This document shows, piece by piece, positions 1 through 60,000 of a stretch of DNA of 60,000 nucleotides (positions are counted from its first letter, which is position 1; every line of letters starts with the position of its first letter). Position numbers and translations under genes: made by a program. The notes under the pieces are model-generated. The model worked only from the letters and a program-made list of their open reading frames with translations. It was not told the origin of the DNA and searched no databases. The stretch is from Amphiscolops sp. MND2022 (lineage: Eukaryota): positions 19,036,001-19,096,000 of the forward strand of contig OZ076409.1 of NCBI GenBank assembly GCA_964187785.1, read 5' to 3'.

Positions 1-728
1 AAACCCTAAAACGATGTTAAGTTCAGAATTTAAATGTGTGTTGTTAGAGGTTGTAAAAACAGATTTCATTGACATTGTACCTGCTTGTATGTTGAGTTCA
101 AAATCAGAATCGGAAAGTATTTGCTTGATGGTAATAGTAATATCAACTAATTCAAAAACTTCTGGTGTTAACTCCATATCAAAGAAATCGTTTTCAATTC
201 TAAATTCTGGAATATTTAGAGTTGGTGGCATATCTCGCCCTGACTTGGTGGGGAGGGAAGAAGTTTTCGACTGTTGTATTGGCGGTTCGTTATGTTGTTT
301 AAAAGTTTCAATTGTTTTAACTAGTTGGGTAAACATTTTTCTAGTACGTTTTTTTCTTTTTAGAATAACTATCGACTAAAAATGCATTAGCTTCTTCTAC
401 AAATTGACTGTAGTTATTACAATTTTTAGACAAATTTGCAAGATTCGATACTAATTCGGTGTCAACTTCAAGTTCTTTAAGTTGATGAATATTCAAGAGA
501 ATTTCTAGTTTGTTTTTCTTTTCAGTAATATTATAAACTGTATTTATCCATTGTTCTGACAGCTCCAAGGGAACATCGAAAGAAAAGATTCTTTTCGTTT
601 AGTTATTTTAAATTCTAGAGCTTCCTGAGGTTTTGAATGTGTATTTCCAACAACATTTTGATTAGACTTTGCAATACTCAATAAGAGAGATTCTTTTTAT
701 CATTAGTTACAAAATTTGATAGATCCAT
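1..728 (-). pseudogene. Frameshifted Polinton/Maverick gene, probably minor capsid (penton-like) protein; runs off the left window edge
   Basis: Joined frames read MDLSNF..LLLSIAKSNQ..THSKPQEALEFK..SFDVPLELSEQW..VYNITEKKNKLE (728-341), then an open frame 336-1 (..ELTPEVFELVDI..TMSMKS..LNIVLGF). Resembles Maverick minor-capsid proteins as I recall them; lies next to an adenain protease. Confidence 0.5.
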
Positions 729-911
729 TTAGTAAGAAAAAAATGTTTAAATCCACTAGCGGATATGTTATTTATAAATTCTTGGTTTTGTTTTTATAAT
801 TGTTTTTTCGGAATACCATTCGGATTCTTTTTATTGTTTCCAATCTCACTCGGATGATATTGTACCGGAGGGCGGCTTCGTTGTATAATTTTAAATTGAG
901 CTGAGTAATTC

Positions 912-1320
912 TTAATTTTCTTCATTCAATATTTCTAAATTTTGATAATATAAATTCAATACTGCATTTTCAAAACCTATTAAATTGGTGAGATATAACA
1001 AATACAAACAATACGCTGCACAATAACTATCCTTTTTCTGAATTTGAAATTCTGAATAAATACCATTATCAATGTGATTGAGTAGGTTAGATGGAGTTGG
1101 GCATCCATTTGAATCAAAATAAAACTTATCAGAAAACTTAACCCAATGTATTCCTTTTGTTGGATGTAAGTTAACTATTCGTGCCGTCATGGCAAAATTA
1201 TCATCTCTCATGTGTATCCCACACGGGATATTTATTTCATTAAGTATTTGTTTTATTTTTACTTTAGAAGTTGCATCAATGTTTAATTCATGTTTTCAAC
1301 AATATGATTAAATGATAAAA
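912..1320 (-). pseudogene. Adenain-like (adenovirus-type) cysteine protease of a Polinton/Maverick element, 5' end frameshifted
   Basis: ORF 912-1211 has GIHW, YFDS-G-P, QIQ and YCAAYCLY, the His/Asp/Gln/Cys order of Polinton PRO; the frame extends upstream to about 1295 before a frameshift. Confidence 0.8.
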
Positions 1321-1925
1321 ACACTGGCTTCGCATACCGAAAGCGCTTCGCGTGTTTCATTTAGGAAAAAACTTTGTTGAAATTTTTTTCTCAGCTTTGC
1401 TTCAAGAAAAAAAATTGTTGGAAGTTTTTCTATGCTTTGTTTTAAGAAAAAATTTTTGTTGAATTTTTTTCTAAGCTTTGTTAAAAAAAATTTTGTTGAC
1501 TTTTTCTTCTAAGCTTGGCTTACCGAAGGCGCTTCGCGTGTATTAGTTATTTTTCATCGATTTCAATTTTTTATTTTTGTTATATTGGAAAAAAAATTTT
1601 CGCACCTGTTTTGGCACCTGGTAATTAGGGGGTTATTTTTAGAGAAAACGTTCAGAAATAAAATACAGCAACGCTGGCTTCGCATGTGTGTATCTTTTAA
1701 TTATCTACAACTTTTGTTTCTGTGGACTTTCTCTAAAATCCTCTCCCGTTGAGATTTTGAGCAAATTTTAATTTCCCATGTATTAATAACTTACAAGAAC
1801 TAGAACAACTTCATTCTCAACAGCTGCAAAAAGAGCCAAAAAATTGTCAGTGAGAAAAATTTTGCCAAAATTTCTGCCAGCAATTTTATTTTTGCCAAAA
1901 ATTTTGCCAGGTTGGCACAAATTCT

Positions 1926-2140
1926 CATTACAGTGCATAGGCAAGCCATTTTGCTGCTTGTCGTGGAATCCGCGACGCGAAAATTCTCATGCTTGTCCGT
2001 GGAATGCTTGTCCGTGGAATCCGGGACTTAAGACGTAATTTGCCAATTTTGCACGGTTAAGGGTATGGTCGTGGAATCCGAGGTATTGAAAGCACAAAAA
2101 TGTGCTTTGAACAAATTTAGCTTGCCTATGCACACTAATG
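1926..2140. mobile_element. MITE with 21-bp TIRs and 2-bp TSD (CMC/CACTA-like); duplicated at 5340-5554
   Basis: CATTACAGTGCATAGGCAAGC...GCTTGCCTATGCACACTAATG flanked by CT/CT; internal GTGGAATCC motifs. Confidence 0.75.
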
Positions 2141-3684
2141 CTGGCATAATTACTTTGATGTTTCTTTCATACAGCAAAGCTGGCTTCGCATGTTTTTCCG
2201 AGTGTGAAATGTCAATCACACTTCACTGCACATTGCAAATGAATTGAATTGAATTGCACATGTTACACTTTTCATTTCTCCAACACAATTTTTCTAAATT
2301 ACCATACAGCAGAGCTGGTTTTGCATACATGGACGTTAGTGAATTTTTCCTTGCGACACACATTTTCACAGAAGGCGCTTTGCGTATTGAAACTTTTTGT
2401 TCATTGATTTTTATGTTGTGAAAAACGGTACTTTCAATGATTTATTTGCAAAAAATACCTATTTTTGATGATCTGACTGACTGATTAATTTTTTTTGTGA
2501 TAATATTGGTAATATTTTTATCAGGGAATTTTTATTGTAAAAAACGGTACTTTTGATGATTTATTCGAAAATATGCCTAATTTGTTGACTGTTTATTTTT
2601 TAGTTGTGAAAAACGCTAATTTTAGATGATTTACCCATAAAACTCAACTGATGTAAAATGAGTATCATGCGTTATGTATTGGTCGAGACTTTTGGACTTT
2701 TTTGGTTGACCTGAACGACCCCAGAATGACCCAAAAAAGACCCCAAAAATAGTAAAAACTGCAAAATTTACCATTTTCGTGCAATTTTTGTCAAATTATT
2801 GAAAAATTTCCTGGCTTTGAATGTTGAAAACAATCCAAAGAGAAAAAATTGATATCCAAGAGGCTTTTTCAAAGAAACAAATGCAATTTTTCATTGAAAA
2901 AATGCCTCAAATTGAGACCCAAAATGACAAAAACTCTAGAATTCATAATTTTGAAAATTTTATGCAGTTTTTGTCTATTTTTCGAAAAACTTGGTGGCTT
3001 AGAATGTCAAAGACGGTAAACAAGGAAAATGTTCGTTGTCTGGGAGGCTTCCTTGAAGAAATAAAAGCAATTTGTGTTGAAAAAACGCATCAAATTTGGA
3101 CCGAAGTTGACAAAATATTTGAAAATTCAGATTTTTGAAACTTCTTTGCATTTTTTTGTACGTTTCGAAAGCCTTGGTGGCTCAGAATTTCAAAGACGTT
3201 CAACGAGGAACAAATTGGTCGTCAGGAAGGCTTTTTTAGGAAATAAACGAGTTTATTTATTGAAAAAAAAACGCACAATATGCGACCAAAAATGACTTCA
3301 AAATGTACCGATTTTTCATGTTTTCATGAAACTTTTGTCAAATTTCTAAAGATTTCATGGATCAGAACGTTAAATACCTTCTACCACGAATGATTTCATT
3401 GTCCAATAGTGTTGTTTGCGGAGATAAATACAGTTGTGTAAAAATAACAGAATTGCCACATGGACACCAAGATAGTCAGAAAAACTTACTTTTTATTTTT
3501 GTATTTTACAACGCAATTTTTGTAAAAGTTTCAACCTTTTCATGGATTAAAACTCTGAAACGGTTGAATAACAACTGAAGGCGTTGTCTGGTGGGCTTTT
3601 TGATGGTATAGTGCCAGTTTTTGGTAACATTTGAATCAGATTGAATCAACAAATATATACTGTAAAACGTTTATAGGTGTATTG

Positions 3685-4142
3685 CTGTTGTATTGGCGGT
3701 TCGTTATGTTGTTTAAAAGTTTCAATTGTTTTAACTAGTTGGGTAAACATTTTTCTAGTACGTTTTTTTCTTTTTAGAATAACTATCGACTAAAAATGCA
3801 TTAGCTTTTTCTACAAATTGACTGTAGTTATTACAATTTTTAGACAAATTTGCAAGATTCGATACTAATTCGGTGTCAACTTCAAGTTCTTTAAGTTGAT
3901 GAATATTCAAGAGAATTTCTAGTTTGTTTTTCTTTTCAGTAATATTATAAACTGTATTTATCCATTGTTCTGACAGCTCCAAGGGAACATCGAAAGAAAA
4001 GATTCTTTTCGTTTAGTTATTTTAAATTCTAGAGCTTCCTGAGGTTTTGAATGTGTATTTCCAACAACATTTTGATTAGACTTTGCAATACTCAATAAGA
4101 GAGATTCTTTTTATCATTAGTTACAAAATTTGATAGATCCAT
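3685..4142 (-). pseudogene. Second, truncated copy of the putative minor-capsid pseudogene
   Basis: Duplicate of 271-728. Confidence 0.5.
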
Positions 4143-4325
4143 TTAGTAAGAAAAAAATGTTTAAATCCATTAGCGGATATGTTATTTATAAATTCTTGGT
4201 TTTGTTTTTATAATTGTTTTTTCGGAATACCATTCGGATTCTTTTTATTGTTTCCAATCTCACTCGGATGATATTGTACCGGAGGGCGGCTTCGTTGTAT
4301 AATTTTAAATTGAGCTGAGTAATTC

Positions 4326-4734
4326 TTAATTTTCTTCATTCAATATTTCTAAATTTTGATGATATAAATTCAATACTGCATTTTCAAAACCTATTAAATT
4401 GGTGAGATATAACAAATACAAACAATACGCTGCACAATAACTATCCTTTTTCTGAATTTGAAATTCTGAATAAATACCATCATCAATGTGATTGAGTAGG
4501 TTAGATGGAGTTGGGCATCCATTTGAATCAAAATAAAACTTATCAGAAAACTTAACCCAATGTATTCCTTTTGTTGGATGTAAGTTAACTATTCGTGCCG
4601 TCATGGCAAAATTATCATCTCTCATGTGTATCCCACACGGGATATTTATTTCATTAAGTATTTGTTTTATTTTTACTTTAGAAGTTGCTTCAATGTTTAA
4701 TTCATGTTTTCAACAATATGATTAAATGATAAAA
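4326..4734 (-). pseudogene. Second copy of the adenain-like protease pseudogene
   Basis: ORF 4326-4625 differs from 912-1211 at two residues. Confidence 0.8.
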
Positions 4735-7700
4735 ACACTGGCTTCGCATACCGAAAGCGCTTCGCGTGTTTCATTTAGGAAAAAACTTTGTTGAAATTTT
4801 TTTCTCAGCTTTGCTTCAAGAAAAAAAATTGTTGAAAGTTTTTCTATGCTTTGTTTTAAGAAAAAATTTTTGTTGAATTTTTTTCTAAGCTTTGTTTAAA
4901 AAAATTTTGTTGACTTTTTCTTCTAAGCTTGGCTTACCGAAGGCGCTTCGCGTGTATTAGTTATTTTTCATCGATTTCAATTTTTTATTTTTGTTATATT
5001 GGAAAAAAAATTTTCGCACCTGTTTTGGCACCTGGTAATTAGGGGGTTATTTTTAGAGAAAACGTTCAGAAATAAAATACAGCAACGCTGGCTTCGCATG
5101 TGTGTATCTTTTAATTATCTACAACTTTTGTTTCTGTGGACTTTCTCTAAAATCCTCTCCCGTTGAGATTTTGAGCAAATTTTAATTTCCCATGTATTAA
5201 TAACTTACAAGAACTAGAACAACTTCATTCTCAACAGCTGCAAAAAGAGCCAAAAAATTGTCAGTGAGAAAAATTTTGCCAAAATTTCTGCCAGTAATTT
5301 TATTTTTGCCAAAAATTTTGCCAGGTTGGCACAAATTCTCATTACAGTGCATAGGCAAGCCATTTTGCTGCTTGTCGTGGAATCCGCGACGCGAAAATTC
5401 TCATGCTTGTCCGTGGAATGCTTGTCCGTGGAATCCGGGACTTAAGACGTAATTTGCCAATTTTGCACGGTTAAGGGTATGGTCGTGGAATCCGAGGTAT
5501 TGAAAGCACAAAAATGTGCTTTGAACAAATTTAGCTTGCCTATGCACTCTAATGCTGGCATAATTACTTTGATGTTTCTTTCATACAGCAAAGCTGGCTT
5601 CGCATGTTTTTCCGAGTGTGAAATGTCAATCACACTTCACTGCACATTGCAAATGAATTGAATTGAATTGCACATGTTACACTTTTCATTTCTCCAACAC
5701 AATTTTTCTAAATTACCATACAGCAGAGCTGGTTTTGCATACATGGACGTTAGTGAATTTTTCCTTGCGACAAACATTTTCACAGAAGGCGCTTTGCGTA
5801 TTGAAACATTTTGTTCATTGATTTTTATGTTGTGAAAAACGGTACTTTCAATGATTTATTTGAAAAAATACCTATTTTTGATGATCTGACTGACTGAATA
5901 ATTTTTTTTGTGATAATATTGGTAATATTTTTATCAGGGAATTTTTATTGTAAAAAACGGTACTTTTGATGATTTATTCGAAAATATGCCTAATTTGTTG
6001 ACTGTTTATTTTTTAGTTGTGAAAAACGCTAATTTTAGATGATTTACCCATAAAACTCAACTGATGTAAAATGAGTATCATGCGTTATGTATTGGTCGAG
6101 ACTTTTGGACTTTTTTGGTTGACCTGAACGACCCCAGAATGACCCAAAAAAGACCCCAAAAATAGTAAAAACTGCAAAATTTACCATTTTCGTGCAATTT
6201 TTGTCAAATTATTGATAAATTTCCTGGCTTTGAATGTTGAAAACAATCCAAAGAGAAAAAATTGATATCCAAGAGGCTTTTTCAAAGAAACAAATGCAAT
6301 TTTTCATTGAAAAAATGCCTCAAATTGAGACCCAAAATGACAAAAACTCTAGAATTCATAATTTTGAAAATTTTATGCAGTTTTTGTCTATTTTTCGAAA
6401 AACTTGGTGGCTTAGAATGTCAAAGACGGTAAACAAGGAAAATGTTCGTTGTCTGGGAGGCTTCCTTGAAGAAATAAAAGCAATTTGTGTTGAAAAAACG
6501 CATCAAATTTGGACCGAAGTTGACAAAATATTTGAAAATTCAGATTTTTGAAACTTCTATGCATTTTTTTGTACGTTTCGAAAGCCTTGGTGGCTCAGAA
6601 TTTCAAAGACGTTCAACGAGGAACAAATTGGTCGTCAGGAAGGCTTTTTTAGGAAATAAACGAGTTTATTTATTGAAAAAAAACGCACAATATGCGACCA
6701 AAAATGACTTCAAAATGTACCGATTTTTCATGTTTTCATGAAACTTTTGTCAAATTTCTAAAGATTTCATGGATCAGAACGTTAAATACCTTCTACCACG
6801 AATGATTTCATTGTCCAATAGTGTTGTTTGCGGAGATAAATACAGTTGTGTAAAATTAACAGAATTGCCACATGGACACCAAGATAGTCAGAAAAACTTA
6901 CTTTTTATTTTTGTATTTTACAACGCAATTTTTGTAAAAGTTTCAACCTTTTCATGGATTAAAACTCTGAAACGTTTGAATAACAACTGAAGGCGTTGTC
7001 TGGTGGGCTTTTTGATGGTATAGTGCCAGTTTTTGGTAACATTTGAATCAGATTGAATCAACAAATATATACTGTAAAACGTTTATAGATGTATTGCCGT
7101 TCTAGCTCTCTTGGCATCCAATGGTCATGAATTGTTAGATTGTTTCGGTCCTAATTCCGGCCAGCAACAAGACAATGTACTACCCTAAAAATTGTTAAAG
7201 GAAACTGCCGAATGGACCAAATTTTTATTAAAATCAGTGAGTTGAGATTCCACGATGTTTCTTTCTATGCCACGTCGACCAGTTGGAACGTCACGTCTTT
7301 GGCAACAGTCGTCAGGATGTTTTTAGCGCAAGGATTTTCCCAAGAAAATGATTATTCTTGAGGAAACGCCGCATTTTTCTTTCGTGCTTGCGACTCGGAA
7401 AGTGCGTGATATTAAAATGAAATTGCAGGCTTGCCAGCTTATGGCCACTTGACGTACAAGATTCACCACTCATTAGCCCAATCAACTACTCAAACATTCT
7501 TGTCGACAGATAGGGCGGATTCGCCGTCTGGGCAATCGATCTTTATTACGAACGGAGTGTGATAGCTTCTCTAAGCAAGTGTCAATCAGGGATTTACGAG
7601 TTCACAGCTGACAACTCAGCTGTTGCATATACCAGTGGCTTGTAAACTGAATCTCTCCTTGACAAAAACAAGGGACACGAAGCCCTGCGCTCTTCAGAGT

Positions 7701-8196
7701 GGCCCTTTGAATCCAAAGTTGGACTTCATAAATAGAAACTCGTCATTAGTGATCGAAATACCTTAGCTCCGAAGTGAACCTTATTCTGGAAGTCGAAGTT
7801 GTAATTCAATAAAACCTGCTGCGGTGATGCAAGTGTTAGCAAACATACTGTGGGATTTGAAAGAGCATTTTCGCTGCTCTGGCCAGGAGAAATACCGAAT
7901 ACACAAAATTTTCTATTGCTAAGGTAAAATTGCTGGCTTTGATCGAAGATGAGTCTTTTATGGACGAAAGCAAACTATTTCCGAACAAAAACCCGATTTC
8001 ATCTAAAAGTGCATTTCTGTTTTTCGTTTTAGCACAAACAGTGTCGTGTGACCTCAAAGTAATTGCGTTCCATTGAGCAGCTGCTACAAAAACTTCTTTC
8101 TTGATTACTTTTGTCTTTTTATGGTATATTTGAAGCCATATTATATTTCTAAAATATAGAAGTATTAGTGAATTGCTTGTTTATTAAGTGGTCCCT

Positions 8197-11100
8197 TTAT
8201 AAGTGGGGTTCCGAAGGACTGTGTCTTCTGTCGCAGATGTCACACATGGGGGGTATTTCTTCGTTCGGAGTTGCATAAGATAGGCCAGAAGACGGTCTGC
8301 TCATCGTTCCCTGTGTTTTCATTTCGTCACCCAAATTATCTTCCAGCTCATCATCTTTATCATTTTCTTCATTGTCCTTTTTATCATCTTCTTGATCTTT
8401 CTCTTTGTTCTCCTTTTGATCATCTTCTTGGCCCTCCTTTCTATCACCTTCTTTATCATTTACTTCATCATCTTTATCAGTTTCTCTTTCTTCTGAGAAC
8501 CCGAGTTGAAAATTTCGGAACTATTAACCTTTCGGAACTATTAATAAATTTTCACCCACACAAGCAAAAAATGATGTGAAAAAAATGTATAAGTAGCGGA
8601 AGTTAGTTGCTGGCATATGCGTGAAGTCATCAAAATAAAGGAAAATAGAAGCATTTTAGGAATTGTTGAAATGTAAGTTTAGTAAAATTCTTTTGGCGAA
8701 AACTTGTTTTTTTTCGATGTGGGGGGGGGGGTGTTCGTTGTTAAGGGAAATGAGCCAAAATAAACGTATTGGGAGACCAAAAAAAAGAATTTTTGCGAAT
8801 AAATCAAAACGCTAATATCTGCTTCAATAATACTGAATCATCGTTTCTCGTCCATTTTGGGGACAACATCTAAACGCCTTAAGCTGATTTTCAACCTGAG
8901 TGCTTGTTTTCTTCAAGAGCCTTCGCGCTGTATATCTGCAAGGGAGTTGATGGCCTTCGTTTACCTTGCTGGGCCTCTTCGGTTTTTTCCTTTTCATCCT
9001 CGGCTTCTTGCTCCTGTTTGGGTTCCTCTTTCGGCGGCTCTTCGGTTTCTTCCTGAACTTCCTCTTTTTTCTCCGTTTCTACAGCATCTTTGTTTGCTTC
9101 GGGTTCCACGTCTTTCGTGTCTGGTTTTTCTTCTTGTGGTGTTACGTTGGTTCCAGTGGATTCGTCTTCCCCTCCAAAACCCGATCCCTCTAATTCGATA
9201 TCGTGTCTGTGCAGGTTTTTGGATATCTCCGCATTTGCTGCTTTCTCAAACTCCTGAATTTCCTGCAACCACCAACAAATAAACCAGATTTGTAATTTGT
9301 TGTTATTATTTTCCGCCCACATATAATGGGGGCGGAAAATCATGATCTTTTCATTTTCCGCCCACATATAATGTGGGAGGAAAATCATGATCTGTGTTGT
9401 GTTTTTTTTCCAAATTCTGCCAAATCGCCTCTGAGGTCCTCCTTCGACTATTTTATATAGTTACTTGACGATTTTAGTTACTAGTAACTAAAATAGTCAA
9501 GTAACTAAAACAGCCTAGTGGGGGGGAATAATATCTAAAGTGAAAATGGGAATAAGATCGAAAGGGAATACGTTCTAAAATCACTAAATTTTAGATCTTA
9601 TACTTCAAATACTATTCCCTCCCAAAATAGCTATGGCTCAGTTGGTGAAGGCGAAGGAGGCGGAAAATATCCCGGTGCTTAGCGGGCGTCTTGTTGGAAA
9701 ACGGTTGTTGTTGAAAAAGCTCAAAATTTTTATAATAGGCTGACTCAGCTTTTCACCAAAAGCTCCCGACTCCTGTAATGCCATGCCATTATGAAAAACA
9801 TTAGGAGAAACTGAGCAAAAAATCACAAAAAATATATTTGCGAAAAATTAATCCCTTTCAGTCCGAAAAGTACTTCGAAGTCTCAAAATTTGGTTAATTG
9901 GCTTGAATCAGGGTAGCTTCAGTTTGTTCAAGAAAATATGAAGTAAAGTATCCGAAACGTCTGCTATGATGAAGCATGTGCGCTTCAATTGTTTGCTTTT
10001 TATAGAGTTTCTCACTTTCAAACTCATCGGGTACCACTCATCCATTAGACAGAACATCATTTTGTGGATCTTTTTGATAGTGAAGTCCTGTTGTTTAACG
10101 AACTTTCCTTCCAGGGTTCCACCGAATGCTAAGTCGAACCTAAAATAAAATTTTTTCATTGCAAAAAGGAAGATTTTTTTACTTTGAGAAAAAAAACCGT
10201 TTTGTCAGCAACTACGTTAACCGTTGTCGGTAGTCAAATTATACGCATTATCTTATCTGATTGGATGATGAGATCATTGCTACAAACTTGAAAAAAATCT
10301 CTCCTCTTAACTGCTTGATAATCAAATACTGGTAAATGAAAAAAACGGAACGTGCAAAACTCGTCAAAATTGTTGTCTTTGTTTGCGAAACACTGCCAAT
10401 CTTTCACTTTTCTGAAAAACTGGAGATATTATTACGATATCAATTTTCAACACAGTGTGGTTGAAACCTGAAATCGTCTAGACGTCTTTACCAGTAACTT
10501 TTGATGTCCGAAAGTCATTTCGCTCCGAAGAAAAGTTGTCAATTTGAGTGATTGGCAATTGTCTTAAGCTGAATTGCAGTGTTCGAAGTTGTTTTGAGAA
10601 GTTTGTTGACAAAATTTTTGACAGCTAGAAAGTTTACGCTTTCCGCCTTTTTGATTCACCTAGTATGATCAATAAATGTGTTGATTTAACACTGTCACTT
10701 TGCTCATTTATCGAACGTTCCGTTTTTTTGCTTTGACTGTTTCCCGTCATTTCGCATTCAACTTTGATGTTTATTGAAGATTTTGAAATTTTAGCTTCAA
10801 AAATAAAGTTTTATCTTGTTTGATTCACATACTGAAATTTACGAAATGGAGATTTACGTCGAAATTCCAAACTTTAATTATATCAAAGCACCCTTGAAAA
10901 ACAGTTGACTATAGTTACTGAATACTAACCTGATTCTGCTCAGTTTATAAGCACACATAACTGGACCTTCGAAATCGTCGAACCAGAACTTTTTCTTATC
11001 ACTCATAGGCAGAGGACCAATTCCCGCTTTCTCTGATCTGTACTTGGTAGGATCAACCATCCTCATCTTTTTGTTCTTCTCAGTTATGTCTATGTGTTTG

Positions 11101-14100
11101 ATCGTCACCCCCTTGAGCGACAGTTTCTTCTTCAGAAGTTTACTGTCGATAATATACTTTGGCTGGTCGTTCTCTAATTTGTCGCCGTCAATGTGCATCG
11201 ATTCAAAGTTCATCTCAACTTTGTTCGGTTTTTCCATGTTGTTGGAAATGGTGTAAATGAAAGGATAACAGTTCCAAGCGTCTTCTGTGAACTTCAGTGA
11301 GTTCTTGCCAAAAAATCTGTACGCCAGTTTTCTCACGAAGTTCGAGACGAAGCGGTCACAGTGGAACACTTTGTGGGTGTACTGGCACCTGGGGGGTTTG
11401 GTTCCATCTGGCAGTGTGAACTCGCTGTCAGGCCTGGATTCCTTCACCTCGATTCCACTTCCCTTTCCAGTTTCCTTCAAGCAGATCATTTCTAATTTTG
11501 TATTGTGGATGAATTTGTATAATATTCGAAGAACTCTTAACGAATTTTGGGAAAACAGCACAAAATTTTGGCATTGTTTTCGAACCAAGGTTTTTATCAA
11601 AGTTTCTGCAAGTATGCAACATATTGCAACTCAGAAAAAATTGTTAATTCGGCTTAATATGTTATTAGATTCTGAAATCTGATCAAAAAACTAAATCGAG
11701 AAGCCAACATTATTGCCGGCTTCGATCGAATGCCATGCCGTAGATTACTAAAAGGTGAGATCTTTTGAACTCCATTTTGGGTATTTTTCAGCGCTGTGCA
11801 ATTTTTTACCATTATTTCTATTCAACTGAAGTGTACTTTTTGGTATGTCTCATATCTCATTTCTGGAAAGCCATTTTTGTTTCCAGACGTGAGGAATAAG
11901 AAACAAACCAAAGAGTACACTTCGTAGTTGAATAGAAAATATGGTAAAAATTGCACAGTGCTAGAAAAATACCCAAAATGGGGGCCCAAATGGTTTTGTA
12001 GATGAATAAATTTGTGGCATGCTCAAATGGGGATTCTTTGTCCTCTTTGCAATCCCTTTAGATTTAAATGTCACTCAAGAGTGGGTCATAAATGGTGCTG
12101 AAAATATAGCGGCTAATTTTGCAACAAAAAGTGATTTCTGAAAAATACTGTCCTAAAACGAGAGACTAATGAAAATTATTCTGAACTTCATGAGAGATCA
12201 CATGACAGAATCCACGACGAGACAATGACCTCCAACAAGCGAACATGACTTTATCAGCTAAATACAAAGAAATCAAGACTCGGCAGTAAAAGAAACGTCT
12301 TAAGAGTTGCCGCTGTTGCGGATTGGGATGCATTGCCAGACGCTGTTGTACACAGTTACCCTGTAAAATGCCTTTAAAACAAGATTCGATTAATATTGGG
12401 AAGATGAAATGTTCAACACCGATTTCCTCATGAGAATTTTACTCACGTGAAGAAACTAATGCCCGGAGGCAGTGGCCTACACATCAGAAAAGAACCTGTG
12501 AGAATATAAATGACTCAACCTGTTTCAGGTGAGTCATTTTTCAGTCGCGTTTTTACAAAATCAAAAGCAGATTGAAGTTGAAACTTTTTAAAAGACCGAA
12601 ATACTGACTAGAAATTCTATTCGCGAAAACTAGGTAGCTCATTCTAAGAACAAAGTATTCATTTTTAGTAACCCTATTTTCCAAAAAAAGTGACAGAAAT
12701 GCATTTGTCAAAATGGAGAATATATTGAGTGCACCGTCAATAACAAGTGGACTTCCAGATGGCTCTGTCCACCCGTGTGAATTCTCCTGGATTTCTTGAC
12801 GCGCTTCTGGTCTTTTCGTGGAGTTCTTGGTCTTTAGTAAAGAGTTTCAAGAGAAAAGCTAACAAATCTAAATGATAATGAGCGAAAGTTACCAACTGCT
12901 GCTTGATCAGCATACCTATTCAGCTCAGTAACCTCAATAATTGAACAAGCCGGGAACGGCCCAAGTCGGCGCCATATATAAGGCTCAAAAATACCAAAAG
13001 GACTTCAAAATGTCAAACTATTGGTGAATTGGGGACCCATTCATTTAAAAAATTGATAAAAGTCTCACAATGCAGAAAAATCTGAAAGGGGAGAACCTTT
13101 GGGATTTTTCAACATCCATTCTGTCGGAAAATATCAAAAAATTGAAGGGGGATCCTTCGGTGAAAAAACAATTTTCGAAAAAGAAGTCTCACAGAGCCGA
13201 AATACTCCAAGGGAGTTCCCTTTGGCCCCGTTGAGCTTCTCAGATGATGTAAAAATACTACTTCGTAAGCTAAGTAATAATTGTAAGAAATTGAGAAATT
13301 GTAAGTTTGTAAGAATTGTAAAAAAAGTGGACCATTCAGAGTGAGATTTCCAGCTGAAAAAAAACTACCCACTGTAATAGTCGGGCTTTTTTCCTTTAGG
13401 GAAAAGGCGCCGACTAAAAACACCTTACGTCATGAAACAGTTGCAAAAACTGTTGCGCAATTCAAGCAGGATTCCAGCCTAACCGAATGGTTGGCGGTAA
13501 CCATCAAGTTGCGAATTCAATTTTCAACCGAAACAAGGCATTTTGCAATTATAGTGGTTCCCTTAGGGTTTTTCGGCACTATGTGACTTACAGAAAAATG
13601 TTTTTTGTGAAAAATGAAATTGTTCAGAATCAAAACTATTTTTCACAATTTTTTTGAGGTGTTTCCTGTCAATGGAAATTAACTATAAGTTTTAAAAGTT
13701 GTTTTTCCAGGCCTGTGGGATCGGAGGTTTCTCAAACATTTTGGAAAAACTATTTTTGGGGGATTTTCCGACTTTTTCTTTGATATCTTTTTTTGATCAA
13801 AGGATACATCCTTGACTTTTCAAACAGTTTTCAGCTTTGAAAAAGCTTATGCGAACTCTATTTTTGTTCCGCGTTGGTGAAAAGTAGTTTTCCAAACTTA
13901 TGGGTATCCCCAGCTTGGTAACTCGAAAAAGTTTACAATGGTCACTTTTTGCACATCCGGAACAGTCTACTCTGTTCAAAACTGGAGCAGTGCGTCGACA
14001 TAGGCACGATTCCTGCCTGTTAGCGTCTACAAAACTCCATGAACTCAGGTTTTGAACGGCTTTCGATAATTTTTTATCCAAGATCAAAAGTGCATCTAGC

Positions 14101-17100
14101 AAGCGTTCGGAGTTACGGCATTCCTATACCGATTCTCGATCTTCACGACCAGGGAACGTGGTTGACTTGAGATTGGAGCGAACCTTCTGGAACAAGAGTC
14201 ACAAATGAGCACGCTATATTTGATGCTTTGACGTTACTATATAAGTACCTGATGTTTCTTTGTTTCTTGAGTGAGAAGAAACAAAAAAGCTTTGGTTTAA
14301 CGTCTAGTGAGATTAAAGCAAAATAAAAACTCTTTGAAGACCAAAAAAGTTCACATTTTGGGTGCTTTCGGTAGTGTGAAAATGAGAATTGATTCATGAG
14401 AAACCTTGACGTTTTGAAATACTTTTGCTCTGTTTGAGACAGAGTACTCTTTGCGATCCCGGCTTGTTCAACATATGATTCATCAATTCATTTAATGCAA
14501 TAGTTCCAATTGAATAAACTTCCGGCGCGATCAAGGTGTGATACATTTTCATTTTGATTTACTTCGAAAAAAACTTCTCTCTGCTTGCAATCATTAGCTC
14601 GATTGATCATAAAAGCTTTCAAGAATTTTTTCAAACATAAATTATTAAAATGATGATTTCAGACATCTTTTCGTCTCATACCATTTAAGAGGTTACGAAA
14701 ATTGTTCAAATTTTCAGTTTTGCTGATTGAAATTCTTGAATAGTGTCAACGAGCTTTTTAATGAGTTGCTTTTGTGACCACAGTGTTTACAAGGACGTTT
14801 TTTTAGTCATCACTTGCAATATAGTTTTGAATTGGTGTTGTCTGCTGAAGCTAGGAAGTAGTTTTGAAAGGATATATTGATCATATGACATACCAAGTAT
14901 GGTCCTCCTGACGCCTTCCTTGTTTTTCTTGAACTCATGCTTCCTGAAGTATGATTGCGTCATCAATGTTACGTTATCATTCTAGAACCGAATATCAGAA
15001 ACATTTTTTTATCCTGTTCTTTTGAGAAAATGGGCCCAATATTTGAGGTATTCTCCGATATTTGAGCTTAGTCACCGCGGTGCTTGAAATGTTTAACTTG
15101 AGATTTCTTTCATTATTATCAAAGACTTTCACCTGTACCAAAAATCTAAATCTCGCTGCAACACTGCACTTCTTGCATTTTTTTTCTTGTGACATCAAAA
15201 CCGTAGTTATCATACATTACCGGGTTGACCCTCTTGCTAGCATCTTGGCTGTCTTGGCAAGATCTTATTAAATTCTTACTACATCTTGGAAGCCATGAAT
15301 ACCATGGCATTACAGTGCACAGGCAAGCTATTTTGCTGTTTTCGTGGAATCCGGGACACGAAAATTGAGAAAAGTCGTGGAATCCAGGACAAAATTTACC
15401 TTTGATGTTGAGCGTGTCTTGGATTCCACGACAGTGCTTGTCCTGGATTCCACGCCAACACTGCTGCTATAATGACACTTTTTGCCGCTGCTCTCTGATA
15501 GTTCCGCTGATTTTGAGTAATCATTTTTGGAAAGGTAGAAAAACTTCAATTAATTCAATTTTATATCAAAGGAAATTGTTTTGATTGACACGAAAAATCC
15601 CAAAGTACGAATAGAGATAAAATTGACTGGTACCAAAATTGAAGCATGTCATTAAAAAGTGGCAGATTTTGATGATCTGGCAGTTTCTTCAAAACTGGTA
15701 CTGAACTGAAAAATACGAATATTTGTGTAATATAATATTCATTTTGCATGATCATTATTAGAAAGGCAAAAGAACTTGAATTAAATCAATTTTATATCAA
15801 AGGAAATTGTTTTGATTGACACGAAAAATCCCAAAGTACGAAGAGATACTCGTGACTGGTACCAAAATTGAAGCATGTCATTAAAAAGTGGCAGATTTTT
15901 ATGATCTGGCAGTTTCTTCAAAACTGGTACTAAACTGAAAAATACAAAAATTTTGTGTGATATTGGTGTGATTGTCTGAATCATTTTGAATTATTATACG
16001 AAAAGTAGTGCATAATATTATGTTTGTTCAGTCTTCCACTTGAATTTAATTCAAGAAAAGATGCCGTGTCAAGCATAAAGTCGTGGAATCCAGGAAATTT
16101 ATGATTTTTGCAATCTGATTGGTTCATTTCGCAAAACTTACGTTTTTGTGGAATCCGGCACACCGCTGTATGCCGACAGTTCGTACAGCTAAGCATTTGT
16201 TACTGGAATCCACGACTAAATCTGTGGAATCCAGGACAAATGACGTAATTTGCCAATTTTGCACGGTTAAAGGTATGGTCGTGAAATCCGAGATATTGAA
16301 AGCACTATGTTGCGCTTTGAGCAAATAAGGCTTGCCTGTGCACTCTAATGGGCAAGATTCCAAGATCGAATCTTATCAAGGTCGAAAAAATTCTTAGATT
16401 TCAAAATTTCGATCAAGGGTGCTGAAAATAGCCACATTCGTGTAATAAATCTTTTGCCGGGTCTTTACGCGATTTCTCAGCCTGGACCTTGATTTCCTGT
16501 AAATATTCAAATTCTCTGAATCCAAACCTTATTCCAGTGGTTTTAGACCTTACAACTGTGAAATGAGAACCGACCTACAAGGTTTTTTTTGGAAATTTTT
16601 AGGGGTTTTCGGGGTGCAAGTGGTTAAAATATCGACATTTTGTGGGACTTTTAGATCTTATTCCAGAGATCTGAGTCCTTAGTCCAAAGATCAGTGGTCT
16701 TAGATCTTATTCCTGTGAAATGGAAACCGACGTAGGTTTTTTTTCAGGGGTTTTCAGTATGAAATTGGAGAAAATGTCGTCGTGATGAAATTTAGATTTT
16801 CCAGAGGTTTTAGTCCTAATTCCAATGGCTTTATATCTTTCACTATAATGAAAACCGACGAACACGGCTTTTTGTCCATTTATTGATTTTGTACGAATAA
16901 AATTGGAGAAAATGTCGGTTTGGGTCGTACAAGGTTTTTTCAGTGGAATTGGACGAAATATTGTCCGTCTGGGTGATTTCAGATCATGTTCCTTTCAGAT
17001 CGAAAATAGAAAAACGAGTTGAGTTATGATTATTTTTCAGAAGTGTTGGAAAAAAGATTTGGCGACTGCTATTCTTCAGTTTGCTGAAGTTTTTATTTGA

Positions 17101-18390
17101 AGTTCGAAATACCAGGATTCGACTCCTAGCTTGTCAATTTTCAACGAACATGGTTACCTCAGTCAGTCTTTGGAAACTGTGACCCGCATTGTCAGAGACA
17201 ACAACGCGTTTTGGCCACAAAGTGACAATAATGTATCTACGATATCGAAAAGGTTGAAAACATCATTCAGTAATTATGTTTTGAGCGATGTCTAGATTAT
17301 TTTTCCATAACTCTTAATTTAATTGTTTTCTGATTCTACTTTTTCGTAGCAATTTTTTTCTTGTCATATTCGGCTTCTTAGTAAGATTTTTCTTGCCATA
17401 TTGGGCTTCTTAGTAAGATTTTTCTTGCCATATTGGGCTTCTTAGTAAGATTTTTTTGGAAACATGGCTCTCTTGGTAAGATCTTACCATGGCATCTTGG
17501 CAATATCTTGTCACGATCTTAGCTAAGATTTTTCCAAGATCTTGGCAAGATCTTGCCAAGATCTTACTATGATATCCATGGAGGGTCGACCCGGGCACCT
17601 ACTTACTTTCAATCTGTGGAATGTTTGACGTGGAAAGAGGCAAGAAAGACGTGCAAATCAGTATTATTGGATCCTACTTAGTCAAGATCAGGATCCTTTT
17701 CAACCAAGAATCAAGTAGCGTTCGGGAGCGGTCGGTCCGCAGTCGAGCAGCGAATTCAGGACGGCGGAATTTTTGTTCGAGTGAAGATATGAAGCAGCCG
17801 TTAAAAACTGTAAAAATGTTTTAGGCAAATGTTATGTAGGACTTGCAAGTATGATCCAGACTTTTTGCAAAAGATATCCATGTACATTTCAGATTCTGAA
17901 TTTGCCTGCAAAATGGAGCATGTAAGAGTTGTAGGTTTTGTCTGAAAGTTTGGCAAAATGCAAGTCAATTGCATATAATGTCTGACTTTTTTTACTCGGG
18001 CGAGATAGCAAGAACTTTGTACGTTTTAGATGTTTCAATTGCCGAAGTTTCAGTTACCAAAATCTAAAACATCCAACTTTTGATAAAGGAACCGAAAATT
18101 GATTGGACTCATTTGATGGCCAATGTCATAAATAAACTCTAGTCTATGAATTTGTATTATAAAAAGGCAATTTGTATTATTCAATCAACTAAGATGAATT
18201 GACGATTTGAAAGTGATTGTGATTTTCCCTGTAAACTTTTCCCAAGTCATTGTGTTTTGGCTTGAAATGCCTGAACAAGACTGAAAATGTCACAAACCTG
18301 TTTGGCGACTTTGGCCAGTGTGTATATGTAAGCCCTCTCGTAGTCAGCGGCCGAAAATGGCATCACTATCTTGTGCAAGATCAGTTTCAT
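8197..18390 (-). CDS. Phosphatidylinositol transfer protein (START-like PITP domain) with acidic C-terminal extension; predicted exons 18390-18298, 14981-14894, 11491-10930, 10139-10016, 9262-8965, 8492-8197 (486 aa)
   Basis: PITP motifs in order: MKLILHKIVMPFSAADYERAYIYTLAK, ETGKGSGIEV, QYTHKVFH, EDAWNCYP, IDI, DPTKYRSEKAGIGPL, MCAYKL, HKMMFCLMDEWYPMSLK|EIQEFE. All introns are GT-AG with matching phases; total 1461 nt; AATAAA follows the stop. Exon 2 and the last exon are the least certain. Confidence 0.85.
9458..9507. repeat. 50-bp near-perfect palindrome in a PITP intron
   Basis: TAGTTACTTGACGATTTTAGTTACT|AGTAACTAAAATAGTCAAGTAACTA, one mismatch. Confidence 0.85.
11771..11981. mobile_element. 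Fold-back/MITE-like hairpin element
   Basis: ~70-bp imperfect inverted arms CCATTTTGGGTATTTTTC...GAAAAATACCCAAAATGG. Confidence 0.6.
12260..12410 (+). mobile_element. 3' remnant of a CR1/L2-like LINE ORF2
   Basis: Translates KKSRLGSKRNVLRVAAVADWDALPDAVV..(frameshift)AFKTRFD*YW, matching the W-N-x-L-P..V-V...F-K-x-R-L-D C-terminal motif. Confidence 0.6.
12941..14471. mobile_element. Non-autonomous dispersed repeat(s), HINE/DINE-like (Helentron-associated); probably two copies in opposite orientation
   Basis: 15-bp inverted ends TTGAACAAGCCGGGA/TCCCGGCTTGTTCAA; subterminal IR AGTCGGCGCC (12964)/GGCGCCGACT (13406) plus a stem-loop; related pieces near 55185 and 57490. Confidence 0.45.
15219..17595. 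mobile_element. Non-autonomous TIR element with AAGATCTT-rich subterminal repeats, hosting a nested MITE
   Basis: ACCGGGTTGACCCTC...GAGGGTCGACCCGGG inverted ends; 31-bp tandem repeat near 17370-17455; no clear TSD. Confidence 0.5.
15308..16350. mobile_element. Longer member of the CATTACAGTGCA MITE family, 2-bp TSD GG, with an internal ~230-bp tandem duplication
   Basis: CATTACAGTGCACAGGCAAGC...GCTTGCCTGTGCACTCTAATG flanked by GG/GG; 3' part homologous to 2030-2140. Confidence 0.75.
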
Positions 18391-19327
18391 GTTTAAGTTC
18401 CACTCTGATGTTAGTTTCTATGCTAGCCATTGACTTTCTTGGAAAGATGCTGACTGCTCTGTTTTCGAATTTCCGGAATTTCTGAAGAAAAAATGCAATC
18501 ATTTTACGTTCCTTTGCAAGTATTCATTAACACTGGATCGAAAGCATGACTTCTCTTTTCCTCGTCTAAAAGTAATAATAATTGTTACAAAATACTGTAG
18601 TTGCAAATTACTTAATAATAAATTTTTATAGACTTTATGCTATCGATCAATAACACTGAAATAGGTTATTTATTTTGTTACCACCAACATTATATCACAT
18701 GAACGAGTGATTTTCTTGTTTCAGCTGAAACTTCGCAGGTAAGAGGATTTTTTAAATGTCAAAATTTGAGAAGAAAACCAATGGCGACGTTTATTCAGTT
18801 AGAGTCTCTACAGTAGTCAGTTTTTTTGTCGAGATCGAGTAGGGAAGTTTCGGAGTGGTCGTAAGTTCGTAGTTTCACATTCTGCTCGCTTTTTCTTAAT
18901 GACTCAGAATGTCTGAATTGGTTAGCTGTCAACAATGAGTCACTGTTGGGTTTGTTCACGGTTTGATAAGAGAAGCTTTTTAAGAAGACACCTTTCTGCT
19001 AGCTTATATCAGTCAAATGATGAATTCAGTGCAATAATTATAAATTACGGTTCAATAGAATTTTCATCAGTCCATTATCCAACTTTTGGTTCAAAACCTC
19101 ATAAAATAACTATAAAGAGAATAGATTTTTAATCACCATTTTCACCATGTATTAATCTTTTTCAGCAAGCAAATGATTCTTTGTTTCAGTGAGTTGCCAT
19201 AAAATTCATTTCCAAACATCCAAAAACATTCAGAAAACACATTTACTTCTCTTTTAGCTAAAAAAAATCATAAACGTTCAACCTTAGATTTGACAGCTTA
19301 CTACATCTAAGTAGGAACAGTAGTAAT

Positions 19328-22300
19328 AGCAGGGGGGAGGGGGGGGTTAAATGATGTTTTGGGCTCCCAACCGAAATTATTCTAAGTCAGAAACTTATCT
19401 CACGTTTTGGGCTCCCAAACCGAAAATTTTATAAGTCAGAAAGGTCAAAGATCATTTTGTTTGAACTGTCAAATTTTGTATATTTTATCACTCGGCTGTC
19501 AAATTTCATTTACTATACGTCAAAATTGACTTTTCTGACTTAAAATAATCTCGACTCGGGAGCCCAAAAAGTGCAATGAGAATCTGAGAATAATTTCGGC
19601 CAAAGAGCTGTAAACATGCACGAACTTGCAGCTATAAGTCCGTGATCATTGAATCTTAGCTACTTTAGACCTATAGTATTGTACTATATATTGAATGATA
19701 GATCGAATATAAGACCTAGACGACCGTGTTCAATGGATCTCAGCTACTTTAGACCTACAGTATGAGCTGTATTTTGAAAGATAGATGAAATACTAATCCT
19801 ACACGACCGTGTTCAACGAATCTTAGCTACTTTACACCTATAGTATTGAACTGTATACTGGAAAAAAGATGGAAAATAAATCATACGACCGTTTTCATCG
19901 AATCTTAGCTATTTGACCTATAGTATGGTTTTGTCTGCTGAAAGATAGATCGAACAAAGGTCCTATACGGCTCTGTTCATTGATTCTTAGCTACTTTACA
20001 CCTATAGTATGGAACTGTATATTGAAAAAAATGACCAAATATAAGTCATACGACCGTGTTCATCGAATCGTAGCTCCTTTAGAAATATAGTATGGTACTG
20101 TATATTGAAAAATAGATCGAATATAAGTCCAAAACTACCGTGTTCATCGAATCTTAGCTACTTTATGAATATAGTATGGTAATGTATAATGAAAGATAGA
20201 TCGAATATGAGTCCTATACGACCGTGTTCATTGATTCTTAGCTACTTTACACCAATAATATGGTACTGTATATTGAAAAATAGATCGAACAAAGGTCTTA
20301 TACGCATGTGTTCATTGAATCTCAGCTACTTTACTCCTATAGTATGGTACTGTATATGAAAGATAGATCAATTACAGTTCATAAAGTTCCTATACGTCTG
20401 TGTTCATTGAATCTTAGCTACTTTAGACCAATCGTATTGTACTGTATATGGAAAAATAAATCGAATATTAGTCCTATCCGAAAGTGTTCATCGAATCTTA
20501 GCTACTTTAGACTTTTTGTATGGATCTGTATTTTGAGAAATAGATCGGATATAAGTCCAAGACTATCGTGTTCGTCGAATCTTAGCTACTTTAGAAATAT
20601 AGCACAAAGTTCTTTAGAATATAGTATATAGTTCTATATAAAGTGTATGGAAATATAGAAATAAAGCTTCTATAAAATAGCTAAGATTCGATGAACACGG
20701 TCGTATAGGACTTATATTCGATCTATCTTTCAATATGCATTACTATAGTAATGTATATTAGAAGATAGATTGAATATAAGTCATTTACGGCTGTGTTCAT
20801 TGGATCTTAGCTATTTTATTCCTATAGTATGGTACTGTATATTGTAAGATAGATCAAATAAAAAACCTATAAGACCGTGTTGATTGAATCTTGGCTACTT
20901 GACCTATAGTATGGTTTTGTATGTTGAAAGATAAATCAAATATTTGTCCTATACGATAGTGTTCATCGAATCTCACCTACTTCAGACTGCATAAAACGGA
21001 ACTGTATTTTGAACAATACATCGAGTATAAGTCCAATAGTACCGTGTTCATCGATTCTTAGCTACTTTCGACCTACAATACGGTACTTTATTTTGAAAAG
21101 TAGATCAAAAAAAGGTCCTATACGCATGTGGTCATTGAATCTCAGCAGGGGGGAGGGGGGGGGGTTAAATGATGTTTTGGGCTCCCAACCGAAATTATTC
21201 TAAGTCAGAAACTTATCTCACGTTTTGGGCTCCCAAACCGAAAATTTTATAAGTCAGAAAGGTCAAAGATCATTTTGTTTGAACTGTCAAATTTTGTATA
21301 TTTTATCACTCGGCTGTCAAATTTCATTTACTATACGTCAAAATTGACTTTTCTGACTTAAAATAATCTCGACTCGGGAGCCCAAAAAGTGCAATGAGAA
21401 TCTGAGAATAATTTCGGCCAAAGAGCTGTAAACATGCACGAACTTGCAGCTATAAGTCCGTGATCATTGAATCTTAGCTACTTTAGACCTATAGTATTGT
21501 ACTATATATTGAATGATAGATCGAATATAAGACCTAGACGACCGTGTTCAATGGATCTCAGCTACTTTAGACCTACAGTATGAGCTGTATTTTGAAAGAT
21601 AGATGAAATACTAATCCTACACGACCGTGTTCAACGAATCTTAGCTACTTTACACCTATAGTATTGAACTGTATACTGGAAAAAAGATGGAAAATAAATC
21701 ATACGACCGTTTTCATCGAATCTTAGCTATTTGACCTATAGTATGGTTTTGTCTGCTGAAAGATAGATCGAACAAAGGTCCTATACGGCTCTGTTCATTG
21801 ATTCTTAGCTACTTTACACCTATAGTATGGAACTGTATATTGAAAAAAATGACCAAATATAAGTCATACGACCGTGTTCATCGAATCGTAGCTCCTTTAG
21901 AAATATAGTATGGTACTGTATATTGAAAAATAGATCGAATATAAGTCCAAAACTACCGTGTTCATCGAATCTTAGCTACTTTATGAATATAGTATGGTAA
22001 TGTATAATGAAAGAAAGATCGAATATGAGTCCTATACGACCGTGTTCATTGATTCTTAGCTACTTTACACCAATAATATGGTACTGTATATTGAAAAATA
22101 GATCGAACAAAGGTCTTATACGCATGTGTTCATTGAATCTCAGCTACTTTACTCCTATAGTATGGTACTGTATATGAAAGATAGATCAATTATAGTTCAT
22201 AAAGTTCCTATACGTCTGTGTTCATTGAATCTTAGCTACTTTAGACCAATCGTATTGTACTGTATATGGAAAAATAAATCGAATATTAGTCCTATCCGAA

Positions 22301-22964
22301 AGTGTTCATCGAATCTTAGCTACTTTAGACTTTTTGTATGGATCTGTATTTTGAGAAATAGATCGGATATAAGTCCAAGACTATCGTGTTCGTCGAATCT
22401 TAGCTACTTTAGAAATATAGCACAAAGTTCTTTAGAATATAGTATATAGTTCTATTTAAAGTGTATGGAAATATAGAAATAAAGCTTCTATAAAATAGCT
22501 AAGATTCGATGAACACGGTCGTATAGGACTTATATTCGATCTATCTTTCAATATGCATTACTATAGTAATGTATATTAGAAGATAGATTGAATATAAGTC
22601 ATATACGGCTGTGTTCATTGGATCTTAGCTATTTTATTCCTATAGTATGGTACTGTATATTGTAAGATAGATCAAATAAAAAACCTATAAGACCGTGTTG
22701 ATTGAATCTTGGCTACTTGACCTATAGTATGGTTTTGTATGTTGAAAGATAAATCAAATATTTGTCCTATACGATAGTGTTCATCGAATCTCACCTACTT
22801 CAGACTGCATAAAACGGAACTGTATTTTGAACAATACATCGAGTATAAGTCCAATAGTACCATGTTCATCGATTCTTAGCTACTTTCGACCTACAATACG
22901 GTACTTTATTTTGAAAAGTAGATCAAAAAAAGGTCCTATACGCATGTGGTCATTGAATCTCAGC
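19328..22964. repeat. ~1.82-kb tandem duplication of TIR plus satellite
   Basis: 19328-21143 repeats at 21144-22964; ORFs 20308/22126 offset 1818; AGC microhomology at the junction. Confidence 0.95.
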
Positions 22965-23130
22965 TACTTTAGTCCTATCGTATTGTACTGTATATGGAAA
23001 GATAAATCGAATATAAACCGTATACGAAAATGTTCATCGAATCTTAGGTACTTTAGACTTATTGTTTGGAACTGTATAATGAAAAATAGATCGAATATAA
23101 GTCCAATACGAACGTGTTCATCGACACTTA
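19640..23130 (+). repeat. 84-bp satellite array, left arm (interrupted by a duplicated terminal segment at ~21144-21460)
   Basis: Monomer ~TTGAAAGATAGATCGAATATAAGTCCTATACGACCGTGTTCATCGAATCTTAGCTACTTTAGACCTATAGTATGGTACTGTATA. Confidence 0.95.
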
Positions 23131-23534
23131 GCTTGATATAAACAAACAAAAAATATGTTGACATCTCAAACGAGCTTCCAATCCAAGTTGAACTTAGAAG
23201 TTTCCAATTTCCCTTATAGTGGTCAATATCGCCACAGACTCAACTGAAATCTGAGCGAGTTGATTCAACGATGTCTGGAGATATAAACAAACTGAAACTA
23301 TCTTGACAACTCAAACGAACTTCCCATTCAAGTTGAACATTGAAGTTTCCATTCATACTGATAGTCAATATCAACAACGAATCAACTTAACATTTCTATG
23401 TTGTCTATTGAAAGTGAAACAAACGGATCTAGGAATTGATAAAACCAAACCTGATTCAGATAAAAACCGTTTCTACTATCATAACACTTTTTGACGATAA
23501 ACGCTGTTGGACGAAGTTCTGCAACAAACACGCA

Positions 23535-24129
23535 ATGGACAAATCCGGATCGATTGAAGCAATTATTGGCCCTATGTTTAGCGGGAAAACGACTGAGCTT
23601 CTCAGACGGGTCAAACGTTATAGTCATCGTCAAAAATCCTGGGTCGTGGTCAAATACGCAGGTGATTTGAGATATAGCTCCACGCAGGTTGTTTCTCACG
23701 ACGGGCAATCACTTGAAGCAATTGGGACATTTACACTAGATGCAGTTTACGAAAAAATGTCGCAATAAGACGTTTTAGGTAAGTTGTGGTACCTTACTTT
23801 TCCATTCTGTTTATCTGGACAATTGCTCAGAAATCATTTCAGGCATTGACGAAGAACAATGTTTCGATGACATTGTTGAAATGTTTGACCAATAGGGTAT
23901 GGCAGGGAAAAATGTCATCGTCGCGGCACTGATTGGTAATCACCGCAGAGAGAGCTTCAAAAAAACTCTCAATCTCCTACCCAAAGTTGAAACAATTAAG
24001 ATGTTGACTGCTACTTGTGGTATGTGTTCGGAAGAGAAAAGTTGTTTCACAAGGCATCAATCATTATTGGAACCAGAAGAAACAACAATTGGTGGTAAAA
24101 ACGAATTTATCACACTGTGCCGCAAGTGA
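23535..24129 (+). pseudogene. TK1: Thymidine kinase (TK1/type II) pseudogene, two exons (23535-23778, 23843-24129)
   Basis: GPMFSGKTTELLRR, KYAGDLRY, SHD, G|IDEEQCF, GKNVIVAAL, LTATCGMC, IGG..LCRK; 64-bp GT-AG intron; premature stops at 23766 and 23893. Confidence 0.92.
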
Positions 24130-26846
24130 TGGAAACTCGAAGAACAAAACTAATGAAGAAATTGAGCAGTTCAACCTCGGTCACAAACACTTAATTCGCC
24201 ACTAAATAACTCTGATTTTCATGTGTAACCGGTGAAGGTAAAAGATTTAGTTTCAAACTTTTCTAATCAGAGAACACATAGTGCAAAATAGTCCAGTGAA
24301 CAATTTCATGATTTAGGAGCTTGAGTTATTTATAGGTTGTGGATGTTCAACTGGTGAGGTGCACTAATTTGTTTTTTGTGCTATAGAGGTTTCTTTCAAC
24401 ACCAATTTCAATCATTGCTTTGAAAGTTAAAAAATTAAAAATAATTGTGTCAATTCTGTGAATAATTCTTTTTTCGGTCTCTTGTGCTGCACAAGCAAGC
24501 AGTGAATCTTTCAAAAACCCGCGAGAATGTTTTTTGACAAAAACTTGCTCATTTTCATCTCCTTGAACTGTCAGCAAGTTTCAGATAACTTCCTGCGCAT
24601 ACACCAGTCTCCATTTTCAACAAAACAAATCAAATTAGGTTTTGGAACGAGTGATTAAGAGTCGTCCGATTGTGCTGCCACGGGAACGTCTGATTTGATA
24701 TCCAACGTTCCCTTGTTTAAATTTTCTGTTTGCAGAAAACTTCGCCGTTACAATACTTGGGCGAAAAGGTAAAAATTTCCTCGTTGAAAACAGCCTAATT
24801 TTCCAGGTATTTTCCCCCACAAATTATCGAATTTTTTTATTTCAAACATTGTGCTTCTTGTGTTGAAATTGAGTGTCCGGTAACGCTGAGACGAAAACTT
24901 CAATTAAAGCAGGCAGTGTGGTCTGAGTTATTAGTCCTGCAGCTAGATACCATACTAATCTAAACTGCATCGAGCGATCAAATCACTGGGGTCACACTAC
25001 TGTTTTGATGGGACAATCGAAGACTAGTTGCTCATCTCGTGAAGTCCTACATAAACTGCTTCGGGTTTGATTCATCACTGACGGATTGCCGGCTCACTCA
25101 TTGATTTCAAAGGGACTTCTTCATCGAAATGAGGCTCCTGAGGCAACTGGCCAAAAACCAAATGACGTCGAAAAAACTGTGACTTTCACGAAGCAGAGGT
25201 ATTTTTAAGACTTCAAGTTGTTTTTTACAGCTGTTCAGTATTCACATTTCGGTGCCAATCGTACCGTACCAACTTAACTCCAAGCAGGAAATGGTAAAAT
25301 TCGATAATTTGTGGGGAATAATTTTGATACAAATAGAATCCGTTCTGGAGTCGGGCTTTGGAAAAGTAATTGTAAGTTGCTTTTGACTTAGAGTTTTCTA
25401 GAGTACACGTTCAGAAAGTTTTTCTTGAAACTGTTATGAAGTTGTTCCAACACTGCCGACGTCAACTGAACATACAAGGTTTGCGAAGGTTCATGAAAAC
25501 TAATTTTGCGCCAGGATTCACCAAATTCATCTCGCGATTCATAATGAAAGTGCTAGCAAGAACAACATGTTCTTGGTCACTCTGTAGGACTAATAATTCA
25601 ATTTTCTTCAGTGGATTTCCAAACCAGTATTCAGATGTTGCAAGTCAGATTCCTTCTTCGTATTCAGTCATACACACCAACAACAGCAGCAGCAATTCAA
25701 GTTCTTCTCAGAAGAACAGACACAGCAATCCCAGTTTAGCCACTGTTCTGATACTGTGCGATCGCTGTATACGAGTCAGATGAATTCGTATAAAACTGCA
25801 AGATCCAACTCTGACCACTGAGACTATTTACGTTCAAGTCTCTTTCTTGAGCTTTCAAAACTCAATTTTCATTCAATGAGTCGAGATGCTACATTTTCAT
25901 ATCATCTTTTCTTCAAAACTCAGGCTCCCTGCGCTCATCCGGGAACAAATACACGTTCTGCTTCCATCGGCGCATAGCCTTCTCCCTGCTGCTCGTATTG
26001 GAGTTGGTAAAATTGGTAGCTTGATTGCAGTTCTCTAGGTATGTTTCTTTGCGTAGTGAAATCAGTGACTCAATGAACAGTTTGTTGCTATGCATTTTTT
26101 GTTGATTGTCTGACACCAACCAAACAACAATCAGACTTGGCTCAGTCACGATGCTCGCAGCAAATTACCAGGAAAACCAGGCTGTATTTGGGCAATGAAA
26201 TTTCCACCAATTCGCCCAAGTAATGTAATTGCCAAGTTTTCTGAAAACCGAAAATTTAAACAAGGGAACGTCGGATATCAAATCAGACGTTCCCGTGGCA
26301 GCACATTCGGACCCTTAATCACCCGTTTCAAAACTCTACTTGATTTGATTAGTTGAAAATGGAAACAGTGTATGCGCCGGAAGTTTTCTAAAAATTGCTG
26401 ACAGTTCAAAGAGATAAAAATGAGCAAGTTTTTGTCAAAGAAACATCATCGCGAGTTTTTATAAGGTTCACTGCTTGCTTGTGCAGCACAAAAGACCGAA
26501 AAAAGAATTATTCGCAGAGTTGACACAAATATCGTTATTTTTTAAACTTTCAAAGCAATGAAGGAAATTGGTGTTGAAAGAAAACTCTATAGCGCAGAAA
26601 AAGAATTAGTGCACCTCACCAGTTGAACATCCACAACCAATATTTAGCTCAAGCTCCCAAGTCCTGAAATTGTTCACTGGAATATTTTGCATTATGTGTT
26701 CTCTGATTACAAAAGTTTGAAATACAATGTTTTACTTTCACGGGTTACACATGAAAATCAGAGTTTTTTAGTTGCTAATTAAGTGTTTCTGGTCTAGGTT
26801 GAAATGCTCAATTTCTTCATTAGTTTTGTTCTTCGAGTTTCCAGCA

Positions 26847-27438
26847 CTAGCAGCACAGTGTGATGAATTCGTTTTCACCACCAATTTTTATTTCTTCTGG
26901 TTCCACTAAAGTTCGATGCCTTGTGAAACAACTTTTCTCTTCCGAACACATACCACAAATAGCGGTCAACATCTTAATTGATTCCACTTTGTGTAGGAGA
27001 TTGTTAATTTTTTTGAAGCCCTCTCTGCTGTGATTACCAATCAGTGCCGCGACGACAAAAATTTGCCAAGCCATAGCCAATTGGTCAAACATTTCAACAA
27101 TGTCATCAAAAAATTGTTCTTCGTCAATGCCTGAAACGATTTCTGAGCAATTGTTCCAATAAAAAGAATGGAAAAGCAAGGTAGCACATTTTACCTGCAA
27201 CGTCATTTTGCGACATTTTTTCGTGACCTGCATCCAGTGTCAATGTCTCAATTGCTTCAAGTGATTGCCCGTCGTGAGAAATATCCTGCGTGGGGCTATA
27301 TCTCAAGTCACCTGTGTATTTGACCACGACGCAGGATTTTTGACGATGAGTATAACGTTAGACCCGTCTGAGAAGCTCAGTCGTTTTCCCGCTAAACAAA
27401 GGGCCAATAATTGCTTCAATCGATCCGGATTTGTTTAT
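26847..27438 (-). pseudogene. TK1: Second, inverted thymidine kinase pseudogene
   Basis: Mirror copy with the same intron; start ATG>ATA, a TAA after LLRRV and a small deletion near 27065. Confidence 0.9.
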
Positions 27439-27764
27439 TGCGTGTTCGTTGCAGAACTTCGTCCAACAGCGTTTATCGTCAGAAGTGTTATGATAAAAGA
27501 ACGGTTTTTATTTGAGTCAGGTTTGGTTTTATCAATTCCGAGATACGTTTGTTTCACTTCCAATAGACAACATAGAAGTGTTAAGTTGATTCGTTGTTGA
27601 TATTGACTATCAGTATGAATGGAAACTTCAATGTTCAACTTCAATGGGAAGTTCGTTTGAGTTGTCAAGGTAGTTTCAGTTTGTTTATATCTCCAGACAT
27701 CGTTGAATCAACTCGCTCATGTTTCAGTTGATTCTGTGGCGATATTGACCACTATTAGGACATT

Positions 27765-30700
27765 ACATTACATCTTTCATTATACATTACTATACTATAT
27801 TCCTAAAGTAGCTAAGATTCGATGATCACGGCCGTATGACTTAAATTGGATTTTTTTTTCAATATACAGTTCCATACTATGGGTGTAAAGTAGCTAAGAT
27901 TTGATGAACACGGTCGTATATGACTTATATTCGATCTATCTTTTAATATACTTTACTATACTATATTTCTAAAGTAGCTAAGATTTGTTGAAAACGGTCG
28001 TATGACTTATATTCGATCCTTTTTTCAATATAATGTACCATACTAAAGGTCTAAAGTAGCTAACATTTAATGAACACGGTCGTATAGGACTTATGTTTGA
28101 TCTATCTTTCAATATACAGTACCATATTATCGTTGTTGATATTGACAATCAGTATGAATGGAAACTTCAATGTTCAACTTCAATGGGAAGTTCGTTTGGG
28201 TTGTCGAGGTAGTTTCAGTTTGTTTATATCTCCAGACATCGTTGAATCAACTCGCTCATGTATCAGTTGATTCTGTGGCAATATTGACAACTATTAGGAC
28301 AAATTAGAAACTTCTAAGTTCAACTTGGATTGGAAGGTCGTTTGAGTTGTCAACATAGTTTCAGTTTGTTTATATCACCAGACCATTCGATCTATCTTTC
28401 AATGTACGGTACCATATCATAGGTCTAAAGTAGCTAAGAATCGATGAACACGGTCGTATAGGACTAAAATTCGTTTTATCTCTCAACATACAAAACCACA
28501 CTATGGGTCAAGTAGCTAAGATTTAATTAACATGGTCTTGTCGGTTTTATATTCGTTCTATCTCTCAATATACAGTACCATACGATAAGACTAAAGTAGC
28601 TAAGATTCAATGAACACAGCCGTATAGGACTTATATTCAATCTATCTTTCAATATACATTTCTATACTAAATAACTAAAGTAGCTAGGATTCGGTGAACT
28701 CGATAGTATTGGACTTTTATTCGATCTCTTTTTCAATATACAGTTCCATTCTATAAAGTAGCTAAGATTCGATGAACACTCTCGTATAGGGCTTAAATTT
28801 GATCTATCTTTCAATATACAGTAAAATATTATAGGTCTAAAGTAGCTAAGACTCAATTACCACGATCGTATAGGTTTTATATTCGATCAGTCTTTCAATA
28901 TACAGTTCCAAACTAGAGGTCTAAAGTAGCTAAGATTTAGCGAGCACGGTCGTATAAGACTTTTGTTTGATCTATCTTTCAAAATTCAGTACCGTAGTAT
29001 AGGTCTAAAGTAGCAAAGATGCGATGAACAAGGTCGTATAGGACTTAAATTCGATCTTTTTTTCAATATACATTACTACATTATAGGTCTAAAGTAGCTA
29101 CGATTTAATGATTACGGTCTTATAGGAATTATGCTTGATCTATCTTTCATTATACGGTACCATATTATAGGTCTAAAGTAGCTAAGATTTGATGAACACG
29201 GTGGTATATGACTTATATTTGATCTATCTTTCATTATACATTACTATACTATATTTCTAAAGTAGCTAAGATTTGATGAACACGGTGGTATATGACTTAT
29301 ATTTGATCTATCTTTCATTATACAATTCTATACTATATTCCTAAAGTAGCTAAGATTCGATGATCACGGCCGTATGACTTAAATTGGATTTTTTTTTCAA
29401 TATACAGTTCCATACTATGGGTGTAAAGTAGCTATACGATCTATCTTTTAATATACTTTACTATACTATATTTCAAAAGTAGCTAAGATTTGTTGAAAAC
29501 GGTCGTATGACTTATATTCGATCATTTGTTTAATATAATGTACCATACTAAAGGTCTAAAGTAGCTAACATTTAATGAACACGGTCGTATAGGACTTATG
29601 TTTGATCTATCTTTCAATATACAGTACCATATTATCGTTGTTGATATTGACAATCAATATGAATGGAAACTTCAATGTTCAACTTCAATGGGAAGTTCGT
29701 TTGAGTTGTCAAAGTAGTTTCAGTTTGTTTATATCTCCAGACATCGTTGAATCAACTCGCTCATGTTTCAGTTGATTCTGTGGCGATATTGACCACTATT
29801 AGGACAAATTAGAAACTTCTAAGTTCAACATGGATTGGAAGGTCGTTTGAGTTGTCAACATAGTTTCAGTTTGTTTTTATCACCAGACCATTCGATCTAT
29901 CTTTCAATGTACGGTACCATATCATAGGTCTAAAGTAGCTAAGAATCGATGAACACGGTCGTATAGGACTAAAATTCGTTTTATCTCTCAACATACAAAA
30001 CCACACTATGGGTCAAGTAGCTAAAATTTAATCAACATGGTCTTGTCGGTTTTATATTCGTTCTTTCTCTCAATATACAGTACCATACGATAAGACTAAA
30101 GTAGCTAAGATTCAATGAACACAGTCGTATAGGACTTACATTCAATCTATCTTTCAATATACATTTCTATACTAAATTACTAAAGTAGCTAGGATTCGGT
30201 GTATTCGATAGTATTGGACTTTTATTCAATCTCTTTTTCAATATACAGTTCCATTCTATAAAGTAGCTAAGTTTCGATGAACACTCTCGTATAGGGCTTA
30301 AATTCGATCTATCTTTCAATATACAGTAAAATATTATAGGTCTAAAGTAGCTAAGACCCAATTACCACGATCGTATAGGTTTTATATTCGATCAGTCTTT
30401 CAATATACAGTTCCAAACTAGAGGTCTAAAGTAGCTAAGATTTAACGAGCACGGTCGTATAAGACTTTCGTTTGATCTATCTTTCAAAATTCAGTACCGT
30501 AGTATAGGTCTAAAGTAGCAAAGATGCGATGAACACGGTCGTATAGGACTTATATTCGATCTTTTTTTCAATATACATTACTACATTATAGGTCTAAAGT
30601 AGCTACGATTTAATGATTACGGTCTTATAGGAATTATGCTTGATCTATCTTTCATTATACGGTACCATATTATAGGTCTAAAGTAGCTAAGATTTGATGA

Positions 30701-33700
30701 ACACGGTGGTATATGACTTATATTTGATCTATCTTTCATTATACATTTCTATACTATATTTCTAAAGTAGCTAAGATTTGATGAACACGGTGGTATATGA
30801 CTTATATTTGATCTATCTTTCATTATACAATTCTATACTATATTCCTAAAGTAGCTAAGATTCGATGATCACGGCCGTATGACTTAAATTGGATTTTTTT
30901 TTCAATATACAGTTCCATACTGTGGGTGTAAAGTAGCTAAGGTTTGATGAACACGGTCGTATATGACTTATATTCGATCTATCTTTTAATATACTTTACT
31001 ATACTATATTTCAAAAGTAGCTAAGATTTGTTGAAAACGGTCGTATGACTTATATTCGATCATTTGTTTAATATAATGTACCATACTAAAGGTCTAAAGT
31101 AGCTAACATTTAATGAACACGGTCGTATAGGACTTATGTTTGATCTATCTTTCATTATACAGTACCATATTATCGTTGTTGATATTGACAATCAATATGA
31201 ATGGAAACTTCAATGTTCAACTTCAATGGGAAGTTCGTTTGAGTTGTCAAAGTAGTTTCAGTTTGTTTATATCTCCAGACATCGTTGAATCAACTCGCTC
31301 ATGTTTCAGTTGATTCTGTGGCGATATTGACCACTATTAGGACAAATTAGAAACTTCTAAGTTCAACATGGATTGGAAGGTCGTTTGAGTTGTCAACATA
31401 GTTTCAGTTTGTTTTTATCACCAGACCATTCGATCTATCTTTCAATGTACGGTACCATATCATAGGTCTAAAGTAGCTAGGAATCGATGAACACGGTCGT
31501 ATAGGACTAAAATTCGTTTTATCTCTCAACATACAAAACCACACTATGGGTCAAGTAGCTAAGATTTAATCAACATGGTCTTGTCGGTTTTATATTCGTT
31601 CTTTCTCTCAATATACAGTACCATACGATAAGACTAAAGTAGCTAAGATTCAATGAACACAGTCGTATAGGACTTACATTCAATCTATCTTTCAATATAC
31701 ATTTCTATACTAAATTACTAAAGTAGCTAGGATTCGGTGTATTCGATAGTATTGGACTTTTATTCAATCTCTTTTTCAATATACAGTTCCATTCTATAAA
31801 GTAGCTAAGTTTCGATGAACACTCTCGTATAGGGCTTAAATTCGATCTATCTTTCAATATACAGTAAAATTTTATAGGTCTAAAGTAGCTGAGACTCAAT
31901 TAACACGATCGTATAGGTTTTATATTCGATCAGTCTTTCAATATACAGTACCAAACTAGAGGTCTAAAGTAGCTAAAATTTAACGAGCACGGTCGTATAA
32001 GACTTTTGTTCGATCTATCTTTCAATATTCAGTACCATAGTATAGGTCTAAAGTAGCAAAGATGCGATGAACACGGTCGTATAGGACTTATATTCGATCT
32101 ATCTTTCAATATACATTACTACATTATAGGTCTAAAGTAGCTACGATTTAATGATTACGGTCGTATAGGAATTATGTTTGATCTATCTTTCATTATACGG
32201 TACCATATTATAGGTCTAAAGTAGCTAAGATTTGATGAACACGGTGGTATATGACTTATACTTGATCTATCTTTCGTTATACATTACTATACTATATTTC
32301 TGAAGTAGCTACGATCCGATGAACACGATTGTATGACTTTTATTCGATCTTTTTTCCAGTATACAATTCCATACTACAGGTCTAAAGTAGCTAAAATTTA
32401 TTGAACACGGTCGTATAGGGATTATGTTTAATCTATCTTTCATTATACGGTACCATATTATAGGTCTAAAGTAGCTAAGATTTGATGAACACGGTCGTAT
32501 ATGACTTATAGTCGATCTATCTTTCAATATACATTACTATACTATATTTCTAAAGTAGCTAAGATTCGAGGAACACGGTCGTATGACATATGTTCGATCA
32601 TTTTTTCAGTATACACTACCATACTATCTTTCTAAAGTAGCTAAGATTCAAGGAACACGGTCGTATAGGACTTATATTCGATTTATCTTTCTATATATGG
32701 TACTCTAATCAAATTCCAAAGTAGCTAAGATTCGAGGAACACGGTCGTATGACATATGTTCGATCATTTTTTCAGTATACACTACCATACTATCTTTCTA
32801 AAGTAGCTAAGATTCAGGGAACACGGTCGTATAGGACTAAAATTCGTTTTATCTCTCAACATACAAACCCACACTATGGGTCAAGTAGCTAAGATTTAAT
32901 TAACATGGTCTTGTCGGTTTTATATTCGTTCTATCTCTCAATATACAGTACCATACGATAAGACTAAAGTAGCTAAGATTCAATGAACACAGTCGTATAG
33001 GACTTATATTCAATCTATCTTTCAATATACATTTCTATACTAAATAACTAAAGTAGCTAGGATTCGGTGAACTCGATAGTTTTGGACTTTTATTCGATCT
33101 CTTGATCAATATACAGTTCCATTCTAAAAAGTAGCTAAGATTCGATGAACACTCTCGTATAGGGCTTAAATTCGATCTATCTTTCAATATACAGTAAAAT
33201 ATTATAGGTCTAAAGTAGCTAAGACTCAATTACCACGATCGTATAGGTTTTATATTCGATCAGTCTTTCAATATACAGTTCCAAACTAGAGGTCTAAAGT
33301 AGCTAAGATTTAACGAGCACGGTCGTATAAGACTTTTGTTTGATCTATCTTTCAATATTCAGTACCATAGTATAGGTCTAAAGTAGCAAAGATACGATGA
33401 ACACGGTCGTATAGGACTTATATTCGATCTATTTTTCAATATACATTACTACATTATAGGTCTAAAGTACCTACGATTTAATAATTACTGTCTTATAGGA
33501 ATTATGCTTGATCTATCTTTCATTATACGGTACCATATTATAGGTCTAAAGTAGCTAAGATTCAAGGAACACGGTCGTATAGGACTTATATTCGATTTAT
33601 CTTTCTATATATGGTACTCTAATCAAATTCCAAAGTAGCTAAGATTCGAGGAACACGGTCGTATGACATATGTTCGATCATTTTTTCAGTATACACTACC

Positions 33701-36491
33701 ATACTATCTTTCTAAAGTAGCTAAGATTCAGGGAACACGGTCGTATAGGACTAAAATTCGTTTTATCTCTCAACATACAAACCCACACTATGGGTCAAGT
33801 AGCTAAGATTTAATTAACATGGTCTTGTCGGTTTTATATTCGTTCTATCTCTCAATATACAGTACCATACGATAAGACTAAAGTAGCTAAGATTCAATGA
33901 ACACAGTCGTATAGGACTTATATTCAATCTATCTTTCAATATACATTTCTATACTAAATAACTAAAGTAGCTAGGATTCGGTGAACTCGATAGTTTTGGA
34001 CTTTTATTCGATCTCTTTTTCAATATACAGTTCCATTCTAAAAAGTAGCTAAGATTCGATGATCACTCTCGTATAGGGCTTAAATTCGATCTATCTTTCA
34101 ATATACAGTAAAATATTATAGGTCTAAAGTAGCTAAGACTCAATTACCACGATCGTATAGGTTTTATATTCGATCAGTCTTTCAATATACAGTTCCAAAC
34201 TAGAGGTCTAAAGTAGCTAAGATTTAACGAGCACGGTCGTATAAGACTTTTGTTTGATCTATCTTTCAATATTCAGTACCATAGTATAGGTCTAAAGTAG
34301 CAAAGATGCGATGAACACGGTCGTATAGGACTTATATTCGATCTATTTTTCAATATACATTACTACATTATAGGTCTAAAGTACCTACGATTTAATAATT
34401 ACTGTCTTATAGGAATTATGCTTGATCTATCTTTCATTATACGGTACCATATTATAGGTCTAAAGTAGCTAAGATTTGATGAACACGGTGGTATATGACT
34501 TATATTTGATCTATCTTTCATTATACATTACTATACTATATTTCTAAAGTAGCTAAGATTTGATGAACACGGTGGTATATGACTTATATTTGATCTATCT
34601 TTCATTATACAATTCTATACTATATTCCTAAAGTAGCTAAGATTCGATGATCACGGCCGTATGACTTAAATTGGATTTTTTTTTCAATATACAGTTCCAT
34701 ACTATGGGTGTAAAGTAGCTAAGATTTGATGAACACGGTCGTATATGACTTATATTCGATCTATCTTTTAATATACTTTACTATACTATATTTCAAAAGT
34801 AGCTAAGATTTGTTGAAAACGGTCGTATGACTTATATTCGATCGTTTGTTTAATATAATGTACCATACTAAAGGTCTAAAGTAGCTAACATTTAATGAAC
34901 ACGGTCGTATAGGACTTATGTTTGATCTATCTTTCAATATACAGTACCATATTATCGTTGTTGATATTGACAATCAATATGAATGGAAACTTCAATGTTC
35001 AACTTCAATGGGAAGTTCGTTTGAGTTGTCAGAGTAGTTTCAGTTTGTTTATATCTCCAGACATCGTTGAATCAACTCGCTCATGTTTCAGTTGATTCTG
35101 TGGCGATATTGACCACTATTAGGACAAATTAGAAACTTCTAAGTTCAACATGGATTGGAAGGTCGTTTGAGTTGTCAACATAGTTTCAGTTTGTTTTTAT
35201 CACCAGACCATTCGATCTATCTTTCAATGTACGGTACCATATCATAGGTCTAAAGTAGCTAAGAATCGATGAACACGGTGGTATATGACTTATATTTGAT
35301 CTATCTTTCATTATACATTACTATACTATATTTCTAAAGTAGCTAAGATTTGATGAACACGGTGGTATATGACTTATATTTGATCTATCTTTCATTATAC
35401 AATTCTATACTATATTCCTAAAGTAGCTAAGATTCGATGATCACGGCCGTATGACTTAAATTGGATTTTTTTTTCAATATACAGTTCCATACTATGGGTG
35501 TAAAGTAGCTAAGATTTGATGAACACGGTCGTATATGACTTATATTCGATCTATCTTTTAATATACTTTACTATACTATATTTCAAAAGTAGCTAAGATT
35601 TGTTGAAAACGGTCGTATGACTTATATTCGATCATTTGTTTAATATAATGTACCATACTAAAGGTCTAAAGTAGCTAACATTTAATGAACACGGTCGTAT
35701 AGGACTTATATTTGATCTATTTTTCAATATACTTTACTACAGTATAGGTCTAAAGTAGCTACGACTTTTTGAACACGGTCGTATAGGAGATATGTTTGAT
35801 CTATCTTTCATTATACGGTACCATATTATAGGTTTAAAGTAGCTAAGATTTGATGAACACGGTCGTATATGACTTATATTCGATCAATCTTTCAATGTAT
35901 ATTCATTACTATAATATATTTCCAAAGTAGCTAAGATTCGATGAACACGGTCGTATGACTTATATTCGATCTTTTGTTTCTGTATACATTACCATACTAT
36001 ATTTCTGAAGTAGCTAAGATTCGATGAACACGATTGTATAGGACTTATATTCCATCTATCTTTCAATATACTGTACCGTGCTATTTTTCTAAAGTAGCTA
36101 AAATTCGATGAACACGATTGTATAGGACTTATATTCCATCTATCTTTCAATATACCGAACCGTGCTATTTTTCTAAAGTAGCTAAGATTCGATGAACACG
36201 GTCGTATGACTTATATTCGATCTTTTTTTAGTATACAGTTATATATCATAGGTGTAAGGTAGCTAAGATCCATTGAACACGGTGGTGTAGGACTTATATT
36301 CGATCTATATTCCAATATACTTTACTACACTATAGGTCTAAAATAGCTACGCTTTAATTATTACGGTCGTATAGGATTTATGTTTGATCTATCTTTCAAA
36401 ATACAGTCCCATTCTGTAGGTCTGAAATAGCTAAGATCCATTCAACACGGCGGTGTAGGACTTATAATCGATCTATATTTCAAAATAAAGT
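27765..36491 (-). repeat. 84-bp satellite array, right arm (reverse orientation), organised in ~1.3-1.5-kb higher-order repeats; resumes at 54025-54075
   Basis: AAAGTAG at 29007, 29091, 29175 (period 84); variant blocks recur at 28662/30167/31705/33035; a ~250-bp TK-upstream segment is interspersed near 28135, 29638, 31175 and 34957. Confidence 0.95.
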
Positions 36492-38232
36492 TGTCGTAAG
36501 CATTAGAACCAACTATGCCATCATTTTGGCGGTTACAATTAAGCTTACTAGCTGAACTGTCTTTAGGGTGAATATTTTGCAGTCCTTCGGAGTTCACTTC
36601 CGGTCTCTCGGACGGAACGTTCCATCTATTCTGAGTCGAGTGTCCCGATCCGGCACTTAGAGCGGATTGAATCTGAGGCAATATCTGATTGCTAATTGCA
36701 TCACTAATTGCCCTTTGAATCTGGGAATTGACACTACACATCATATCATCTAACTCCCTTGACAGTCTTGAGTTCAACTCGCTTGACAACTTGTTAATCT
36801 CAGCACTAGAATTACCTCCAGTTGAAATCCGGCCGCATTCGGCATTATCACTAGGATCTATGTCGCTTGTGGCTGAGTACCTATTTTCACCATTATTCTC
36901 TAATTCATCTGCAGAAGCACTATCAGGCCTTCTGCCAAAATTGCTACTAACACTTTCATCTCTCTCATTTCTGTTGAAATGGTTTTCTCCTAACATGATA
37001 TCGAGGTTTTCTATGTCAGATAGCATCTCTATCCCTCTTGACTTCCTAGCCTTCTTTTGTCTTCTCGTAGTAGGCATTAAGAATTTGAGGTTGAATAATT
37101 TATTGGTGGTCTAGGTTTTGCAATCTATAAGAGCGAAACAAACTGAGTTTGGGTATCATAAGAAAACTTGTGTCCACCTCTCGGAACGGGTGGGTATATA
37201 TACTCCCGAGAGGATAGAATTTACATATTTTGGTACAATTCCCGCAATTTACAAATTCCTCAAGTCATAAGATTAAGGCACAACACTGATTAGAATGAGG
37301 CGGTTAGCACCTTATCAAAGATCCTTAGGAATTCATACTTGCTAGGGTCACGAAGTTATATCTTTCCATTTGAAAACATCAACAATATTACTACATATCA
37401 TCATAGTTGGGTAGCATCGGCAACAAACATCAAACAAATAACATAGCACAACTATCTAAGGAATGTTCATCACGGAATGCTGTCACGTGCCTGCTCAAGT
37501 CGGCCGTTGCAGCAAATAAGTAGCTTTAGCATAAATAATGAAACAAAATACAACATGTCCTAAATCGGCCATTGGACTTTAATTCATTCAGGGTGAATGG
37601 TCTAGTTAGTCCAAAAGATTGGTACTAATAATTGGGCTGGAATAGGGATACTAATTATTTCAAGCAACGTAAAAGCACTAATTATTAACTTCAGATGTAA
37701 ATAGAAGACTTACATGACTACTAAACACTACAACATTATTAATACAATAGGTTGCAACAATGATCAAAGAAATGGCCTATTCCGGCCATCTGCCTAGTAT
37801 TCCAACTAATTAATGCACCATTAAGACAAACGGCCATATCCGGCCAATTGATTAGAACAGCATTGCATCATGAAATACTCGAATATGATTGGTTGGTAAT
37901 TTAGGCTCAAGTGACGCTCTCGGACTGAAAGCTACGTACACTCGAACTCGTTTCCTTTAAGCCATTTAGTAGCTTGCATTGAACTGTAATTTACATTGAA
38001 CATTGTTATTTTACAACTTGCAACTTCACTTGTCTAATGTATTATTAGCAGACTAATACACATTGTACCATAATGAAAAATGTAGTTAACCTAAACAAAC
38101 GTAAATATTGAGAGTAAGTTTTCAGAGTTTAGCGTAAACCTGTTTAAAACGTGGGTAGGGTTCCGGGTATAACCTCTTGACTGGTTGCTGAAGTCGTTAT
38201 TAGAGTGCCATCACAGGCGGCAGCCTGCGACA
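36492..38232 (-). repeat. 3' LTR (contains an orphan gag 5' portion and the 3' end of ORF3)
   Basis: Direct repeat of 52284-54024 with about 14 substitutions counted by eye. Confidence 0.93.
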
Positions 38233-38968
38233 CTGCGGGTGCTATGAATAGAAAAGAGCCGGCATTTAGTCCATTTTCATAGGCATCTCTCCTGATTCTT
38301 GTTATGTACTCTGGCTCTCCTCGTGGTTTAGATCTCTCGACATACCAGTCCACCTTTTCCCTTTTGATTGCTTCCACTGACCTGCCGCAGACCATACAGC
38401 CAGAATACAGCTTCGTACTGACGTTTTCATAGGGTCTTGTATTCTGCACATGATAAGAGGCGTGAAAACCTCCCATTACTGGCTGCATAATAGGAGTGTC
38501 TGAGCTAGGCCCCCTCTCGTGATCAGGGGGTGACATTGGTGTGTCTGGGATTGGCAACAAAGTTTTGCAGATTTCTATGCGTGATGTTCCTGCTTTTTTC
38601 GGCGGGGCGTAGCACATTTCTTTGTCGAAATACCTGTGATCCAACTTTGGGGTAATATCAGTTTGTACTTGAGCCGAACTTGGACCAGCTTCCAGTTCGT
38701 CTTCCACGGGTTCGTCCATAGTCATGATCCTGCCCGCTATTAGCATGGGACTTGACGTGACTTCTCTTTCGATCCTTGCCACGAGCTGCTCTGTGTCCGT
38801 GGAGCAGTCTGTTTCCCAGCCAGATGATTCGTCTTCATCGCTAGATATATAGATGACGGATCTTTCGGAGTCATCAGAGTCCGATTCTTCTAAGCCAAAT
38901 AGTTTCCTTGAGAGGTTAAATTTGTTCATTATGATTTTCTTGGCAATTTTCGAAGCTAGCTGAGTCAA
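38144..38968 (-). CDS. Accessory ORF3 of the retrotransposon, unknown function (acidic N-terminus, CxxC)
   Basis: 274-codon open frame (first ATG 38929), sense to pol, ending 89 nt inside the 3' LTR; no signal peptide or transmembrane stretch, so not env-like. Confidence 0.65.
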   Translation of the reverse strand: MTQLASKIAKKIIMNKFNLSRKLFGLEESDSDDSERSVIYISSDEDESSGWETDCSTDTEQLVARIEREVTSSPMLIAGRIMTMDEPVEDELEAGPSSAQVQTDITPKLDHRYFDKEMCYAPPKKAGTSRIEICKTLLPIPDTPMSPPDHERGPSSDTPIMQPVMGGFHASYHVQNTRPYENVSTKLYSGCMVCGRSVEAIKREKVDWYVERSKPRGEPEYITRIRRDAYENGLNAGSFLFIAPAVSQAAACDGTLITTSATSQEVIPGTLPTF

Positions 38969-39199
38969 CCGTTTATCGATGAATTATGAGATAGAATGAA
39001 TTTATCAATTTTAGGAGACTAGCCGAGTTCGGCCTTTTCCCCGACGATTCGTTTTGGCGGCAGAATTCTTCGGTTGATCCTCCTAATCCGACGTAAACAT
39101 TCCTGAATGGAATCCCATAATTAGTCGGCTATCTTTGATAGTTCAATGTTTACCCCTCATCAAAAACTCCGCTTGGAGAGGTGTGAATAACACTCAAGT

Positions 39200-39520
39200 T
39201 GTTAAAACCAACTTCATGATTTTCAAGTGGGTAATTAACAGGTCGCTTGAAGGTAGTTAACGGAGCGCGCCGTAACTTCATCTCAACATAGCGTTAGCCA
39301 ATCGGATTCTTCCGTAGATAAATTGAAAATTAATAAATAAAATGGCGGAAAATAATAATTCCGAATAATCCAAAATGGCGAGTTTCTAACTAAGGGTAAT
39401 AAGGGCAACTGGACAAAATGGTAAAAAGGAATAGGGCAAACGGTCATAAGCGGCCACTAACTAACTAAGCTGTAAATAGTGCATGCTTCCTGTACATTTC
39501 CCTGGCAGACTCCATGTACA
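39200..39520. promoter_or_regulatory. Putative bidirectional promoter between ORF3 and the antisense gene
   Basis: Lies between divergent ORFs; CCAAT at ~39298, YY1-like AAAATGGCG at ~39339 and ~39372. Motif-level inference only. Confidence 0.3.
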
Positions 39521-39973
39521 ATTATAAATATGTAAATAATTACATAATAGGAGTCTGATAATTTCTTCAGCCACGAACTCCAACTTCTAATTCTATTATC
39601 CCATTTTAATTCCAGTTCAATTCCGATTATTTTACTTCTGCTTTCTTTATCTGGAATTCTTCATCAGACAGCTTTCGCTACTCATCTTTAGCCTCTCCAA
39701 CAATCTTCCTCCCTGAAGTATCCCCAGGATCCGTCCCTGATCCGAATTCGGCCAAATTCTACATTTCTGGAGTCTGATTGGTTCGACATCGATAGGCGAA
39801 GCAGGGCAGAATGTCTTCAGTTGAAGGTTGGTTTGCTTTGGTTTTGAACTTAATTTAGCTTGATCAAGGCTAAATTTGTTCACAAAATGCTTCCTGTTTC
39901 CATTTATAAACACGTGATATCACGATTTATTCAAATTTTCAAAGTACTTCCGGAAGTTTTCTAACGCGGCAAA

Positions 39974-42900
39974 ATGGATTTCTTTCGAGGAAGCTCACCG
40001 CCAAATTTCATCTCCTTCTGTTTAGAACATCAGAAAGTTGATGAACCACAAGTCCAAAGCAACACTACAACTGGCAACCCCACTGGGCCTCTTCAACGTT
40101 CAGTTCCCATTTCAATGCCCAGCAGTGTACCTTCTCCCCCTCCATTTCCCCCAATTAGAGCTGTTCTCAGTCAAACGGCGCCGATGACTGCTGACTCTCC
40201 CTTCAGTAATGAGAGCAACAATGATGTCACCACTTATGCGGATGAGATGGTTCAGCGGATGGAAACTTCCCAAGGTCTCATCGATGATGGTCTTGCTCGC
40301 CACGATGAAGAAGGTCCATTTACGGATCAGGTCCCAGCGGCACAGGTCACAATTCAGGATCCTGAGTTTGTACGCTCAAGCACTCCAAATCCATCCAACC
40401 AGTCTGGGGCTATAGTAGTCAGCCTTTCCCAGCTTGAATCATCCCTCTCCGTTGTGCCAAAGACACAAGCTGACCTCCCTGAATTACAGGTCAACCAGGA
40501 CCAGACTCAAGAGGTGTCTGAAACTTCATTCCTTCAGTCTGAAGGGAATGCTTCATCCTCAATCATCGAACCGCCGCCACTCCCTGGGAGAAATGATCAG
40601 ACCAAAGTCTCTGGAGAATATAGCGACACCAATCAAACGCTGGAAAGTGCAAGTCATTCCGAAATACCTGCACTGTATGGAACAAACCCCTTCGACTCGG
40701 TTCCACTATCTAGGGGAAGTAGCGAATCTGGGTCTGAGAATCATGACCCGGGCCTACCGGGCACGTCAAGGGCAGGCCTACCGGTACAAGGAGAAGTTTT
40801 GCGAGATCTGTCAGGACGAGGTAGGGCAACCCTGAAACAGTATTTTGAGACTGAGGACCCATACACCTTCCCAGTCGGACAAAGAGTCGTTGCCTTCACT
40901 GAGCCACAAGTTTACCATTTACTCCGAGTTTTGACTGATGAGGCTATAAATATGACTTGTTCCACTATGGAGAAGATGGTAATTGGAGCTGTCAGTGGGA
41001 CACTTGCAACTGCCCCTTCACGGACTGAAAAATTTCGGTCAGTAGCTCGTTCCTCTACCCCAGGTCCCAATCAGCGTGTTGGATCCAGCTCCGAAGGGAT
41101 ACTGACTGAATATGATTCAGGGTCAGGATCCCAAGCTGACACGAGTATGCTTCAGAATGTCAGTGACTTCTTCAATCCAGATGAGAGTGATGGTGCCACG
41201 GAGATGGCTCTAATTAACCAAGCCTTTGGCATAACTGCTTCTGGGAGTTCTCCTCCTGTACCACAACCGGGACAGTCACAAGGCCTTTCTGAGGAAGGAA
41301 CTGAGTCTGCTGAGAAGAGTAGCCTCGATGCCACATTATCTGAGGTCCGTAACCGGTCTCCTACCCAGAAGCCCCGTCAGGGAGTTGCGACAGCCAAATC
41401 CACTAGAGCCAAGAGGGGACCAAAGCGCAGAGTACCCATGAGGGAGGAGTTTTTCTCCAACATAAGGTGGACGAGGTCTTTCATCTCAGGGCCAACTGGC
41501 CCTCTCCACAATCCACACATGGTATGGTGCCACATGTGCAAGAAAAACTTCAGCATTAAAACCAAGGGCACAGTTGAAATCTTACGCCACCACAGAACAG
41601 AGAAGCACCTACGTCGTGATCAAAGGTGGAGATATGAGCACCTTAGAACAACTGATTCAGTGACCGGAAAGATACAACATCGGGTTCGTGGGAGGAATGA
41701 CAAAATCCTCAGCAAGAGTGAACTAGCCCACGAACTGCCTAAATTCATCCACACTGAGCTCATCGATGTAGGAGAGAGACACCCCTTTTATGAGGATTAT
41801 CTGAAGGGCCATACCTCCGCACCTGTTACGCCTCAGTCGCGATTGCGGACTCAGATTTGTCTTGTTGGAGACTTTGTTCAGAGTTCGGGAGACCTGGCTC
41901 TACTTCGTCAACTGTGGGCGAGGGCTGCAACTACACAGGGTACCAAGCGGCCTTCCAGGACTTCGATTGGAGTGAAGATCATATAATGGTAAGTTTATTC
42001 AACTGCTCCTCATAGAGTCATGGTTAACATAACAGAGGGTTAGAAAAGCAGCAGCACATAGCCTCCCAATTTTGTTCCATTTCAGGCCGTCTTCCAACAC
42101 ATCTTCAATTGCATGATGGAAGACATATCTAATCTGGTTATCGCATCTCAACACTTTGGGATATGTCCCTCCGATTCTGGAATGGTGCCCAGCGTTGTCG
42201 GGTCTTCATCTGCCGGAGTGGTCTTACCGGCACTGGGCTTAGTGAAGAACTGGGCTCTCTGTCACGGCTGTTGTCCGTCATTTCTACAACCCCCGATGTA
42301 GTCGCCATCTCAGGATGCGCCGTCGACCTGATCAGGACAGTGGACAAGCATCCCACTTATCCTCGGGGTGTGCAGAGCTGCTTCCGCTTCGAGTGCCTCG
42401 ACCTCCAATCGCTGATGCACAAGATGAATTACAGTGTGTTTGGCCACATTGACATGTTCTCGGTGCTTCAATGCCTGCTAGTCTCACTTGGCGGGAGCCT
42501 CTCAGAAGACTGGGTCAACGAATCAGCTGAACTCGTTCGAGTAAGTTCACTTTGTGAATTCAGTCTGTAAGGTATTAGTGTGCAAAGATAAACTACACCA
42601 ATTGGCCCCTTGATCCTAAGAGCTGTAATATTCTAGGCGATTACAACTTGTACACTCGAAGTGAAAAGGATACCAGATTTGTGCCGGGACCTGCTGAAGA
42701 AGTGGAAGTCAATTCTACGATACCTTTCGGTCCATTCTCGCAGACAGGAAAACCAAGGAGTCCACAATAAGGTTACACCTCTTTAATGGTACTTATTTCC
42801 TTTAGGAGGAGTCCATGTTAATTGCTACCCTTTTGATAAGGTGGGCAGAGTTATTTGTCTCGTATTCCTCGTGTCTTTTACAGGTCCAGAGTTTTGAGTG

Positions 42901-44201
42901 GTCTCTCATCATGGACAACTTCTTCACTGCCAAACTAGAGCTGTTCCAGCGTCTGGTCAGCGATTGTGAGTATTTCCTATTTCGTGGTAGTCACTCTGGT
43001 CAGTTGTCCCTTTAAGGGTTTTTATCTTTGCATTTCAGACGTCACCAGTTTCACTATCAATCTAGCTCAAAGACGGGACGCTTCCTTTTTCCTGTGCGGG
43101 GAAGTATGCAGGTACATCAATCGTCTCTGTTTTCGTGTTTTCCGACCCGACACTGTGCCATTAGAGAATGCTTGGTTTCTGTTAATGGACTTCCAGCTTG
43201 GCCAAGGCACACTTATGGACGATGAAGACTTCCTGGTGCGACTTAAGATAGCCAGCAGAGTTGCCACTGCCTGTAACCTGAAAGCAGCCGGGCTCCACTT
43301 TAACAAAAAGTCCAGTACGGCAGCCATTGCCAAAACAGCTGAGGTGGCGAAGTCAGATTTTGTGTCCAGCGCCAAGGACTTTATCAAATTTCTGTTGGCA
43401 GGGGTCCTCCAACATACAGAGTTCACTTCCGACCTTATCAAGGGATTAGCCGCGTTCGACCCCTTTATTTTGTTCCAAAGACCTATGGATGTTGCCTTAC
43501 GTCATTTCGACTATCTGTATTCGACGTTCCAGCTGCGTTCCTGGGTCTCTGCATCAAGTGAGTCGGCTTGCCGAGATGAATATGTGGCCTTGTTGGACTA
43601 TCTCCGTGCTAATCATTCTACTGAATTCGTTTCCACCAGTCATCCTCCTGATCTCATTGACTTTTTTATGGGCTTAGATTTCCTTCAAACCCAAGACCAC
43701 ATTTGTTACTTGTTCAAGCTGAGCTGTTTGTGTATAACATCTGTTAGCCCCGAGTATCCCCCAGTGTCTTTTGGAAAGATTGACACTAGAGGACTTCAGT
43801 CTCGTTTGGCAGACGTTATCTTGCCCTGCCAAAGTTACTTGACATCAGTGCCTGATTCCCTGCTTGCCTGTTGTACTGAGTCCCGCCTTGAGAAGTTCTG
43901 TCATTTGTCCACTTCGTTTGGACAATCAGGCTTTGCCGCCGATTATGACCCTTGGACCTTCGTAGACGGTTTCGGCCGTTCTGCTATTTACAAGACTCTT
44001 GTGGCTTCTCATCGTTCTGTTCTCGCTGGGTCGGACTTCCATTTTAGGAGTCCCACTCTTCCTGATGTTTCTTCCGTGCAAGACGCACCCGCTGTCAAGC
44101 TGCCTAGTGAAAACAAGCGTAGACGAATGAAAAGGAGTTGTTCCCGTAGTAGATCCTCATCTGTCATTGAAGAGTCTCCTGCTGGTGGCTCTAAAACTTA
44201 A
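39974..44201 (+). pseudogene. Spliced antisense gene inside the Gypsy element: disordered N-terminus, BED-like zinc finger, hAT-transposase-like body; exons ~39974-41988, 42086-42540, 42637-42965, 43039-44201
   Basis: VWCHMCKKNFSI..EILRHHRTEKH; phase-compatible GTAAGT/GTAAGT/GTGAGT...AG introns; frameshifts near 41922, 42160 and 42785; AATAAA near 44387. Confidence 0.7.
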
Positions 44202-44447
44202 TTGTACATATGTATTTATGTACTTACAGGCTGTAAACTTTGCTGATTTTCTGTTTGTAATATTTGTTTCATCTTGTTGTTCTTGATTTCCTGATCCCGT
44301 ATTTATTTTCCTTGCAAGGGATCGTCCAAATGTTCCGTTATTTATTCAGAAAATACTGCCATATGGGACTGATTAAAAAGAGAAAAAATAAAAGAGAAAA
44401 GAGCATAACAGTTCAGGGTTAATTTCCTGAACCTAATTTAATTTTCT

Positions 44448-47400
44448 CTAGTAACTGTAGTCTTCTGAGTAGTTTGGGTTGGGATTAGGCCTGAGATTAT
44501 ATTTCCCTCCTCTAGGACTCAGACTTTCATTTCTAGCATCGTTTTCAGATATTTCGGGCACGATAATATCATCCCCCCTTTTCGGAGAATTTTGTGCATC
44601 GCTTTCGGTTCTAAAATTTTCATCGAGGAAAATTTCTTTGTCTTTTAGGCTGTCTGCCTTATCCGGCAAGGGTTTTTGATGGCTTTTTGGGGAATTGGCC
44701 GGATTCGGCCAATCAGGTTCTTCATTTCTAGACTGTTCACTAGCTTCGTTTCTTGTAGTGACGTCATCAATTAATCGTTCATTCCGGCTATGCGACGCAC
44801 GATCGGCAAAATTTGATTCATCACTCGTGATTACATAATCCTCTTCATTCTCGTGTGCGTCACTTGCATTCGGTTGTGCCGCATTCGGTTGTTCGCCATT
44901 CGGCACGCTAGTCGGAATAGGCTCGTTGTCTCGTGTAACTAGCTGCTCGCCAAAATCTGTTTCCCACGTTATGACGTATAGGTCATCTTGCGGAATGACA
45001 ATTTCTTCGTCTGGCTGCAGACGTTGTTCTCGGAAATTGTCCTCAAGCGGTTGATTGGGGACAAATTTTTTAAGACGGATCCGATGCAGAATTTGGGTCT
45101 TGTTCGTGTTAATCCGTCGTACTATATAGTTTTGATTTGGCAAGACTTTTTGGACTAAAAATGGTCCAACCCAACGGTAATCACGGAATGGAATTTTTGA
45201 TCCTTGATTATCCGCTTTGGGCTGTAAGACAAAACAGTATTCGTTCTCCTTCAGTGGAGCGGCTTTTGCTTTGCGGTCGTAATATTCTTTGTACTTGATA
45301 TACGACTGCATAATGTTCTGCTTTGTTTTGTCAATCAAGATTTTTGTCCGGTTTTGGATTTCTTCTGCAAATTCGGTTGTGGGGTTGATCTGCTCATTTG
45401 GGTTATTTCCAAGTTTGTGATCCAAGATATTAAATGGAATTCTTCCATGAAATACTCTCGTCGGTTCACAACCGATGCTGGCGTGATAACTAGTATTATG
45501 ATTCAGTACTGCTATTGGCAAGTATTTGTGCCACTGTCGGCGATATTCCCCACATGCCATTTTAAGATTTGTTTTCAATGAGGCATGAGTTCGCTCCAGT
45601 TTCCCAATTGTCTGCAGGTGTTGTGTCGTTGCACATTTGAGTGTGATGCCCAAAATCTGCGTAACCTCCGCGATAATTGTAGAAGTAAATGCAGTACCTT
45701 TATCAGTGATAAGAGTTGTTGGTAGATATGAGTGTTTAGTTATGATGTCAATGAGCGCTTTTGCTACATTGATCGCTGATGCGTCCGTGAGGGGATAGGC
45801 GAACAAATATCTGGAGAATACATCAATTGCTGTTAAGACGTTTTCATACCCACCACTTGGGGGAAGATTCGGCAATAGGTCTATTTGCATGGCGTCTTCA
45901 GGTCCGAGGTCCCATTCGGGCAAGTTGAGTAGCTCAGGTGTGATCGTTGCGTTAGGGACTCTTTTGTCTCTGGCACATTGTTCGCACCCTTCTACCCACT
46001 TTTTGACGTGTTTAGCCATGCTAGGGTAGTAATACCTCTGTCGAATTTCCTGCAGCATTTTTGAAATCCCAGGATGTTTATGCGCTGTCCCGTGAAGAGA
46101 TTGGAGCAATTCCTGGAGTAAATGTTGCGGGAGTAAAATTTGATGCTATTTAACGTTCCCTGTTTCATCGAAATATTGCCTTGTCAGGATTTCATCCTTT
46201 AGTACAATTCGATCCAGATTGTTTGCGTAATGTCTATATCGGGCATCCTGGTGCAGTAGATTTTCTGAATACTCTTCATGAAGCAGTTTTGCTTTCAATT
46301 GTTGTAGTACCGCATCTTTGGATTGCTCGATAATGATGTGGTTCGTTTTCCTCAATCGGACTTGTGTATCGGGGTGTTGCTTGACCAGATTTGTTGACAG
46401 AGTTTGTATAGTAACAGTGGGCTCATCAGTTGCTGGATTTTTCCTGATTGCTTCTTTTCTTGCACAAAACTGTTCTTCTGTCTCATCGTCGTCATTGGTG
46501 TAGAAGATTTCTTCGTCTGGCTGCAGACGTTGTTCTCGGAAATTGTCCTCAAGCGGTTGATTGGGGACAAATTTTTTAAGACGGATCCGATGCAGAATTT
46601 GGGTCTTGTTCGTGTTAATCCGTCGTACTATATAGTTATGATTTGGCAAGACTTTTTGGACTAAAAATGGTCCAACCCAACGGTAATCACGGAATGGAAT
46701 TTTTGATCCTTGATTATCCGCTTTGGGCTGTAAGACAAAACAGTATTCGTTCTCCTTTAGTGGAGCGGCTTTTGCTTTGCGGTCGTAATATTCTTTGTGC
46801 TTGATATACGACTGCATAATGTTCTGCTTTGTTTTGTCAATCAAGATTTTTGTCCGGTTTTGATTTCTTCTGCAAATTCGGTTGTGGGGTTGATCTGCTC
46901 ATTTGGGTTATTTCAAAGTTTGTGATCCAAGATATTAAATGGAATTCTTCCATGAAATACTCTCGTCGGTTCACAACCAATGCTGGCGTGATAACTAGTA
47001 TTATGATTCAGTACTGCTATTGGCAAGTATTTGTGCCACTGTCGGCGATATTCCCCACATGCCATTTTAAGATTTGTTTTCAATGAGGCATGAGTTCGCT
47101 CCAGTTTCCCAATTGTCTGCAGGTGTTGTGTCGTTGCACATTTGAGTGTGATGCCCAAAATCTGCGTAACCTCCGCGATAATTGTAGAAGTAAATGCAGT
47201 ACCTTTATCAGTGATAAGAGTTGTTGGTAGATATGAGTGTTTAGTCATGATGTCAATGAGCGCTTTTGCTACATTGATCGCTGATGCGTCCGTGAGGGGA
47301 TAGGCGAACAAATATCTGGAGAATACATCAATTGCTGTTAAGACGTTTTCATACCCACCACTTGGGGGAAGATTCGGCAATAGGTCTATTTGCATGGCGT

Positions 47401-50400
47401 CTTCAGGTCCGAGGTCCCATTCGGGCAAGTTGAGTAGCTCAGGTGTGATCGTTGCGTTAGGGACTCTTTTGTCTCTGGCACATTGTTCGCACCCTTCTAC
47501 CCACTTTTTGACGTGTTTAGCCATGCTAGGGTAGTAATACCTCTGTCGAATTTCCTGCAGCATTTTTGAAATCCCAGGATGTTTATGCGCTGTCCCGTGA
47601 AGAGATTGGAGCAATTCCTGGAGTAAATGTTGCGGGAGTAAAATTTGATGCTATTTAACGTTCCCTGTTTCATCGAAATATTGCCTTGTCAGGATTTCGT
47701 CCTTTAGTACAATTCGATCCAGATTGTTTGCGTAATGTCTATATCGGGCATCCTGGTGCAGTAGATTTTCTGAATACTCTTCATGAAGCAGTTTTGCTTT
47801 CAATTGTTGTAGTACCGCATCTTTGGATTGCTCGATAATGATCTGGTTCGTTTTCCTCAATCGGACTTGTATATCGGGGTGTTGCTTGACCAGATTTGTT
47901 GACAGAGTTTGTATAGTAACAGTGGGCTCATCAGTTGCTGGATTTTTCCTGATTGCTTCTTTTCTTGCCCAAAACTGTTCTTATGTCTCATCGTCGTCAT
48001 TGGTGTAGAAGATTTGTTCTTCTTGCGACACCCCTGCGGATTGGACATTGATTTCGATTGGTAGTGTTTGTACGTCTTCACGAATTTTCATCACCAATTT
48101 GTCCTTCGGATCTGCTTCTAATCGGGACAAATAGTCGGCAGCTGTATTTTGTGCCCCTGGGATGTGTGCTATGACGAAATTGAATTGAATGACGTAATCA
48201 CACGCGTTCCACAGGGCTGGGGGTATTATTTTTGTTTGAAAAAATCTCGTGACAGCTTTGTTGTCTGTAAGGATGATTGCCGGTTTCGGCGCACCCCAAA
48301 ATATATGTCCGAATTCTTTGAATGCAAAATAAATTGCAAGGAATTCCTTGGCATAAATTGACATCTTTATCTGCGCTGGGGTGAAAGTTTTTGATCCATA
48401 TGCGACTGGTGCATACGATTTCGTGAGTGACGTAAATTTCTGGCTTGGGTCGTCTTCGATTAAGACCGCGTATCCGGCTGCACCAAAACTTGCATCAGTC
48501 ATTAGTGCTATTTGTTTGTTCGGAATGGGTTGTTGTAGGGCCAAGTCGCAACATTTGTCTAGCGCCCTATTGATTTCTTCAAATTGCTGGACTAATTCCT
48601 TCGATACTAGGACCTTTTCGTCACTCTTCAGCATCTTGTAGAATGGAGCAAGGCGTTCTGAAAGTCTTGGGACATAATTCCTGTAGTAGTTTAGGAATCC
48701 CAAATAGCGCTGTAAAGCCTTTTTCGACTTCGGGAATTTAGTCTTTTCCAGAAAGTTTTGCACATTCTGTTTCTGGGGTTTGACGCCTTGTGGGGTAATA
48801 GTCCGTCCGAGAAAATCGATTTCTTTTGCACCGAAATGACATTTGTGCATTGTTAACTTAAGGCCTGCTTCCTGAATGCATTTGAATGTAGCTCTCAGGT
48901 TCGTCATGAGGTGGTCAACATCATTGGCTGCGATGCCGATATCGTCCACATACTGGGCACACTGATCCGCTTTGATGACTTTGTCGAGGTATTCCCTCAT
49001 GAAACTCGAGAATGCGGATAGTGACCGGCTAAGGCCTTGTGCCAAACGTCTGTAGGCGAATGTGCGACTGGCAAAATTGAAAGCCAGCATTTCGATTGAG
49101 CGTTGGTCAGCCATTGGTAGGCAGTGGTATGGCTGCGAACAGTCTAATTTACAGAACAGTTTTTTGCCTGCCAAGTGTTGGGCTGCATCAACTAGTGTAC
49201 TGACGGGATGATTGTTGTTGATATAATCATCCGAGATGAGGTTGTTGATTTTTCTCAAGTCAACCAAGAGTCGGAGTTTCCCGTTCGGTTTCTTTTGTGC
49301 AAATATTGGACTCGCATATTTCGAGAACGGTAGGGTGGTGATGATGCCATATTTGTGTAACATGGCTAATTCGACTAGGATGTCCTCCTTCAGATTGATA
49401 GGAGCTGGAAGGTTTTGACTATAGGCTGGGGAATCGTCCTTAGGTGTCAGTTTCACTTTGAAATCCTCGTTCATGCCTATATCAAATCGGTGTCGTGCAA
49501 AGATGTCATGGAATTCCACTAACAATTCCTCAATTTTCTCCTTCTCTTCAGGAGTAAGGGTGGAATCTTTCCAGTCAAAGTTTTCCAAGAATTTTGCACG
49601 CGATTCTGCATCTGTGGTGGGGTCGAGTGTCTCCAGGTCCTGTAAGGCCTGTAACTCGCGTAGGATTCGTTTTTGTATAGGTGTGTGTTCCTCAGGATTT
49701 CCAGGGTTTTCTGGAGTTGGGAACCAATAATTTTCGGAGTTTTGTGGATTTCTATTGGTTTTGATGAGACTGCTGACATAATGGGCTGCTTGCTCCTGGT
49801 CATTCTGCAAAAGGTGCCAGGTTGATGCCGGATCTACCGGTTTGACATACTTCATCTGTTCTGGCGTCATGACAGAGAAATTGGCAATATGTAGTCCTTT
49901 TTTGAGTTTATAAGGGTGGTCTGTGAAATTGCTCACTGGTATCAATATATTGCCGTCATTCAGAGTGACCAAGGCTGGGCAGAATGTGATGTCGCCTTCT
50001 TCATGTAGAAGGTCGCTCGGTTGCAAAATCCCAGTGACAGCATTTCCAGGGTATAGTAAGGAATTAGTCCGTATTAGGACTCTGTCATTTGGCGGAATGG
50101 GTATTTCAGCAGGGTTGAGGATTGGTTCAAGTACGTTTGAGTACTTATGGTCAGCTGTTTTGAGCTGCATTGAAAAGAACGGGAAATTCAAAATTCCTTG
50201 TCTCATGTCCAGTACTGTATGATTTCGTTGAAGGAACATTAGTCCAATGATCGGTCCTGTTAGATTCTCCATTACTATGAAGATTTCATGGAACTCAATG
50301 TCACCAACCTCAAATTTGAGCTCTATGGTACACTTGGGAGTTTCTAATTGGCCATTTGCGACCATTATTTGAAAATTCGGAGGCGGACCTTCCCGGATAA

Positions 50401-51160
50401 ATGATTGTGGTGATAGAAGTCGGATTTTCCGGAGGTCCATTTCAGGGATTGCACTGGAAAGTGCTCCAGTGTCAATTAGGCCGTCTATGGTTAATTCCCC
50501 GAAGTCCATCGGGAAATACAGCATTCTCTTCTTGCATTTGAGGTTGATACTGGTCGAAAGTGGTATACAGTCTGGTTCACCCTCTTTGGTAATGAGGATA
50601 TTTTGGAATTGTTTCTCGTCCAATAGTGATTGTGGAATTGGTTCTGTACTAGCTTTGTTAGTTTCGGTTCCCAAAGGGTTCGGGAATACTGGATGGTTAG
50701 TACCATCATTCATTTGCCAGTTTTCGATTAGTGCTCTGGTTTTCTTGTTATGGGTTATCGGAGGGTTTTCGTGGACTGTGGTTTGGTAATGGGCTATATC
50801 ATCCAGGACGTATTGGAATTGTAGGAGGTCCTGGTTGTAAATCTCAATGTCCCAATAGGGATCTCTGCCATAATCTGGGTCGATGTACGTTGGATTGTAA
50901 TCGTCGATCAAGGGAATGGGCCTGAATCGGGTTGTAAAGGTGGTTGTGTAGTCAGGATCCCAAACAGGAATTGGTTTTTGGAACAGATGGGTATTATTAT
51001 AGGTAATAACGATGGCCTTCTCCATCTGTTGCTGCCAGACAACAGAGGGGTAAGCCATCAATTTTTGTTGATTTTCATGGAAAGTTTTTGTTGGAGGATC
51101 CGACCTGATGTACTGACGGACGGATATTAGTTGATTGTATTGGAGTCGTGGCGAAGTTAG
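44448..51160 (-). pseudogene. pol: pol polyprotein (aspartic protease, RT, RNase H, integrase), with stops and an internal duplication
   Basis: LIDTGA; LRLLVDLRKIN; YVDD; TDAS..KE..TDN..ADYLSR; H-x5-H..CEQC; integrase IDLL..TDKG..ERTH; GPF motif. Stops at 47981, 47651, 46913 and 46146. Confidence 0.96.
45001..48015. repeat. 1506-bp tandem duplication of the integrase region
   Basis: 45001-46510 repeats at 46507-48015; ATTT microhomology. Confidence 0.95.
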
Positions 51161-51166
51161 TTTTTT
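51160..51166 (-). promoter_or_regulatory. -1 ribosomal frameshift heptamer A AAA AAC at the gag/pol junction
   Basis: TCA AAA AAC TAA ends gag; the -1 frame is open and in frame with pol (51160-51061 = 99 nt). Confidence 0.75.
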
Positions 51167-52271
51167 GACTCATCTTTGTTTGATGAGGATTGGGTATTGG
51201 AGGACATTGGTTTGCTGTGGAATTTAGGTGTCTTAGAGTCAGGGTCAGTGTCTGAAGAGTCTTCAGGCCTGGTACGTTTGGGTTTCAAGTGAGCACCTGC
51301 TCCCTGCCAACATCTCTCCTCTGGACGGTTTTTCTTGCCACAAGTCCCGCACTTAGGGTACGTTTTCTTTTCTGTCGATTTGCCTTGTTAGGCATCTTTC
51401 TCTTTTTTCTTTTTGAGTTTTTCACAGTCTTTGACCATGTGGTCTTTTTCCTTGCAGTAGTTGCAAGTTTTGTCCGACATTTGCCCAGTGGAAAGAGGGG
51501 TTTTAGTCTTAGAAGATGAGGAGGTCATTGTTGCCATGGGTAGGTCGTCTGACTCCTCAAGGGCGTTAAGCTCTAATTCCCTCTCTAAATGAGCAACGAT
51601 TTCGTCGTATGAGCCATTTTCTAATCTGGCCATGTTGACTGATCGCTTGAGTTTTGGAGGCAGTTTTGCGTACAAAAGACTGTCAATCATTTTTTGTGCA
51701 TGGTCGCCAAATGCTTTTTCTGCCCCTTGATTGAGTTCCTCAAGGAAATCCGGTAACTTCGTCGTATTAGGATCGAAGACCAAGCGGTGCCATTTATGCT
51801 TGGCAGTCGCTTGTGACTCGGGTTTGACGTATTTTCGTCGGAAAATGACTAAGACGTCTTCAAGAGTCTGTCGGTTGGTCGAGTTAATATTTCTGAAAGT
51901 CTGAAGAGCATTCTTCCTCAGGAGCGAATGAAAATGATTAATTTTCATCTGTTCAGTCATTTCTGGTTGCATCTTGATCATGGTATGAAACAGATCTTCG
52001 AACAGCTCAAATTTCTCACTTTTGCCATCAAAGGTCATGGTGTTTGAGTTGACCGGGCGTATGGTGAGTTGTTGGGCTGCTGGTCGATTCTGCATATTTG
52101 TCAAGACGTCTGCCAGTCTGGTAATTGGATCAGGGTCAACAACCGTGGCCGGTTTTTCTTGTGCTGGGATCGTTGTGTCAAGGTTGATGTCCTCGTAGGA
52201 CTGATCAAGATGGTTTCGTGATAGAATCCGTCCCGTGAGAAACTCAGGAATTTGATTGGGGGATTCGTTGT

Positions 52272-52283
52272 CTCCTGTCACCA
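52272..52283 (-). promoter_or_regulatory. Primer-binding site TGGTGACAGGAG
   Basis: Directly follows the CA of the 5' LTR; one mismatch from a tRNA-Leu-type PBS (TGGTGTCAGGAG). Confidence 0.65.
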
Positions 52284-54024
52284 TGTCGTAAGCATTAGAA
52301 CCAACTATGCCATCATTTTGGCGGTTACAATTAAGCTTACTAGCTGAACTGTCTTTAGGGTTAATATTTTGCAGTCCTTCGGAGTTCACTTCCGGTCTCT
52401 CGGACGGAATGTTCCATCTATTCTGAGTCGAGTGTCCCGATCCGGCACTTAAAGCGGATTGAATCTGAGGCAATATCTGATTGCTAATTGCATCACTAAT
52501 TGCCCTTTGAATCTGGGAATTGACACTACACATCATATCATCTAACTCCCTTGACAGTCTCGAGTTCAACTCGCTTGACAACTTGTTAATCTCAGCACTA
52601 GAATTACCTCCAGTTGAAATCCGGCCGCATTCGGCATTATCACTAGGATCTATGTCGCTTGTGGCTGAGTACCTATTTTCATCATTATTCTCTAATTCAT
52701 CTGCAGAAGCACTATCAGGCCTTCTGCCAAAATTGCTACTAACATTTTCATCTCTCTCATTTCTGTTGAAATGGTTTTCTCCTAACATGATATCGAGGTT
52801 TTCTATGTCAGATAGCATCTCTATCACTCTTGACTTCCTAGCCTTCTTTTGTCTTCTCGTAGTAGGCATTAAGAATTTGAGGTTGAATAATTTATTGGTG
52901 GTCTAGGTTTTGCAATCTATAAGAGCGAAACAAACTGAGTTTGGGTATCATAAGGAAACTTGTGTCCACCTCTCGGAACGGGTGGGTATATATACTCCCG
53001 AGAGGATGGAATTTACGTATTTTGGTACAATTCCCGCAATTTACAAATTCCTCAAGTCATAAGATTAAGGCACAACACTGTTTAGAATGAGGCGGTTAGC
53101 ACCTTATCAAAGATCCTTAGGAATTCATACTTGCTAGGGTCACGAAGTTATATCTTTCCATTTGAAAACATCAACAATATTACTACATATCATCATAGTT
53201 GGGTAGCATCGGCAACAAACATCAAACAAATAACATAGCACAACTATCTAAGGAATGTTCATCACGGAATGATGTCACGTGCCTGCTCAAGTCGGCCGTT
53301 GCAGCAAATAAGTAGCTTTAGCATAAATAATGAAACAAAATACAACATGTCCTAAATCGGCCATTGGACTTTAATTCATTCAGGGTGAATGGTCTAGTTA
53401 GTCCAAAAGATTGGTACTAATAATTGGGCTGGAATAGGGATACTAATTATTTCAAACAACGTAAAAGCACTAATTATTAACTTCAGATGTAAATAGAAGA
53501 CTTACATGACTACTAAACACTACAACATTATTAATACAATAGGTTGCAACAATGATCAAAGAAATGGCCTATTCCGGCCATCTGCCTAGTATTCCAACTA
53601 ATTAATGCACCATTAAGACAAACGGCCATATCCGGCCAATTGATTAGAACAGCATTGCATCATGAAATACTCGAATATGATTGGTTGGTAATTTATGCTC
53701 AAGTGACGCTCTCGGACTGAAAGCTACGTACACTCGAACTCGTTTCCTTTAAGCCATTTAGTAGCTTGCATTGAACTGTAATTTACATTGAACATTGTTA
53801 TTTTACAACTTGCAACTTCACTTGTCTAATGTATTATTAGCAGACTAATACACATTGTACCATAATGAAAAATGTAGTTAACCTAAACAAACGTAAATAT
53901 TGAGAGTAAGTTTTCAGAGTTTAGCGTAAACCTGTTTAAAACGTGGGTAGGGTTCCGGGTATAACCTCTTGACTGGTTGCTGAAGTCGTTATTAGAGTGC
54001 CATCACAGGCGGCAGCCTGCGACA
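52284..54024 (-). repeat. 5' LTR
   Basis: TG...CA ends, followed by the PBS. Confidence 0.93.
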
Positions 54025-55519
54025 ATAGTACTATACTATAGGTCTAAAGTAGCTAAGATCCAATGATCACGGTCGTATAGCTGCAAGTTCGTGCATGTTT
54101 ACAGCTCTTTGGCCGAAATTATTCTCAGATTCTTATTGCACTTTTTCGGCTCCCGAGTCGAGATTATTCTAAGTCGGAAAAGTATTTTGACGTATAGTAA
54201 ATACAATTTGACAGCCGAGTGATAAAATATACAAAATTTGGCAGTTCAAACAAAATGATCTTGGACCTTTCTGTTTTATAAAATTTTCGGTTTGGGCGCC
54301 CAAAACGTGAGATAGGTTTCTGACTTAGAATAATTTCGGTTGGGAGCCGAAAACATCATTTAACCCCCCCTGCTATTACTACTAGGAACAACCAGAAGAA
54401 TTCTGTTTAGGATCATGCTCTATGTGGTATAGTCTGAATAATGACAAAGTTCACGGACTTAATTAACCATTAACCGGTACTAGATAACTGCTATGATGTA
54501 CATGAAGAAATTTAACGTTGATACAGTTGAGTTGAAAATGAAATATGTTGAATCAATTGACGTCTTTCCTTTATTAGCTTCTAATTTAGGCATGGCGCTA
54601 TTAGCATTATCTTAATCTGACCCTACGGCAGTTTTGAATCGACGAAAAATCATCTTCAGTTTGCAAATTCACGAACACTAGTTATTAGTGATGTAGATGA
54701 GGAGTTTACCACAGCAGACACCGGAATATGGTGACCAGAGTTCTTGCTTTACAGAGACCTAACACAGCATATCGCTATTAACAGCTTGTCGCAAAAAGAA
54801 ACGAAACTACCGGATGCAATAGTATGGGAAATGAGAGAAAGAAATCCACGCAATGCCCAAACAACTATCAAACGATCCAATACAACGGTATGACAGTAAA
54901 CAACTAATAGAGCCGTGCAGTGACAGACAAATGCCTACAACAGAACAATCCATATTTTTTTTTCGAATTACATCCAGGTTGAAAACCCGGAAAAGACTTG
55001 GGTCACATTCAGTGAAAAATCGATCATTCTGAAAAATCAATTTCATGAACAACCAAAAGTAATGGAATACATTCAACTATTGTTACTTCCACAAAGTTGA
55101 CAAAAATTTCGTTCATTTCCATAATAGCAATTTCGTAACGAGTACTTCCAAAATCTCCTCTTTGGCAAAACCTAGGTAAAATAAAACAAAAATAGGGAAC
55201 GGCCCATGTCGGAGCCTCGTTCAAGACACCTTTGGGAGATTGTTATCAGTACAGTGCTAGAAAACACCTGAAGGGACACCCATGAGATCAAAAACGTTTT
55301 TTCAACTGCAAACAACAAAAAACTTTTCAGACTTTATTATTTTTTCGACGAATTTTATTCCGGGAAAAAACTCATAGTGTAGCAAAGGAGCTTTTAGCTC
55401 GCTAAATGTTTTTTTCAGGGCAAAAATATTTATGAAAGTGAAGGGGGTACTGTCACAGTCCGCTCCCGGACTGGATTGAATTAAAAACAAACTAAAACTA
55501 ATCTATGTCACCGCTTCGC

Positions 55520-56025
55520 CAATACCATTGAATTTGCGTCGCGACTACATCACAGCCATGGCAGCTAACTAGAAATCATTCCAAATTCACGTCGAACTAC
55601 GTCACAGCTTTGGCAGTAAGAATGAAGTTGCGCTGCCGCTACGTCTCAGCTAAAACAGCTAAATAGAAACCTTTCCAAATTTACGTCCACGCTACGTCCA
55701 CTATAAAGCGGACTAAGTCTATTACCAAATTTACGTCCACGCTACGTCCACTATAATGGCGGACAAAGTCTAATGCCAAACTTACGACCACGTTACGTCC
55801 ACTACATTAGCGGACTAGGTCTAACATCAAATTTACATCCACTCTACGTCCCAAATTTATGAAATTAGGCGTTTTAGACTAATGGAAGCTAGAATGTGAA
55901 TCAACGTCAACACTACGTCGCAATTTAACTAACCAAGCTGAAATTTGAATCTACGTCAACGCTACCTCAACTAATATACTAGAAGTTGAGGAAACACAAT
56001 TCTACGTCAGTATTGCGTCGACTAA
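55520..56025. repeat. Degenerate ~55-60-bp tandem repeat (TACGTC-rich)
   Basis: CCAAATTTACGTCCACGCTACGTCCACTAT and variants repeated. Confidence 0.7.
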
Positions 56026-57599
56026 GATTGAATTCGAACGGAATATGGTTTTTAAACCAGGATTTTTCAGACTAACTTAAAATAAAAGCATTTTAACACT
56101 ACTTAATATGAATAGTCACAGTTTATATTCAATTTGTGTTAATAAAGTGCAGTCTAAGCAGGTTTTTTAAATGTAAGTTTTGATTTCCTATTTTAATAAA
56201 TTCATTGGCTGTTTCAAGAAGTCACGTCGTCCTTAATTGTTGCTCAAAGGTGTTGCTCCTAATTTTAAACAGATAAACAATTGTTCATATTTGAAATATT
56301 CAATTGTTTAGCCTCATGTAAATCAGTCACCCTCTTAGCATCACCAAATTGCTTAAATCAAGATAATTAGTCATAATTTCTCAAGTTAAAATTCAAACTC
56401 AGGTATTAGTTGTTCACGCCACCGTCAGCTCCGCGTCCAATTTCCCGCAAACCAAAACAGAAAAACAGGGAAACGTTTCCGATTTGACAGACTGACGTGA
56501 AATCTACTCCCTGCTTGGGAGGAAACAAAAGGACGTCGGAATGAAATGATTTGTCACTGAATGATGACTACTATCAATCTAACTATGGAAATAACACAAA
56601 AATTGACGAAATGCTAACGCCGCATTCAAAATGCATTCAAAATGCTAATCAAAATTTTGCCGCAAAAATACAAGAAGTGACTGATGTCTCGATGGAAATG
56701 AAAGTACGCGAGTATGAACAGATGATGCTAGGAGGGTACATAAATAGCTTGTACTGGTGAAAATATTCATTCAGTTTCTGAGTCAATTTGTATTTCAATC
56801 TGCGACCTTTTGTTAAGCTCAACTTTGTTTTGTTAAAACAATGACTTTACGAACCTCAATTCAAAATCAACAAACTCGAAAATCTTTTCATCGAGAAGTC
56901 GAAAGGGAAAAATGTACTTCAAGAAAGCAACAACAATAATGAGAAATTGTCAAAACAACGACCCTAACTGAAGTCGTAACAGATACCCTTTGACCGAGCT
57001 AAATCTTTCACGAGAAAGTCACAGTAACAAAAGAAAACCAAACCATAGGTCTTTCCCACAGTTTTCAGGAAAACTCTCATCAGCTCCATAGGACGAAGTC
57101 ATCAACGAAGTCACCGGAAGGACTCGGAAAAAAGTTTCCTTTCGGAAAACTTTTAAAAAACGGAAACTGTGTCGAAAAAAGTACCAAAAATTTTCTTTCA
57201 AATTGTGCCGAAAAATATAGGTGGACCTCTAAGCTCGCAAAACGCTTTGTTTCAAAACGCTAAAAATCAAGGAGACACTTCGATTGAAAACTTTTCGGAA
57301 TGCATAGTGAAAACAACAATGGTCTCCCTTCTTTTTGCAAGCAAAAAAGATTCTTGGTTTAGTCCCACAGTCTCCTGCTTCTCGGAACTCGACATAACTG
57401 GGTTAACCTATATGCCAAGTGGCCGTTAGAAGTTACAATTTACAAAAAGCCTATGGAAATGTGTCGGTTCACTGGTCTTAAAAAAGCTACTGCTATAGTC
57501 GTTTTTTTTCGAAAAGCTCCGAGCAAAAACGTTAAAACAGGCATCTTAATGGTTCATCTTAAACCAAGCTAGGGAGTGTCTGTTGTGTTCTAGACTTGT

Positions 57600-59300
57600 A
57601 TGATAAAACACATTTCTAAAATAGCTTCTTTCTATATCAAACATAATGCATCGTAGCAAAAAAACTCTGGGGAATTGCGATGTGGGGCCAGCTGGTGACA
57701 TGCTGCCCGAGAGGAAGTCCTGTGGCTTCTGTACCAGTTCCGACAGCGGTTGTTGGGTGCCTTTTGTGCGTCATCAAGTTGGTCCTGTAACAAAAATGTT
57801 TTGGTCACTCATAAAAAATATCTTGGTATGGTACACTACCGTATCAATTCGGTTTCTTTGTGCTTCGGTCTAATATTAGATTTGGAATTCTAACCATGAG
57901 GTATTTCTCCGTCAGTATGTTATTGTAAGGAATCATTCTCGGAATCAGTCCGGATTGGCTCGTATCTGCTGTCTATCTCCGACGTATCATACACTCTTCC
58001 CGTTTCCTCCGGTATCTCTTCTTCTTTCTCGTCATCATTATCATCATCTACCGAATCTGTTTCAGTGCGCTTTTTCCTCTGGACGTTCGGGGCTTCCCGT
58101 TCAGGATATCGCGCAGTATCTCGTCCCACTTCCCGTTTTTGCCGTCTAGTCCTTTCAGACAACAGTTTTTTGGAGTTATCTTCGCCGATACTGCTGGAAG
58201 CGTTTCTTTTCGGTGTCTTTTATTATTCTGAAACAGTGGTCCCGAAATTAATTTTCGATGTATAACGTTTCCCGTATCTGTTTTCACGGTATTTTCGGTC
58301 CCGCTTAGTGCGGTTTGTATTTTTGATTGAAATCTCCCTTCTAGGGATTTTCGGATGTGTCTCTTTTCAACAAAGTTGAAAGGATATCTAACCGGTATTT
58401 TCTTCTTCGGTGATTTGGTCTCCGAAGCCAGTTGTCGTTCTTTGATTTTCGTGCGGGCCATTACCATATGGTTGGTGATTTCTCCTTCAGTGTCCCTTCC
58501 GACTTTTATTGGTATTTTTAGCTTGTTAGGTTCTAAAATGGACAATTCTGACCAATCTGATAGAAAAGATTTTCCATCTTTCATTATGTTTGTTAATTCC
58601 GTTCTCGGTTTTCTACCGTGATGTAGTTCAAATGACGTTTTTTCAGTGCCGTATGCTTTGTGAATCGCAGTATTTTTAATGCTCGGTTTACACTTTCAGT
58701 TGAAATATTTCCGTCCTCCATGTTTGCCAATTGTGATATTTTCATAGTTTGTATTGCTTTTTCTACTGTACCGTTTTCGGTATGCATTCGTAGTGGGCAG
58801 TTTTGAACTTATTAGTATTTGCGATTCTCCGTTAAATTTTTGCTGTGAAGTTTTCCGGTAAAATCTATTTGTAATTCTTGTGCCAGTTCGGTTAGTTTTT
58901 CTGACTTCCTGTGTCGATTTTTTTTGGAATTTGGTATTCTTACCTGTGGCGAGGCATGCAGTGCAGTCTCTAACTTTCTGCTCTATGCATTTCCGCATCT
59001 CCTGCCAACAGAAGGTTTTTGCATCGGATAGCATTTTTGTTGTCCGGAGTGACCGAATTGTAGTGTATCGATCAGTCTTCTTCTCAAGTCAGTTAGTACA
59101 GCAATTTGGTCGTCTACGAAGACTAGACCCCACCGGATTGATTGTTTGTCGGAACCCGGTCCGTATCCTTCCGGTGCCGTGTCTCTTCTTTCTCTCCACG
59201 TGCTTGTTCGGACTCTTGTCATATTAGGATCACATGCCGTTTTTGAAAAAAAAGTCTTTGAGTCCAACGTAAAATTAAATTCGTGCTTTCTTTATGTTGT
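57600..59300 (-). pseudogene. Heavily decayed Gypsy pol (integrase and C-terminal region) of a different family
   Basis: WGLVFVDDQIAV..LRRRLIDTLQFGHSG, W..M...IEQKVRDCTACLATGKN, GTVEKAIQTMK, RALKILRFTKHT in shifting frames. Confidence 0.8.
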
Positions 59301-60000
59301 CTTCGGTCAATGTTGGCGCAAGTCAATTGCAAGCTCAGAAACTCAGATTCGAAGGTGACTGATGAACCCATAACTCAAAACACTTGGAAACTTCATCAAA
59401 ATTTTAGTTGGAAAACTACAAGTTTCAGCAGAAATAGGCCTGAGTCAAAAAGGCCACGCCCTCTTTTTTCAAAAACACTCGCTCAATCACCCTGAAACAT
59501 GGCATGTTTGTACTAGAGGTGCTAACACGACTTCTAACTCTAAACACCCAACCTTGTATCCCTCCACGAGTTCCGAGCAATTAACAACCAAACATCAGAC
59601 ACCATGAAAACCCAAATTTGATAGACCAATTATTATGTGATTTTCTCAATTGACCTTGAACGAAATGTACCTCTGTTGAAATTATTGATATTTACATTGT
59701 TCAAACATAATTTCTGGCCTACCTAACCAACATTCCAAAACCACCATATTGTTAACTTAGCCAATACCTTCATGTTTTGCTTTATAAATCATTTATTTAT
59801 ACAACTTATCTTAATGTACATTTACTGTAGAATTGTGAACGATATGTATACCATTATTAGATAGAGATTTTCTCCACTGAATAGCTATAGGCAATATGGA
59901 TCTCAAGACCGCGAGACTAATTAACTTTCCACATCATTACCACTTTTCGCTAGAGTCAGAGCGAACAAGTAGCTACTCTCATAGTTGGAGAGCCGGAGCG

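Follow-up and report, generated by a model that had tools for sequence, protein, structure and literature searches.

A mirror-image Maverick derivative with satellite arrays and a thymidine kinase gene in the genome of Amphiscolops sp. MND2022

The window analysed here, a stretch of 60,000 nucleotides from Amphiscolops sp. MND2022, contains an old member of a multi-copy family of mirror-image mobile elements. Our analyses support a non-autonomous Maverick/Polinton derivative whose ends are common to gene-carrying Mavericks of the same genome. We consider it very probable that this is a Maverick derivative without core genes, likely copied and inserted by helper polymerase and integrase, with the history set out in the Discussion. 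From the shared ends and the length of the target site duplication (TSD) we infer mobilisation in trans by helper enzymes, likely the polymerase and integrase of 14.2-14.3-kb Mavericks with the same ends.

Results

Structure of the element

The boundaries proposed in a sequence-only reading of this DNA hold. The 35-kb element begins with AGTAGT at 19319 and ends with ACTACT at 54383, its terminal inverted repeats (TIRs) closely match each other (Table 1), and AGGAAC flanks both ends as an exact 6-bp TSD, a match expected by chance at ~3.5e-4. Without a nested Gypsy element it measures 17,527 bp, in agreement with the earlier figure of ~17.5 kb.

The mirror symmetry described for the arms stands for the satellite and the thymidine kinase (TK) gene, which are mirrored between them, but it is a symmetry of order and not of length, because the two satellite arrays differ greatly in size (3.5 kb left vs 8.8 kb right) and the Gypsy lies beside the right TIR, ~56 bp inward of it. 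Identity between the two arms ranges from 87 to 93%; the left inner arm (23212-24813) and its right counterpart (26162-27759) are 89.5% identical, with Pfam TK matches in both. The ~1.35-kb centre had been taken for a spacer, yet it is not unique sequence: the mirror crosses this segment in other copies, and here it is a deletion remnant, complementary pieces having been lost from the centre of the window copy. The window contains three tandem duplications at 99.0-99.6% identity, one of which (1.8 kb, 99.6%) produced a third TIR at 21144. Kilobase tandem duplications are common in the genome, both within the elements and beyond them.

Table 1. Features of the element and their positions in the window
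Feature	Position	Strand	Remarks
Left TSD AGGAAC	19313..19318	+	exact match to right flank
Left TIR	19319..19631	+	313 bp; tip of the A type (~80-120 bp); 92% identity to B's left end over positions 83-313
Left-arm 84-bp satellite array, including duplicated block	19632..23133	+	
Tandem duplicate of 19328-21146 (99.6%), with tipless third TIR	21144..22964	+	duplicated recently, or else by the assembly
Conserved segment upstream of TK	23134..23534	+	~140-bp internal repeat
Left TK1-type gene	23535..24129	+	exon 1 23535-23778; GT-AG intron 23779-23842 (64 bp); exon 2 from 23843
Left-arm conserved non-coding segment downstream of TK	24131..24813	+	
Centre ("spacer")	24814..26161	.	remnants of two mirrored segments, each missing from one arm
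Mirror of downstream-of-TK segment	26162..26846	-	87% identity
Right TK copy	26847..27438	-	90% to left copy; lacks start codon; stop in exon 1
Right-arm 84-bp satellite array	27772..36491	-	~1.5-kb blocks duplicated, ~2% mismatch
Nested Gypsy-type LTR element	36492..54024	-	later insertion, outside the family
Remnant of right arm's outermost satellite unit	54025..54080	-	
Right TIR	54081..54383	-	303 bp, 92.7% to left TIR
Right TSD AGGAAC	54384..54389	+	

The nested Gypsy is 17.5 kb long, with LTRs of 1,741 bp each (99.2% identical), gag-like, protease, RT, RNase H and integrase domains, and 5-bp flanks that agree at four of five bases. Outside it, the reported absence of Maverick genes was borne out: ten ORFs from one autonomous Maverick of the genome, used as tblastn queries (E 0.01), gave zero matches. 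Neither pPolB nor integrase was found there by tblastn or by Pfam searches of long ORFs, which returned TK and Gypsy domains only, and no ATPase, protease or capsid genes were found in the window or in one palindromic relative. A 42-aa protease remnant is confined to an unfolded relative.

Gene-carrying Mavericks with shared ends

The gene-carrying Mavericks to which the sequence-only reading had attributed mobilisation are present in the same genome and share their termini with the element. These autonomous elements are 14.2-14.3 kb long, and families A and B encode pPolB, integrase, an A32-type ATPase and an adenovirus-type protease; three copies of family A match the reference copy at 99.0-99.6% identity. 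The helper capsid gene is a candidate from an atlas lead, with no Pfam match and a predicted fold too poor to use (pLDDT 39). At both ends, the TIRs of the mirror-image family match the left end of B (88-93% over ~300 bp), a match that exceeds B's own ~200-bp TIR. The subfamily in the window has a tip of the A type, its first ~120 bp being 86-91% identical to family A, and from position 83 to 313 the window TIR is 92% identical to family B.

One copy each from six lineages of gene-carrying Mavericks was compared, and none contains sequence matching the satellite, the TK or the centre. The comparison thus yielded no direct parent; it scored 91 of 1,907 pPolB candidates and may have missed one. 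A search for viral contigs gave 23 pattern matches, none of them confirmed.

Family members and the unfolded relative

The 84-bp satellite is spread over roughly 200-270 loci (about 265 by rough scaling from contig C1), and TK occurs at at least 69 loci, 22 of which hold convergent inverted TK pairs and none divergent pairs. We examined 27 elements and kept 18 as measured non-autonomous relatives, after dropping three with missing end(s), five that carry genes and one with an unrelated centre. Copies with independent TSDs do exist: 13 of the 18 have an exact 6-bp TSD, each different from the others, and 15 do if one additional terminal AGT is permitted. A matching TSD is absent in two copies, and one has a mismatch.

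An unfolded relative has a single TK and, just past the fold point, a Maverick protease remnant (E 3e-8). The palindromic arm is 69-80% identical to the first ~3.0 kb of its 4.6-kb centre. Judged from this alignment, the mirror family is the doubled first half of the unfolded one-TK relative. In a tree of arms, both arms of the same element cluster in four of six elements (support 0.88-1.0), and the other two, which are young, group by side instead. Clustering within elements could reflect gene conversion after insertion. Other derivatives contain a distinct ~337-bp array built from centre sequence.

Length distribution

The 18 relatives, hand-picked and mostly from end pairs 10-18 kb apart, measure 10.8-17.4 kb (median 12.9 kb) regardless of their non-repeat content. 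The smallest are 75% of 14.3 kb, and the longest reach 122% of the helper. Paired ends of the A type are separated by 10-18.5 kb in 36 of 41 cases; two of the 41 pairs are short (286 and 2,021 bp), so small elements do occur, though rarely. MITEs are short elements of hundreds of bases, and with relatives of 10.8-17.4 kb the family falls outside them.

TK-less satellite relatives (7 of the 18) differ from TK-bearing ones in non-repeat length (p=6e-5) without differing in total length (p=0.79); both classes have a median total of 12.6-13.5 kb although the non-repeat part differs by ~2 kb. For tandem length by itself the classes show no difference (p=0.15); tandem and non-tandem lengths are inversely correlated (Spearman -0.48, p=0.044, n=18). 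Because the copies are related, these p-values overstate the evidence. The family sizes are consistent with a packaging limit and lend indirect support to the earlier, still speculative suggestion that the satellite acts as packaging stuffer. The 17.5 kb of the window copy, earlier offered as the size argument, is the wrong number, because this copy expanded after insertion and the helpers are 14.2-14.3 kb.

The elements could instead be helper-dependent derivatives whose length is independent of packaging: they would descend from a full-length element, with neutral satellite growth offsetting deletions and chromosomal gene conversion keeping the mirror; we give this account somewhat less than an even chance. 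It would suit the breadth of the size range, up to 122% of the helper, and the frequency of kilobase tandem duplications inside and outside the elements. It accounts less well for the common median total of two classes that differ by ~2 kb in non-repeat sequence, for the separate ~337-bp array in other derivatives, and for the scarcity of short derivatives among the end pairs.

Thymidine kinase cargo

The element TK is ~40-45% identical to named animal and protist TK1, with Pfam matches above cut-off. Both window copies are broken, the left one by in-frame stops near the end of exon 1 and near the start of exon 2. Among 31 copies, namely the 29 best HMM scorers plus the window's two, a selection that favours intact copies, 18 have both exons open and a GT-AG intron between them, and 13 fail the open-frame test. 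Pairwise dN/dS is 0.47 in exon 1 and 0.31 in exon 2, and pN (0.026-0.031) is below half of the intron distance (0.069). An open family copy (L088) matches PF00265 and retains the P-loop, the DEGQF block and the four zinc-site cysteines; in the ALDG block, Ile takes the place of the Asp of the solved TK compared. The element TK and the host TK1 (G000 C12:58.94 Mb) have the position of a phase-1 intron in common and are 42-61% identical by exon, but the element gene apparently lacks the host's next intron. In a quick tree the element TK sits on a very long branch with no firm placement.

That the gene is inert luggage, captured once and then carried while decaying, seems to us nearly an even bet. 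Such decay would agree with the broken frames in the window and in 13 of the 31 copies, the more so as the tested copies are biased towards intact ones, and with the long branch, the substituted Asp and the equal success of TK-less relatives. The 18 open copies, the dN/dS values, the low pN relative to the intron and the preserved motifs and cysteines argue against inert luggage.

Assembly and foldback alternatives

An inverted mis-join in a repeat-rich region is very improbable, because the arms diverge by ~11% and the same layout recurs, with different TSDs, on many contigs; the exact TSD and a window free of N also speak against it. In its favour, the three 99.0-99.6% tandem duplications might be assembly duplications. 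Classic foldback elements have long modular inverted arms of tandem repeats, and the element shares such arms, but a cut-and-paste foldback that merely resembles Mavericks is largely refuted and scarcely credible given ends that match gene-carrying Mavericks of the genome (88-93% over ~300 bp), 6-bp TSDs and relatives that retain Maverick gene remnants.

Discussion

The family probably began with a Maverick that shed nearly all of its genes and gained arrays of the 84-bp satellite together with a TK1 gene that has an intron, a state that unfolded one-TK relatives still show. One half was then probably doubled head to head by fold-back in strand-displacement replication, while the half bearing Maverick gene remnants was dropped. 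One arm would occasionally have been re-copied from the other, and the outer tip swapped between helper families A and B. After its insertion, the window copy would have had both TK frames broken and part of its centre deleted before it acquired the Gypsy and the tandem duplications. Total length was probably kept near helper length, most plausibly via packaging, which is the weakest step.

Non-autonomous Polintons have been named before: Polinton-1N1_DR occurs as a name in PMC9341505, and its "1N1" would denote a non-autonomous element. Like autonomous Mavericks/Polintons as surveyed in vertebrates (PMC8097293), the element has 5'-(AGT)2//(ACT)2-3' ends, TIRs and a 6-bp TSD, and its length is comparable to that of the genome's own Mavericks. 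Unlike them, it lacks pPolB, integrase, ATPase, protease and capsid ORFs, its arms mirror nearly the entire element and it has satellite arrays. Its cargo gene has an intron, unlike the intronless ORFs of intact vertebrate Mavericks; that source describes Maverick particles as unobserved in vertebrates (PMC8097293).

Butterfly polintons without polB carry LINE or Gypsy cargo and have ~2-kb gene-bearing TIRs (bioRxiv 10.1101/2025.02.07.637071). The element resembles them, as portrayed there, in its Maverick ends, lost polB, apparent ongoing mobility and foreign cargo; they keep capsid and other core genes, whereas here there are none, and this family consists of near-complete palindromes padded with satellite. 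Transpovirons (~7 kb) encode an SF1 helicase and depend on mimivirus (PMC5499653). As summarised in that source, they too are linear, TIR-ended, capsid-less Polinton-group derivatives, and they ride in the particles of others, but they are not palindromic.

According to PMC4189039, gutted adenovirus genomes below 75% of helper length rearrange upward, and a half-size vector was packaged as direct and inverted dimers. The helper-dependent adenovirus likewise keeps its ends alone, the remainder being non-coding stuffer, but it is engineered and from another virus family, whereas our elements are natural, integrated and in some cases 122% of helper length. The likeness is one of analogy, not membership, and packaging is putative here. 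Our literature search found no palindromic helper-sized non-autonomous Mavericks and no Maverick-borne TK; Repbase was outside its scope, and a prior description is possible.

A further and, in our view, unlikely reading is that the family consists of natural satellite genomes that depend on an endogenous Maverick virus as helper, packaged, helper-switching and with a selected TK. Only the ends would be kept, and inverted doubling and satellite stuffer would restore a packageable length, with a lower size limit of ~75% of helper length, like that of gutted adenoviruses. Tip exchange would amount to helper switching, and the host-type TK would feed helper-driven DNA synthesis.

Particle formation by animal Mavericks and their mode of replication are open questions in the field. 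Young helpers, unfolded deletion derivatives and fold-back doubles coexist in one genome, and because these three states stand side by side, the route from a virus-like element to a giant palindrome can be read directly. The family has also multiplied an intron-bearing TK1, a route of gene amplification that gene-based annotation of transposable elements would miss. If length is set by packaging, the abundant hitchhikers offer a ready test of particles; and if they are satellite genomes, their length distribution would be a genomic footprint of Maverick particles.

Results

The fold-back element has the termini and 6-bp target site duplication (TSD) that the sequence-only reading assigned to it, and the terminal inverted repeats (TIRs), put there at ~330 bp, measure 313 and 303 bp and are 92.7% identical. 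The proposed mirror symmetry is also present: 84-bp satellite arrays lie internal to the TIRs in opposite orientations, and central to these are mirrored arms, 89.5% identical over 1.6 kb, each containing a thymidine kinase (TK) gene. Without the nested Gypsy the element measures 17,527 bp (~17.5 kb had been estimated), and 10 ORFs of a gene-carrying Maverick from this genome have no match outside the Gypsy, in agreement with the reported absence of Polinton genes there. As to the ~1.35-kb spacer, a 1,348-bp centre does exist, but it is not a true spacer, as it consists of two segments that are mirrored in other copies and are each retained here in one arm. In other palindromic copies the inter-arm gap is 198-674 bp.

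Features within the window
Feature	Position	Strand	Details
Element ends	AGTAGT at 19319, ACTACT at 54383		flanked on both sides by AGGAAC
Nested Gypsy	36492-54024		1,741-bp LTRs, 99.2% identical
Gypsy region beyond integrase	38233-44447		~6 kb; 673- and 420-aa ORFs on the opposite strand, another of 279 aa
Tandem duplications	271-7104, 19328-22964, 45001-48026		1.5-7 kb, 99.0-99.6% identical
250-aa frame outside element	10878-11630	-	phosphatidylinositol transfer protein domain (PF02121, E 2e-23)

Growth after insertion accounts for the large size of the window copy. The additions are the Gypsy, whose LTRs differ by 0.8%, a duplicate of 1.8 kb (0.4%) and a pair of 1.5-kb satellite blocks (~2% mismatch), all of them less diverged, and thus younger, than the arms (7-13%); without them, the copy is ~12.7 kb long. 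Tandem duplications are frequent in the window, with gap-free junctions that have short overlaps, and element ends are duplicated with identical TSDs at two other sites in the genome (C3:55.64-55.65 Mb and C6:63.84 Mb). Such duplications reflect either a genuinely high rate of duplication or artefactual duplication during assembly. The ~6-kb Gypsy region is a regular part of a large Gypsy family, given that its junction with the integrase is spanned by all 40 scored genomic matches (1,783 candidates). Pfam returned no match for its three ORFs, the longest of which has a zinc-finger-like Cys/His cluster.

The window lies at C1:19036001-19096000. Used as a genome query, its TIR gave 465 candidates, 40 of which were scored. 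The 27 elements fetched comprise 18 non-autonomous copies, 5 gene-carrying elements, 3 lacking one or both ends and 1 with a foreign centre. Other copies with independent TSDs were expected, and 13 of the 18 have an exact 6-bp TSD, no two alike; among the remainder, two become exact once a single additional AGT at the terminus is tolerated, one is mismatched and two fail. In two copies, L041 and L153, the left end bears a surplus AGT at its tip within a TSD that is exact in every other respect; slide-back initiation by a protein-primed polymerase would be expected to leave this trace. The insertions show a target preference: when 15 TSDs from satellite-bearing copies, among them that of the window, are strand-symmetrised, T occupies the third position and A the fourth in 23 of the 30 sites.

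A 19-base word from the satellite has 641 forward and 640 reverse occurrences. On contig C1 its 92 matches form 19 small clusters, and all 13 two-strand clusters are in plus-then-minus order, as in the window element, so the satellite, judged from C1, seems to reside within these elements; scaling up suggests roughly 265 satellite loci genome-wide. The TIRs closest to the window's belong to L031+L032 (C2:43170868-43183405), with an exact TSD, satellite at both ends and an unrelated centre of 9.3 kb whose ORFs look like those of retroelements; neither of the two ORFs searched against Pfam gave a match, and the whole copy again measures 12.5 kb. Arrays of another kind occur in L161+L162 (C13:17.35 Mb), L153+L154 and L177+L178, some of which unite arms of different subfamilies: a ~337-bp tandem repeat built out of centre sequence, and one of ~166 bp with similarity to the subterminal region of family A.

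Autonomous Mavericks with the same termini were likewise anticipated. Families A (14.3 kb) and B (14.2 kb) share these ends and have 6-bp TSDs, pPolB, integrase, an A32-type ATPase and an adenovirus-type protease; three copies of A are 99.0-99.6% identical to its reference copy. Gene position and a weak atlas lead to double jelly-roll proteins make a helper capsid gene likely, and neither Pfam nor folding confirmed the candidate. At least six gene-carrying lineages are present (families A-F: L048-L066, L127-L130, L155-L164), with pPolB regions ~63-70% identical. Some are mosaic, one being 84% like A in its structural half only. Immediately upstream of pPolB is an ORF with a C2H2 zinc finger, and in some copies the two share one open frame (~1,280 aa).

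In many copies of the TK family, ~300 bp at the ends match the left end of B at 88-93% identity; the match extends beyond B's own ~200-bp TIR, and this left-end sequence is used at both ends. In the window's subfamily a B-like inner part is joined to an A-type outer tip, the switch lying inside a block common to A and B. At the level of sequence, these comparisons show that a single end of B gave rise to both arms and that subfamilies differ in their tip; tips may have been exchanged to follow another helper.

Of the best 30 TK loci, 29 sit within the element context, the other being an ordinary gene of the host. The element and host genes share a phase-1 intron at the identical codon, which points to capture as DNA from a nuclear gene. 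Identity to the host exons is just 42-61%, and the TK tree did not place the element gene. Close relatives in the protein database (73-97%) are ENA records without names; named matches are ~40-45% identical. Both window copies are broken, and 18 of 31 copies examined have an open TK with a GT-AG intron. Core motifs are retained, with one change in the ALDG block. The dN/dS of 0.31-0.47, with pN less than half the intron distance, is modest evidence for selection because sampling favours intact copies. Whether the predicted kinase works is, in our estimate, evenly balanced.

Discussion

In its ends and TSD the element matches the Mavericks described in PMC8097293, and it has none of the gene features, which excludes an autonomous Maverick. 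Every feature of a non-autonomous derivative that could be tested was present, and we consider it very probable that such a derivative arose by fold-back doubling. The palindrome is best explained as the head-to-head doubling of one half of a deleted Maverick. Three unfolded one-TK relatives have A-type ends and none is palindromic; in one of them, the initial ~3.0 kb of the 4.6-kb centre is 69-80% identical to the palindromic arm. Immediately beyond the turn-back point of the palindromic family, this relative retains a 42-aa remnant of a Maverick protease (E 3e-8). A TK-less sister class has gene remnants of a similar kind. TK pairs are convergent at 22 of the 69 loci among the matches listed, and divergent at none.

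In a tree of 37 arms, six elements are represented by both arms. Same-element arms cluster together in four; in the two young ones arms cluster by side, their own arms being 1.6-2.4% apart versus ~0.5% for same-side arms of different copies. This pattern indicates that arms are equalised now and then, not at each insertion. Gene conversion is a rival means of such equalisation. We favour re-copying, in which one arm would be copied again via a panhandle during strand-displacement replication.

The 18 non-autonomous copies span 10.8-17.4 kb (median 12.9). Of 41 paired A-type ends, taken from the first 100 of 121 listed, 36 have a spacing of 10-18.5 kb, three a shorter and two a longer one; 19 of the 41 pairs are gene-carrying. 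Class median totals are 12.6-13.5 kb despite unlike non-repeat content (medians ~4.2 kb in TK-less versus 5.8-7.0 kb in TK-bearing classes), and the smallest measured copies have 75% of helper length. According to PMC4189039, adenovirus vectors below 75% of wild-type length rearrange upward, and half-size vectors are packaged as direct and inverted dimers. The comparison with these gutted vectors is an analogy, supported by copies that are related and partly hand-picked. Packaging may set element length, which we hold to be somewhat less likely than not; that packaging-set length, a working TK and helper switching all apply jointly is unlikely.

The "1N1" in Polinton-1N1_DR denotes a non-autonomous element. 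Such Polintons are known by name (PMC9341505), and polB-less polintons carrying cargo are described in a preprint (bioRxiv 10.1101/2025.02.07.637071). The part of the Maverick/Polinton literature that was covered gave no account of helper-sized palindromes or a Maverick-borne TK. To these known derivatives the present case adds an unfolded precursor, two kinds of tip, a TK cargo and a comparison of size by class.

Follow-up and report, generated by a model that had tools for sequence, protein, structure and literature searches.

A predicted five-exon antisense gene, possibly of hAT transposase origin, carried by a Ty3/gypsy-type retrotransposon lineage in Amphiscolops

Our analysis of a 60,000-nucleotide stretch of the Amphiscolops sp. 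MND2022 genome (the window) points to a standing third gene in a lineage of Ty3/gypsy-type LTR retrotransposons. We consider it rather probable that this gene, which is antisense, separates pol from the 3′ LTR, and has five predicted exons, encodes a protein of 1293 residues (the cargo protein) that is likely hAT derived and acts as an accessory factor that binds DNA and not as a nuclease.

The host element spans 17.5 kb, and its sense strand is the minus strand of the window. Its 3′ LTR (36492 to 38232) and 5′ LTR (52284 to 54024), both on the minus strand, are 1741 bp long with TG..CA ends and are 99.2% identical; a PBS-like sequence, TGGTGACAGGAGAC, comes next to the 5′ LTR on the sense strand, and the flanks of the element, AAAGT and ATAGT, match at four of five positions, as after integrase-mediated insertion. 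The gag open frame (51388 to 52902, minus strand) starts within the 5′ LTR, while pol (44448 to 51169, minus strand), comprising protease, reverse transcriptase, RNase H, and integrase, contains a 1.5-kb tandem duplication (45001 to 46518 and 46507 to 48023). With its direct LTRs, gag, and Pfam matches on the minus strand to RVT_1, RT_RNaseH, Integrase_H2C2, and rve, in that order, the element fits Ty3/gypsy, a class assigned here by domain order.

As an earlier note on this DNA had proposed, a gene of ~4.2 kb runs opposite to gag (52902 to 51388) and pol (51169 to 44448), from an ATG at 39974 to a TAA stop at 44199 to 44201 on the plus strand, where all of its features lie. Downstream of a spacer and presumed promoter (38984 to 39973), exon 1 (39974 to 41988) encodes the long S/P-rich N-terminal half that had also been described, a basic stretch, a zinc finger, and a linker. 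The finger, C-x2-C-x16-H-H-x4-H at 41528 to 41608, is conserved in both cargo clades; it had been called BED-like, but Pfam zf-BED was not matched at E values up to 10. The three introns recognized previously, with junctions 41988/42086, 42540/42637, and 42965/43039, do have GT..AG borders, but a fourth (42772 to 42883) had been missed, and what had been taken for a single exon (42637 to 42965) contains in-frame stops and is split by it. In the resulting model of five exons and four introns, intron 1 (41989 to 42085; 97 nt, phase 0) is followed by exon 2 (42086 to 42540), with a predicted β1-β2-β3-α-β4-α-β5 core; by intron 2 (42541 to 42636; 96 nt, phase 0) and exon 3 (42637 to 42771; 45 codons); by intron 3 (112 nt, phase 0) and exon 4 (42884 to 42965; 82 nt); and by intron 4 (42966 to 43038; 73 nt, phase 1) and exon 5 (43039 to 44201), which encodes an all-helical domain and then a disordered basic/serine-rich tail. 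The 3′ untranslated region (44202 to 44447) converges on the end of pol. The copy in the window is broken, as had been noted: judged against at least 15 of 20 sister copies, it lacks 1 nt after 41926 in exon 1 and 31 nt after 42160 in exon 2.

Under the five-exon model, an unbroken frame of 1293 codons is found in 5 of the 20 sister copies, which is more than chance would be expected to leave. GT..AG borders are present in 81 of the 84 introns of 21 copies. Nine loci of divergent families, whose cargo is only 30 to 40% identical, were also examined at the equivalent positions, as extrapolated from a protein alignment, and all 36 of their introns have these borders. Moreover, where a relative is without intron 3 or intron 4, its sequence is precisely what splicing is predicted to yield. 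In P0048, intron 3 is absent and exons 3 and 4 are fused, and in P0090, intron 4 is absent and QDYREAF spans the junction, as predicted; the latter is another organism's protein, since its best match in the Amphiscolops genome reaches only 29 to 31%. Among the longer database proteins, those matching exon 2 were five open frames, four of which stay in frame across intron 1 while one is internally deleted, with no true intronless form of the gene among them, and none matched exon 5. We predict that splicing joins the five exons of the antisense gene. A genomic RNA retains introns that it carries in antisense orientation, so that they survive reverse transcription, and the persistence of introns in this gene is possible only because of its antisense orientation.

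The gene is colinear with the LTR and pol in all 20 sister copies, 14 of which align from the outer LTR end, and at all 10 divergent-family loci examined, exons 1 to 5 keep their order and face an integrase frame that runs toward them on the opposite strand. This colinearity demonstrates that the gene travels as part of the LTR element, and it bears out the suppositions that other full-length copies would carry it and that it belongs to the retrotransposon instead of being nested there; in every copy and family examined, the gene is placed inside the element. Genome-wide first-look searches returned 6142 and 7806 candidates. Antisense additional open reading frames are recognized by two traits, an antisense position that separates pol from the 3′ LTR and presence in most copies of a family and in related families, and the gene shows both.

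A comparison of substitution rates across copies, suggested earlier, yielded dN/dS values between subfamilies of 0.14 to 0.17, a ratio that may overstate the constraint because synonymous sites in the cargo have diverged by 18.9%, roughly double the figure for noncoding sequence. Fixed differences comprise 150 synonymous and 48 nonsynonymous changes (43/27/154 by codon position), and the nonsynonymous divergence of 3.5% compares with 9 to 10% in the LTR, spacer, and 3′ untranslated region. Five of 20 copies retain an intact cargo frame, and 7 of 20 are open across a shorter integrase stretch. These figures indicate that the codons of the antisense gene are under purifying selection, and selection of this strength in a family of hundreds to thousands of copies implies that the protein matters to the element.

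Where the protein came from is harder to read. Descent from a hAT transposase, the origin first suggested, failed in all sequence and profile tests. Pfam matched neither the cargo protein, at E values up to 10, nor 46 homologues, sequence and profile searches of the PDB with the cargo protein gave no match, a PF14291 search of the Amphiscolops genome and an ESM Atlas search with exon 5 returned nothing, and none of 10 homologue clusters carried a name. Genuine hATs are abundant in the same genome (2215 first-look PF05699 candidates, with open frames of 578 to 690 codons), and six of them share the invariant residues D260, W262, D328, C347, T411-R412-W413, S415, and E655 (L057 numbering). Against these six, hhalign gave probabilities of 0.3% and 1.2%, staying below 3% at looser settings, and it lined the cargo finger up with the hAT finger at a probability of 0.25%. 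The hAT signatures D..W, CxxH, TRWNS, and SERxFS, invariant in the six, had no counterpart in the cargo by Pfam or profile-profile comparison.

Predicted structure provides the evidence on the other side. Fold comparisons were run part by part with each exon alone, which weakens every one of them, and Hermes was the target named ahead of any search. The model of the finger plus exon 2, a poor one (mean pLDDT of 54, pTM of 0.30) built on a related family's open frame through intron 1, has its strands and helices in the order found in an RNase H-like core, with the finger folding as strands and then a helix (pLDDT of 56 to 64). With this model, Foldseek placed Hermes at ranks 1, 4, and 17 of 350,542 chains, none of them significant (E values of 0.062, 0.36, and 0.69). 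For the exon-5 part, Hermes was the only long structural match, covering 159 residues below significance; the good exon-5 model gave a best E value of 2.1 in Foldseek against the PDB, with Hermes outside the top 50. Both modelled parts map onto Hermes colinearly, with structural scores in the range that the tools call a common arrangement. The nearest named ESM-Atlas clusters were all of BED/hAT type (ZBED/DUF4371/DUF659) at scores of 0.75 to 0.78, values below 0.9 serving as leads only. We infer from these models that the layout of the cargo protein, a finger followed by an RNase H-like core and a large helical domain, mirrors that of a hAT transposase, and descent from such an enzyme is weakly supported.

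The same results leave some room, though we think it unlikely, for a real, selected, and spliced accessory gene that is not hAT derived, namely, a zinc-finger protein of host, viral, or de novo origin whose likeness to Hermes reflects a common β-sheet core plus helices. The uniformly negative sequence and profile tests, the unexceptional structural scores, and the failure of Foldseek with the best model, that of exon 5, all speak for such an origin. Against it, a target named beforehand ranked first for one part and gave the only long match for the other, in colinear order, and every named ESM-Atlas neighbor belongs to a BED/hAT family. Far less probable is that the cargo protein has kept transposase or nuclease activity, giving the element a second, DNA-based route for moving or for cutting targets. 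A fold-level likeness to Hermes and conserved acidic residues (E65, D97, and D133 in exon 2 and D140 in exon 5) could be read that way, but the residues invariant in the local hATs have no detectable counterparts in the profile comparison, terminal inverted repeats are absent, and the LTRs and near-identical flanks fit integrase-mediated insertion. An ordinary nested DNA transposon, or a single event in which the window copy transduced a host gene, is rejected as exceedingly improbable despite the abundance of hATs in the genome, since no pair of terminal inverted repeats and no 8-bp target duplication was found at the gene borders, the gene is colinear in all sister copies and divergent loci, its candidates number in the thousands, and it is under purifying selection.

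Because the hAT signature motifs seem to be gone, the accessory protein that we favor is probably noncatalytic. In this scenario, basic stretches would bring it into the nucleus, where its finger would bind DNA; the target might be the element's own DNA or chromatin, and binding could stimulate transcription, counter silencing, or direct integration. On a wider reading, to which we give about an even chance, a DNA transposase was tamed by a retrotransposon and not by a host: an old, intron-bearing, hAT-derived gene would have become stable and selected across a Ty3/gypsy lineage, in thousands of copies and more than one organism, diverging faster than pol and being reshuffled between elements by recombination. 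Sequence identities of the cargo and of reverse transcriptase/integrase already disagree.

Antisense additional open reading frames between pol and the 3′ LTR are already known from plant Ty3/gypsy elements, among them Retand (TRP28/Transposase_28), maize Grande, and rice RIRE2, according to the available text of two reports (PMC11963269, PMC7264820). As described there, these frames are sited and oriented in their gypsy-type elements as the Amphiscolops gene is and, like it, are present in most copies of a lineage; a nuclear or DNA-binding regulatory role has been proposed for them, and one bears a transposase-named domain (PMC11963269, PMC7264820). In contrast, the Amphiscolops element is not from a plant, its cargo has no match to PF04195 (Transposase_28) at E values up to 10, the protein is 1293 residues long, has a finger, and resembles hAT proteins in its layout, and the gene has five exons with intron positions conserved over deep divergence, whereas the word "intron" is absent from the main texts of the plant papers (PMC11963269, PMC7264820).

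The order of parts in hAT transposases such as Hermes (PDB 8EDG, 2BW3, and 8SJD) is the same as that predicted for the cargo: a CxxC..H..H finger, an RNase H-like β/α core, a large helical domain, and a C-terminal region. Yet in the cargo no Pfam or profile similarity to these enzymes, none of the signature motifs, no inverted repeats, and no 8-bp duplication were found. Host genes derived from hATs (ZBED, DUF4371/FAM200) correspond to the named ESM-Atlas neighbors ZBED, DUF4371, and DUF659, but they are fixed single genes, whereas the cargo is copied in thousands by a retrotransposon. We know of no sequence relation between the cargo and the antisense genes of HTLV. Nevertheless, HTLV-1 HBZ and HTLV-2 APH-2 are likewise antisense accessory genes that lie in the 3′ portion of a retroelement and have a regulatory function in the nucleus; as far as the available text describes them, they are driven by the 3′ LTR (PMC11963269). 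The Amphiscolops gene, by contrast, begins ~1.7 kb inside its element, and it is much the larger. Bdelloid rotifer LTR retrotransposons offer a nonplant case of conserved additional open reading frames shared between element types, but an antisense, intron-bearing, or transposase-like gene is not evident in the available part of that report (PMC5408684). Our full-text literature search found no description of a spliced, antisense, transposase-like gene of this kind in an LTR element.

The conserved spliceosomal introns would make this gene a clean natural example of the antisense-intron rule. That it may stem from a competing class of mobile elements is testable, and if the hAT link is true, domestication of transposases is not confined to hosts, and selfish elements recruit one another's proteins. 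As the cargo protein can be expressed alone for DNA-binding tests, what antisense accessory frames do, a question of long standing, would become directly testable.

Two further features of the region deserve mention. Just upstream of the ATG, CACGTG and TTCCGGAA are present in all 21 copies. A TATAAA at 39905 and an AATAAA at 44387 to 44392 are confined to the subfamily of the window copy, and the TATA box and AATAAA were dropped as conserved signals for that reason; the earlier note had attributed a poly(A) signal to the gene, and an ATTAAA that lies a few bases upstream of the AATAAA (both near 44373 to 44392) is kept in 18 of 21 copies; either may serve as a poly(A) signal of the antisense gene. 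Finally, the sense strand of the element contains ORF3 (38144 to 38983, minus strand), 279 codons from stop to stop and extending into the 3′ LTR. Pfam assigned it to no known family, and an open frame of at least 270 codons occupies this site in 15 of 21 copies.

Our data established the plus-strand gene at 39974-44201, hereafter the cargo gene, as a fixed part of the LTR retrotransposon in which it lies antisense to gag-pol. Its region is colinear with the window in all 20 sister copies sampled elsewhere in the genome (10 kb each), 14 of which align starting at the outer LTR end. Ten divergent loci were drawn from families with cargo identities of 77-83% or as low as 30-39%, and in every one of them exons 1 to 5 lie in the same order with the integrase convergent on the opposite strand; other copies thus carry the gene, as the earlier note had asked. 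No pair of inverted repeats was found at the borders of the cargo gene, and this finding, together with its presence in sisters and divergent loci, argues against a nested insertion with its own TIRs and TSD, or one missing from sister copies. First-look candidates in the 1.07-Gb genome number 487 for the DNA of exon 5, 6142 for the protein of exon 2, and 7806 when an exon 5 relative (29% identical) serves as the query.

Codon comparison furthermore showed constraint acting on the predicted cargo gene. To discount decay after insertion, the count was restricted to fixed differences separating seven copies of one subfamily from four of the other, giving 150 synonymous versus 48 nonsynonymous changes (43/27/154 by codon position). 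The dN/dS ratio called for earlier proved to be 0.14 to 0.17 between the two subfamilies, with a dS of about 0.21. Nonsynonymous divergence is 3.5%, versus 9-10% in the LTR, spacer, and 3′ UTR and 6-9% in the introns, and synonymous divergence, at 18.9% over the whole gene between the copies at loci L019 and L026, amounts to roughly double the noncoding rate, a discrepancy that may exaggerate the contrast. CpG decay is a possible cause of this synonymous excess; G+C is about 50% in the exons and 31-38% in their surroundings.

The gene itself consists of long open frames on the plus strand that had no match in a Pfam search. By reading the sisters in three frames, we placed five exons at 39974-41988, 42086-42540, 42637-42771, 42884-42965, and 43039-44201, separated by predicted introns of 97, 96, 112, and 73 nt. 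The three introns proposed previously keep their junctions, but their count was wrong, as a fourth intron lay hidden within a middle exon containing stops. This model yields an uninterrupted 1293-codon frame (3.9 kb), from ATG to stop, in 5 of the 20 sisters; over a 2-kb stretch of the integrase, 7 of the 20 remain open. Evidence for the introns is comparative, drawn from sequence: GT..AG borders occur in 81 of 84 introns across 21 copies and in 36 of 36 across nine divergent loci, where exon ends were extrapolated from protein alignment and intron lengths are 65-128 nt, with a single exception of 250 nt. The tenth locus, L044, was omitted because its exon 1 match is fragmented. Among library relatives of the protein, P0048 lacks intron 3, its exons 3 and 4 being continuous, and P0090 runs straight from exon 4 into exon 5, reading ..QDYREAF.. 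where the predicted junction is ..SDYVTSF... The best match of P0090 in the Amphiscolops genome is only 29-31% identical, and by this measure it therefore derives from another organism. A gene antisense to the element retains its introns through the RNA intermediate.

The five-exon protein bears out two features described at first reading, opening with an S/P-rich N terminus of about 500 residues, followed by a basic stretch and then a finger, C-x2-C-x16-H-H-x4-H (41528-41608, plus strand), that is nearly identical across the cargo clades. HMMER searches against 1.84 billion representatives returned 440 hits at E ≤0.001 for exon 5, and the exon 2 query gave 114; the best 150 of the 440 do not exceed 418 residues, share 26-90% identity with the query, and appear to be single-exon gene calls.

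The earlier note had derived the protein from a hAT transposase, naming Hermes as a comparison. Sequence and profile methods are silent on this origin: Pfam matched neither the exons nor 46 homologues, PDB sequence and profile searches with the cargo protein found nothing, and hhalign, run with alignments of exon 5, exon 2, and the finger against six genuine hAT transposases from the same genome, gave probabilities of 0.3%, 1.2%, and <3%. No hAT signature is detectable by sequence methods. Structural comparison is weak yet consistent. The second structure model came from P0185, whose family shares 79% identity in exon 2; this open frame spans the finger, an in-frame read-through of intron 1, and the end of exon 2. 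Its overall pLDDT is poor (54) and reaches 73-87 across a predicted β1-β2-β3-α-β4-α-β5 succession, the order of strands and helices of an RNase H-like core. The named neighbors listed for P0185 in the ESM Atlas are BED/hAT-type clusters, save rank 2, which has no common family; their scores of 0.75-0.78 are leads only. Two nonoverlapping parts of the protein match Hermes in colinear order, no single result being significant. Because Hermes had been named beforehand and two separate parts match it colinearly, we consider that the cargo protein probably descends from a hAT transposase. The genome is rich in genuine hAT transposons (loci L047-L063, on many contigs), whose open frames of 578-690 codons carry the full set of signature motifs, and PF05699 has 2215 first-look candidates in it.

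Such a putative protein would act in the nucleus, binding DNA noncatalytically to the benefit of the element, which may lie in activation, anti-silencing, or targeting. Antisense ORFs are known from plant gypsy elements and retroviruses (excerpts of PMC11963269 and PMC7264820), and the passages retrieved by full-text literature search, including those two and PMC8220671, contain no description of an LTR retrotransposon with an antisense gene that is hAT-like and contains introns.

The cargo and pol differ in how far they have diverged. Between two cargo clades the difference is about 70% in exon 5, about 60% in exon 2, and about 37% in integrase. Within clades, identities conflict between element pairs (loci L013-L046): L019 and L043 are 95% identical in integrase and 78% in exon 5, L019 and L026 88% and 95%, and, for one and the same pair of subfamilies, integrase divergence spans 3.7% to 26%. 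This conflict points to recombination between related elements, which look like mosaics.

The window copy is broken, as had been noted from its frameshift: relative to the sisters, 1 nt is missing after position 41926 and another 31 nt after 42160, the latter bases (about 31, at 42160-42162) being present in all 20, and the copy is therefore dead. Its host element, on the minus strand, has LTRs of 1741 bp at 36492-38232 and 52284-54024 (99.2% identical, TG start, CA end), flanked by AAAGT and ATAGT (4/5 alike). Between them lie gag (52902-51388) and pol (51169-44448), and because Pfam places protease, RVT_1, RT_RNaseH, and Integrase_H2C2/rve in this order on pol, the predicted layout is of the Ty3/gypsy type. 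A 1.5-kb tandem duplication (45001-46518 and 46507-48023, 99.1% alike) doubles the integrase and breaks the pol frame. Each LTR holds a minus-strand open frame of about 200 codons (36442-37110 and 52284-52902), open in many sister LTRs; that of the 5′ LTR has an ATG straddling the LTR/PBS border and continues across the PBS-like TGGTGACAGGAGAC into gag. On the sense strand, an ORF of about 280 codons (38144-38983, minus strand) without a Pfam match is situated between the cargo gene and the 3′ LTR, which it overlaps by 88 nt, and a frame of at least 270 codons is open at this position in 15 of 21 copies. The element is located in or beside satellite DNA, an 84-bp (and 166-bp) tandem-repeat array with higher-order structure (30000-36490) abutting the 3′ LTR on its outer side.
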